From: Eledone cirrhosa
Lineage: Eukaryota
DNA: 64,000 nt
Direction of reading: 5' to 3'
NCBI GenBank assembly: GCA_964016885.1
Contig: OZ024742.1
Coordinates: 42,098,001-42,162,000 of the forward strand
A program made the position numbers and the translations under genes. Shown here one piece after another: positions 1-64,000 of this stretch (the stretch's first letter is position 1; every line of letters starts with the position of its first letter). The notes under the pieces are model-generated. The model did not search any database. It saw nothing but the letters and a program-made list of their open reading frames with translations, and was not told the origin of the DNA.

Positions 1-224
1 AGTCATCTTTCTCTTTCAACTTCTTAAATTCTCTATCTCTTTCTCACCTATACATGCATATATATATTTATATAGACACATTAAGTATTCCTATAAAGAT
101 GTGTATGTGTGTGTACTTGTAATTCTGTCCCTGCTGCGAAGTACATGTATAGGTACAGATTTATGCATTTAGGGGTCTCTAAATTTATATATACATGTTT
201 TCTGTTTGTGTGTATCTCTCACTT

Positions 225-280
<56 letters not shown>

Positions 281-321
281 ACTCCAATACTTTTGAACAC
301 ATATATATATATATATATATT

Positions 322-572
322 ATATTACTTATTTATGTTCATACATTGAACAAAAGCCCCACCTAAGGTTTCAAGGCCAAAATTTGACCATACCTCCAGA
401 ATATAAGAGACATCAAATTAGCAACCTTTCTTCAGGTGCTTAAACTCTTATAAACACCTGAAAAAAGATCACTAATTTGATGCTTCTTGTATTCTGGAGG
501 TATGGTCAAATTTGGGCCTTGAAGCCTTGGGTAGCACTTTTGTTCAATGTATGAACATAAATAAATAATATA
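322..572. repeat. Diverged palindrome (about 115-bp arms) between (TA)n tracts
   Basis: 322-438 is the reverse complement of about 455-572. Confidence 0.85.
354..441 (-). ncRNA. Hammerhead-like motif with extended stem II (degenerate)
   Basis: AAGCAC CUGAAGA AAGGUU..AAUUUGA...UCAAAUU..GGCCUU GAAA CCUUAGG UG GGGCUU; the mirror copy on + (458-540) has GUA at the cleavage site but a mutated core. Confidence 0.55.
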
Positions 573-1116
573 TTTTTGCTCTCTTCCTGATTGAGCACTG
601 TTTTCCTTTTTCCTTTTCACATCTATGGATATTGTTGCATATATATATTATCGTTTTTACATCTTTTTTCCATGGGTTGGGCAGGTCCATTTCAGCGCAG
701 CATCTCTCCACTCGCCGCATTCCTTCTTTGTCTCCTTTGTGAGTCTCAGTGATTTGAGATCAGCTCTCACCACCTCTGCCCAGCATTAGAGAGGTTGTCA
801 TGTCCTTGATGTGACTGGAGAGTTCTCTTACCTTTTTTGGTATGGTTTATATGGCTGGATGCCTTTCTTAATGTCTGCAATGATAGTTGTTTATGTCCTC
901 CATGAACAATACATCCTGCAATATAGTAGTTTGAAATGTATCATACATAGAATGTGGTATGAGTTGGTGTTGGGGAAGGGCATACAACCTTCAAAAACCT
1001 GTCAGAAAAAGATCTCATCCAACCCATGCAAGCATGGAAAAACAGATGTAGAAATGATGGTGATTGGAGGTAATTTTTATTTCTATCTTATTTTGTTGTT
1101 GCCTTATGTTTTTCAG

Positions 1117-1219
1117 AGTGGTAATAGCATTTACGTGATGAGCTCTGAATATGTGCCCAAGTATTTCTCACTACCAACTACACTTGCTACAGAATTTTGT
1201 GTTGATGACAACCCTGCTG
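1117..1219 (+). CDS. TCTN: Tectonic-family gene, internal coding exon (first visible; upstream exons outside window)
   Basis: tttcag|...|gtcagt; SGNSIYVMSSEYVPKYFSLPTTLATEFCVDDNPA resembles the tectonic F-x-x-P...C-x-D-x-N-P-A motif; phase 0 to 1. Confidence 0.88.
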
Positions 1220-2317
1220 GTCAGTAAAATAAAATGTATTACTCTTAATGCAATTTCTATTTAGAAAATCTAAACAAAACATATATATATATCCTGTCAC
1301 AATTGAGAGTGTTGTTATTGTTATGGCTCACACTAGTATAGGTTTAGTCAATCTGCTATGAGGTTTCTTTTAATTGTTTCTAATTTAGGCACAAAGCCTG
1401 CAATTTTGAGCGAGGGGAAAGTCAACTGTATTGACTCCAGTACTTCACTAGTACCTTATTTTATCATCCATAGAAGAATGAAAGGCAAAGTTGAACTCAG
1501 AAGGTAAAAGGTTGTAATGAAATACTGTAAGGTATTTTGTTCAATGCTCTAATGTTTACTAGTTCACTGCCTTTCTTAGGTCTTTCCAATGACTGAGGTG
1601 GGACCCAGAACACACAGACCTGGAACAAATACCATAAGGCATCCCATCCAACACTCTAACAATTCTGACAATCCACCACTCTGGACTGGTACCTTATTGA
1701 GACTGAAAGAACAAAATATAAAGTTATACTTGGAAATGCAGTAAGCTGGAACAAAAACTTCAAGGCATTTAATTTACTCATCGATAATATAAGCTCCATG
1801 TCTCTAGCAAATTATTTGCATGCAGTAATCCTGAAATATATCTGGAACAAAGAACCTCCATGATGGCCAAATATCAGATAGTATGTGTGTATTTATATAT
1901 GATAGAATCATCTAGCAGAGAAGTAACCAGTAAGTTACTAGGCTGAGTAAAAAAAATAAAAAGTTTGGAAAATGTCATGAAAAACTGATGTCATAGACAT
2001 TGCACCTAGATTAAAATGAAATTAGAACACACTGTAGCTGAGCTGTAAAAACATGCCTCTGATCCCTCAGCAGTCTGTTATTGTTGCTCGTTTTTTTAAG
2101 ACCAAGTCTGCTTCTGGCAATAACTCCTAACAAAAACTGACTTGGACCTTAGCGATCCATCCAATCCATGCCAGCTAGGAAAATGGATGTAAAATGATGT
2201 TGATAAATGAATACATTGACTATGAAATAGTAAAATATATATATATATATTCAAAAATTCTTCTCTAAAACGTAATATGTTTTTCTTTTTTAATCTAAAA
2301 TTATATCTATTCTTTAG

Positions 2318-2436
2318 CTTATTTAGTTGACAAGACAGTTCAATGTGTCAGAGATCTGAAAAATCTAGATAAAGAATGTGAGTCTTCTCCAGGAATTTCT
2401 GCTTACACTTATTTTAAAAACTTCAAGGTGGTAGTA
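2318..2436 (+). CDS. TCTN: Tectonic exon
   Basis: tctttag|...|gtaagt; (A)YLVDKTVQCVRDLKNLDKECESSPGISAYTYFKNFKVVV continues the NPA-x-L...C-x-R pattern; phase 1 to 0. Confidence 0.88.
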
Positions 2437-4272
2437 GTAAGTAGTCCTACTTTTTTTCAATTTTTGTTGTCATGAATCTCTGCTGAAATGATAGAAACCA
2501 AGTACAGTCTGTCCAATTTTTACACAAACTTGAAGTACGCGAATTTGCTTTAACGCCTCTTGAAAAAATATAAAATATCCACTTTGTGCTATAACATGTG
2601 TGGTTTTTAATTTTTTTATTTATCAGAAATATTAAACTTGAATTATTAAATTTGCTTTACGTGCCGCGTTCACAAACGTTTCTTCGTGTAAAAAGCAAAC
2701 ACACTGTATATTGTCCTTCATGAAATATTTCAGCTTAGAGTGACTGCTACACAATAACCAATAACCATATAGTTTTTGACAGATGTGTATCCCAGTAACA
2801 ACAACTGTAAGCAAACTAAAAATGTTTTCACTGCTGCAATACTATTATTCATATCTAATGTATATACTCATGTATAAGTTACTCCACCATGTATGGCAGT
2901 AATGCTGGTGTTGTGAAAAATGCTCCTGTTACACATTGTAAACTGGTTGGCATTATGAAGGACATCCAACTGTAGAAACTATGCCAAAAATGGAATGTAT
3001 GAACAAGATGTGGTCACCTGACCTGTCTAGTCTCAAAGCATAACAACCCATCAAGCATGAAAAATGGGCATGATGGTGATGATAGTGATTTACAGTAATC
3101 GTCATCATCATTTCCATTTAACATCAATTTTTCCACGCTTGCATGGGTCATCCACGCCGGGGGGTAAATCTGGCCTGGGTTGGCCATCTGTTGCACCTTT
3201 ATCCAGCAAGGACTGTAAATTTGGCTGGATGCCCTTCCTAACACCAACCATGTTTGCAGTGTGGAACTGGATGGCTCCGTTATGAGGAGGGACAGGCCAG
3301 TTGGTCGCGCCGAACCCATCTCACAACGGAACCATGTTTTCAGAGCCCAACCATTCACGCAATAGAACCATAGTTTTGGAGTCTGGTACTGGGTGGCACT
3401 GCTGAGGAGGGACAGGTGTGGAACCACAGTTTGGCAGCCTGGTGTTGGATGGCACCAGTATGCAAAGGGACCAGTGATACCACTATGATGAGGGACAGGC
3501 CAGTTGGAGCCCAGTACTGAATGGCACTGATACGAGGAGTCTTACTTACTCACAGCGTGGCCCAGTATCGGATGGCACCACCATGAGGACAGACAGGCCA
3601 GCTGGCCATGCTGAACCCACCACACAGCATAACCATAGTTGAGGGGCCCGATATTGGATGACGCCACTATGAGGAAGGATAGGTGTAGGACCACAGTATG
3701 GGAACCTGGCTCACAGCAGGAACACACACAATCTCACTTAACCTATTTTTCAGCATCCCTATGTTGATGGTTGCCTCTCTGAAATCACAGGTGAGGCATA
3801 CAGTTTTCCTTGTGGTGTGTGATATCTTTGCGCAGATTATTTGTGCCCAGTTTGGTGTTTGCATCGTGACCTTGTTCATTATTGATATTACTTACTGGCC
3901 AACGTTATTTGCATGTGTTAGTGGTTGCTAAATTAACAATAGGGTTCGGGGGGGGGGGGGCATGAGGATTAGAAGGTAGTTGCCTCCATGGGTGTGGAGG
4001 TGTGTGCATAATGTGATTAGGTTTATATGGTGGTCTTGTTTTCTATTGGACTTTGTTACGGTGGAGAGTGGGGTGGGGGGTGGGGGGGCAAAAATGTCTA
4101 CGATAATCGAGACTCTTTTTTTGGCTATAGACTACACATGTTATGATTAAAATATTCTAAATAACTATTTACTTAAGCAATATGACAAAATAAATGTAGA
4201 TATGTATTATTTTACGAAGTTAAATTAATTTGTATTCTTGAAAAAGTATTTCTATGTGGATTTATTTTCCAG

Positions 4273-4354
4273 ACCCCGAAGGCTTTTGAAAGGTCATTTT
4301 TTAAATCAACACTGAATAAAATTCTAAATGAATCTAAAGGTAAAAATAATACAG
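4273..4354 (+). CDS. TCTN: Tectonic exon (variable linker)
   Basis: ttttccag|...|gtaggt; TPKAFERSFFKSTLNKILNESKGKNNT; phase 0 to 1, as needed to bridge the flanking exons. Confidence 0.72.
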
Positions 4355-4866
4355 GTAGGTTATTAATAATGTATTAAATATATTTTGCGAAGTTAGCTTC
4401 AACATCATCATTTTACATTCATTTCCCATGCTGGGTTGAACGTATCAGAGAATTACATCTTGCCGAAAGGCTCCATATTTTGGCTCAGTATCTATGACAA
4501 GATGCTCTTCCTCACACCAACGACTTTACAGAATGTATTGAGTGCATTTTATTATGACTCCAGCTCAAGAAAGGCTGTCACATTACTCAACAAAACCAAA
4601 GAATCCTCTTCATTTAAACACCAACCACTATACAGGGTGCATTTTATATATTTTTATGAAATAACTCACTGTGAACAGGTATTTCTTAAATGGAAACTCT
4701 TCATAATGATGCTACTGCTGCTTCTTACAATTATGAACTCTTCTGTTTTAAAGTAGAATTACTTTAACCATTACACTGCTTAACTACAGAAAGGCAATGA
4801 TCTTAGTTCGTTGATGCTGTTAGTTAAAATAGCAGAATGGATTGTGTTGGGTTATCAAATATTAAT

Positions 4867-5056
4867 TTAACCCTTTAGCGTTCATGTTACTCTACATTTA
4901 CTATTATATTTTCACGGTAAAGGCTTTACCCCACATAATATCGGATTTAGGAGATTTGGATATTATTTATTTTAAGAAGTATGAGCAGCTGGTTTGAACA
5001 GAAGGAGGTGAGAGAATTCTGGTTGGATACAGCCAGTTTAAATGCTAAAGGGTTAA
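4867..5056. mobile_element. piggyBac-type MITE family (about 200 bp, TTAA TSD, CCCTTTAGCATTTA TIR)
   Basis: TTAA|CCCTTTAGC...GCTAAAGGG|TTAA; further copies at 6843-7060, 9230-9425, 22921-23120, 47652-47865, 48969-49177, 53696-53907, 58247-58464 and 58636-58862. Confidence 0.88.
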
Positions 5057-7304
5057 ATCTACTGTGGACATTTTGTTGTATTTCTGTAGAAACACTATAA
5101 TCTAAATTATGCCAGTTCTAGCTGTCAGGGGAAATTATTTGTAGTAGACTAGCATCTTGTTCAAATGAAGTTTTGTCTCTTGTCAGCTTAACACTTAACA
5201 CAGAAACAACAATTAAGTACTGGCTCTCTGGAATATTTAGTTTATGAAATAATTACCTTTTAACATCATATCTTTAAAAATATATGTGATCTCAAGAAGG
5301 TCATCCAGTTAAAAATACTGCCTCAGCCAAACCATACCAGCATGGAAAAGTAAAAATGATGATAAATGAAGCAGATTTTCTCTATTATTTTACCAATTTA
5401 TTTTAATTTCATTACACAATATAAACTATTGTTACACAAGAGTTGTTGTGGGACTACAGGCAGGCCAACAAACAAGGTAGACTCTGTTTGTTGAAGCTGC
5501 ACAGGAGGAGTCAGCAGTCTGAGCATCAATAAAATATAATCTTTCCAATATTCAGAAGCCCTCATAGAAATGGTTGAAAGCTTCAATTACCTAAGTAACC
5601 TAATTAGCTTTTGAAGTGGGTACTCTGAAAGCACAGGACCTAGAATAAGGACAGTGCTGGTGTTATAATAAAATGCATTCAGTACACTCTATAAAATGTA
5701 TGTAACTGAAATCCAGCCCCAAATCTGTATGTAAATACAATGGTACTGATTTAGTACTGACTGCTCATCCAACATATGCTAGCATGGAAAAACACATTAA
5801 TTGATGATGATAGTCACTTGAATAGATTGATTAGTGATGGTTTGTGCCAGCTTTCTGCTGGGGCATGAACATTTCAGTTTCTTCTCTATTAAAGAGTTTC
5901 ACCTGAAACATTGATCCCGATATGTGTTACTGGTACTTTATTTTATCGACCCCGTGAGGATGAAAGGCAAAGCTAGCCTTGTTGAAATTTGAACTCAGAA
6001 CATAAAGGGCCGTAACTCTCTGCCGCGAAGCAGGGTGTCCAACGCTCTACCAATACTGCCAATCCACCACTTAGGAAGTCTTTAATAATGGTTTCTTATA
6101 TAGGCACAAGGCCAACCATTTTTGGGGAGAGGAAAGTCAATTAAATCGACCCCAGTGCGTTACTGGTACTTTATTTTATCGATCCCATAAGGATGAAAGA
6201 CAAAGTTAACCTCGGCAGGATTTGAACTCAGATCATAAAGGGCCGTAACTCTATGCTGCAAAGCATGTCTGACGCCCTACTGATACTGCCAATCCGCTGC
6301 TCTGGAAGTCTTTAATAATAAAACTATTTCAATAGCTTTGGCAACAGAGTGCGTTAATGGTTATAAGCCATAACATGAAAAGAGGTGAGCTTACTCAGGG
6401 ATGCTTTATTGGAAACCTAACTTTACAAGTAGGAAGTTTCTATTTTCTTAATATTACAAACATTAAGAGGGCAGTGGATTAGCAGAATTGTTAGAGCATC
6501 GGACAAAATGCTTTGCAGCATTTAGTTACGACCCTTAAGGTTCTGAGGTCAACTTTGCCAGTCATCCTTCTGGAGTCAATAAAAAAGTACTAGACAAGTA
6601 CTGGGTTTGATTTGATCAACTTTGCCCATCCCCCAAAACTGCTCTTTTTTTTCTGTCTGAAATTGGTGTTTATAATGTTTCTAATATAATTACTGTATCT
6701 GGTGTAGCATGGATACACTGTATCTCTATGTTGTAAGAGGTAGATAAAAGGGCTTGCACTAAGAAGGGCATCTGGGCATAAATCATTGCCTCCAAAAGAA
6801 CCTACTTTAGTTGGGAAATGGCCTTAAAATGCATGTTGTTGTTTAACCCTTTAGCATTTACATTACTCTATATATACTATATATTTTCACAGTAAAGGCT
6901 TTATCTCATATAATTATTTCACATAATATTGAATCTATGAGACTTTGATGTTATTTATTTTGAGAACAATACCTTAACATCAGTACGAGGGGCCAATTTG
7001 AACAGAAAAAGGTGAAAGAATTCTGGCCAGATACAGCCGGTTTAAATGCTAAATGGTTAATTACTGTAAATATCTGAACAATTGTTACCACTCATCTTGT
7101 TTAAAATATGTTAATTAGAATTATTATTAGATTATCATTATTTTTACCATCATCAAAAGTCTACAAGTGTTATAGGTACCCATCAAAACAATCTTCACTA
7201 TTATGGAAGCTATCACCAATGTCATATCTATAATTACTACCATTGAAACAAACACCTGTAAATAGAAAACATAATGATTTTCATTTTCTGTTATAATTTA
7301 TCAG

Positions 7305-7495
7305 AAAACTCATCTTATTTACTTTTAGATCATCTATCTGCTTTTGATTTGTATAACGGCAACTTTACTATTGCAATATCAAATATCACAATATGTGGTG
7401 AATATGAATGCATTGATCAATCAGAATTCAACAGCTCCACAAATCAATTTGCTCCTGTATTAACTGACACCACTTGCAAAAATGTTGTTAACAAG
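7305..7495 (+). CDS. TCTN: Tectonic exon
   Basis: ttatcag|...|gtagga; (E)NSSYLLLDHLSAFDLYNG...APVLTDTTCKNVVNK with the P...C-x-N-V-V motif; phase 1 to 0. Confidence 0.85.
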
Positions 7496-8804
7496 GTAGG
7501 AATCTTAATGTATTATTTGGCCTGGGTATGAATTTTTATAATTTTTATTTTAATCTTACTGAAACGGTAAAAAGCAGCCACCCTTCACTGTAAAGTGATT
7601 GTGTAAATGCCACAACAAAAAGCACCCAGTCCACACTGTAAAGTGGTCGTGTAGGTGTCACAATAAAAAGCACCCAATACTCACTGTAAATGAGGTTAGC
7701 GTTAGGAGGACATCCAGCTGTAGAAACCAAGCCCAAATCAGATCTGTGTGAGGAAGGCATGGTCACCTGACCTAGCATTGCTCACAACAGGACAACTCGT
7801 CTAACCCATGCTAGCGTGGAAAAATGGCTGTAAAATGGTGATGATGATTACTGAAATGTATACCAAGCTTCTTTGAAGCTAATTCTACCATAAGATAGCA
7901 TCATCAATATAATAACTATATAAGGAATAGATTTCTACTATTTTGTTTCTTTATTCAGTATTTGAGAGTGGATCATTCAAATTTAAGTACTTATTTGTGA
8001 TCATTGAATATACTGTGTGTATCCACTTTAGAATAGGTACACTATCCCTGTATGTCGTAAGAAGCAACTAAAAGGGTTGGCACCATGAAAAGCATCCAAC
8101 CGTAAAACATTCCTTTGAAAAAAGATCCCAGGATAAGCTTGAAGTTCTTCATAGAACCCATAAAGCTAAGCCCTCCTTTGGCAGGGTAAAAAAGGCCCTA
8201 AAATACTTGCTGCATTTGTGATCATAGAGTGAATGGTTTATTACTTGATGATTTTTCTGATAATTACCATTTTACGATGAAGTAGATGTAAAATCTGAGG
8301 TACATCGTGAGTAACATCTCATTTGTTGCTTTTACTTTATTGGTTCTTATCAATGAGTTCATTTGTAACAATATGGTCAAGATATTTGCTTAGCAATCAT
8401 GTGGTTTCATGTTTGATTTCACTGCACAACACCTTCAGCAGATATTTTCTACCATAGCTTAGGGTTGACTCAAGCCTTGTATGTTGAATTAAGTTGATGG
8501 AAACTGCAGAAATCCATCAGATGATCTATACATGTTCTTGGATGGTTGATGTAATCATTGACTTGTCTAACACCATGACCTGGCCCTTGGATATCTTTAG
8601 CAGAGTCCACTCTCTTAGAAGCATTGTCACCAAGTCACCATTCAGAAAACTGGCGCAGATATGTTAGTCACCAGAAAGCAAATTGATTTGTGTTTGTACC
8701 AGCATTAAAAGGTCAATAACTTGTTTAAGACATTTTAGATTTTTTTATAGTAATCATTTTATACAGTTATGCTTACTTTGTGTAAATTATTCTTTTCTTT
8801 CTAG

Positions 8805-8930
8805 GTTGTTTATCACTTTATACATAATGGTACATATGGTATTATTTCAATCAGTGTGACTCTGCAGTTAATATCTTTGCAAGAATCTGATTTACCTTTT
8901 ACCCAAACCTTCTCTACAGAATTTCAAGAG
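8805..8930 (+). CDS. TCTN: Tectonic exon
   Basis: tttctag|...|gtaatt; VVYHFIHNGTYGIISISVTLQLISLQESDLPFTQTFSTEFQE (V-x-Y...NG...I and Q-x-F...F); 126 nt, phase 0 to 0. Confidence 0.88.
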
Positions 8931-8988
8931 GTAATTTTCTGAATACTATAATACAAAAAATAATCTTTAAAAAAAATCATTATGAATG

Positions 8989-9164
8989 GAGGTAGTGACT
9001 TCACAGCAGGCTGGGGGCTGGGGGCCTGCATCTCGCCTATGAACCTTCTCCATACCAAGTACTCAGATGGTTCAAAGTCCCTGTAAGCAAGTCCTGGGTC
9101 ATCAGTAGTGTGCAGGAATGTAAGCGAGATGCAAGTACCCAGCCAACTGTAGGGTCAGTACCTC
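8989..9164. mobile_element. Small MITE-like element
   Basis: GAGGTAGTGACTTCACAG...CTGTAGGGTCAGTACCTC imperfect TIRs. Confidence 0.5.
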
Positions 9165-10295
9165 TGTTTTGTATACCAACTTGGTCTGCTGGACAACCCA
9201 TCCAACTCTTGGTTCAGGAAAAGCAGACATTAACACTTTAGCATTTACATTACTCTATATTTACTATTGTAATATTGTGGTAAAAGCTTTATCTTACGTA
9301 CTTATTGAATCTATGAGATTTTGATGTTATTTATTTAACGTCAGTTTGATTGGCTAGTTACGACCGGTTTAAACAGAAAGAGGTGAAAGAATTCTGGCTG
9401 GATACGGCCATTGCTAAAGGGTTAACCAATAATGATTATGATGATGATTATAAATTAGCCTGTAGCTAAGATGACTTTTATAAATATAATATAAAATATA
9501 ATATAAAATTGATCTAATGAAAAATATTATACTATTTCTCGCTATTTTCCTTTTTTTTTAAAACATCTGTCTCCATGTCAGCATGGGTCAGATGAAGTTT
9601 AGAAACTTGTATAAAATTGTAACAATTGTTTTTTCACAATTAGATGCTCTTCCTACTATTAACCAGCCACCCACAAAGTTGAAGTAGAACATTTTTGTCA
9701 GTTAGGCAGGTTATGTACCATCCAGCTTACATACCAGTACACAACAGTGCACCTGAGTACTGTACACAATAATTTTCATTATTTTATTTTATTATTTATT
9801 ATTTAACAACTAAAGTAAGGTTTGAACTCTTATCCGTGTAATGTGTAATCCACCACTTTAACTTCACAACCTTTGTATCTCCTCATAGACAGAATAATCA
9901 GTGTGATCCCAGAGCCAAGGATGTTGATCTTAATAGACAGGTGATATGATATCAAGAGGAGTAATAGTATGCTGTACCACAGTTCTGTTTAACCGATGCT
10001 AGTAAAGAAAGGTAGACATAAAAACTGTGTTGACGAGGAGAATATATGTACTATGGAGCAATTTGTTTCTACTAAATTCAATTTAATCTACATAATATTT
10101 TTGTTATATATTGTTTACAGATAGCTATAATTTTGTTTGCTTTCCATTCCTTTTTTTAACCCTTTTGATACAAACCCACTCAAAATCAGCTCTGGCTCTA
10201 TGATCCCAAACCACCCATTTTAAAAAGTTCCTATTTAAATTTAAATCTTCCAACATAATTTTATATAAGAACTATATGCTATCTCAGTAATGAAA

Positions 10296-10842
10296 TCTAA
10301 ACTATAATAAAGGAAGGTCTGCGGGACTGCGTACGGTTTATTTTTTTTTTATTCCGTTAGTAAAATAAGTTGGATTACTTTGAATAAATAATGAATGAAT
10401 ATTACATAATTTATCTACTAAATTTTGTAAACAAAAATAATTTCGTAAAAATAAATAATTTAAAATTGACTTCTTTTCAAAGTTGCACTTCCGGTATATC
10501 GTTGCCACCACCACCACTTCAACTACCATATATATAGAAAGAGAGAGTGTGTGATGTCAACACTTCCAGTGGTGATTACTTAAATAAACATACTAATTTT
10601 CTGTCACTAATTTTCTCCTAACGCAGTTTATATATAATATTGTCTTTTTTTAATGTATCATGGATTACGTTACTGATTACATAAGACAGTGTAACGTAGT
10701 CTTCGTTCAATTTCTGTTTATATTGTCAATTACGATTTTATTTGATGTATCATATCTACATGTATATATACTTGCATATAATATCAATATACACACTACA
10801 CATGCTAGCAGAAAACCACCCTAAGGGTGTTTTTTCTGCTAG
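10296..10842 (+). mobile_element. Non-autonomous Helitron nested in a TTAA-flanked MITE (10156-10936)
   Basis: A|TCTAAACTATAATAAA start; subterminal hairpin CACCC-TAA-GGGTG; CTAG|T end. Confidence 0.75.
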
Positions 10843-10960
10843 TAATTAATAATTTTTGCAAATTCTTTGAAATTTTTTTTATTAATTAATTGAAATATAG
10901 TGTATTTCCTTATAAATATGATTATTAAAGGATTAACACCTTTTTTAATTTATTTTTCAG

Positions 10961-11064
10961 TTGGGGGCAGAAAATAGCAAGTATTTCAAGAGGAGTGGTA
11001 ACCCAGGTTACGTAAGAGGTGAACCATTATTAGCTGGAATTAAAGTCAATGTGCCATCAGGAGG
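10961..11064 (+). CDS. TCTN: Tectonic exon with hallmark SGNPGY motif
   Basis: tttttcag|...|gtaaat; LGAENSKYFKRSGNPGYVRGEPLLAGIKVNVPSG; phase 0 to 2. Confidence 0.95.
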
Positions 11065-11715
11065 GTAAATTTTCAATTTATTTTCATTTATTTTCAATTG
11101 GCAAGAATTTTTAAAAGAATGTTAATCACCATCATCATATGTCCAGCATTATATGCTGGCATCGGTTGGACGGTCATTGCAGATCAAGTCAGTATTTAAT
11201 CAGAGCTACTGTCCTTACTTAGTCCAGTTTTGGTATGATTTCTACAGCTGGATGCCTTTCCAAAACACCAACTACTGTATAGGTACCAACAGTGCTGCCT
11301 TACATGTGGACTGGGTGCTTTTTGTCATAGTACCAGTACAACCACTTCACAGGGTGGGCTGGGTGCTTTTTTTGTCATGGTACCAGAGTGGACTAGGTGC
11401 TTTTTGTTGTGGTACCAGCACTATCACCATACAGGGTGGTCTGGGTGCTTTTGGTCATGGTACCAGTATGGCCACTTTATAGATTGAATTGGGTGCTTTT
11501 TGTCAAGGCACCAGCACAACCAGCTTATGGGGTGAACTGGATACTTTTTTTGTTGTGTTACCAACACAACCATCTTACAGGGTGGGCTGGATGCTTTTTT
11601 GAGATGGTACCAGCACAACTACATTACAGAGACTAACAATCAATTCATCATTTTAAATAAAGATGAATTAACATAATTCTCTCTTTACTAATATCTATTG
11701 TATTTTTGCTTTCAG

Positions 11716-11850
11716 TTCTGTAATTAATTTAAATAGTGATCGTACCAATTGGCTTACAATTCCTCAACCATCTCCTGATGGCTCATGTACTATCGACAAT
11801 CGAGTGCCCGTTACTTTTGGTGTTGATATGCGGTCTGGTTGTTTCTTAAA
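11716..11850 (+). CDS. TCTN: Tectonic exon
   Basis: ctttcag|...|gtaagt; SVINLNSDRTNWLTIPQPSPDGSCTIDNRVPVTFGVDMRSGCFL (R-x-P-V-x-FG...SGC); phase 2 to 2. Confidence 0.93.
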
Positions 11851-13208
11851 GTAAGTCAATCTACTAAAGTTTCAAAGCAAAGAAAAAGATTGTCCTCAGC
11901 TTTATGATTCTAGAAAATTTTGCCCTTAGACACAACCTCAATTTTTGATAAAAAATCAGCATTGCAATAAAATTAATTATTATGGATTATTATTGAATTG
12001 TTTATCTCAGGAATTTTACCTGCCTTACATAGATAGAATGAATTGTTTAATCTTCAGCACGCTCTAGGTGCATATGTCAATAGAGTAATATCCCCTTAAT
12101 ACATAATGCAGTGTCAAGGGAAGCAATTCATAAAAATTTCTAGCATGCTAAAGATTAATAATATAATAATTATCATTAAAAAATAATATTTAAATGAAAC
12201 GTGGGGAGGGGGGAATTAAGTAACAAAGGAAATGGAGGGACTGACTCTATACTCCAGTCTGAATGGGGATTTGGCTGAGCCCTACAGACATAATAGTAAA
12301 GGCATTACCATGGAGAATGACCAGCAACAGCCACCCTCGTTCATGGGGCTCCGTCCTCAGGCTGAGGCAGCAGTACAGGGACCAAAGACACCAGAGGCCC
12401 CCACAGCAACCAGTAAAAAAGAAAGCAGTCAATAAAGCCCTGGTAATTGTACATTGAGTAATTTCAATACCACCTACTAAACCAGAAGTTTCCAACCTGG
12501 GTGTCTGCAAAAATAGTTCATGAGCTAAGTTTAAAATTTCAACTACTTTGTTAAAAATATAATATGCACACTGTTAGGTAGGCATTCTTAGTATAAATCT
12601 CATTCAATTGTTATTTTTATCATATAGCAATCTAGAAAATGAGTAATTATAATGAGGATGAGGGGAGGGAGTCATTTAAACAAAAGAGGTTCTTGATAGT
12701 GAAAAGGTTGAGAGCCACTGTACTAAACCATAAAAGGATGTGGTGACTCTTATTTTCAGATCAGTAGTTTAAGCTAGGAGCAGAGAAGTATTTTTGAAGG
12801 CAGGCTAGATTGGAAATATTTTTATGTCTTGTGGGCCAAAGTGATTAAAACATAAATTTATGATTTAACAAGGCTATGGGACCAACTTTTTTTTTAATTA
12901 TAAAATTATATATATAAAAAAAATTCTTAAACTTCTATTTACTATTAATCAATGAATGATATGTAAATGTGTTTCACAAAATGCCTACTGAAGAAAAATG
13001 CAGTAAATCATTATAGGTTTTGTGAATCCCATACTGTCACAAGCTTTGTAGACCTTCCAATGGAATTTTTCCTGTATACACATATTTTTCCACAATCAGT
13101 TGTAATACACTTTAAATGTTTCCAAACCAGATTGCACCTAGTCAATGTTTCCCTCTTCTCTTCACAGTTCAATATTTAAATATCTTCTTTTGCTATTTTA
13201 TTACTCAG

Positions 13209-13374
13209 AATAAGAGCAAATGATTTCCGTTTTCTGTGTGATAATCTTGAAAATATGATTAATACTATGTGGAATCAAAATGTAACCCATGTAGCAAAAT
13301 TTGGTAACTCTGCAATAGAATCTGTTGGTGACTGGGTAACAATAATTAAACAAAATAAACCTCCACAACCTCAA
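13209..13374 (+). CDS. TCTN: Tectonic exon
   Basis: tactcag|...|gtaaga; IRANDFRFLCDNLENMINTMWNQNVTHVAKFGNSAIESVGDWVTIIKQNKPPQPQ (VA-x-FGNS...DW); phase 2 to 0. Confidence 0.93.
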
Positions 13375-13683
13375 GTAAGAATTTGTTATTTTTTTTTTTT
13401 GTTCTGTTTTATTTATTATGAAATGAAGTAAAAGAAAAACTTACTTTCTTTTCTTGTTTTGCTTTACATCTAAAACTTTTCTTAAATGTGATTTTCTCTG
13501 TTTTGTGTCCTGTTTATTTATATTTAGGATATATGGATGTATAACTCCACACATATTCATATGTTATATAAACCTTTGCAATATTTAGCCATACATTTAC
13601 TAAAGAGTATGGTTGCTGACATTTTAAATCTGCTTTCCCATGCTAACATGTTGGATAGGTCATTATGGATCTAGTCACTACTT

Positions 13684-16600
13684 AATATAATAATAATAAT
13701 GAAATTATTGTGTAAAGTGCTCAGGTGCACTACAACTCGTCAATATAGTACATAGAATAATACACAAATGTCAGGGAAGTACATGTGTGTATGTGTTAGC
13801 TGTAGTGTTGGCGGATCTCGGGAAGCATGGAGGCCTTAAAGGATGCAGTGTCTTGACAGTTAACAACTGATGCAGGTAGTTTGTTCCATGCTTCAGCAAC
13901 TCTGAGCGTGAAAAAATGTTTCCGAAAGTCATGGGAACTGTGCTGTTTTCTTACTTTGTGGGCATGTCCACGTGTGTTAGACACATGGAAATCGAAAAGG
14001 TACTCAGGGTTGTTGTTGGCAACATGGTTAACAATTTTGTGGGTGTTTACCAAGTCAGTTGCCAGGCGTCGGAGCTTCAATGAATCCATGTCTCTGAACA
14101 GTTTCCAGGCGGTCAATGTCCTGAGCAAGATAGGGGTTCCAGACTGGTGATGCAAATTCTAAGTGTGGTCGCACCATAGCTGTATACAGCCTTAAATAGA
14201 TATCTGGAGAGCGGCTGACAAAGGTCTTGCTGAGTGATGCTAAGACACCCTCGGCCCTCTTGACAATTTTAGAGACGTGCCTCGTCCAACGCAAATCGCT
14301 GCTGACCGTAATGCCCAGGTCACGTTCACAGGAAAACTTCTTGATATTAGTGCTGTGGAGGGAGTATGTGGACGCTGGGTTTTTACTCCCAAAATGCATG
14401 GTGGTGCACTTGTCCACAGCTAGCTTGAGTTGCCAGTCTGAGATCCACTGTTGCATTGTGTCCAGGTCAGACTGCAAGCAAGATCTATAGTGTTCAGGAT
14501 CTGTCCTTTTTATCTCAAGGTACAGCTTGATGTCGTCTGCGTACTTTAGTACTGTGGCATTCCATAAGTTGGCATCTATGTCATCAATATATGCCACAAA
14601 CAAAAGGGGGCCAAGAACAGATCCCTGTGGTACACCAGATGACATCTCATATGGTGAGGAATGCTGTCCCAGAACCGTGACTACCTCTCTTCGACTGAGA
14701 ATGAAGGACTTCAACCAGTTAAAAAGATCATCCTTCACACCCATTGCAGAGAGTTTTGCCATAAGCCTTTTGTGCGGCACAGAATTGAAGGCCTTCACAA
14801 AGTCAAGGTAAACAACATCCACCCATGAGCCGCCATCAGTGATCCGGGTGATGTCCTCAAGAAACTCTATAAGTTGATCACAGCAGCTGGAGTTGGGGAT
14901 AAATCCAAATTGCGAGGGCCGGATAAGACTGTGAGAGCTCCAGAAGTTCCAAAGTGTTTCTCTGACACAGCATTCCATCAGTTTGGCGATGCAACTAGTA
15001 AGACTGACTGGACGATAGTTCACAGGTGATGTGCGGTCACCCTTTTTGAACAGAGGAATGACACTGGCAGTTTTCCACTGTTCTGGAGTAGCACTGTTGT
15101 TCAGACAGAATTGGAAGAAGCGTGATAACTGGTGTAGAAGGAAGTACCCACCACGTTTAAGAAGCAGGTACGTAACACCATCAAGACCAGGAGAGGCATG
15201 GTTGCATTTATTTTTTAGGTGACGTCGCAGCATTGCAGGTGTAAATTCCATGGTTGTAATAGAGTCCGGTGTCATAGGTGGTGGAGATGGTACACTCTGG
15301 TCTTCAATAGTGAAAATGCCTGCATAGCATTCAGCAATGAGCTCTGCGCATTCCTTGGGGTCGTCAGTAACCTGGCTTGTGTGGGGATTGCGAAGAGGAC
15401 CAACTGGAGAGTGAGGCTTCTGCTTTGAGTGAACATACTTCCAGAACACCTTACTGTCAGAGCTGGCTGCTATGCGCTGCTCAAATTGAAGCACTGCCTT
15501 TTTTGTCACCTGTTTGAGGTGGTTGGACGATCTATTTCGCCTTTTCCTATTAATGTCTGATTTGTGAAGTTTGTACTCACGTTCAGCATTCTTTTCTGGC
15601 AAGACGGACTGCTGCAGTCTCCCAAATTGCGCTTTTGGGATGTTTTTTCCGCTTATGTGGCACCGATGCTGCACATGCTGTCCATATTGAGCTCAGGATG
15701 TTCTGGTGTACAGTGTTGACCTCTCCAGAGTCGTAGAACTCAAGCCAGTTTGGACATTGCTACTCGGTGCAGTAACAGTTCCAGTCAAAGTGAGCAGTTT
15801 GGAGATGGTTGTGGTTCTTGTTACTGCCCATGAGGGATAGATTGGCAATGATCATAGTATGATCAGAGTCACCTAAAGGTTCCTCAGCAGTAACACTAAT
15901 GACCGTTTCAGGAGTAGTGGTGAAGAGTAGGTCCAAAGTGTTGTCACCTCTCGTTGGGGAGGTGACCACCTGGGACCAACTCGAGTCCAGCACCAGCTCA
16001 AGGAAGTCATTTGCACTTGGCGGCCAACGAAAGGTCTCCCAGTCAATCTCAGGGTGATTTAAGTCACCTGCAATGAAAACATAAGCGGCTGTCTTCCTGG
16101 CAGCAGCTCTGAGGATATCACAAAGTTGAGTGTCTTGATGGTAATTTGGAGGACGGTAAACGACTCCAAGTAGCAGTGTTGACATGGTCATACGTATATC
16201 GCAGAAAAAAACTTCCTGCTGTGATTGGTTCAAATCAGCACAAGGAATTGCCAACAGATTTGACCGAACGTAGACCATTACACCACCACCACGACGATTA
16301 ATACGGTCTTTACGAAACAGGTTGTAGCCAGTCATGCTGAAAACCCCATCACAGAGTAAGGGATGTGCCCAAGTTTCCGTGACTAATGAAGTCCGGGTTG
16401 ATACTTTTGACGTAGGAGTCAAAAAGATGAATCTTATTGCATAGACTTCGTGCATTCAAGGACAACAATTTGTACTTTGATTCCAGTCTATGATTATGTG
16501 CAGGGGATGGCAGGTTGTTCTGATTTAGTTTCCCAGAGTTTTTTCAGTTTCTTTATTGTCAGTTGTTGTGGGTACAGTGTTTTCAGACCAGCTGGTGTCT

Positions 16601-17880
16601 CTTTTCCATGATTCGCCAGCCTTAACAAACTTCCATATCTGCCCATCATCTCATAAGCTGAAGCTTTCATGTTCTGCCGAGCTGCGGTTTAGGGAAGCTG
16701 CAGCACGCAACTTTGGGCGGACATCAGGTGGAAGACCAGGACGTGTTTGGAAAGCAATCCGACTTTCACGCCTAGCTTTATCAGAGGCTACAAGGTATGA
16801 ACGTGCCTCAGTTGAGTTTGAAAACGACAGTCTAATTAACCTTGGTTTCGGGCCTGGTCGGCCAAGGCGTAGAGCCCCCTTTGCGGGAGCACAGCCCAGG
16901 TCTTTGGATGAACTGGCAGCAAATGCCTGAAGATCAACTATGTCTTCCGGCACACCAATGGCAATCACTTCGTGGTTTGCAGATTCAGTGGCATTCTCAA
17001 TGCGTCTAGGTTCAACATGAGGTACGCGGAGATTTTTTAACAAGGCACTCCGGTAAGATCCCTCATTGTGGGGTTCTACACGAACGCTTGATTTTATTTC
17101 CGCTATTTCTTGACTTAAAGCGGAAATCATTTGCCGTATTTCCTCGGTTTTTGTTGTTGTTCTTCTCCTTCTACAGGCATGGTAGAAGACACAGTCGTCG
17201 GTTGTTGTTGTTGAAAAGTAACGGGTGAGGAAGACATGGGTTGCTGTTGTTGATGAAGTCCTTCAACGGGGGTAGTAGCAGAAGCTACGGTCGTTGGTTT
17301 TTGCTGTTGTTCAGGGACAATGGTAGAGGAAGACACGATCCTCGGTTTTTGTTGTTGTTGTTCAGGAACAATGGTAGAAGACACTATCTTCGGTCTTTGT
17401 TGTTGTTGTTGTTCCGCAGCAATGGGAGAAGCAGGCATACAGTCCAGGCACTGAAAGGACCAGTTTGTTAGCTGGACCATCTCCCAGAGTCTATCCATCG
17501 TAGCAATATGATGTTTCTTATTTTGGCCTGGGATCTTCCGGAAGCCTGTGGCGCATTGAAGGCAGACAGAGATACGACAGGTTCCACATTCGACCCAACG
17601 ATTACGGAACGAGTTTTCGGGTTCCGTACAGATATGGCAGGTGTGATCTTCTGGGCAACGTTCTATTTTGGGACATCGACCAGTTTTGTCGCATACTTCA
17701 TCGATGGATATCACCATGGCAATTTTGTTATTTCTACCCATCCGTAGAAAAACACAGAATGTAAACAATATAGGTTTAGCGCACTTGATTACGATAGAAA
17801 TAAAATGTCTGTTTTTTTGTGTATTTTGTTTCCGTTTTCCTAAATGTTGTGTGTGTACAGAAGAGTCTGTGCATGTAAAC
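13684..17880 (-). mobile_element. Near full-length CR1-type LINE (PHD-like ORF1; APE+RT ORF2, disrupted) in a tectonic intron
   Basis: APE motifs RKDR..RRGGGV, YRPP, GDLN, LDL, SDH; RT motifs NYRPVSL, YLDF.KAF, GVPQGSVLGP, YADD; C-terminal RGH..K, FF..RV...WN; (ATT)n tail near 13685; 65-nt deletion at 14090/14091 relative to the 45.8-kb copy. Confidence 0.92.
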
Positions 17881-18274
17881 AAATAAATATGCTGCGTAAG
17901 TTAAATGAAACGTACTGTAGAAGGCAGTTGTTTATTAACAGCGAAATAACGTTTATTTTTTTTTTTTTCCCTGATACTGCTTCTTTATAATAAACTTTCA
18001 ATAATATTTTTTTTTTCAAATTATTAACTTTCAGCTGCTAGTATATATATATATAATTAAAAGGTGTATGCGGGTTAGAAGCGAAGTCAATGTTAAGAAA
18101 TATTTTACCAATGTAAATTGGTAAAATTGGCCGGTATATTGTCTCACACGAAATAGTGTGGTTTCTTTTCACGTGTGTGTATATGCATATGGTATATATC
18201 TGTATATAAATCTGTGTGTATATTGTTGTTTATATGTTTTGTGGAGTACTTACTGCGTTTGTTTTTCTATTCAG

Positions 18275-18421
18275 TTTGAAGAACCAAACCAATGCAGCCA
18301 AGTCGTTACAGGAATGCAGATACAAGTATTATATGCCAAAGTTGGATCTATTAGTAATCCTCAGCCCAAAATTATTGGTGTTTCTGTAACCTATGAAAAA
18401 CCAAAGACAATATCATTACAG
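18275..18421 (+). CDS. TCTN: Tectonic exon
   Basis: tattcag|...|gtataa; FEEPNQCSQVVTGMQIQVLYAKVGSISNPQPKIIGVSVTYEKPKTISLQ (G...NPQ-x-KI); 147 nt. Confidence 0.93.
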
Positions 18422-19849
18422 GTATAATCTTATCTTCATAAATATCATTTTATGTTCACTTTCTATGTTGGCATAAGTTAGAGAGGTCATTAGACTCCAA
18501 ATCAGTTCATATTGAGATTTATTGCCTTCCTAGATTGGCCAGAAGACCATCTCTCACTTGCACACTCCTTTTTCATATGGTTTTTATGGCTTGATTCTTT
18601 TCCTAACATCAACCATATAACAGGGTGCACTGGGTGCATTTTATTGGAATATCAGTACGAGAAAATTTGTCATGATCTTGACAAGACTAAAGTATTCTTT
18701 CCATCTCATATTATCGCCATTTAATCGCCAAACAATTTACAGGGTGTACTTGGTGCATTTTATCATGACAACAACAACACTAGAGGCGTTGCCTTGTACT
18801 CTGCAAGGTTAAAAAGTCTTTTCCACTTTACATAGTCACCATTTTACAAGGCAAATGTAATTGAGAATGTGATTAGAAAGAGGGTGACAGCCAAGAAGTT
18901 GAAAGGGAAGGGAATATGAGTGTGAATAGAGTGATAGGATGATAGGGGAGGATCAGTTGAAAAAACACTTGGGTAGGAACCAGTATCGCAGTGATGATGA
19001 TATATCTGCTGCTGATAACTTTTTTGACCAACAGAGTGAAAGCTTCTTCACCAATAGGATCCAAGTACTGCAACACTGATGGAAGAAGTTTGTGGACCGC
19101 AAGAGGGATTATGTTGAAAAATAAAGCTCATATGGTCAATTCCATGAGAGTTTCTTGGTCAGTTTATTAGCTTTTCAACTGACCTTTGTAAATGTCCCTT
19201 CCAATGCATGCCAGCATAGAAAAGTCGACATAAAAAAAATGATGATTTTTCTAACAAATCTAATTTTATGTGGAAATGTTCTTGTTGCATTAGAAAAATT
19301 ATTAAAATTTAGATTGTTTATCAATTCTTGTATAATTGTTAGATACATACCCAATATCTAAAATCCAAATGTTAAACCCTTAAATTACTTATGTTGTTAA
19401 TAATGAAGAAGTTAGTTATTTTACTAAATCCCTACAAATTCATGATTTTTTCATTAAAATATAGAAACAGATGGATTAAAAAGCATTTAAAGTTTACAAG
19501 ATAATAGCCATTTTATATTTCATACTTATATAGTGTAGTTATATTTCAGTCTGATATAAAAGTAATGTGAATAGCTTTAGTCTAATTTATATTTATATCT
19601 CGGTTTTTTAGAATAGATATACTGTATCTTTACGTGTTCTAAGAAGCAACTAAAAAGGCTGGTGCAAAGAAGGGCATCCAGTTGTAAAATATTCTCTCAA
19701 AACATCCTCCTGTCCAACTCATGCCAGCATAGAAAAGTGGGCATAAAAATGATGATGATGAAAAAGAGTTACATTATTTAGAAAATGTTAATTTAAAAGT
19801 AAAATGAAAAATCTGAAAGTTTATTAATAAATGTTTTTTTTTTTTTTAG

Positions 19850-20101
19850 TGTGGTGCCCTAATGTGTAATCCCACAGACTACGATAGACAATACAATATT
19901 GAGATGTTGATATCTGTAGCATTTCAGGATGTTTCTCTACCAGCTGTAGAGGTTTTTGCTGAAAATACCCCAACAGAAAGTGGTTTACCGTATGATTTTT
20001 TCTATCCATTTTATTCAGATGGATCTGAAAATAACTATGATCAAGTTTCAGTGTATTTTACAATTATTTGTGCTATTTTCCAAATGTTTCTTTTGCCATG
20101 A
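19850..20101 (+). CDS. TCTN: Tectonic terminal coding exon
   Basis: poly-T tract plus ag acceptor; CGALMCNPT...SVAFQDVSLPA...LPYDFFYPF...FTIICAIFQMFLLP-TGA; LP-x-DFF-x-PF is the tectonic C-terminal hallmark. Confidence 0.95.
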   Translation, partial: CGALMCNPTDYDRQYNIEMLISVAFQDVSLPAVEVFAENTPTESGLPYDFFYPFYSDGSENNYDQVSVYFTIICAIFQMFLLP

Positions 20102-20799
20102 AAATTAGTTGTTTCTCTGAAATACAAATCTAGGTTTACTCTCCAGGAAAATATTATTGGGCATCTTTAATCTTTCTAGATATTTTTTACATAATTCTAC
20201 ACAATATCTTTATCATACTTTTATATATTCCATTGTAAATATCATTATCATTTAACTCCAGTGGAAGGTTTCAAAATTAATTCAGGAATGTTTATAATAT
20301 ATTTACTAAAATGAATAGAAGACATTTAATTGACTTAATTACATGTGTTACAAAGCTGCCAAGAAAATTGAGCAAAGATCCTGTCTATGGTACAACAACT
20401 GGATAAATGTCATCTATAATATGTGTAATCATTTGATTAAGAATTAGTCAAGCCAAGATCTTACAAGCTATGGAAAGGAGAGATATGCCATAATAGTTAT
20501 CACTGACAATCCAATTTCTTTTGTTTCTGTAAAGATTCTTATTGTAACCATCTTTGAAGTCCTGTGGAACAAGCTCAATTCTCCAAATTGCTTTGAAGAG
20601 TTTGTGCAAACTCTTGACCAACTTTTGACCGCCATACTTATATACTTCTGGTCTAATACCATCTTTACCAGGAAGCCTTGTCTGAGGATATTTGCTTGAT
20701 GGAAACCTTCACTTCCTTCAGAGTTGGTTCAGAATCAACCGAGTGCTTGACTCGGATGGCCGACAAGACGGGACTAAACTATTCAGTTTTGCAACCCTT

Positions 20800-22345
20800 G
20801 TACTCGGGATCCTGTTGGTAGAGCACCCGATGGCGGGAGAAAGATTGGGCCCCCTCCCCTCAAGGGTAATATTGTTTCTTTCTGTGACCCTTCACCCGTG
20901 AGCCTCTCAGCTCTCTTATGATGTCAACACAGTGCCTGTAGTCCACTTCCAACAGCATGAAGCGTCTCCAGGACAAAGTCAACCTCACACTAATTGAGGG
21001 CGACATTTCGCTGGCAGTATGTGTGCTGGCCTCGAGTGACACTGTACTCCAGCCCACACAGAATGTCTTATCAGCCACAACCATCCGGACTTCCGATATC
21101 AGGGACATAGCAGCTACCCTCAGATCGTTCCCAGGCAGGGGGCGGAGTAGACTGCCCAGCCTCTTCATCTTGTCTCACGCTGCAGAGGTGGAGAGGATGG
21201 CACGGCCTCCTCATTTTGCCTCACACTGCAGAGGCGCGATTGCTCCAGTCACTAACAGTCCTCACCAACTGTCTTTTTTGTGCTAACTTGCCCTGCCATG
21301 CCTGCAACCTTTTCTTCACAGCCATTCTGAGAGTCCTGAGGAAGAATGGCGGAGGCGTCCACCGCATCGCAGTGGGCAATGTCTTCTGACAACTTGCAGC
21401 CAAGATAGCTTGCAAGTCAGTCAAAGACGACCTGAGTGAGCTGCTAAGCCCTGTCCAGCTCGGAGTGGGAATCGAGGGCGGATGTGAGGCTGCAGCTCAT
21501 GCAGCTAGACATTTCATAGAGCACCCAGTCCATGCTGTAAAGTGGTGTTGGTGTTAGGAAGGGCATCCAACCAGTGTATTAATGCCAAAACAATCATGAG
21601 CACAACAAAAAATATATATCGCAATAACTGCGTGAACAGCAATAACACACGCCTCCTTCATCACCCGACCTCCTTGTGAAGTTGGACATGACAAACGCCT
21701 TCAATAGCATTAGGCAGGATCACATCCTAGAGACGTGTCTCAGATGAGTCCCCTCCATTTACCCTCTTGCTCACCTCTCATACGGAAACCCCAGCTCACT
21801 CATAGCCGCTGACAACAGGGTTACTTTCGCCACAGGTGTCCAGCAAGGAGACCCTCTCAGTCACCCCCTCAACGTTTGGTACGTAGACACAACCCTGGGT
21901 GGCACGGCTGAGACGACAAGTGCCCTGATGGAATTACCCTCGAGGTAGATCCCTCATCTGGGACGCCACATGTTGTCACACATTCTCTGCCTCCAACTTA
22001 GTAATTTCAGCCACAAACCGCGGTACTGCAGAGGAAAAGAAGACAAACAAATACCGGGGATTGTCCGGCCACTTCCTCTTAGCACTGGTCGCCATCGAGA
22101 CCTCAGGCGTACTTGGACCCCATACTGCCGAGCTCCTACACAGGATCAGAACATTGATAGCCCATCTGAGGAAGGAGCTCTGCAATGTTGGGTGGTTGTT
22201 GCAGTGGGTGTCACTAGCCATTGTCCGCGGAAATACTTTTGCAGTCTTGTCTGAGGGGTACAACCCCAATACCACCTTGCCCTATGCCTAGAACCCATCA
22301 CCCCGCTCCCATTCTTCTGTGACCCCAGATCCCTTGCCCTTGCCT
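20800..22345 (+). mobile_element. Degenerate CRE-like non-LTR retrotransposon (RT plus restriction-like endonuclease)
   Basis: Across frames: IAVGNVF, PVQLGVGIEGGCEAAAHAAR, VKLDMTNAFNS, GVQQGDPL, WDAT, AIETSGVLGP, SLAIVRGN. Confidence 0.75.
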
Positions 22346-24953
22346 TCATTTTTCCATTATTAAATATCTGTAATGTTGTTATTTGAAATATTTTCTTTGA
22401 ATTTAAACATTTAAACTATAAAGTAATGAGTGTAATGAATTTTCTCCCCTTTTTTTTACATTGGTTGAGACTGCAGTGAGATTGCATAATGTTTGTCACT
22501 TTGTTGAGGCCATTAATGTTATAATTAAAATGAATTGGTTTTAGCTAAAAATCTCAAACAGGCAGAATTGGTTCACTAAGAGATTACTGCTACTCTATGA
22601 CACATATTGAATCTTCTTTTTATGGATTTGGTGGAATTGTGAAAGTGCATAACCTAGTAGTTAAAGTGTTAGGTTCATTGTCATTAAGGTCATAGGATTG
22701 ATTAAAAAGCTGGGTGGTACATTTTATCCTTGAGCAAGGCACTTTATTTCATATTGCTCTAGTTCACTGAAAATAAGTAATAGCAGCAGCTAGAGATTAA
22801 CTTTGTGATGAACTGATGCCTGATACTCTCACTTGCTTAACACCGCCTGAAACTGAGATAAGCTTCAGCCTGATGAGCCTCTAGGTTCAAAAAAGATTTT
22901 AACTTTTTGATAGAGTTGGTTTAATCATTTAGCATTTACATTACTCTCTATTTACTATTGTATTTTCACAGTAAAAACTTTATCTCACATAATATCGAAT
23001 CTATGAGATTTTGATATTATTTATTTTGAGAACAATACCTTAACATAAGTATGAGCAGCTGGTTTGAACAGAAAGAGGTGAGAGAATTCTGGTCAGATAC
23101 AGGCGGTTTAAATGCTAAGTCTCAGTATATTAGAAGGTTTGAAATCAATACCACAGCAAACTGATAAAGCATCATGAACAGTGGGAAAATGTTATAGCTG
23201 ATTTAGCTAATCCTAGTATGTTAATCTTTAGCATGCTAGTAATTTTTATGAGTTGTTTCCCTTTACACTGCATTATCTATTAAGGAAAGATTACTCTAGA
23301 GCGCCATGTGTCACACACAACGTCCTGAAGGTTAATGTTACTTCTTTTATTAACCTTGGAATAATGAAAAGGTAAATCAATCCTGGTAAAATTTGAACTT
23401 TCCATATGGAGGGGTGAAATTAAATACTGTACCCTATTTGTCAACTGGCTACTCTTGAATAAACAGATATTAATTTTATAGTTGAGCCTTTTCGTGAAAT
23501 GGTTATTGAATATATAAAAATAAATGAAGACAGGTGGGCATGAAGCAAGATTTTCAAAGTATATTATTACTTATATAGAAAAAGCGAAAAATATATATTT
23601 GAAATATATGGAAACTAACATGCTATCTAAACAAATTCATTTCAATGGTGGATTTCTTGAAATGAACAAAAAAAAGAAAATGGAGTTGTCATAATGACTT
23701 TATATATATACTGATCTCTAACACTCTCACTCTCTCTTCTTCTTTTAAACTCCGTCCATCAGACACAATGAGAGGTTCTCAATGTCTTGTAAGTAAATTT
23801 GAAGTGTGAATGTGGTGTGTTGTTCAGCATGTACATGTATATATATTTTACTGTTTATACTGCTGATTTATAAACTTGTTATTTTAACTGTACAAAGAAA
23901 GTTGTGTCAGAGATTTGAGTTGGCTTATATGTATAATTATTTTCATAAAATAAACTTAACAGCAACTAACATAAGAGAAATGAGTGAAAGTAAATATATT
24001 TTTAAAATCAACCATAACAATATGCTACATATGTTTCTATATTTATATATATCTCCATCTGTAACTCTTTAAAATTACACACAATAAGAAGTTTGTTTTG
24101 TAATCACAAAGTCCTGGGTTCTGAACCCTACATTTGTCTCTGTAAATAGTTATTTCTCCAATGTTACTCATACATTTAATCCTGTTATTTGTACATATAT
24201 GCTGATCATTTATGTAATTATTTTCTTGAAATAAATTATTCAAATATCAATTTTTATGTTTAATAATTTCCACATGTCAGTAATCAACATAAACCAATAG
24301 GGTTTCTCTTTTGCAAATCATAAATTTATCAAAACTCAAATGTCCCAGCTTGTATGATTGTTCACATATCCAGTATTTTGGTATATATGGTGTACCAAAC
24401 CTGGACTAAAAAATGAAATATATTCAACACTATTACTATCATTATTGATGACTCTGGTTAACTATTTTATATATAGAATGTGTCACCAGTTCATCATTTT
24501 TCAGAATAAATATGTGTTCAACTGTATCTGTTGATCCTTTCATCAATGTTTTCATTGGTCTTTCCATTGCTGATCCTATCTACCATTCACAACTCCTGAC
24601 TAAAGGAGCAACTTGAAGTATTTTGCTCGAGAACACAATACGCCATCCAGGAATTGAAGACATGACCTTATTATGAGCTCAATACCGTAACAACTAAGCA
24701 ACATGCTTCCATGATAAAAAGCACCAAGTCCACCCTGTTAGGTGTTAGTGCTGATGAAAATAAAATGCACCTGGTGCACGCAGTGAAATGGTTGGCATTA
24801 AGAAAGGCATCCAGCTATAGAAAACATGCCAAAATGGAATGTATAAGCAAAACCTGACCTGTCTAGCCTCAGAAAATGACAACCAGTCAAACCCATGCAG
24901 TTATGAAAAATAGACATAAAACAATGTTATATATATATATATACATATGTGTA

Positions 24954-24980
<27 letters not shown>

Positions 24981-24984
<4 letters not shown>

Positions 24985-25166
24985 GAGAGACGTAAAATAA
25001 GAAAATTATAAAATTAACTTACTAAAATATCACTTCCAACTGACGACGAAATGATTCTCTATGTTTTCTTCGGAAAATATATTTATTCCATTTCAGAAAC
25101 TAATTAGTTGGAAGTGATATTTTAGTAAGTTAATTTTATAATTTTCTTATTTTACGTCTCTCATAT
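24981..25166. repeat. Perfect 61-bp inverted repeat in (TA)n
   Basis: 24981-25041 is the reverse complement of 25106-25166. Confidence 0.95.
25032..25114 (+). ncRNA. Hammerhead-like motif with cUUCGg-capped stem II
   Basis: CUGACGA C GAAAUG...UAUGUUUUC UUCG GAAAAUAUA...CAUUUC A GAAA CUAAUUAG UU GGAAG; the stem I 5' strand appears replaced by the inverted arm. Confidence 0.62.
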
Positions 25167-25280
25167 TATTGTTCTGCAACCCCATGCATTGAACCACAAA
25201 GTTACTAAGACAAAACCTATATATTTGCTAGCATTGATATGCATCTGTATGTATATATATGTTACTAGATATTAATTCTT

Positions 25281-25322
<42 letters not shown>

Positions 25323-25404
25323 TATATACATATATGTACATATATATATATATACATATATGTATATATATATACATATATGTATATGTATATATATGTA
25401 TATA

Positions 25405-25788
25405 TATATTAATAAAAGGAATTCCAACTTTGTCTGATTTACTCGTTTTATCTACAATCCTTTAAAATTTATAATGGTATTAGAATGAAATAGTATGGTA
25501 GAATATTAAATGTTAAGTGTTAATTGAACAAGTACTTTCATGCTTTCACAATCTTCATAATGTGTGGTGACAGTCAGTTTGCAATTTTCAACTGTTGAAA
25601 ATTGCAAACTTGACTGTCACCACACATTATGAACCTGAAGATTGCGAAAGCATGAAAGTACTTGTTCAATTAACACTTAACATTTAATATTCTACCGTAC
25701 TATTTCATTCTAATACCATTATAAATTTTAAAGGATTGTAAATAAAACGAGTAAATCAGGCAAAGTTGGAATTCCTTTTATTAATATA
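25405..25788. repeat. Near-perfect palindrome, about 190-bp arms, centre near 25593
   Basis: TTTGCAATTTTCAAC-T-GTTGAAAATTGCAAA at the axis; (TA)n on both flanks. Confidence 0.95.
25630..25668 (+). ncRNA. Minimal hammerhead ribozyme
   Basis: UGAAC CUGAAGA U UGC gaaa GCA U GAAA GUAC UU GUUCA; palindromic stem III (AGUACU), GNRA loop II. Confidence 0.75.
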
Positions 25789-25862
25789 ATCTTCTATACA
25801 CAATCATACACACCCGTGTATATTTATCTATATATATATGTATATAGATATATACATATATG

Positions 25863-25909
<47 letters not shown>

Positions 25910-26297
25910 GTATATATATATATACATATATCATTGTCAACGTTTTATGTCCATTCTTCCACGCTAGCATGGGTTAGACGGGTTGTCCTGTTGTGGGCAA
26001 TGCCAGGTTAGGTGACCATGCCTTGCTCATAGATTTCTACAGCTGGATGCCCTTCCTATCACCAACCTCATTTACAGTGAGTGCTGGGATCTTTTTTTCC
26101 GTGGCGCCTACACGTCCACTTTACAGTGTGGGGTGGGTGCTTTTTTGCCGTGGCACCTCTACGACCACTTTGCAGTAGAATGATAGGGACCCTAGTCCTA
26201 TCATCTGATTTCTACAGCTGAATAAACTGGAGCAATGTAAAATAAAGTGTCATATTGCTCACATATACATATATATATATATATATATATGTATATA

Positions 26298-27205
26298 CTA
26301 GCTGAGGTACCCAGTAATACCCAGGAGCGGGGATATTCCCAGTTCCCATTAAAATGCCCAATGCCTCTCAAACCAAAAATGAAATCAAAATATAGGACAG
26401 ATAATCAAAAGCGAAGACATTTACAAAATAATACAGATAAATATTGTTGATTGCATTGGTCAGGCGAAAAAATGTTTGTCAGAAAAGTTGAGTGTTGCTA
26501 TAAGGAAAAAAATAGAACCCCCATTAGTGTGTCTTAATATTACTGAAATTTTGTGAATAGGCATCATATCTTGTCATTTACCTATGGTTTAAATTTCATA
26601 TAAATCGAAGGGAAAAAATTTTCAGCAGGAGTTTTCTGCCCCCGGGGAACCCTTTGATTAAAATGAAATATACTTATCCAAGTACCCTGGGCAATGTAGT
26701 TTCAGAATATATATGGTTATGGGGGGTCTATCTCCAAAACCATAGGAGGAGTTCGCGAATCTTGTTCTATTTATTGGCCAAAATTATCACTATAGGGGGC
26801 TTAACCCCCATTAGGGTGTCTTAATATTATTGAAATTTGCTGAAATGTTATGTCTTAGACTACAGCCAGTCACACAAACCTGTAACAAATCCTGAACAAG
26901 CAATGCCTGTGCTTTGAATGTATTTTAAGTGGGGAAAGGCCTTGCACTCGACCAATCCCACTCACTGAGCATTGAAAACTACCCAAAAAGGAGAACTGGT
27001 CGTCATCATCGGATGCTTCTGAAGCTGCAGGTTTTTTTTCAGAGTTTCCCTCTCCTAGAAAGGTGTTGTGACAAAAACTGGGGGCCTTTCACTCCCAGGT
27101 AAAAAAAAAGTACTATTTAGATGACCGTTAACTCTGCTGAGTTTCTCCGCACTTTGCCAGGGTGTCATCCTGCAAGGTGTCCAAATATTACCCTTCTCAC
27201 CAAGC
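26298..27205 (-). mobile_element. Probable Helitron-derived element in (TA)n
   Basis: ACTAGCTGAGGTACCCAG left end reads as a CTAG|T 3' terminus on -; internal repeat ccccattag.gtgtcttaatatta.tgaaattt; right end uncertain. Confidence 0.5.
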
Positions 27206-27504
27206 ATATATATATATATATATATAAAAAAAAGAGAAAGGAAAAGGGAGGGAAAAAAACCCAAAACAGTCCACGTTGTAATGTGGTCAGGTAACATGGT
27301 AAAAAGCTCCCAGTCCACACTGTAAATGTTGTTGGTGTTAAGAAGGGCATTCAGCTGTAGAAAACCTGCCAGATAGTCCTATTCGAGCGAGACAGGGTCA
27401 CCTGACCAATCTTGCCTCAAATGGGACAATTCCCGTCTAACCCATGCTAGCGTGGAAGATACGTTAAACGATGATGATGATAATGATATATATATATATC
27501 ATCA

Positions 27505-27845
27505 ATTCATCATCATCAATTTACGTCCGCTTTTCCCTGCTTGCAAGGGTGGGACGGGAACTGATTCTGGCTTGATTTCTACAGCTAGATGCCCTCCCTA
27601 ACACCAACCTCATTTACAGTGAGTGCTGGGTGCTTTTTTGCCGTGGCACCTCCACGACCTCTTTGCAGTGGAATGATAGGGACCCCAGTCCCTATCATCT
27701 AATTTCTACAACTGAGTAAACTGGAGCAATGTGAAATAAAGTGTCTTGCTCAAGGAAGCAACACATCACCCGGTCTGAGAATTGAACTCACAACCTTTCG
27801 ATTGCAAGGGCAATGCTCTAACCACTAAGCCATGTGCCTCCATTG
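27505..27845 (-). mobile_element. tRNA-head / CORE-like / RTE-tail SINE
   Basis: Reverse complement of 34688-35030. Confidence 0.85.
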
Positions 27846-27879
27846 CTCTAACCACTATATATATATATAATATACATAT

Positions 27880-30695
27880 ATCATCATCATCATTTAACAT
27901 CTATCTTCCACGCTAGCATGGGTTTAGATGGGAATTGTCCCACGTGAGACAATATTGGTTGTCTTGCTCGTATAGGAAAGTCTGGTGGGTTTTCTATGGC
28001 TGGATGCCCTTCCCAACACCAACCATGTCTACAGTGTTGGCTGGGAGGTTTTTGCCATGTTACCTACACGGCCACATTACAGCGTGGACTGTGTGTTATT
28101 TTTGTTGTGACACCTACACGACCTCATTTATTTAGGACTGGATATTGTGGCACCAACACAACTTTACAGAGAAAGGGGTGTAAGGTGGAGGTGGGGGTAG
28201 GGGTAGTGGATGGAGGTGTATTTTTGGTTAGGAGGTGCCTACTGACTGTAGGTTTCGCTTTGTACTTAGGCAAGGCGGGTCTTCTGTATTACTACGTAGC
28301 GCCAAAGATCTCGGTCTAGTGACATTGTCTTGGAGAGGTGTAAGTGTGTAAGGTCGGAATTTATCAAATCGTTCCAGGTTTTTCTGGAACTGCCTACTCC
28401 GTAGCTTCCATCTATTTTGATCGCCCTGCACTTTTTTATACAGCTGTCGTCTTTCATGCGCATCACGTGACCATACCAACATAGTCTTCTCTCGAGTAAA
28501 CAACATCTGATCCCTCTTATTCCTAATTTCTCACTTAGTTCATTTATGCTTTGCCGTTCACGTATATTACTATTACACATCCAACGGAGCATGCAAGCTA
28601 CGTTCCTCTCCAGTCTGCGTATATCCTCTGCACACAATGCCCAGGTCTCACTGCCATGTAACATTGCTGTATGTATGCAGGCATCATACAGTCTGCCTTT
28701 CATTTTTAGGGAGAAACCTTTAGCGGCCAATAGTGGTATAAGTTCTCTGAACTTTTTCCATCTCTTTCTGACTCTAGTTACTATACTTTCAGAGCACCCT
28801 CCCCCACTGCTGATTTTGTCACCCAGGTAACGGAAGCTGTCCACTATTTCTATAGAACCATCTGAGCAATGGAAGGAGCTAGTATCCTGTGGGTACTTGC
28901 TACTACTTATTGCACTTGAGCACCAGCCACATCTAAAATTTATGTTCTTAGTTAGTTTACCTGTGATCACACTACATCTTTTATGCACCCATACTTTGCA
29001 TTTGGGACATAAAATGGAGTTTCTGCCTACTCCTTTCCTACACACTGAACATGGCCATTTCCCAGAGGAGACCAGTGCCCTATTTTCCTTCCTACATACT
29101 AGAACTTTCGTCTTAGACAAGTTAATTTTAAGGCCTTTTGATTCTAGGCCATGCTTCCAAGTTTGGAATTTCTTCTTTAGTTCAGCCATTGATTCAGCTA
29201 TGAGCGTTAGATCATCTGCATATAGGAGTTCCCATGGGCAGCCGGTCTTGAACTCCACTGTTATAGCCTGAAGGGCAATAATAAATAGGAGGGGGCTAAG
29301 GACAGAGCCCTGATGAACACTGACCTTTACACTAAACTCTTCACTATATTCATTGTTAATTCTAACCTTGCTGACTGTTTCTTTATACATGGCTTGTATA
29401 GCTCTCACGAACCATTCATTAACACCTAGTTTTCTAAGAGCCCACCAGATAATGGAGCTGGGGACTCAAAAGCTTTCTCCAAGTCAACATAAGCTAAGTA
29501 TAGGGGTTTACTTTTAGCTAGGTACTTCTCCCGTAGTTGTCGTACAAGGAAAAGAGCGTATGTGGTACTTTTACCTGACCTAAACCCAAACTGCATTTCA
29601 TCTAGATCAATTCGCTCTCTGATTAGTTGCGCTATAACTTTTTCTGTGACCTTCATGACGTGTCAATTAATTTAATGCCTCTATAGTTTCTCCTATCTAG
29701 GGCATCTCCTTTACCCTTGTAGCAGTTAATGATGATGCTGTTACGCCAGTCATTTGGTATGACCCCATTCTGTATGACTTGGTTTACTATCCAGGAGACC
29801 ATAGTGTGTCCCACTGATCCAGATGCTTTCAGCATTTCAGCAACTATCTCCGAAGGCCCAGCTGCTTTCCTTGTCTTCATATCTTTGATTGCCTTACTTA
29901 TTATACTACCTTCAACTTGCACTGCTGGTCCCTCTATTGGATCGATTTGGGGCAGACTATCTTTTTCCCACTTATTCTCCTCATTTAGTAGCCTCTCGTA
30001 GTGACACTTCCAAGCTACCTTCTTATCAGTATCAGGGACGGCAAGTATACCATCATTATGGACACACTTCTCCCCGACAATATCACGGTTTTCCTTGACA
30101 CATTGTCTAGCAATCCTGAACATCTCACGTTGTAAAACATGCTTGAACTTTCTTTCCTCTGCTTCCCTTCTTGCAAGGTACATTTGTCTCCTAGCTTCCT
30201 TCCTGGCCACTTGATAGTGTTCTCTACTTCTCCCATCCTGCCATACTTTCCAAGCTTGCTTTTTGGCTTTGATTGACTCCTCCACCTTACTATTCCACCA
30301 CCATGTTACTCTCCTCCTGCCTATAGGTCTGCTCCAGCCACAGATTTCATCTGTTGCCTTCAGCAGGTTAACTTTCAGGAATTCCCACTGTTCCTCTATA
30401 CTGTACGTCTCTAATTGATCTTCCTTACTGTCAAAAGCATCGAGTAGTATGCTTTTAAATTTGTTACTGGCTGTGGGGTCCTTTAACTTCCATATTCTTC
30501 TTCTCAGAGTTGTCCTCCTCTGTTGTCAAGTACGTCTCGTCCTGACTATGAGGTCACTAACTATGAGGCTATGTTGGGAGGTGCATTCTTCACAGGGGAG
30601 GGATTTAGTGTTTACAACCGACACTGTCACGTCTTCTAGTAAGGATAAAATCTATCTGACTGGCGTGTTACCCTGATCTATAGGTGATCAAGTGA
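27880..30695 (-). mobile_element. RTE-clade LINE, 5'-truncated, frameshifted
   Basis: NYRGIKL, MQFGF...ST, VDLEKAF, HQGSVLSPLLF, LLYADD, C-x2-C zinc-finger-like insert, YLG, HGSETW, WYGHV; (GAT)n tail. Confidence 0.92.
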
Positions 30696-30704
30696 TTGTC
30701 TCGT

Positions 30705-32597
30705 TTTTCGAGATAGTAAACCAAGTTATACAGAATGGGGTCATACCAAATGACTGGCGTAACAGCATCATCATTAACTGCTACAAGGGTAAAGGAGATG
30801 CCCTAGATAGGGGAAACTATAGAGGCATTAAATTAATTGACTAGGTCATGAAGGTCACAGAAAAAGTTATAGCGCAACTAATCAGAGAGCGAATTGATCT
30901 AGATGAAATGCAGTTCGGGTTTGTGTCAGGTAAAAGTACCACAGAGGCTCTTTTCATTGTACGACAACTACAGGAGAAGTACCTAGCTAAAAGTTAACCC
31001 CTATACTTAGCTTTTGTTGACTTGGAGAAAGCCTTTGACAGAGTCTCCTGCTCCATTATCTGGTGGGCTCTTAGAAAACTAGGTGTTAATGAATGGCTCG
31101 TGAGAGCTATATAAGCCATGTATAAAGAAACAGTCAGCAAGGTTAGAATTAACAACGAATATAGTGAAGAATTTAGCGTAAAAGTCGTTCATCAGGGCTC
31201 TGTCCTTAGCCCCCTCCTATTTATTATTGCCCTTCAGGCTATAACAGAGGAGTTCAAGACCGGCTGCCCATGGGAACTTCTATACGCAGATGATCTAACG
31301 CTCATAACTGAATCAATGGCTGAACTAGAGAAGAAATTCCAAACTTGGAAGCATGGCCTAGAATCAAAAGGCCTTAAAATTAACTTGTCTAAGACGAAAG
31401 TTCTAGTATGTAGGAAGGAAAATAGGGCACTGGTCTCCTCTGGGAAATGGCCATGTTCAGTGTGTAGGAAAGGAGTAGGCAGAAACTCCATTTTATGTCC
31501 TAAATGCAAAGTATGGGTGCATAAAAGATGTAGTGTGATCACAGGTAAACTAAGAACATAAATTTTAGATGTGGCCGGTGCTCAAGTGCAATAAGTAGTA
31601 GCAAGTACCCACAGGATACTAGCTCCTTCCATTGCTCAGATGGTTCTATAGAAATAGTGGACACCTTCCGTTACCTGGGTGACAAAATCAGCAGTGGTGG
31701 AGCGTGCTCTGAAAGTACAGTAGCTAGAGTCAGAAAGAGATGGAAAAAGTTCAGAGAGCTTATACCACTATTGGCCGCTAAAGGTTTCTCCCTAAAAATG
31801 AAAGGCAGACTGTATAATGCCTGCATACATACAGCAATGTTACATGGCAGTGAGACCTGGGCATTGTGTGCAGAGGATCTGCGCAGACTGGAGAGGAATG
31901 AAGCTCGCATGCTCCGTTGGATGTGTAATAGTAATATACGTGAACAGCAAAGCATAAATGAACTAAGTGAGAAATTAGGAATAAGAGGGATCAGATGCTG
32001 TTTACTCGAGAGAAGACTACATTGGTATGGTCACGTGATGCGCATGAAAGACGACAGCTGTATAAAAAAGCGCAGGGCGATCAAAATAGATGGAAGCTAC
32101 AGAGTAGGCAGACCCAGAAAAACCTGGGACGATCTGATAAATTCTGACCTCATCCACTTACACCTCTCGAAGACAATTCAACTGGACCGAGATCTTTGGC
32201 GCTACGCAGTAATACAGAAGACCCGCCTTGCCTAAGTACAAAGCGAAACCTAGTCAGTGGGCACCTCTTAACCAAAAATACACCTCCATCCACTACCCCT
32301 ACCCCCACCCCTTTCTCTGTAAGTTATGTTGGTACAACAACATCCAGTCCTAAATAAATGTAGGTGTCACGACAAAAATAACACACAGTCCACGCTGTAA
32401 TGTGGCCGTGTAGCTAACACGGCAAAAACCTCCCAGTCCACACTGTAGACGTGGTTGGTGTTAGGAAGGGCATCCAGCCATAGAAAACTTGCCAGACAGT
32501 CCTATACGAGCAAGACAACCAATCTTGCCCAAGTGGGACAATTCCCGTCTAAACCCATGCTAGCATGGAAGATAGACGTTAAACGATGGATGATGAT
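30705..32597 (+). mobile_element. RTE-clade LINE, inverted twin of the previous element
   Basis: ORFs 31118-31561 and 31657-32235 nearly identical to 28266-29408; same 3' UTR. Confidence 0.92.
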
Positions 32598-32624
32598 ATA
32601 TACATACATATATATATATACACA

Positions 32625-32935
32625 CACACATACAGATAGAACAACCAACTAGTGACAAGTAAATAAATAAAAACACACCCACTCGGGTGTAAAGCATGTG
32701 CAAACTAAGCACACAACACACAAAAACAAGATGGTGTAGGACAGAACAAAGGAGAGACACACAAAATAAAAACCTAGTCACTGAGGAGGTGACAATGTAT
32801 GACAAAAGAGCTCTGACAATATATAAACAACCTTTCGGTTATCGAACCAACCAACGAACTGGAAACTTAATTGAAGTGAAATCCAACAGGTGCGTGTGTT
32901 TTTATTGGCAGCATGACCCTCCCAAAGTAAAACAT
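32625..32935 (+). mobile_element. Diverged solo pLTR of the same Penelope-like family, opposite orientation
   Basis: Reverse-complement match to 33180-33520; degenerate hammerhead GTCA CTGAGGA...AAAA GAGC TC TGAC at 32777-32817. Confidence 0.82.
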
Positions 32936-33177
32936 ACATATATATATATATATATAATAATGAAATTATTGTGTACAGTACTCAGGTGCACTACAACATA
33001 TATATATGTCAAAAAATTCAGGACCCCAATGGCTGAGCTCCGGCCATTTCAACAGCTAGATCTAGCCGTTGGGGGTCCCAAATTTTTCCATATTACCCAC
33101 TCTACTGTCCCAAGTATTGAGTACTTTGGTGAGTAATAGTCTAACTCGTTTTTACCGCCTCAATTCTGATATATATA

Positions 33178-34036
33178 TATTGTTATACTTTGGGAGGGTC
33201 ATGTTGCCAATAAGAAACACATGCACCAGTTGCTTTCACTTCAATTTATTATAAATTTCCGGTTGGTTGGTTGGTTCCACAACCGGATGGTTGTTCATAT
33301 ATTGTCAAAGTTCTTTCGTCACACATTCTGTGACCTCTTCAGTGACTGGGATTCTTTTCTTTGTTTTGTGCCTCTCCTTTGTTCCGTCCTACACCATCTT
33401 GTTTTTTGTGTGTTGTGTGCTTAGTTTGCGCATGTGTTACATCCGGGTGTCTGTGTTTTTATTTGTTTATTTATTTGTTTATTTACATGTTACTAGTTAG
33501 TTGTTTGTTCTATGTGTGTGTGTTTTCATTTTGTCCTTAATTATAAGTTGTGACTTGTTATTCCATTCATGTTTTCTATTTAATTTTGGTTGGAGTTCAT
33601 TTATATTTATTGCCTCTGTGATTTGTCTAAACATTGCGTCTTTTCTGTGTGTAGATTCTATTTTTATCTCTATGTTCTCTAATTTGCCCTTATGTTCTAT
33701 TTTAGAATGTTGGTGGAGTATTGATGAGTCTTTTCTATCTTGGAGTTTTCGCCAGTGTTCATTTAATCGTTCTCCTATGCTACGAGCTGACTCACCTATG
33801 TAGATTATATTCTTATTTTTACATTGTCCCTCAGTACATCTTATGCTATATACTATGTTTCTAGTTTTACAGTTAATATGGGGGCTTAGCTTACAGATTA
33901 TGCATTTCCTATCTATACAGAGAGGTCTTTGAAAAGGGTATGTATTACTAATTAGTGTTTTTATAGAGGTACCTGGTGTTTCCACAGGGGCAGAGGTTAC
34001 TAAGGTCATATGTAGATCATACCTAGATACATATGA

Positions 34037-34040
<4 letters not shown>
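33178..34040 (-). mobile_element. 5'-truncated Penelope-like element: GIY-YIG endonuclease C-terminus plus pLTR with hammerhead
   Basis: ORF 33497-34009: C-x2-C...NCKTRNIVYSIRC...C...YIGES.R....R..EH...H....H...R...EA..I....P.LNR; 3' region ends in (TA)n. Confidence 0.9.
33304..33346 (-). ncRNA. Minimal type I hammerhead ribozyme in Penelope pLTR
   Basis: GUCA CUGAAGA G GUCACA gaaug UGUGAC GAAA GAAC UU UGAC: stem I, core, stem II, GAAA, short stem III, UH. Confidence 0.8.
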
Positions 34041-34073
<33 letters not shown>

Positions 34074-34134
34074 CGGCGATGAATTAGTTTTGCGAGTTTT
34101 TTTTATATGAAATCGTGTGTCGAAACAAATATTG

Positions 34135-34649
34135 CTATACTTGGGGAGGGTCATATTTGTGTAATATTGCCAGAATTAATAACAGAACACACTCACTGTT
34201 TGGTTGGTTTTCGCTTCTGTGTCTTTTATATCGGTAATCTAATTTATTCGGTCCTCAATGTTGCCATTGACTGACCGACGGTCAAAAATAATACAGATAC
34301 AATATAGACACAAACACATATATATAGTTTATCAAAGTTCTTTCGTTGCACATCTGCAACATCGTCAGTGGTGCTATTGTTTCCTCCCGTTACACTGTAT
34401 GTCTACGCCATTTTTATTTAGTCTGTCTACGATGTGCAACGAAAGAACTTTGATAAACTATATATATGTGTTTGTGTCTATATTGTATCTGTATTATTTT
34501 TGACCGTCGGTCAGCCAATGGCAGCATTGAGGACCGAATAAATTAGATTACCGATATAAAAGACACAGAAGCGAAAACCAACCAAACAGTGAGTGTGTTC
34601 TGTTATTAATTCTGGCAATATTACACAAATATGACCCTCCCCAAGTATA
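34135..34649. repeat. Inverted repeat, about 220-bp arms, 76-bp spacer; Penelope pLTR-derived
   Basis: 34135-34354 vs 34431-34649; terminal ATGACCCTCCCCAAGTATA is nearly identical to the GIY-YIG element's 3' end. Confidence 0.93.
34331..34372 (-). ncRNA. Minimal hammerhead ribozyme
   Basis: ACCA CUGACGA U GUUGCA gaug UGCAAC GAAA GAAC UU UGAU; stem II covaries with 33304-33346. Confidence 0.75.
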
Positions 34650-34687
34650 AAAAAAAAAAAAAAAGAATATATATATATATATATATA

Positions 34688-35030
34688 ATGGAGGCACATG
34701 GCTTAGTGGTTAGAGCATTGGCCTTGCAATCGAAAGGTTGTGAGTTCAATTCTCAGACCAGGCGATGTGCTGTTTCCTTGAGCAAGACACTTTATTTCAC
34801 ATTGCTCCAGTTTACTCAGCTGTAGAAATGAGATGATAGGGAATGGGGTCCCTATCATTCCACTGCAAAGTGGTCGTGGAGGTGCCACGGTAAAAAAGCA
34901 CCCATCACTCACTGTAAATGAGGTTGGTGTTAGGAAGGGCATCCAGCTGTAGAAACCAAGCCAGAATCAGTTCCCATCCCACCCTTGCAAGCAGGGAAAA
35001 AGCGGACGTAAAATGAAATGATGATGATGA
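34688..35030 (+). mobile_element. tRNA-head / CORE-like / RTE-tail SINE
   Basis: TGGCTTAGTGGTTAGAGC...GAGTTCAATTC head; CCTTGAGCAAGACACTTT CORE-like block; tail GGTTGGTGTTAGGAAGGGCATCCAGC...(GAT)n shared with the RTE 3' end at 32.45-32.6 kb. Confidence 0.87.
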
Positions 35031-35630
35031 TATATATATATATATATCTGAGTAGGGTTGAGAGCTGAGAGAAAGGAGTACTCGATACCGAAGTAGAGTT
35101 TTAATATTCAATATTATTAAGGCTAAAAAGTGAGTGGAATTTTGCCTGTTTACTACAGGAACGAAGACTTGGAGTGGAGGAAGGAGGTAATAATAATAGA
35201 GAAGGCTTAATTATGATAGGATGGGGGAGAAGGCGATACAGGGTAGTCATGGGTATAGCCATAGACATTTGACTGGTCAGTGGAAGGCAGGTGGTGAAAA
35301 TATAGGGGGTTTGTGAAAATGTTGATAGGATTGGTGGAAGGAATAAACATGCTATATGTAAATAAATATATTTGTGCTTGTGTGTGTATATATATTTATT
35401 TATTTACATATAGCATATGTTTATATGGTTTTAGATGTATGTATGTGTAAATATGTTTGCATGTAGGCATGTAATTGTATATATATATACACAGATAGAT
35501 CTACCACTCAATGGTGGGTCTAAACCGTATAAAGAACTCAATGTAATCCGTATGTAGAAGATGTCGTGAAGCAAAGTTTAAAATACAAAATTTTTTATCA
35601 ACGATATACTTCAATTGGATACAGAGTCAA

Positions 35631-35945
35631 AATAGAAATATTAAAACAATGAAATTAAACACAAAACTGTTAATTCATAGTAAAACATATTATTTTACGA
35701 TCGTTTCTGGGGGGGGGGGGGTAGTTCTCTGTATAAATAATCTTTATTTCTGAAGACGGCGGGTAGTGAAGATGTATGCATTTTTTTCTTACTATGATAT
35801 TTTGTAATATGTTTTACATAGATCAATAATTGAATGAACATACAGAGAACTAACCCCCCCCCCCCCCAGAAACGATCGTAAAATAATGTGTTTTACTATG
35901 AATTAACAGTTTTGTGTTTAATTTCATTGTTTTAATATTTCTATA
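35631..35945. repeat. Inverted repeat, about 105-bp arms
   Basis: 35631-35734 vs 35839-35945, including matched poly-G/poly-C runs. Confidence 0.92.
35744..35886 (+). ncRNA. Hammerhead ribozyme with long stem/loop II insertion
   Basis: UUAUUU CUGAAGA C GGCGGGUAG...(about 85 nt)...CUAACCCC A GAAA CGAUCG UA AAAUAA; palindromic stem III, GUA cleavage triplet. Confidence 0.68.
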
Positions 35946-35964
35946 TATATATGTATATAACTAA

Positions 35965-38925
35965 ATTTGAATGACCTAAAAGTAAACTTAGAAGAGATGA
36001 AAGTCTTAATAGGTTGGAAGAGAAGTGGCCTTATTCAATATGTTAGAAATTCCATGTGTTCACAAAGTAATCTACGGATAGACTGGAGATTTAGTAGGAT
36101 TGTATGCAGGTTAACAGAAAAGGTAGACTTTGTATGTGGCAGATGCACCACAGGAGAAGTACGCACTAAGAGCACATGTGAAATAAATAGCCTCAGTTGC
36201 CATGGAGGTTCCTTAGAAGTTGTTGACAACTTTTGTTACCTAGATGACCTCATCAACAGTTGGAGAAGATGCTCTGAAAGTGTGATAGTGAGGATAGGAA
36301 TAGGCTGGAAGTTTAGAGAAATGGTATCTTTGCTGACAACAAAGTACTTCTCTCTTAGAGTGAAGGGTAGACTGTATAGTGCCTGTGTGAGAACTGCAAA
36401 GCTATATGGCAGTGAAACATTGGCCTTGACTGCAGAAGACCTATGAAGGCTAGAAAGAAATGAAGTATGTATGTGTAATGTTAGTGTGCATGAATGACAG
36501 AATAAGTGAACTGAGAGAAAAACTTAGCATAAAAGGAATTGGATATAGCATGCAAGAGAGAAGTCTGTGTTGGTATAGACATGAGATGAGTATGGAAGAT
36601 GGCAGCTGCATAAAGAAATGCAGAGAAATCCCAGTGGCTGGGACCCATGGAATAGGCAGACCCAGAATGATTTGGGACAAGGTAGTGAAGACTGATCTTA
36701 AACTAAACCTCACAACAAAAATGATAAAGGACTGGCGTAATGTTGTGCTGGTGATGACCTGGCCACCAGCATGTAATGTGGCCTGACCCATCCCTGTGTC
36801 CCCCTTCCTCTACCACTCCCTAGTGGCTATCCTCACCATCACTGCAACCCCGCACCCCATCTATTCTCCATCCAATATTACTTCTTAGCTAATCTCCTTT
36901 TAAAACTCTTAGATACCTTCGTTAACACACAGTAGTAGCTACTCTCTCCACCCCTGTACACCTCACCCATGCCCCTCAACTCTTCTTAGCTATTCTCACA
37001 ATCACTACACACCCCTTCATGACAGTTAAGTACCACCAAGCTAAGCGACTGACCACACCATCCACACCCCACCTCTATCTTCGTTTAGGTATTCTCACCA
37101 CAACTACATCTCCTATCCTATGTTATTGAAGGTCATCCCTCCTACTTATTACCATGTCAAATCACACTATACTTGCCTTACACCCATAACTTCATATCTT
37201 GATTCTACTTCCATTTTGTCTCTAACTCTTCTATGAATTCAGCTATAAGGGCTAGGTTATCAGCATACAGGAGTTCCCATTGAGTGGCAGTTTTAAACTC
37301 TTCAGTGATGCCTGAATGACAATGATGAACAGGAGTAGACTGAAGACACCACCGGCATTAACTCATCACTGTACTCATTGCCAACTCTCATTTTGCTGGT
37401 TGCATCTTTATACATGGCTTGCCTGGCCCTCACAAACCATTCAGCTACACCTGGCTTCTTAAGTGCCAACCAGATTATAGAGCATGGAACCCTGTCAAAG
37501 GCCTTCTCAAGATCTACAAATGCTTGATACAGTGGTTTACTCTTAGCTAAGTACTTCTCCTGTAGTTGTCTCAACAAGAAGAGGGCATTGGTAACACCCC
37601 TACCTGGTATAAATGCAAACTGCACCACATCTAACTTGATTCTGTCCCTAATTAGTTGTGATATCACCCTTTCATGATCTGGTCCATCAGCTTGATACCT
37701 TTGTAGTTACTTTTCTCTAGTGCATCTTTTTCACCCTTGTAACAATTTACAATGATACTGCTGCAACAGTCATTGGGTATGACATCATTCTGTACTAATT
37801 GATTAATTATATGTCTGATAAGCTCATATCCTACCATGCCAGATACTTATAGCATTTCAGCAACTATACTTTATCTATCAACTTTTATAGCTAGTTCCTC
37901 AGTTGGGTCTACATGGGGTTGGCCCTTGCTGTCTCATTTAATCTCTTCATTTAGGAACCTCTCATAGTAAGTCTTCCATGCCTCTTTCTTTTTGACTTCA
38001 GACAGGGCAAATACTTCACTGTGATTTTGAACACACTTCTCCCCAACCACATCACGATTTACTCTAGCACTCTGTCTCATAATCCAGAATATTTCATGGC
38101 TCTGATTTTCATGTGACAGAAACTTCTTTTCTGCCTCTCCCCTGTGGCATCTGGCCTCTCTTCTAGCTCTATGTCCCTCCTTTTCTTCATGACTCTCCAG
38201 ATTTATCTTTTTGTTTTTATGGTGCTATCTACCTTAATATTCCACCACCATATCACTCTCCACTTTGCTGGAACTTTGCTTTAGCAGCAGGCCTGGTTTG
38301 TGGCTTCCAGCAGGTTGTCTCATAAAAATTCCTAATTTTTCTCTCTGTTATAGGTCTTCATCTCCTCTTCTTTACTGCTATAGGCATCAAGTAGGATTTC
38401 TCTGAATTTATTACCTGCAGAGGTTTCTCTTCACTTCTAGGTCTTCCTTCTCCAGACTGGCTTTTGTCTCTTAGTCTGACTAGCACTTAGTCTAAGGTCA
38501 CTAGCAACTAATCTATGTTGGGAGGTACATTCTTCTCCAAGAAAGGGCTTAGCATTTACAACCATTTACCCATCTTGTTTCCCGGTGAAGTCTATTTAGC
38601 TTATATGCCCCATTGAATGGTAGGTAACCAGGTGGCTGGTTAGTTTCCTGAACTTTGTATTGCAGATTGTAAGGTTTAGAGTATTGCAGAACTTCAGAAG
38701 CCTAGTTCTCTCTTCCTTTCTTGTACCATAACCATAGCCTCCTTGTACACCAGGAAATCTGTCATGGGGTTTCCCAACATTTGTGAAGTCACCAATTGTG
38801 ACAATGACATAACTATCATTTGTCATTGAGATAGTCTGTAGGAGGACTTCACAGAAGTGGCCCTTCTGCTCATTTGTAAGCCCAGCTAGTGAGGCATATA
38901 CAGATAGTATATATAAGAACTTTTG
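35965..38925. mobile_element. Old degenerate RTE LINE with internally inverted 3' segment
   Basis: APE-RT portion on - (38925-37200, GDF...GGYGYG, VDLEKAFDRVP, WELLYAD); continuation LKVNL...YGSET...GRPR on + (35965-36790). Confidence 0.8.
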
Positions 38926-39107
38926 TTAAGTTTTTTTCTGAACACCAGCTTAATAATGTGAAAGTTATATTACAAAATCCCACCAAATTCTGATTATTTA
39001 AAAAATTAATTGAAAATCATTAACCATGTCTTTCATAAGAAATATGGTAATAAAAGAGTTAAGGAAAAAAGAAAAATAAATATCGCCAACAAATTCATTT
39101 ATTTCCC

Positions 39108-40091
39108 TTATGCTGTTGGTTCTGTTTCGGATGGTTGTTTATCTAATTGTGTTTCAGATGGTTGTTTATCTAATTGTGTTTCAGATGGTTGCTTATCTAA
39201 TTCTGTTTCAGATGGTTGCTTATCTAATTCTGTTTCAGGTGGTTGCTTATCTAATTCTGTTTCAGGTGGTTGCTTATCTAATTCTGTTTCAGATAGTTGC
39301 TTATCTAATTCTGTTTCAGATGGTTGCTTATCTAATTCTGTTTCGGATGGTTGCTTATCTAATTCTGTTTCAGATAGTTGCTTATCTAATTCTGTTTCGG
39401 ATGGTTGCTTATCTAATTCTGTTTCAGATGGTTGCTTATCTAATTCTGTTTCAGATGGTTGCTTATCTAATTCTGTTTCAGGTGGTTGCTTATCTAATTC
39501 TGTTTCAGATGGTTGCTTATCTAATTCTGATTGAGATGGTTGCTTATCTAATTCTGATTTTATTGATTCTGGTTGAGTTGATTGCATACTTAATTCTGAT
39601 TTTATTGATGATGCTGCTGGAGATCGGCTACTTAATTCTGATTTTATTGATTGTGGTTGCTTACTTAAATCTGATTTTGATGAGTCGGGTTGAGACGATT
39701 GCTTACTTAAATTTGATTTTAATGATCGCTTTGATTTTACTGATCTTGTTGGAGATGATTGCTTATTAAATTTTGAATCTGGTTGAAATGATCGCTTATT
39801 TAATTTTGGTTCTTCTTGAGATGGTGGAACATTTTCATCTGGTTGTGTTGGTTCTGCTTGAGATAATGGTGTATTTGCAACTGGTTTTGTTGGTTCTGCT
39901 TGAGATAATAATGATTTATTTGATTCTGCTGGAAGTATTGGCTCACGTACTTTAAGTATTGAAGTCATATTTGCACCAGTGGTTTTGTTAAATGTGCTTT
40001 TTAGGACTGCAGTTTTGTTAGTTTTACCTTGTGGTTTTGTTAGTTGTAATTTGGATTGAGATTTCACTTTACTTTTTAGTGCAGGCAATTT
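39108..40091 (-). CDS. CFAP97D-like terminal exon: low-complexity K/S/Q/P region plus nonapeptide repeats
   Basis: cctttacag| phase-0 acceptor, 327 open codons to TAA; AATAAA a few nt after the stop (39098-39103); the join to exon 4 is inferred from phase. Confidence 0.7.
   Translation of the reverse strand, partial: KLPALKSKVKSQSKLQLTKPQGKTNKTAVLKSTFNKTTGANMTSILKVREPILPAESNKSLLSQAEPTKPVANTPLSQAEPTQPDENVPPSQEEPKLNKRSFQPDSKFNKQSSPTRSVKSKRSLKSNLSKQSSQPDSSKSDLSKQPQSIKSELSSRSPAASSIKSELSMQSTQPESIKSELDKQPSQSELDKQPSETELDKQPPETELDKQPSETELDKQPSETELDKQPSETELDKQLSETELDKQPSETELDKQPSETELDKQLSETELDKQPPETELDKQPPETELDKQPSETELDKQPSETQLDKQPSETQLDKQPSETEPTA
39121..39558 (-). repeat. 27-bp coding minisatellite, about 16 units (ETELDKQPS)
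   Basis: Unit TTATCTAATTCTGTTTCAGATGGTTGC repeated with few substitutions and no frameshifts. Confidence 0.97.
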
Positions 40092-40284
40092 CTGTAAAGG
40101 TAACAATATTTCAAGCAATTTATTAACTGATAAAAAATAAATAATTCAGAGACATCATCTGTGCAAAAATCACAAGATAAAATAAGTGTTAGCATATTTA
40201 ACCCTTTTACTATCAAACTGCCCCTTGTTTTATGATACAGAACTGCTTGTTTTAAAATGTTTATGTTTATCTAAAACCCTTCCA

Positions 40285-40967
40285 TTATAATAATATAATA
40301 ATAATGAAATTATTGTGTACAGTGTTCAGGTGCACTACAATTCATCAAAGGTGCATGTATAGTACATAGAATAATGTATAAATGTCAGGAAAATGAACAG
40401 TGTACAAGTCATGAAATACATGTGTGTGTGTGGATGAGGGGGGGGGCATCGGGTGTAGTGTTGGAGAATCTCAGGAAGCATGGAGGTTTTAAAGGATGCA
40501 GTCTCGACAGCTAACAACTGATGCAGGTAGTTTGTTCCATGCTTCAGCAACTCTGAGCGTGAAAAAATATTTCCGAAAGTCATGGAAGCTGTGCTGTTTT
40601 CTGATTTTGTGGCATGCCCACGTGTGTTAGACACATGGAAATCAAAAAGGTGCTCAGCATTGTTGTTGGCAACATGGTTAACAATTTTGTGGGTGTTTAC
40701 CAAGTCAGTTGCCAGACGTCGGAGCTTCAATGTATCCATGCCCAGGGAAGCAAGGCGTTCAGAATATGGTAGATGCCTGATGGAGGGTATTCGCTTAGTT
40801 GCACGTCTCTGAACAGTTTCCAGGCGGTCAATGTTCTGAGCAAGATAGGGGTTCCAGACTGGTGATGCAAATTCTAAGTGTGGCCGCACCATAGCTATAT
40901 ACAGCTTTAAATAGATAGCTGGAGAGCAGCTGATAAAGGTCTTGCTGAGTGATGCTAAGACACCCTT
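40285..40967 (-). mobile_element. 5'-truncated CR1 copy
   Basis: Same RT C-terminus (VRPHLEFASPVWNP) and 3' UTR/(ATT)n tail as the 13.7-kb element. Confidence 0.9.
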
Positions 40968-43451
40968 GGAATTTTATACAAAAACATTTGTTAAAAATAA
41001 ATGCATACAATTAACAAAACAAATAGGCAATAACAATAACATGAGTCAGAAAGAGAGGGAGACAAAAAAACATTAAAAATATGCATACACTTAATTTACA
41101 AAAGCAAAGAAAAGGGGGGGGGGGTGAAATGAGGAGAGCATAAATTGCACAACCTTGGCTGGATGGCATATTGCAGCTGTGCCCCACAGACAAAATAGTG
41201 AAAGTATTGCTATGGAAAACAGCCAGTGATAACGGCTACATCAGCCATTCCATCTCATGAGGGTCCTTTTTCAGATGTGTAGAGGAAAGTGGCACTTCAT
41301 GGATCGAGGACATTGTAAGTCTCCATGTCGACTGGCATAAAAAGGAAATGGTCAATCAAATCCTAGTATTTAGTCATCTTCTGCTCCCCTGAATTACAGG
41401 TGGTGTAAGTGGCTCAAGACACTAGCTTAATAATGAGTTCTACTATAGGCACAAGGTCAGCAATTTGGGGTGAGGGGAAAATCGATTCAATCGACCATAG
41501 TGCATTATTGGTGTTTGTTTTTTTTATCAACATTGTAAGGATGAAAGGCAAAGCTAACTTCTGAAATTTGAACTCAGAATGTAAAGGGCCATAACTATGT
41601 GCTGCAAAGTATGGTGCCTGATGCTTTGCCAATACTACTAATCCGCCACCCTATACCAGCTTAATAATGAAAGGATTAATTATATAATTAAATCCCTCCA
41701 AATTCTTGATTATTTTCGAAATTATTTGAAAATCATAGGCTGTGATTTTATTAAAAACATGGTAATGAAAGGCTGAAAGCAAGAACCATGAAAATGCTAA
41801 CAAGAAATGATTTGTTATTTTTCGGGAAGTATGGGACACAACTCCAGATATGTTTCTGAGTTATTAACACTTTCCAATACCTCAACAGTATCACCATTGC
41901 TATGCTTTGCTGATAAGGTCTGATTAAGACCAAAACATGTCTGTAGGTGTCTCCCATACTTACATAAAAAATGAAAATAATATTGAGGTGGCCTTCTGCG
42001 ACATGGAACCAGCACAACTTCCACCCTCCGGACGTCTATCCTCCCTCTCTCCTCTGTAGACGTCCAGTCTTTCCAAAACAAATGGTATGCCAACCTGTGC
42101 AAATGACCTCAAACAAGCTCAACCAGCAGTCTGGCATGTTTTCGCTCAGCCTCCCAGCCCCACAGTGGCACTTGGCTCAATGCAGACCATCACTTTTGAC
42201 TGACACTCAGCTGGATAGCAACTGCTGGTGTATTTGTGTTTCCCTGAGGCTCAGCCTATGGATCTGTGAGCCTCACAAATCACAGCCTCTATCATGCCAT
42301 TATACTGCTAGTCACCTCCCATGCCATGCTGCTCTCAATGAGATTATAAAGCTTGGCTTGTATGGTGCAGGCTTCCCTTCCCAGCTTGAATCAATAAAGC
42401 TAGACCAAGGGGCGACAAAAAGCTAGATGACATGACAATCTTCCCATTCCTTGGAGGTAAGCCCTCTCATCTGAGATGCTACATGTTGTGACACCACCTC
42501 ATCTTCTTTACCGGCCACCTGGTGTGTTTGGTTACCAGCCCAGGCCGAGGAGAGAAAACTGTCAAAGTATCAGTTACTCTCTAATTAGGTTTGTGGTTGA
42601 ACCTGTAGCAGAGGAGACCTCCAACATTCTTGACTCCTAGACCACATCCCTGCTCACTGCTATCAGAGTGGAGTTGGTTTCCTGTGGGTGAAAGCCCTGT
42701 GAGGTGGAGTTACTATTCTAGCATGTCTCCCTCGCCGTTCTCCAGGATAATGTCTTCCTGATTCCATCAGCCAGGACGAGGTGGACTGACCCTTAAGTTT
42801 CATTTATGGTGGTGGCATGTGGATTAGATTTACTTCCATAAGCATGATTAGTAAGAAAGTGCAAACATTTAATATTAGTCATTATTCAATATCAAGTAGG
42901 GTGGTGGATTGGCAGTATCGGTAGAGCGTCAAACAACATGCTTTGTGGCTTATAGTTACAGCTCTTTACCTTCTGAGTTCAAATCCCACTGAGGTTAGCT
43001 TTGCCTTTCATCCTTGTGGGGTCAGTAAAATAAAATACCAGTAATGCATTGGTGTCGATTTAATCAACTTTCCCCTTCCCTTCAAGTTGCTGGCCTTGTA
43101 CCAAAAGTAAAAACAATTATTGAATATCAAATTCCATTTTTGTTACTTTATACTATCAAGTAAAATAGATGAAAAGCTATGCTTCTATGAAAGATTCATA
43201 GTATGTCTTTATATTTCTAAAGTATATCTATTCTAAATGTATGATGTTTTAGAATCTTGAAGAAGGTACATCCTAAAGTTTAATTTCTGTAGTTTAGCAT
43301 GAACAACAAGACTTTTTGTGGGGGAGATGGTAGCTTGTAAAAAAAGAGAAGCTAGGATATTTTGGTTATCCAATAAGACATGATGGAATGGAAAAGAGAA
43401 TCACTGAGATGCCTATTTCTAGGAAGAAAAAAAGGAGGCTAAGGCGTAGAC

Positions 43452-43723
43452 CAGTACTTCCCAACTTTTTGTGCCTCATGCCTTCAACATCTCAAACATT
43501 TTTATGCCCCACTTTGATATAATAAAAATATAAACAAATTGGCATATGGGTGATGCCAGATGCACAATAACATGTGTAGAGGTGTGACAGGAGTTTCTGA
43601 CCATAATTTGTTCCAAATATGCCTTGGTGTAAAAGTAATAGGGTAAAATCCGAAGTTTGCTCTCATCAACATAATTTTCAAATTGATCCCCTGTGGAGCG
43701 TGCGCTCCATGTTGGGAACCACT
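43452..43723. mobile_element. Degenerate hAT-like MITE
   Basis: CAGTACTTCCCAAC...GTTGGGAACCACTA termini; a similar element at 49773-50547 is interrupted by an RTE-tail repeat. Confidence 0.6.
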
Positions 43724-43879
43724 AGATGATAAATGACAGTAACATGAGTTTGAAATTCAATGGAGAAAGTTAGTAAGATTGCACCAAACAGAAAATAGTA
43801 TTGTACTGTTGTGCGAGAAGCTATATTCTGAAGAGTGCTACATACAATGATGAATTTTCAAAAATAATCACATATTTAC

Positions 43880-44027
43880 CTTTACTAATTTTGCATTTTC
43901 TCTCTTTTCCAGATCTTTGCATATATATTCATACCGTGACTTTTGCTCAGTTATTTGTTTCCATAAAAGAATATTATCCAACAAGATTTCTTTATTTCTT
44001 CTATCTCGGTTTCGTTGTGATCCATTG
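43880..44027 (-). CDS. CFAP97D-like coding exon 4
   Basis: ctgattttag|...|gtaaat; NGSQRNRDRRNKEILLDNILLWKQITEQKSRYEYICKDLEKRENAKLVK (I-x-x-D/EN..L.K.I...K..Y); phase 2 to 0. Confidence 0.78.
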
Positions 44028-44843
44028 CTAAAATCAGAAAACCTTCTACTTATAAATTTCTGCGATTCTGCCACAACACGTAAAGAGAGTGGAGTAGTTT
44101 AACTACCTCATACTATTCCTCTCTCTTTACATATGCTGACTGCGTGAATGTATGTGTGTAAAATGAAGGAAGGGGATCTATCTATATATAAATTTCTGCG
44201 ATTCTATCAAAACACGTAGAGAAAGAGGAGTAGTTTGACTACCTCATACTACTACTCTCTCTTTATGTCTGCTGCCTGCATGAATGTGTATTTTTGTAAG
44301 CGTGTCTGAGTTTGCACATTTATATTTATATAATCATACATATAAATGTATACATATGCACACACATACACATATGCATCAGTGTATGGAAACAAATTCT
44401 AGTATAGAAAATTTCTTCATGTAAATGTATCGATGGCAAGTCAGCCTTAGCAGAGGCCATCTCATTTCCAAAGTTTACCCATAAGAAGAGTGCAATTGAT
44501 TCAACTGGTGCCATCTACAACACAGTCAGTGATTTTACAGTGCTCCCACTACTTACAACAATGAATTATTATTCCACTAAGTAATATCCTATTTGCATCT
44601 GGGTGAAATGAGCAATTGGAAATTAAATATGTTCAGCATAGGTTTAAAATAGATAAACTGTAACCTTGCATGTTATAAGAGAAAACTAAAAGGATTAGTG
44701 CAAGGAAAGGCAGCCAACCATAAAACATTGTCTCCTAAAAGACTCCATCATATAAGAGCTTACTGCAAGATTAACCTCTACTTTAGTAGAGGAAATGGTT
44801 TTAAATGCTTGTCATTTTATAGATATAGGCAAAGTACAAAGGT

Positions 44844-45251
44844 TGTAACCATATAAGAAACTGTTGCACCATCAGTTTATAATTTGATCCTTATGAGCCT
44901 CGCGAACCTAAATGGCTCTTCCAGCGCGCCTCCCTCACCATCTGTCGAGAAAACGCCTTTTCTATTTTGTCCGCCGAGGCCGTGGGGTGGCCAGCATGGG
45001 CTCCTATTTGCTCACAATAGTGAGAGAGGGGGAGAGCGAGAGAGACGGAGACAGTGACAGTAGGAGTTTGGTCCTTTTGTGTTCAGACCTGGTGTATATA
45101 TGTGTATATAAGAGAGAATGAGTCTAAAAGCTGTTTTGTATGGTAACATCTTCATACTACTTGAATAAATAGTCGTTGAATAATTATTAAATACATCATT
45201 GAAGATTTTACCAGTTCACTCACTAACCTGTCTTTCATTTTATATTTTACA
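44844..45251 (+). mobile_element. Probable solo LTR
   Basis: TGTAA...TTACA termini, TATATAA near 45106, AATAAA near 45164; TSD imperfect (AAGGT/CAGGG). Confidence 0.55.
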
Positions 45252-45377
45252 CAGGGCTATAGAGAATTCTTCCACTTATGACATGAACAGAAATGTTTGA
45301 ATTGTCAACTTTTGCCATGCTTTAGTCCCAGGTCAGTCCTGATAGAGCAGGCTTATGGCTGAAGGCACTCTAGCTAT

Positions 45378-46870
45378 AATAATAATGAAATTATTGTGTA
45401 AAGTGCTCAGGTGCACTACAACTCGTCAAAGGTGCATGTATAGTACATAGAATAATACACAAATGTCAGGGAAGTGAATAATGTATGAGTCATGGTATAC
45501 ATGTGTGCATGTGTATGGAGGGGGAACATTAGGTGTAGTGTTGGCGAATCTCGGGAAGCATGGAGGCCTTAAAGGATGCAGTGTCTCAACAGCTAACATC
45601 CGATGCAGGTAGTTTGTTCCATGCTTCAGCAACTCTGAGCGTGAAAAAATGTTTCCGAAAGTCATGGGAACTGTACTGTTTTCTGACTTTGTGAGCATGC
45701 CCACGTGTGTTAGACACATGGAAATCAAAAAGGTACTCAGGGTTGTTGTTGGCAAGATGGTTAACAATTTTGTGGGTGTTTACCAAGTCAGTTGCCAGGC
45801 GTTGGAGCTTCAATGTATCCATGCCCAGGGAAGCAAGGCGCTCAAAGTATGGTAGATGCCTGATGGAGGGTATTCGCTTGGTTGCACGTCTCTGAACAGT
45901 TTCCAGGCGGTCAATGTTCTGAGCAAGATAGGGGTTCCAGACTGGTGATGCACATTCTAAGTGTGGCCACACCATAGCCATGTACAGCCTTAAATAGATA
46001 GCTGGAGAGCGGCTGACAAAGGTCTTGCTGAGTGATGCTAAGACACCCTCGGCCCTCTTGACAATTTTAGAGATCTGCTTCGTCCAACGCAAATTGCTGC
46101 TGACCGTAATGCTCAGGTCACATTCACAAGAAGACTCCTTGATATTAGTGCTGTGGAGGGAGTATGTGGACGCTGGGTTTTTACTCCCAAAATGCATGGT
46201 GGTGCACTTGTCCACAGGAAGCTTGAGTTGCCAGTCTGAGATCCATTGTTCCATTGTGTCCAGGTCAGACTGCAAGCAAGATCTATAGTGTTCAGGATCT
46301 GTCCTTTTTATCTCAAGGTACAGCTTGATGTCATCTGCATACTTTAGTACTGTGGCATTCTTTAAGTTGGCATCTATGTCATTAATATATGCCACAAACA
46401 AAAGGGGGCAAAGAACAGATCCCTGTGGTATGCCAGATGACATCTCATATGGTGAGGAATGCTGTCCCAGAACCGTGACTACCTCTCTTCGACTGAGAAT
46501 GAAGGACTTCAACCAGTTAAAAAGATCATCCTTCACACCCATTGCAGAGAGTTTTGCCATAAGCCTTTTGTGTGGCACAGAATTGAAGGCTTTCGCAAAG
46601 TCAAGGTAAACAACATCCACCCATGAGCCGCCATCACTGATCCGGGTGATGTCCTCAAGAAACTCTATAAGTTGATCACAGCAGCTGGTGTTGGGGATAA
46701 ATCCAAATTGCAAGGGCCGGATAAGACTGTGAGAGTTCCAGAAGTTCCAAAGTGTTTCTCTGACACAGGATTCCATCAGTTTGACAATGTAACTAGTAAG
46801 ACTGACTGGACGATAGTTTACAGGTGATGTGCAGTCACCCTTTTTGAACAGAGGAATGACACTGGCAGTT
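45378..46870 (-). mobile_element. 5'-truncated CR1 copy with open RT frame
   Basis: 429-aa ORF nearly identical to ORF 14055-15674. Confidence 0.92.
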
Positions 46871-49196
46871 ATCATGCCTATTTGTATGTCAGCGACTGCA
46901 TTGTCTTATGTCTCGTTTCTTTTTTAAGACGGTAGTATGATTTGAGAGACTTCAATATTATTTCTAGCCTATTGAACAACCATGTAGAGGTTCCTTAACT
47001 AGCTTCATATAACTCTTGCTATATGTTTATGACATAAAGTGACATGCAGCCTTGGGTTATCAATGAAGGTGTTGTCTTCATAAACTATGTTAAAAATAAA
47101 TCAACCTGGTAGAGATCATATTTCTCTCATTTTGATACCAAGAGATTGCAACTATCAGGAGTAAATGAAGCATATAAGTTTGAACAGGGAATCAAACCTA
47201 CATCAGGCCACAGGCTTGGCTGAGTAGGCAAAAAGTTTGTTTCACAAACACATGATTTGAGGTTTGATCTCATATTTGGAACTCTGGGCAAGTGTCTTCT
47301 ACTATAGTCCCATGTTGATTAATACGTTTTCTACACACACAGAAATAGCACCTGGGTATTTAGCACCCTAGGCTAGCTCTACAATGTGCACCCCATTCTC
47401 TCAAATAAAATAATTTCAACTTGCAGCTTGATAAGTTGACAAACCTAGTTATTGGCATTTCTTGCCCTGACTACACAAAAAAAGTTATTAAACTTGCATT
47501 TTCCACTATATAGTCCACACTCACCCATGCCAAATCATGTGTCAGGTCATAACGGCACATGGTCTTCATCACTTTGAATATTTCCACAATGTTACTATAC
47601 AGCAAAGATTTTTATCAATTTATATATTGATCACAGGAAATTATTATATATTTAACCCTTTTAACCTTTACATTACTTTATATTTATTATTGTATTTTCA
47701 CAGAAAAGGTTTTATCTCACATAATATCGAATCTATAAAATTTTAATATTTATTTTGAGAACAATACCTTAACATCAGTATGAGTGGCCAGTTACAGCTG
47801 GTTTGAACAGAAAGAGGTGAGAGATTTCTAAGCAGATACGGCTGGTTTAAATGCTAAAGGGTTAAGTTAATTATAAAAATTTCTATAAAACTATGCTCCT
47901 TTAAGGTTCAGTAATGCACTTATCTGGGATCTACATCCTTGGTTACTGCCTAGCTGGCCTTCATCGTAGTACCAGCTCTGTATATATTGCAAACAGCAAA
48001 CTTCTATGCAAGAAAACATGAAGGTTTAAGGTAAATTTAATGTAGATACGTATTTAGTTTTTTAATTAGAAGCTTCTGATGTAGAAAGGATGAAGTATAA
48101 ACATGTTTAACTGTTCCTCTGTGCAGAGAAAAATATAAGTAATTGCCTTTATGCATATTTGGGGAATTTTGTCTCCCCATCAGAAGATATGTACAGAGGA
48201 ATCTTATTACAGTAAGGCTATATATATATCAGTAAACATGTAGCATACAGCTGAAATAGATCAATTTACATGACATGCATACCTTTGTTAAGTTATGTTC
48301 CAAACATCACCTAGGTCCAGAGCTCAATTATCCTCCCCTACCCACTCTTCTGTGACACTAGAGTTCTTTCCCCCCCCCCCCCGTTTTTCTTTTTTTTTCT
48401 CTATATTTTCCTATTTTACATTCCATTCTTCTCAATCTAAACTTTCTTTTTTTTCTTTTTCTATTAAACTGTATTTACATGATATATATAATATATAAAT
48501 AAAATTTTGAAACTTAAAAAAAAAGTAAGTTAGTTATATTACTAAAGCCCTCCAAATTGTTAAATATTTTCAAAATTATTTGAAAACCACAGTCAGTGTC
48601 TTTTATAATATGTATGGTGATGGGTTAAGTGGTGAATTAGCAGGGTTTTTAGAACATCACGCAGAATGCTTTGCTGTTTTCATTCTGGGTCTCTGCACTC
48701 AGAGTTCAATTCCATTCGATGTCAACTTTACCTTTCATCCTTTTGAGGTCAATAAATGAAATACCAGTCCAATACTGGAGTTAGTTCTACCCCCACCTCC
48801 CTCTCTCTCCCGATGAAAGTGGCTCTGCTCCAATCTGGAGAGTGTTGAGTTTTGCTAGGTTTAAATACCCAAGACTGTAATGTCATAACGGCACCCCTAC
48901 AACTCAAACAAAGATTAACACTGCAATAAAAGGGTTAAATAGCCATAACTAATTATATTTGTCCTTATTTAACCCTTTAGCATTTACATACTCTATATTT
49001 ACTATTGTATTTTCACATAATTATCTCACATAATATTGAATTTACAAGATTTTGATATTATTTATTTTGAGAACAATACCTTAACATAAATATGAATGGC
49101 CAGTTACAGCCGGTTTGAACAAAAAGAGGTAAGAGAATTCTGGCCAGATACAGCCAGTTTAAATATTAAAGGGTTAAATGTTAATAAATAACTGAC

Positions 49197-49315
49197 CATT
49201 TTTTCCAACGTAGATAATCTGGCTTCCAACAATCTATCTGTGAAGTTGTGTTGGCTATTATATCTGAAATCTTTCGGTTAATTCTTTCAATGTTCAAGAA
49301 ATGTTGACCCTCTCT
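49197..49315 (-). CDS. CFAP97D-like coding exon 3
   Basis: atttttag|...|gtcagt; REGQHFLNIERINRKISDIIANTTSQIDCWKPDYLRWKK (IE-x-x-N...IAN...DCW as in CFAP97D1); phase 0 to 2. Confidence 0.8.
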
Positions 49316-50024
49316 CTAAAAATAAAATCATGGAAATCATTAAAATTTAAAATAGTAATTATTTGTTGCTTTAATGCATGCATAATTGTTTTGTTTTTGT
49401 TTTTTAATATAATTTGAATTTTCATCTATGTTTCTCATGATTACTTAGTATTACTTCAAAATATTGTGATTAATTTTTCTTGTTTAGATAAAGTATTGTA
49501 TTGTCTTCTCATCATAATCATCATCACCACCATACCACAATCATCATTATCATATTTATCAGAACATGCAATCTCTTTTTTCCATGCTGGCATGGGTTAG
49601 ATGGGTTATCATGTGCTGAGGTTTGACTGGTCAGGTGACCATGTCCTGCTTGTACACTTCTTGTTGCGGCACCATCACTACATTATATCCACTGCAGGCA
49701 TTTTGATGTTTCTGAGTAGAAAACTTTACTCTACCTTGCCTTCTCAGTTCTCCTGTTGAGAATATATACTAGAGCAATGCTTTCCAAACCTTTTTACACT
49801 TACAGAGCACTCTAGAATAAGTAAAATTATTTTAGCACGCTGTACCTAAATTCAAAAAAATTATTCAAAAGAGGTCATCATCATCATTTAACATCCATTT
49901 TTCCAGGCTAGCATGAGTTAGATGAATTGTCCCATTTGAGGCAAGTTGGGTCCGGTGATCGTGTCTTGTTCACACAGAACAGTTTCTGGCTTGGTTTCTA
50001 CAGTTGGATGCCCTTCCTAACACC

Positions 50025-50280
50025 AACCACATTTACAGTGTGGACCGGGTGTTTTTTGTTGTGATACCTTCATGACCACTTTACAGTGTGGACTGGGTGT
50101 TTTTTGTTGTGAAACCTACATGACTACTTTACAGTGTGGACTGGGTGTTTTGTGTCATGACTCCTACATGGCCACTTTACAGTGTGGACTGGGTGCTTTT
50201 TGTTGTGACACCTACATGAACACTTTATAGTGTGGGCTGGGTGCTTTTTGTCGTGACACCTACATAACCACATTACAGGT
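50025..50280. repeat. About 48-bp tandem repeat (about 5 units) inside an RTE-tail SINE-like element
   Basis: CCACTTTACAGTGTGGACTGGGTG(T/C)TTTTTG...CCTACATG units; related arrays at 7560-7690 and 11290-11630. Confidence 0.85.
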
Positions 50281-51881
50281 ACTTATACAAATTAACATAA
50301 CATAATTAAAAATACTGAAAAAATATTTGTACTTCATTCTTTAGTAATAAATGGAGCCAAGTTTTTGTGAAACATGCATTTTTGGCAATATTTTCATTCT
50401 TAGTTGTTTCTCACTTCGACAGTAATATATGAATTTGGTTCCAAATTTCAATTTGTATTTTTCTCATTTTTAAATAGAATCTTTTTTTTTTTGGTGCACC
50501 TAATTAAACCTCATCGTGTGTTGAGGCACATTGGCTGGGAACTACTGAGTATTTGAGAAGAGTTGTGGTAACTCCCAGTTTGCTAAGTTTACAAGTTCAA
50601 TTCGCAGTTGAGTCACTTTATTTCAATTGCACTTCATACTAGCAAAGATGAAATATTAACAAACCTTTTTATTACTAATTACTGGCATTTTATTTCATCA
50701 GCACTATAATGTGGAAAGGCAAGGTCAACTTTGGGAGGATTTGAATTTATAGGAAACTACCTTTGGTACTATGATACAAAACTGTTTGTTTTAACATGTT
50801 TATGTTAATTTAAAAACTTTCCTTCATGAATTTATAAATTTATGTAAGAACCTTTGTTAAGTTATGCTTCAAACATCAGTTAAATAATGAGAAAATAAGT
50901 TATATTAGTAAATCCCTCCAAATTCTCAATTATTAAAAAAATCGAAGACAATGTCTTCCATTAGAGACCACCACCACCATTATCATCACAATCATCATCA
51001 CCACCACTGCTGCTGACACTGCCACCACAAGTTCATCATTCTTGAATACACAGAGGTATGTACCACTTTATAGAACTATATATTGGTTTCTGATGTAAAC
51101 ACAAGGCCAACAATTTTGGGGGAAAGTCAATTAAATCGATCCCCAGTGCACAACTGGTACTTTGTTTTATTGACCCTATAAAGATGAAAGGCAAAGCTAA
51201 CCTCGGCAGGATCGTAAAGGGGCATAACCCTATGCTATAAAGCATGTCCAATGCTCTACCAATTCACCACTCTATATAGAACAGTATATTACAACCAAAC
51301 TAATCAAAATACAGCAGACGCCACTACAGTTTGCACAACTTGCCATGCACACCAGCTAATGATAGCTACTTAAGGCTGATAAATTTTAACAGTACCAGTA
51401 ACAGATTTTACTTGCAACTTTATAAGAACACTAATCAGTGATGACTATTGAAGATATTATAGACTTAATCTGTCACTAGATTTAACATCACCAACCTTGC
51501 GTGTCTTTAGAAAAGGAGTCATGGGCACTTCCCCTTCACACTCTGATTAAATAGTCAATAAAAAAAGCTTATAGTTGATCTAATCTTTATATCTTTTAAA
51601 ATAATTTAAAATAATTCAAAACCCTTGTGATCTTATTTCTAGGATTTATTTCTCGTGAAAGAAAATAAAATAAAACAATTCTTAGTGTTGGAATTGTTAA
51701 AAGATAACTGATTTGCTCAAGTCAGTTCAATCTGATTTCATTGTATATTGATGAGAGTGAAGGTGCGTGGTTTAGTGGTTAAGTTGTTAGACTCACAATC
51801 GTAAAGTTGTGAGTACAATTACCAAGATGGGTGGAGTGTTATGTTCTTGAGCAAGACACTTTATTTCATGTTGCTCTAGTC

Positions 51882-52161
51882 CAGCAGTCACCAACTGGTG
51901 GTCCAAAGAAAATTTTGGACATTATTTGCAATTTTTATGTTTTATTAATAATAAAACTAAAATAATATTCAGTTAAAATATATTTTATAACCCCGCATAA
52001 AAATATTTTAATAGGTTCATTTCATATTAATAAAATGGAAATTCTGTGATCATTATTTTACAAATGTATTTATCTTTTTAAAAACATTCATATTAGTGGT
52101 CCGTGGGATTTAAAGTTATGAATTTAGTGGTCCATGAGATCAGAAAAGTTGGTGACCCCTG
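51882..52161. mobile_element. hAT MITE with 8-bp TSD inserted in a CORE-like SINE (51757-52350)
   Basis: CTCTAGTC|CAGCAGTCACCAAC...GTTGGTGACCCCTG|CTCTAGTC. Confidence 0.88.
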
Positions 52162-52386
52162 CTCTAGTCCACTTATGTATTTCAAAGGGTTAGCCTTGTC
52201 TGAGAACTATGTCATGCTGAATCTCTCTGAGAACTATGTTATGGGTAAGCATGCCTGTGGAATGCTTAGGCACTTAAACATTAATTTTATGAGAAGGCTG
52301 TTCCGTTAAAACAACTGGAACACTCACTGTTGGAATTGATAGAGCCTTAACAACAATATTGTTGAAAATATAATTGAAATTGATAC

Positions 52387-52457
52387 CTTTAGATCATCCA
52401 GTTTAAATGAAATACTTCGATATGGGAAAGGTGTTTTGTTGTCAATTTGTGCTTTAG
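52387..52457 (-). CDS. CFAP97D-like coding exon 2
   Basis: tttcatag|...|gtatca; (A)KAQIDNKTPFPYRSISFKLDDLK resembles the AKP-x-VD-x-x-P...KL..L segment of CFAP97D proteins; phase 1 to 0. Confidence 0.8.
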
Positions 52458-52969
52458 CTATGAAAGAAATGAAAATATTATTATATGAATACAGTGTACA
52501 ACCAGTTTAGAATAGGTACATCATGACCCTGTGTATTGTAAGAGGCAATTAAAACAGTTAGTAGCACGAAGGGGATTCATTCATAAAACATTGTCTCATA
52601 AAGGACTCCATTGTAAGTATGATTATGTCTGTTATGGGGTCACACAAGGCTAACCCCTGCTTTAGCACAGAAAATGGCTATAAAATGCTTGTGAAGTTTA
52701 TTTATCATGGCATCAATAACAGTTTCTCTACAAAATGGCCTTTGTTGGAATTTTTGCTTCTGTGTGTTTAACATTAACTAGGAATTGAAAGTGAAGCATT
52801 TATACTAAATGTTTTTTTGTTTTTTTAAAATTATTTCATATCTTCCTTAATGTCAAGCATCTTAGTTATTTTACACAAATCACAAATTTACATTATAGTG
52901 AAGGCATGGCATTTCTACAATTAAAAACTTTACTTTATCTAACTCAGTGAACTTAGAGTTAGAAACTAT

Positions 52970-53665
52970 CAGTCTGGAACCCCTATCTTGCTCGGAACAT
53001 TGACCTTCTGGAAACTGTTCAGAGACGTGCAACCAAGCGCATACCCTCCATCAGACACCTACCATACTCTGAACGCCTTGCTTCCCTGGGCATGGATTCA
53101 TTGAAGCTCCGACGTCTGGCAATGGACTTGGTGAATACCCACAAAGTTTTTAACCATCTCGCCAACTGCAACCCTGAGCGCCTCTTTGATCTCCATGTGT
53201 CTAACACACGTGGACATGCCTACAAGATAAGAAAACAGCACAGCTCCCATGACTTTCGCAGACATTTTTTCACGCTCAGAGTTGCTGAAGCATGGAACAA
53301 ACTGCCTGCGTCAATTGTTAGCTGCCGAGACACTGCATCCTTTAAGACACTCATGCTTCCCGAAATACGCCAAAACTACACCTGATGTACCCCTTCCATA
53401 CACATGCACACGTGTGTATCATGACTCGTGCACTGTTCATTTTACTGATGTTTGTGCATTGCCCTATGTACTGTACATGCACTTTTTTGATGAGTTGTGG
53501 TGCACGTGGGCACTGTACACAATATTTCATTATTGTTATTGTTATTATATCATGACTCATACACTGTTCATTTTCCTGACATTTGTACATTATTCTATGT
53601 ACTATACATGCACCTTTGATGAGTTGTAGTGCACCTGAGCACTGTACACAATAATTTCATTATTA
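52970..53665 (+). mobile_element. CR1 3' fragment with partially duplicated 3' UTR
   Basis: WNPYLA...RRATKRIP...WNKLP; the UTR segment catgactc...tttcattatt occurs twice. Confidence 0.88.
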
Positions 53666-54804
53666 TATGGTATCTCATATACTAACCTTCATCTAGTAAC
53701 CCTTTAGCATTTACATTACTCTATATATATTATAGTATTTTCATGGTAAAAGCTTTATCTCACATAATATCGAATGAGATTTTGATATTATTTATTTTGA
53801 GAACAATACCTTAATATAAGTATGAGCAGCCAGTTACAGCTGGTTCGAACAGAAAGAGGTGAGAGAATTCTGGCTGGATATGGCTCGTTTAAATGCTAAT
53901 GGGTTAAATGACAGTATTGCTGAATAGTTCCAGTCAGCTCAGCTTCAGTAGACCTATGGCCTGAAGTTAGTAAATAAAACACATGTCAATTATTATTTAG
54001 TTTAATCAATATGGGCTTTCTTTAAATTTACAGAACTGGGGTGTTTAAATCTTACTAAGATTAGCCCTTTTGACACCAAACTGCCTGAAACTGTCCATAA
54101 TTTTATGATACACAATCTCTCATATTAAAGTGTTAAAATCTATATGAAAACCTTTAAGTTAGGTACCACATACCAACTGAATAATGTCAAAATTAGTTAT
54201 ATTACTTAATCCATCTAAATGTATAGAGAGTGTATTTTTATAAAAAATTTGGTAACACGAGTGTTAACTTTACTTTGACTATATTTTACTTGTAATAGAT
54301 ATTTTTTTAATTTCATTTTGACAGAAAGTCACAAATTTGTGGAGAGGTATATTGAATTAATCCAGGATATGCCTGGTATCTATTTTGTGACCCTGAGAAG
54401 GATGAAGAATAATATCTATCATAGCAAGATTTTAACCCTTTTGATACTAACCCATCCAAGACCACCATTTTAAAGGGTTCCTACTGAAATTAAGACCTTC
54501 CAACATAATTTTATATAAGAACAAATCTTTTCTAAATTTGTTAATTAATTAATTAAAATACATAGTATTTCATTAGGAATACAGTAATGAAAAGGTTAAT
54601 TCAAATTGTAGAGGGATGAAAAACATTTGGGTAATGTAGTCATGGGTATACAAAAAGATGGGATTGTAACAGCTGGAAAACTTTCAAGCATAGGTCTACT
54701 TGATCAATGCTGACCTAGGACTAAACAACAACTGTATGAAATACTGTTTGTATATTAGTATTGAGTACACTTTGTGCACTTGTATTGAGTATTATCAGAA
54801 TTAC

Positions 54805-55282
54805 TGAAACATGGAACAAACTACTAGCATCAGTTGTTAGCTGCCTGGACACTGCATCCTTCAGAACTTTCATGCTTCCCGAAATTCGCCAACACTGCAC
54901 TTGATATCCCACTCTCCATACACACGCACGTATATGTGTGTGTATATCATGACTCATACACTGTTCACTTTCCTGACATTTGTACATTATTCTATGTATT
55001 AGGGTGGTCGATTGGCAGTATCGGTAGGGCGTCGGACGCCATGCTTTGCAGCATAGAGTTACGTCCCTTTATGATCTGAGTTCAAATCCCACCGAGGTTA
55101 ACTTTGCCTTTCATCCTTACGGGGTCGATAAAATAAAGTACCAGTCACGTACTGGGGTCGATTTAATCGACTTTCCCCTCCTCCCAAATTGCTGGCCTTG
55201 TGCCTATATAAGAAACCATTATTCTATGTACTCTACATGCACCTTTGATGAGTTGTAGTGCACAATCATTTTCGTTATTATT
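54805..55282 (+). mobile_element. CR1 3' end interrupted by a SINE
   Basis: CR1 tail resumes after 55230. Confidence 0.85.
55001..55220 (+). mobile_element. tRNA-derived SINE with Nin/Deu-like central domain, 14-bp TSD
   Basis: A/B-box-like head (TGGCAGTATCGG; GAGTTCAAATCCC); GCCTTTCATCCT...GGGGTCGATAAA core; CATTATTCTATGTA at 54985-54998 and 55217-55230. Related copies near 1370-1575, 5910-6305 (tandem), 6468-6650, 41430-41652, 42897-43120, 48625-48790 and 51080-51270. Confidence 0.85.
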
Positions 55283-55663
55283 ATCTGCATATAAGTCTCC
55301 TTATAAATTAAAATATCAGGATGAAAATTATATTTTGATTTCCACCAGGTGCAGACTGACCATTTCTTTGTGCTGGCAGCCATTGGGACCTCTGATGTCC
55401 CCAGACTGCCCTTTTCTCTGTCAAATCAGTAGAAAGGTATCTCGTCTGAGGAAGGAGCCCTGTGAAATGGAATGTCTGATGCAGTGAGTATCATTAGCTG
55501 TTCTTTGAGGAAATGCTTTCACCATTTCGTTTGTGGAGCGCAGCTGAGTGTGTAGAGTTTGTTACCATTCCATTTAGTTTTTTTCTTTTTTCTTGTTTGC
55601 ATATACATACATCATCATCGTTTAACGTATATCTTCCACACACATATATATATATATATACAC

Positions 55664-55805
55664 ATCTTTTATAAAATCACCAACGGGTAGATCCTAGTAA
55701 AGTAATCAAAAACAAGAAAACTTCACAAGGGAAAGATGCTTGTGAAGGTTTCTTGTTTTAGATTACTTTACTAGGATCTACCCGTCAGTGATTTTGTAAA
55801 AGATG
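55664..55805. repeat. Inverted repeat, about 65-bp arms, between (TA)n tracts
   Basis: CATCTTTTATAAAATCAC...CTTCACAAG / CTTGTGAAG...GTGATTTTGTAAAAGATG. Confidence 0.88.
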
Positions 55806-56007
55806 TTCTATATGCTTCTCTGAATTAGATTTATTTTGGCGATCTTTTCATTGAGATAGTATGTATATTAGTGATAAATTTACTTATGTATGATATATAT
55901 ATATACACACACACAATTGAATATGACATCTTAAATCAATGTTTATTAGATTTGCATTAGAAACCAAACAATCACATTTCTCACAGAAAATACAGGATAA
56001 GGTTTAC

Positions 56008-56137
56008 CTTTTACCACAGATTCTCGATGAAGGGAGTACATATCTTTACTGAAAGTGTTTTTAGTTATATTTCGTCGGCGAGTTTCTTCATTTTCAAATG
56101 GCAATAAATATGCAGGTTTCTTAAGTGGTTTTGACAT
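56008..56137 (-). CDS. CFAP97D1/KIAA1430 (Hemingway-family)-like gene, first coding exon
   Basis: ATG at 56137, 2 nt after an acceptor (ttctgaacttag|GTATG); MSKPLKKPAYLLPFENEETRRRNITKNTFSKDMYSLHRESVVK then G|gtaaac; resembles the CFAP97D N-terminus (AY...Y-x-x-H...) from recall. Confidence 0.75.
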
Positions 56138-56185
56138 ACCTAAGTTCAGAAAAATTAATCAAAGTAGTACAGTATTTCAATCTTA

Positions 56186-57122
56186 TCTCTCTATATATAT
56201 AAAACAGAGGATGTCTGTCTGTCTGTGTAAATCCCTAAAACTCGAGAAGTACCCGACCGATTTTTTTCAAACTTTACACATGCATTACTTCTTGAAGAGC
56301 AATGGGCTAAACATATTTTAACTTTTTCTGCCCTATGGCCCGCATTAGGCGAAAACCCGCATTTTAAATTTTTTTTTGAGGCGTAACTTACCGATTCCAT
56401 TAATGGGTTTTAGGAAATTTACGAATTAGCATTGGGCATTACATGCCATTTTTATTTTCAATATAAACGCTACTTAAACATCGTAAGTAGCGTATAATAT
56501 TTCGTTAAAAATTTGGTTTATTTAACAGAGGACACAACACTTACTTTAAGCAGGACCATTTTCGGGGGATTGGGGGAAATTAGGAGGACCTTAAAATTTT
56601 TGTCGGCGCCCAATAGCAACTTCGAAGCGTTCGGCCATCCGATATAACAGTTCGGTCTATATCAGATTGGGTAGATTTACGAAGAGGCTATGGTCTCCTG
56701 TGGGGAAGGCCCAACATGCTGTGCGGTTGCATGACATGTCTTACTCAAGCATTGCAGGCTTTACTCTGTACAGTATGTATGCAGGTGCAATAGACATAAC
56801 AGATGATGTCTGTCCGGATGACTGGGTGCGAATCTATAAAACTCAAAAAATACCTAACCAATTTTCTCCAAATGGAAGAAAAATCATACTCTAAGATTTA
56901 GTACGCTTAAAGAGTATCCAGCTGATTTACTTCAGATTTTGCACATGCATGCAGATATTTCACGATTCGGGCCTGCTGGTGTTCTGCGTTTCCAGTAGAC
57001 GAACAATTATTCCCTGAAAATAAGGGAATTAAAAAAGTACACAGCTACATTCCTCAATCTTTGCATATGCGTGTTGCTATTTCACGTTTCCTACCCCGTG
57101 CAACGCCGGGTCCTGCTGCTAG
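56186..57122 (+). mobile_element. Non-autonomous Helitron
   Basis: A|TCTCTCTATATATATAAAA start; (TGTC)n; CCCG-TGCAACGC-CGGG hairpin; CTAG|T end. Confidence 0.8.
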
Positions 57123-60100
57123 TATTAGAATAAAATAAGACCTACCAGGCTTTTTTTTTTTATTTGATAACTCTGGCTTCTTCTCCACCGAAATTATTGA
57201 AGAGGCAGACATTTGAGACGGTTAAGTAATATGATGTCATAACATGAGTGAGAAGTATATTAATGATGTCATAATGATGTCACAATTAAATAAGTTTAGG
57301 TGAAGCTTAGTGACACGTTCTCTGCCTTCAACTTAGTCGCTTCGGTCACAAACCCCGATACTGCGGCCTGCAATACTGAGGAAAAGAAAACAAACAAATA
57401 CCGGTGAAAGTCCACCCACTTCCTCTTCGCACCGGTCGCCGCCGAGACCTTAGGCGTACTTGCACCCCGTACTGCCGAGCTCCTCCGCAGGATCTGAACA
57501 CCGGTAGCCCGTCTGAGGAAGGAGCCCCGCGAGTTGGGGTAGCGTGGGTGTCGTTGGCTATTGTCCGCGAAAATGCTTTTGTCGTCATGTCCATAGGGAG
57601 CACCCCCAACACCGCCGCGCCCTAGGCCCAGAGCCCATCACCCCTTCCCTCTCCCATTCCTCTGTGACCTTAGAGCCCTTGCCTTTCCCGTTTTTAGATA
57701 TTAATAACATTATATATATATATATATTTGAACATTTTAGAGAAATTAGTAGACACTACTAAACTAACAAGCATCTTAGAGCTGGGTTTTTTACTAGAGC
57801 AAAGATTATTCTTGCTAGCCCCATGATAGGATTCACATTCAACAAAGGATCCTTTTTGTTATGAGGTTAGCTAGGTTAGATGACCCATTCTTGCTTATAC
57901 GATGTTTTTTTGGTATGGTTTCTATGGTTTGATGCCATTCCTAATGCCAACCATATTACATTATGTACTGGGAACATTTTTTGTGGCACCACAACTACCA
58001 CTTTACAGTGCCTTTGAAATCAGATAATGATCTGCAGATTATGTTCATCAGGGAAACAAACAAAAAAAGAATGAAGATGTTTGAGAAAATAAATCACGAG
58101 AGTAGAAACTTTTCTAACAAGGGGGAAAACCATAGTGAAAGGAGAAAAATTAGCAGAAGGCCTAGTCACTTGACGATAAGTAACCTAAAGAGGAAGAAGT
58201 GAAGAAAATTGGATAGAACAACTCCCATTGGTGAAAGAACTGAAGTTTAACCCTTTAGCAGTTAAACCGGCCGTATCCAGCCAGAATTCTCTCACCTTTA
58301 TCTGTTCAAACCGGCCATAACTGGCTGCTCAAGGTATTGTTCTCAAAATAAACGACATCAAAATCTCTTAGATTTGATCTTATGTGAGATAATTATGTGA
58401 AATAAAGTGTTTACCATGAAAATACAATCGTAAATATAGAGTAATGTAAATGTTGAAGGGATAACTTCCAAAACAGAACTGACCATGTTAGAATGGAGAG
58501 AAAGAGCACCAGAAGAGACATCAGCCCAGATGGGAGAACAGTATTACATACATGAGCAAATAAACAACTTATATGAAGATGATATTACAGGCTTGGCTAA
58601 GAGAATTTTTAATAGTGAGTAAAATGGCTGTTAGGTTAACACTTTAACATTTAAATTGGCCATATCCAACCAGAATTTTCTCACCTCTTAAAACTGGCCG
58701 TAGTGAGCCATTCATAGTGATGTTAAGGTATTGTTCTCAAAATAAATAATATCAGAATCTCATAGATTCGATATTATGTGAGATAATTAATTATGTTAGG
58801 TAAAGTGATTACCATGAAAATAAAATAGTAAATATAGAGTAATGTAAATGCTAAAGGGTTAAGATTTGATAAGATATTTGAACTCTACAGAAAAAGTTAG
58901 CCCCAAACACATGGTCTTCTCCATTCTGTCCGCCGGGGCTGTGGGTGGGCCCCATCGCGTACATTAGTTAAATACCATTCTTTCATCTGATACAACACAA
59001 TAAAGACTAAAGTGATTTCAAAGTTGTGCTTACCTTATTAGAGGAGAAATGGCTGTCTCAAGTTGGTCCGAGTGATTCGTTCGGAAAAAAAATGTATAAT
59101 TAATTAATATTTTAAAGACCTACAATTTAAAAACTATCAAAGATATTGACCTAATACTTGATATGTTCCCATCATATAGGTACAGGAGCTAGTATGAATT
59201 TTTTCAGGGGGATCTGAGGGGGTGACCTAGGAAATTTTTCTGAAACTAGGTGATTTGATATGGAATAACTCTAGATGAAGTTTTACACCAAAAAGAGGAG
59301 GAACTGAAGTCCTACAACATAGAGGACTTAGGAGATAACATATTCCTACTGAGGGTTACAGATAAGATTTATGGCTGGGGCAAGTTACCACTCGGGTGAC
59401 TAGTGATATAGAACAGGGTAATAAACGGTAGGAGGCAGTCTTGGAAAGTCTGGAACAGTACCGTGTAGTTAGACGCCAGGTTTACTTTAAAAAAAGGGAA
59501 AAGTGGAGAGTACAATGTTTGCTGGTGTTTTTCAACATGAGCATTAGGGAGCGGCATGAGTATCGGATTGCAAGGCCATAACTGTATATTTACTGGCACC
59601 AATGAAAAAGAAACATGGAAGTACTATTATGAGATGCTAAACGAGGAGAATACAGGAGAAAATAAATGCTGACCCCCCCCAAGTAAAATCAATTAATTAA
59701 GGAACCAACCATCAAAGTACACCGCAGTTTGGTAGATAAAACGATTAAAGATTTGAAGATAGGGAAGGCAGCTCGCACATCAAGGATAGCCGTTGAGATG
59801 ATTATACTAGGCAAGACACATCAAATAAACGCTCAACCATAAACACAATGATAAAAGATACGAAAACAGAAACGCAAAACATAATACATATACATATTCA
59901 AAAGACATGTTATACAATATGAAAAGTGTAAAGAAAGAAACAAAACAAAAGCGATCAAAGATATCTTATCTGACCTGTCTTCTTATGAGCGAGTAAATCA
60001 AGTAATGCGAGAAAGTGGGTGGGGGGAAGAGAATTACACAGTTCTTTAAAGACCACGGGTAAATATAGTGGTGAAAATAATGAAATATTAATAATAATTA

Positions 60101-62619
60101 TCATATCATAAGTGTAGAAAAAAATGCGATCAAAGCGATCTATATCTGAGCTGTCTTCTGCCAGTAAGTAAATCAAGACAAGAGGGGGGAAATAGTTTTT
60201 TTTTCTTTTTTTTTATGTAAGTAATCATTTTATTCACGGTTGTATAAATAATATTACAAATTGTTCATATTTCTTTCAATGAAAATATAAATACAAATAT
60301 AAACACATATAACAAATGAAATTAACTATTGCTAGGAAGCTTTCAAATACAACGCATCAAAATATACAATCAAAGCGAAAAAAAAAAAAAAGGGAAAAGT
60401 GTAACCAAAACAAAAACGGCCATCGATTCACCACGAAGTGTAACAATCGACAGCACATCACAAGGGCCAATGGAAAATTTTGAGACAAGCCAACATGCTC
60501 GCGGTATTACCGGGAATGATGGTGAGGTTAAGGCGCTGAAACAACGAGGCACCCCCAAGGGCATCACCTGACACCTCGGTAAAGCGAACCGCTATCGATG
60601 ACAATAACTTCGCCGGCCCAACTCCACCAAACGTCTCGAACGTCACAGGCTGGAAAAAAATTATTGTTTGATAGTTCCCTGTATTTTCGGATTTTATTCC
60701 GTTCGGCAACGGAAGCAGTGACCCTCAGATTTAACCGTGGTATCCATGATGTGGGAGCAAAAAAGTCACTGACTGTGGCGTCCCAGATGAAACACCTGCC
60801 TCTTACTTAGGGACAAAGGGTAAGGCCGTCTGGTCTCTTCCCATCACTTAGGATAATCTAGCTGGCTCCAATACTGTGGGGATATTTAGCCGAGCTATAA
60901 TGTCTTTGATTGGGTTAAACAACCTCAACAACCAGAGTTTAATCCAACAATTCACGAAATATGCACCTTACTCTTGCTTCGTTGCTTGCCTTATTCACTA
61001 ATATCCAAATTTAATATTCTATCTAATAGAATTAACAATTTGTAATAATTTTTCTTTAAATTATTTACAGAGGTTGTGTACATCACTTTTTCAGAAAAGA
61101 AAAAGTTTCCTCATATTTCTTGAATATCCATGCTCACACATTTTCCTTCTATTTAGCTGGGAAAACTTGACCTGTTCCTTTTAATTAAAAAGTCTTAAAA
61201 TTTCTTCGTATTATTACCAAAGAAAAATTAATGAGCCCATCACTAACTACTCTTGAAGTATGAGGTGATTTAATTGAACATTTTAAGATTATTAATGGAG
61301 AGGAACAGGTCGATAGCTTGAAGTTTTCCCAGCTTAAATAGAAGGAAAATGAGAGGGCATGGACATAAAATACGCAAGGAAAATGTAACAACTCACATTA
61401 GGAAAACTTTTCTTTTCTGAAAGAGTGGTAGATTGTTGGAATACTTTATTAGAAAATGTAATGTACTCAACCACTGCAAATAATTTAAAGTACGAACAAT
61501 TGGAGTACACGTAAACAACTGAAATTTAAAATATGTAGTCAGCACACAGTATTAAAAATGTAACTTATTTTAAAAAAGAAATCTATAAGTTTATTGATGA
61601 AAAATAAACGCTGTACGTGAAATTACATAATAGCAAAGTTCACATTTTCCCCCCAAACAAATATGCTGACAACATAGTTTGAAATTACAAACATAAATGC
61701 CATAGCTGTCAAAAATCAACACATATATCTATTTCTTGATTATATAAATTAAAACGAAAGAAAATATAAAGTCAACACTAAGTGTGTCAATCAGTCACAC
61801 AATAAGGGCTGCCGGAGCCTCCCTCTAATACTTTTTGAGAGAAGTATTAGAGGGGGGCTCCGGCAACGTTACTGCGGGTGATAGCGTGGTTAAAGCACTG
61901 GAACAACCAAGCACCTACACGGGCATCACATGATTCTTCGGTAAGGCCAGCTGCCAATAATTACAAGAACTTCATTGTTAACGGCTCAGCTCCTTTAAAT
62001 GTCTCGAACGCCACAGGCTGGAAAAAATAGTTTATCAATAATTCCCGTTATTTAAAAATTTAATTCTGTTCGGCTACGGAAGCAGTGACCCTCACATTTA
62101 CCTCAGCATCCAGGATGTGGGAAGGAGCGAAAGAGTCACCGGCTGTGGCGTCACAAATGATAAAATGAGATTTTTCACATCAGAAAATATTTCTGAAGAC
62201 ATACATATTCAGGTACCAGTTAAGTAGCTCTTCTTTGTACTTGTACAAGGGAGATTCTTCGTGGTCACACGACTAGATAATAGCAATAAAATTTCCCATA
62301 ACGTCATGATATCTATGACATATCTATGCTTGAAAATAAGGACCGGATGGCGGTCGCTAGAATCTATTTAATCGATGTATCTGACCTAGGGCTAAACAAC
62401 AATAACAACAACACATTTTGGGATCTTCTACGTGAACATGCGACTTGTTAAAAATAGCAGCCAAATCTCCCACAAAGCCCTCCGCTCATCAATAAAGAAA
62501 GAACACATTAGATAATGTAGTCCTAAATACTCTTTAAAAGACGAGTTGGTTATGAATGGAATGCCTTTGATCAGAGTTGGTCTAGGACTAAGAAATATCA
62601 AACGTTAACTTCTTACGGT

Positions 62620-63400
62620 TGATAAGCAAAACCTGTTTACTTAGGTTCGAAACCTCCTCGACTCCACAGGCCTCCGCGGTCTTGCCGCCTGAATGCCGGT
62701 CGCTTCGCGCTTCACACGGAGCTAAACCTTATTCTCAAGAGAACTTTGGCCCGGGCAAATATCCCCTCAATCTTGGAACCATCTGGGTTGTCCAGAAGTG
62801 ATGAGAAAAGACCTGACGGCCTTACCCTGTGCCCCTGGTCGAGAGGCAGATCCCTTGTCTGGGACGTCATTGTTAGTGACTCTTTTGCTTCTTCCCACAT
62901 CCTGGATGCTGCGGTTAGGGCGAGAGCCACAGCTTCCGCAGCCGAACGGAACAAAATCCTAAAATACCGAGATCCGTCAGTCAACTACTTTTTCCAGCCT
63001 GTGACGTCCGAGACGTTTGGGGGAGTCGGGCTACTGACTGCGAGATTGCTATCTTCACTGGCGGCTCGCCTAACAGGTGACTGGTGAAGCTCGTGAGGGC
63101 ACTTGGCTGTTTCAACGCATCAGCCTCGCCATCACCCGCGATAACTCTCCTCGCGATACTGTTATTTTTTACTCTGGTAGCGGCTCGGTTGTCCACCGCT
63201 TTCGCCTGCCTTTTGTGTGTGTTCTCTTTCTTTTCCTTTCTTTTTTTGTTTGTTTTCCCTCTCCCTTTCTTTTATATTATATTTGTTTGTGTTTTGGTTC
63301 TGTAAGTATTGTATTTGTATATCCCTTTTATACAACAGTGAATAAACAATTTTTTGAACGACTGAAAAAAAAAATATATATATATTTAAAAAAAAAAGAG
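62620..63400 (+). mobile_element. CRE-like RLE-domain 3' fragment
   Basis: RANIPSILEPSGL.R.D.KRPDGLTL.PW.RGR.LVWDV...D...K..KY...F.PV..ETFG; T-rich tail and poly-A. Other fragments at 41985-42790 (+), 55340-55540 (+), 57340-57690 (+), 60200-60900 (-) and 61870-62160 (-). Confidence 0.8.
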
Positions 63401-64000
63401 TTTATTTTTATAATGAACATTTGCAGTCCTTGGGTATAGGGAAGTATCTCTTAAAATAAATTCTAGGAAAAGTTAATCATTTTTAATTAAACTAGTGACC
63501 ACTGTCAGTAGTTGTATGTTGTCCGATGGGAAGAATGTGGGCATATGAGCGTATTTGAGCAAACATGCGTTCTTATATAAAGGCATTCTTTCGTTTTAAG
63601 TAGACGACAATCTCCGATCAATAATTTCCTTTTACAATTTTTTTTCTTCTTCATATCTCTTTAATCATTATCAGACAATTTAATTTTAAACATTTTCTTT
63701 TAGCATTCTGAATTTTGATTTATAAAATTCCAGCTGATACGTGGAAAACTTATACCCATACATGTTGCAATATTTCCTTTTCTTTTATTAAAAAAATCTT
63801 TCGGAATTGACATCAAGTACCGTCCATTTTCATTTTAATCATTTTTAATCATGTACGACGATTGCTGTTTACTTAAAACGAAAGAACGTGGTAAATATAC
63901 AATGTTTTCTAATTTAGACATAAGGCCAGTAATTTGTAGATAATGGAAAGTCGATTATATCAACTTAGTATTTGACTAATACTTTATTTTTATCGACTCT

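Follow-up and report, generated by a model that had tools for sequence, protein, structure and literature searches.

Six inverted repeats in the window (the whole 64,000-nt stretch of Eledone cirrhosa DNA analysed here) represent a known footprint of Penelope-like elements (PLEs) in new families: they are insertions of six PLE families in (TA)n, whose two arms are probably separate cDNAs rather than a single cDNA folded at its ribozyme. Published accounts already cover this layout, as well as minimal hammerheads and a bias towards (TA)n (PMC3846280, PMC8557442, PMC4209133); the palindromes give a countable handle on how PLEs make the inverted 5' copy.

Head-to-head PLE termini in (TA)n

A self-BLAST of the window recovers all six inverted repeats (E 1e-41 to 1e-168) where a preliminary description had placed them and, as it had also held, they are mutually dissimilar outside the ribozyme, with no cross-similarity among the self-BLAST matches listed. 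Each is composed of two 5'-truncated PLE 3' ends (pLTRs) joined head to head, with one arm tailed and the other not (6/6). IR1 (321..572) joins two 3' ends of PLE family A, with (TA)n on the left and the tail on the right (573 to ~640), and IR2 (24981..25166) joins those of family D, the right arm being tailed. IR3 (25405..25788) comprises two pLTRs of family C, with the tail again on the right (25789 to ~25830); its axis (~25594) lies 41-44 nt upstream of the hammerhead core, at the predicted transcription start, and a 7-nt deletion in its left arm runs through the hammerhead core. IR4 (34073..34649), of family B, begins with the tail (34073-34135), the repeat itself starting at 34136: the long arm (34136-34429, minus strand) is tailed and holds the hammerhead, and the short, tail-less arm (34431-34649, plus strand) begins in stem II; by self-BLAST the arms of the inverted repeat are 219 nt long and 99% identical, with a 76-nt spacer. 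IR5 (35490..35945; repeat itself 35635-35941), of family E, has its tail of ~140 nt (about 35490-35634) on the short arm (35635-35734, minus strand) and its hammerhead on the tail-less long arm (35735-35945, plus strand), with self-BLAST arms of 102 nt at 97% identity. Finally, IR6 (55664..55805) joins old family F 3' ends and is tailed on the right (55806 to ~55890). For IR2, IR3 and IR6 the repeats recovered by self-BLAST span 24986-25161, 25409-25784 and 55665-55803, respectively. A (TA)3+ run lies 0-19 nt from the tail-less end of all six palindromes, against a background of 4.4% of window positions within 10 nt of such a run, which bears out their reported placement in or beside (TA)n; the tailed end is 41-142 nt from such a run because the tail stands between.

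Families and their coding parents

Comparison with related loci shows, at the level of sequence, that the palindromes belong to six multi-copy PLE families (A, D, C, B, E and F for IR1 to IR6 in order). They had been taken for a class of short non-coding units, but five of the six families have RT/GIY-YIG coding parents, family D alone being non-coding. The parent elements display the order that characterizes EN+ PLEs, i.e. RT followed by a C-terminal GIY-YIG: in family C, L400 matches RVT_1 at E 2.9e-6 and 27.6 bits, below the Pfam cut-off of 29.6, and GIY-YIG at 27.8 bits, above that of 22.6. In family B, both motifs of L024 were recognized by eye and by BLASTP to family C and to the GIY-YIG of the window, a Pfam search alone of this protein giving no match. 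Family E has a near-full-length parent (L401) and a weak GIY-YIG match in L402 (E 0.002). In family A, GIY-YIG-like pieces upstream in the relatives L172 and L175 match family E proteins (E 1e-10 and 1e-14), and in family F, L277 has an upstream piece similar to the family C protein (E 2e-8); these two families are represented by four broken protein fragments without a Pfam match, linked only through pairwise BLASTP. Direct repeats flanking the ORF, i.e. a pLTR at both ends, extend over 190 nt in L400 and 250 nt in L401. Families B and C, as well as the 33.5-kb copy described below, have a CX2-5CxxC linker ahead of the GIY-YIG, which is absent in that form from family E; such a linker is a trait of the Neptune/Nematis clades (PMC8557442), and family C may be termed Neptune/Nematis-like.

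The non-coding family D is a 524-nt tandem unit (2,890 exact probe matches at a spacing of 522-525 nt, in arrays of 2-5 units) with a longest stop-free frame of 74 aa. It resembles the non-LTR retrozymes as described in PMC7229834 and bioRxiv 10.64898/2026.07.22.740005 in its head-to-tail non-coding units, each with one type I hammerhead, its PLE-type tail and its (TA)n insertion, but differs in unit length (~300 nt is typical of the latter) and in its minimal, long-stem-II hammerhead. No PLE that would mobilize family D was found. Because the probes match thousands of places per family, the palindromes are likely to be a large source of long dsRNA in the genome.

These families share with the EN+ PLEs described in PMC3846280 and PMC8557442 the inverted, 5'-truncated head-to-head copy, the tail at one end, the microsatellite or (TA)n targets, the GIY-YIG C-terminal to RT and the TATA and Inr-like motifs in the pLTR. 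In contrast to those accounts, the families are new in Eledone cirrhosa, the tails measure ~40 to 140 nt as opposed to 30-40 nt, and family C has a sharp run-off point after the TATA box.

One tail per pair

For family B, the first 100 of the 7,940 exact matches to its 3'-terminus probe were all retrieved, providing 122 arms. Among these are 30 adjacent head-to-head pairs, with arms of 33-3,228 nt; in 27 pairs the junction gap lies between -8 and +13 nt. Exactly one arm is tailed in 29 pairs and both in one; likewise, a single tail is seen at 18/19 family C loci (from a ranking by similarity to the palindrome) and in 14/15 family E pairs. The family B tail is borne by the longer arm in 14 pairs, the shorter in 12, one of two equal arms in three and both in one, without an age trend: shorter-arm tails occur at 100% and 99% arm identity. 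Arms are more alike within a copy than between copies (3.0% vs 5.2% divergence in family C, 2.5% vs 3.9% in family B); hence the mirror arm was likely made anew at insertion, as had been proposed.

The self-priming put forward for head-to-head PLE junctions in PMC3846280 would have one cDNA prime itself at local hairpins or microhomology, with any asymmetry, including tails on shorter arms, stemming from later deletion at the palindrome center. Private variants common to both arms, overlaps of 1-8 nt at 14/30 family B junctions and, in family A, a hairpin of 6 bp immediately upstream of the core, in which several junctions fall, are what one would expect of it; nevertheless, we regard it as unlikely. 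A tail on the shorter arm only, as in 12/30 family B pairs (12 of the 26 unequal ones, the youngest included) and in IR5, cannot derive from one snapped-back cDNA without later deletion. Asymmetric deletion of a perfect palindrome at a later stage could also shorten the tailed arm. Against this, a palindrome of 9.1 kb persists undeleted at 98.7% identity, eight further tail-less family B loci have an inverted tail piece at their 5' junction, some tail-less copies being joined to nothing else, and tail-less arms and tail-less single copies end at the identical base. The near-perfect rule of one tail per pair, which holds whatever the arm length, favors two cDNAs over the published self-priming.

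Hammerhead ribozymes

The preliminary description credited five palindromes with a hammerhead. Five do carry that of their family, with IR2-IR5 retaining the motif, but the two copies in IR1 (C3 at 435, minus strand, and 458, plus strand) are both dead, H17 being G in the left arm and G8 changed in the right. The possible 3' half noted in IR6 is not the family F hammerhead: this palindrome includes no portion of the latter, whose end lies ~60 nt upstream of the arm. An Rfam search of the window (E up to 5) returned no hammerhead family, just (TA)n-driven miRNA matches. A custom descriptor with a 60-nt limit on stem II missed family E, which a limit of 130 nt recovered; among the palindromes it detects complete motifs at 25635 (plus strand) and 35750 (plus strand), along with one at 34368 (minus strand) with a 2-bp stem I, the chance level being 0.3-0.7 motifs per 64 kb in Markov-shuffled windows.

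The IR3 hammerhead (25630..25668, plus strand) is intact and of the minimal type I; its stems I and II measure 5 and 3 bp, stem III is palindromic, and the predicted cut follows 25663. That of IR5 (35744..35886, plus strand) combines a 6-bp stem I and a palindromic stem III with a stem II insert of ~110 nt, the predicted cut being after 35880; its MFE fold retains stems I and II (z -2.2). On the long arm of IR4 the core lies at 34368-34362 (minus strand), beside the 2-bp stem I. The family D hammerhead in IR2 (25033..25114, plus strand; core 25040-25046, 49-nt stem II region, GAAA at 25096-25099, palindromic stem III, predicted cut after 25109) has its core and stems II and III in place, but the junction inserted two bases between stem I and the core, disturbing the 5' strand of stem I; the modelled fold of the relative L215 agrees with the predicted hammerhead. 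Relatives pass the descriptor in 8/30 cases for family A, 22/24 for B (with 2-bp stem I), 27/30 for C, 22/30 for D and 19/30 for E, and the family F hammerhead was recognized by eye in L279 and L294. The earlier recognition of the palindromes as Penelope-like, (TA)n-targeted and equipped with minimal type I hammerheads was right.

Like published minimal hammerheads, these have an extra base between A9 and stem II, a short stem I and a palindromic stem III, for which a dimer is predicted to be required; differing from them, the hammerheads of families A, D, E and F have long stem II inserts of ~50-110 nt. Motif pairs on opposite strands, 100-700 bp apart, have already been noted in this literature. 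The ribozyme sense strand does point outward from the axis, as reported, because any head-to-head join of 3' ends yields that direction. The hammerhead may be viewed as an ordinary pLTR passenger, which in palindromic RNA would be locked in a long duplex.

Break points relative to the ribozyme

According to the preliminary description, the cDNA snaps back at the folded hammerhead, giving rise to a class of non-coding, self-cleaving hairpin elements. As it observed, an arm does start inside the ribozyme or no more than 40 nt from it, though in five of the six palindromes rather than all; this is partly built in, since the ribozyme takes up much of the short 3' ends. Break points also cluster just upstream of CUGANGA in three families, strongly in that of IR3 (C) and weakly in those of IR5 (E) and IR1 (A): of the family C arms at risk, 48/65 stop in the interval -30 to -49 relative to the core (a hazard of 0.037 per nt vs 0.005 or less elsewhere); 17/20 family E pairs do not exceed the width of two arms that end ~10 nt upstream of the core; and 9/16 of the family A arms at risk have their end between -5 and -26. 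However, between 30 and 319 nt the break hazard in family B stays at 0.0014-0.0027 per nt, without a peak across the ribozyme, and in only 8/30 pairs does an arm end within 40 nt of the latter; in family D it is 0.0036 over the 5' half of the ribozyme and 0.0037 downstream. Moreover, the family C hotspot lies outside the ribozyme, IR6 lacks one altogether, five families are coding, and the shorter-arm tails of family B and IR5 also speak against a snap-back. Across families, break points are thus not concentrated in the ribozyme as the proposed hairpin class would have them, and folding at the hammerhead, which we consider highly improbable as the general explanation, is largely refuted for families B, C, D and F. 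In the near-full-length copy L400, one arm begins not at the family C hotspot but at the predicted cleavage site; a cleavage-site hotspot in this family, considered on account of that arm, is at most weak, with 4/78 arms ending at +25 to +34 around the predicted cut. As a separate post hoc observation, to which we attach no claim, nine family B arms bunch at 268-293 nt from the end.

That the palindromes are assembly artefacts, i.e. fold-back chimeras, is extremely improbable: although no read or contig was found across a window junction, three of four sequencing runs (not shown to be from this individual) matching the family at the IR4 center but giving no record across that junction, the arms differ by 1-14% plus indels, the tail is on one side, placement is in (TA)n, and the layout recurs with differing junctions at dozens of loci on many chromosomes.

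A two-cDNA model and the family C axis

If the arms are indeed separate cDNAs, the GIY-YIG of the element would cut both strands of a TA-rich target, and each target 3' end would then prime reverse transcription on the same RNA, one at the tail end and the other at the pLTR end; each cDNA would stop wherever it may, and the two free ends would be joined with little overlap or filler. A precedent is offered by the Poseidon element PAc of the green anole: its protein, predicted to be a dimer, cuts and extends both target strands in vitro from two adjacent RT start sites that bound the tail, with ribozyme cleavage being dispensable for insertion (PMC11167929). With these properties, one arm would be tailed and the other not, and by analogy we infer a link between such properties and the genomic head-to-head palindromes. 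We lean, if only slightly, towards the fuller proposal that a dimeric PLE protein cuts both strands, primes a tailed and an untailed cDNA at two RNA start sites and joins them head to head and that, where the pLTR promoter lies just upstream, as in family C, run-off cDNAs stamp thousands of short hairpins whose fixed axis is the transcription start. Such a mechanism would explain the PLE tail and the inverted pLTR together.

In family C, TATAWAWR begins exactly 31 nt before the modal arm end in 20/22 long arms, across subfamilies ~80% identical, and the modal stop, 44 nt ahead of the ribozyme core, coincides with the predicted transcription start. Most cDNAs would thus likely run off the RNA 5' end at this TATA-driven start, fixing the axis, which in turn would predict a PLE transcription start to the single base. 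Of the 54 short arms, 30 have a haplotype in common with four different long parents. Families A and E have upstream break clusters with no TATA box visible at -31, and L401 and L350 of family E start at -79, off the hotspot of their family. Two other readings of family C were rejected: a palindromic master copied whole, given the lack of arm-specific variants (divergence is 5.2% whether or not the arms compared belong to one tail class), the varying junction strings and the short arms matching four long-parent haplotypes; and a splice acceptor as its boundary, given that short copies retain the AG. The family C junctions are also compatible with a cDNA folding back through microhomology of a few bases.

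The GIY-YIG copy at 33.5 kb

A 5'-truncated PLE copy (33186..34035, minus strand) includes a CxxxxCxxC linker, a GIY-YIG (33500-34030), a 3' UTR and a pLTR with a complete hammerhead at 33342. This copy had been suggested as a candidate mobilizing family; the GIY-YIG remnant is real (PF01541, E 1.4e-4, 22.5 bits where the cut-off is 22.6), but its protein is 57% identical to that of family B, making it by sequence a sister of that family rather than its parent, and not a common mobilizer. Pointing towards it is a solo pLTR of the same GIY-YIG family (32657..32929, plus strand), 82.6% identical to the 33186 copy and with a degenerate hammerhead at 32781, which is likely a separate insertion.

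Palindromes and their parent families

The six inverted repeats claimed in the preliminary description, IR1-IR6 (321-572, 24981-25166, 25405-25788, 34136-34649, 35635-35945 and 55664-55805), were all confirmed in the window. Their (TA)n setting is likewise borne out: one end of each lies within 0-19 nt of a (TA)3+ run (4.4% of window positions are within 10 nt of such a run), and the opposite end lies 41-142 nt from one, with a family-specific tail filling this interval. Several features speak against assembly artefacts: the arms diverge by 1-14% and carry indels, tails are one-sided, and the layout recurs at many loci. Public sequencing runs, not shown to be from the assembled individual, yielded 0 records spanning a window junction and weigh neither way. 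The palindromes are real and represent new families with a known layout: inverted 5'-truncated copies, one-sided tails and microsatellite bias are described for endonuclease-bearing Penelope-like elements (PLEs) in PMC8557442 and PMC3846280.

Every arm is a member of a multi-copy family in this 3.0-Gb genome. Exact 28-32-nt probes, whose reversed controls gave 0 matches, recovered 142 matches for family A (IR1), 7,940 for B (IR4), 6,098 and 6,915 for C (IR3, two probes), 2,890 for D (IR2) and 243 for E (IR5); family F (IR6) has 366 candidates. The elements had been taken for a short non-coding class, but longer copies in families A, B, C, E and F have PLE coding sequence upstream of the arm sequence. 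An RT + GIY-YIG protein lies between terminal repeats (pLTRs) at the family C locus L400, an RT + GIY-YIG frame is present at the family B locus L024 (the frame alone has no Pfam match), and family E, with a weak GIY-YIG match, includes a copy, L401, that is nearly full length and has two pLTRs. Families A and F yielded only broken coding fragments, matching the family E and family C proteins, respectively. Family D consists of non-coding 524-nt units arranged in tandem, and in this is like the non-LTR retrozymes, tandem non-coding hammerhead units covered in PMC7229834 and bioRxiv 10.64898/2026.07.22.740005.

L400 (G000:C1:21871800-21881000, G000 being this genome) is itself palindromic: over 9.1 kb, two full-length family C elements mirror each other at 98.7% identity, and each has a pair of long frames, of 476 and 775 aa, that overlap. 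At L280 (G000:C26:9848127-9849775) a 59-nt tandem array is built of a portion of the 3' end of family F.

Hammerhead motifs

An Rfam search of the window returned 0 hammerheads. Our own descriptor (CUGANGA, optional extra base, stem II, GAAA, short stem III, UH, stem I; background 0.3-0.7 matches per shuffled window) matched at 25635(+), 33342(-) and 35750(+), and additionally at 34368(-) once a 2-bp stem I was permitted. The hammerheads earlier ascribed to the palindromes thus hold for IR3, IR4 (with the 2-bp stem I) and IR5, but the IR2 motif is disrupted by the palindrome junction, both IR1 copies are dead, and IR6 has none, lying entirely downstream of the family F ribozyme. PMC4209133 describes both minimal hammerheads that have an additional base ahead of stem II and opposite-strand pairs of them separated by 100-700 bp.

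At 35744-35886 and in families A, D and F, the stem II of minimal hammerheads is greatly extended by inserts of about 50-110 nt, and such forms escape Rfam and short descriptors. The family D hammerhead shows a compensatory pair, GAAATG/CATTTC to GGAATG/CATTCC. The flanks of relatives L150-L299 contain more hammerhead families, with stem III TATATA, nested within the same (TA)n tracts as the sampled loci.

Break points relative to the ribozyme

For 5' break-point mapping, loci were sampled by 3'-terminal probe and genome order. In family B (all of the first 100 of 7,940 matches, minus seven duplicate loci; 122 arms, with one 34-nt chance arm omitted from the hazard table) the break chance is 0.0014-0.0027 per base at 30-319 nt from the end, with no peak at the ribozyme (about 190-240 nt), and an arm ends ≤40 nt from the ribozyme in 8/30 head-to-head pairs. 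In family D (first 30 of 2,890 matches plus three hand-picked arrays; 29 breaks) it is 0.0036 across the ribozyme 5' half versus 0.0037 downstream. The flatness in both families speaks against the proposal that the ribozyme sets the axis, as does family C (86 arms, drawn from roughly the first 93 matches listed), where 48 of the 65 arms still at risk stop 30-49 nt upstream of the CUGANGA core (0.037 per base); the adjoining 50 nt further upstream account for one of 17, and the surroundings of the predicted cut for only 4/78. A ribozyme-spanning probe likewise placed 54/82 family C arm ends in the upstream zone, and 15/23 head-to-head pairs among the matches listed have a spacing of 109-155 nt.

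The family C axis is fixed relative to a TATAWAWR box, whose first base is exactly 31 nt upstream of the modal end in 20/22 long arms, a spacing kept across subfamilies about 80% identical; 30/54 short arms carry haplotypes of four different long parents. A 31-nt TATA-to-start spacing is typical of RNA polymerase II, and the modal end is read as a predicted transcription start. TATA and Inr-like motifs in pLTRs are noted in PMC3846280.

In family E, 17/20 listed pairs, IR5 included, have at most the width of two arms that stop about 10 nt short of the core on its upstream side, and the stretch from -16 to -78 contains no arm end (42 loci, 12 picked as close pairs); in family A, 9/16 arms at risk stop between -5 and -26. 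Thus, the break maps of families A-E show some families with a boundary immediately 5' of the ribozyme, two with no boundary, and none with a peak inside the ribozyme. A class of ribozyme-set snap-back elements is not supported.

One cDNA or two

The family C junctions are compatible with microhomology-assisted fold-back of a single cDNA, and self-priming is proposed for head-to-head PLE junctions in PMC3846280. A folded-back cDNA, however, copies only its own content, so that a tail restricted to the short arm calls for either a second cDNA or a later deletion. Of 30 family B pairs, 29 have a single tailed arm (the longer in 14, the shorter in 12, arms equal in 3) and one has both arms tailed; there is no age trend, and IR5 likewise carries its tail on the short arm. 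One tail per pair is also seen at 18/19 family C loci and in 14/15 family E pairs. In 27/30 family B pairs the junction gap is between -8 and +13 nt, and at another eight loci a tail-less copy adjoins an inverted piece of tail. Arms are more alike within than between pairs (3.0% versus 5.2% divergence in family C, 2.5% versus 3.9% in B), suggesting that each event drew on one RNA or one source locus.

A precedent is the anole PLE, for which PMC11167929 reports in vitro cutting and extension of both target strands, reverse transcription beginning at two adjacent sites bounding the tail, a predicted protein dimer and dispensable ribozyme cleavage. Together with tail sides and arm likeness, these properties suggest dual priming, whereby two cDNAs would be started per event and then joined head to head. 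Against dual priming we count the fold-back fit of the family C junctions and two near-full-length copies that begin elsewhere: L401 at -79, and L400, one arm of which starts directly after the predicted ribozyme cut (within a 3-nt ambiguity). Our literature search, mostly without subscription journals, found no paper attributing PLE inversions to two cDNAs. Of lasting value are the count of tail sides and, in family C, the axis fixed by the TATA box.

Neighbouring repeats

The GIY-YIG copy at 33.5 kb had been put forward as a candidate mobiliser; it is 57% identical to the family B domain, has a pLTR of its own and is, by sequence comparison, a neighbour of the six palindromes and not their mobiliser. 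Two same-family pLTRs (32657-32929 and 33186-33472; 82.6% identical) face each other with ribozymes inward and are likely two insertions. A 4.7-kb head-to-head inverted repeat at 27882-32595 (arms about 1.9 kb, 93.6%; spacer 920 nt; (TA)n beside both ends) is an RT + PHD-finger LINE (Pfam RVT_1, PHD) without Penelope parts, and is either one twin-primed event or two insertions; the preliminary description does not list it. Two further inverted repeats, older or shorter, lie at 61124-61366 (68.7% over 243 nt) and 61810-61865 (56 nt), and a 27-nt tandem array (39120-39909; 16 copies, 95%) lies inside a minus-strand open frame of 345 codons.
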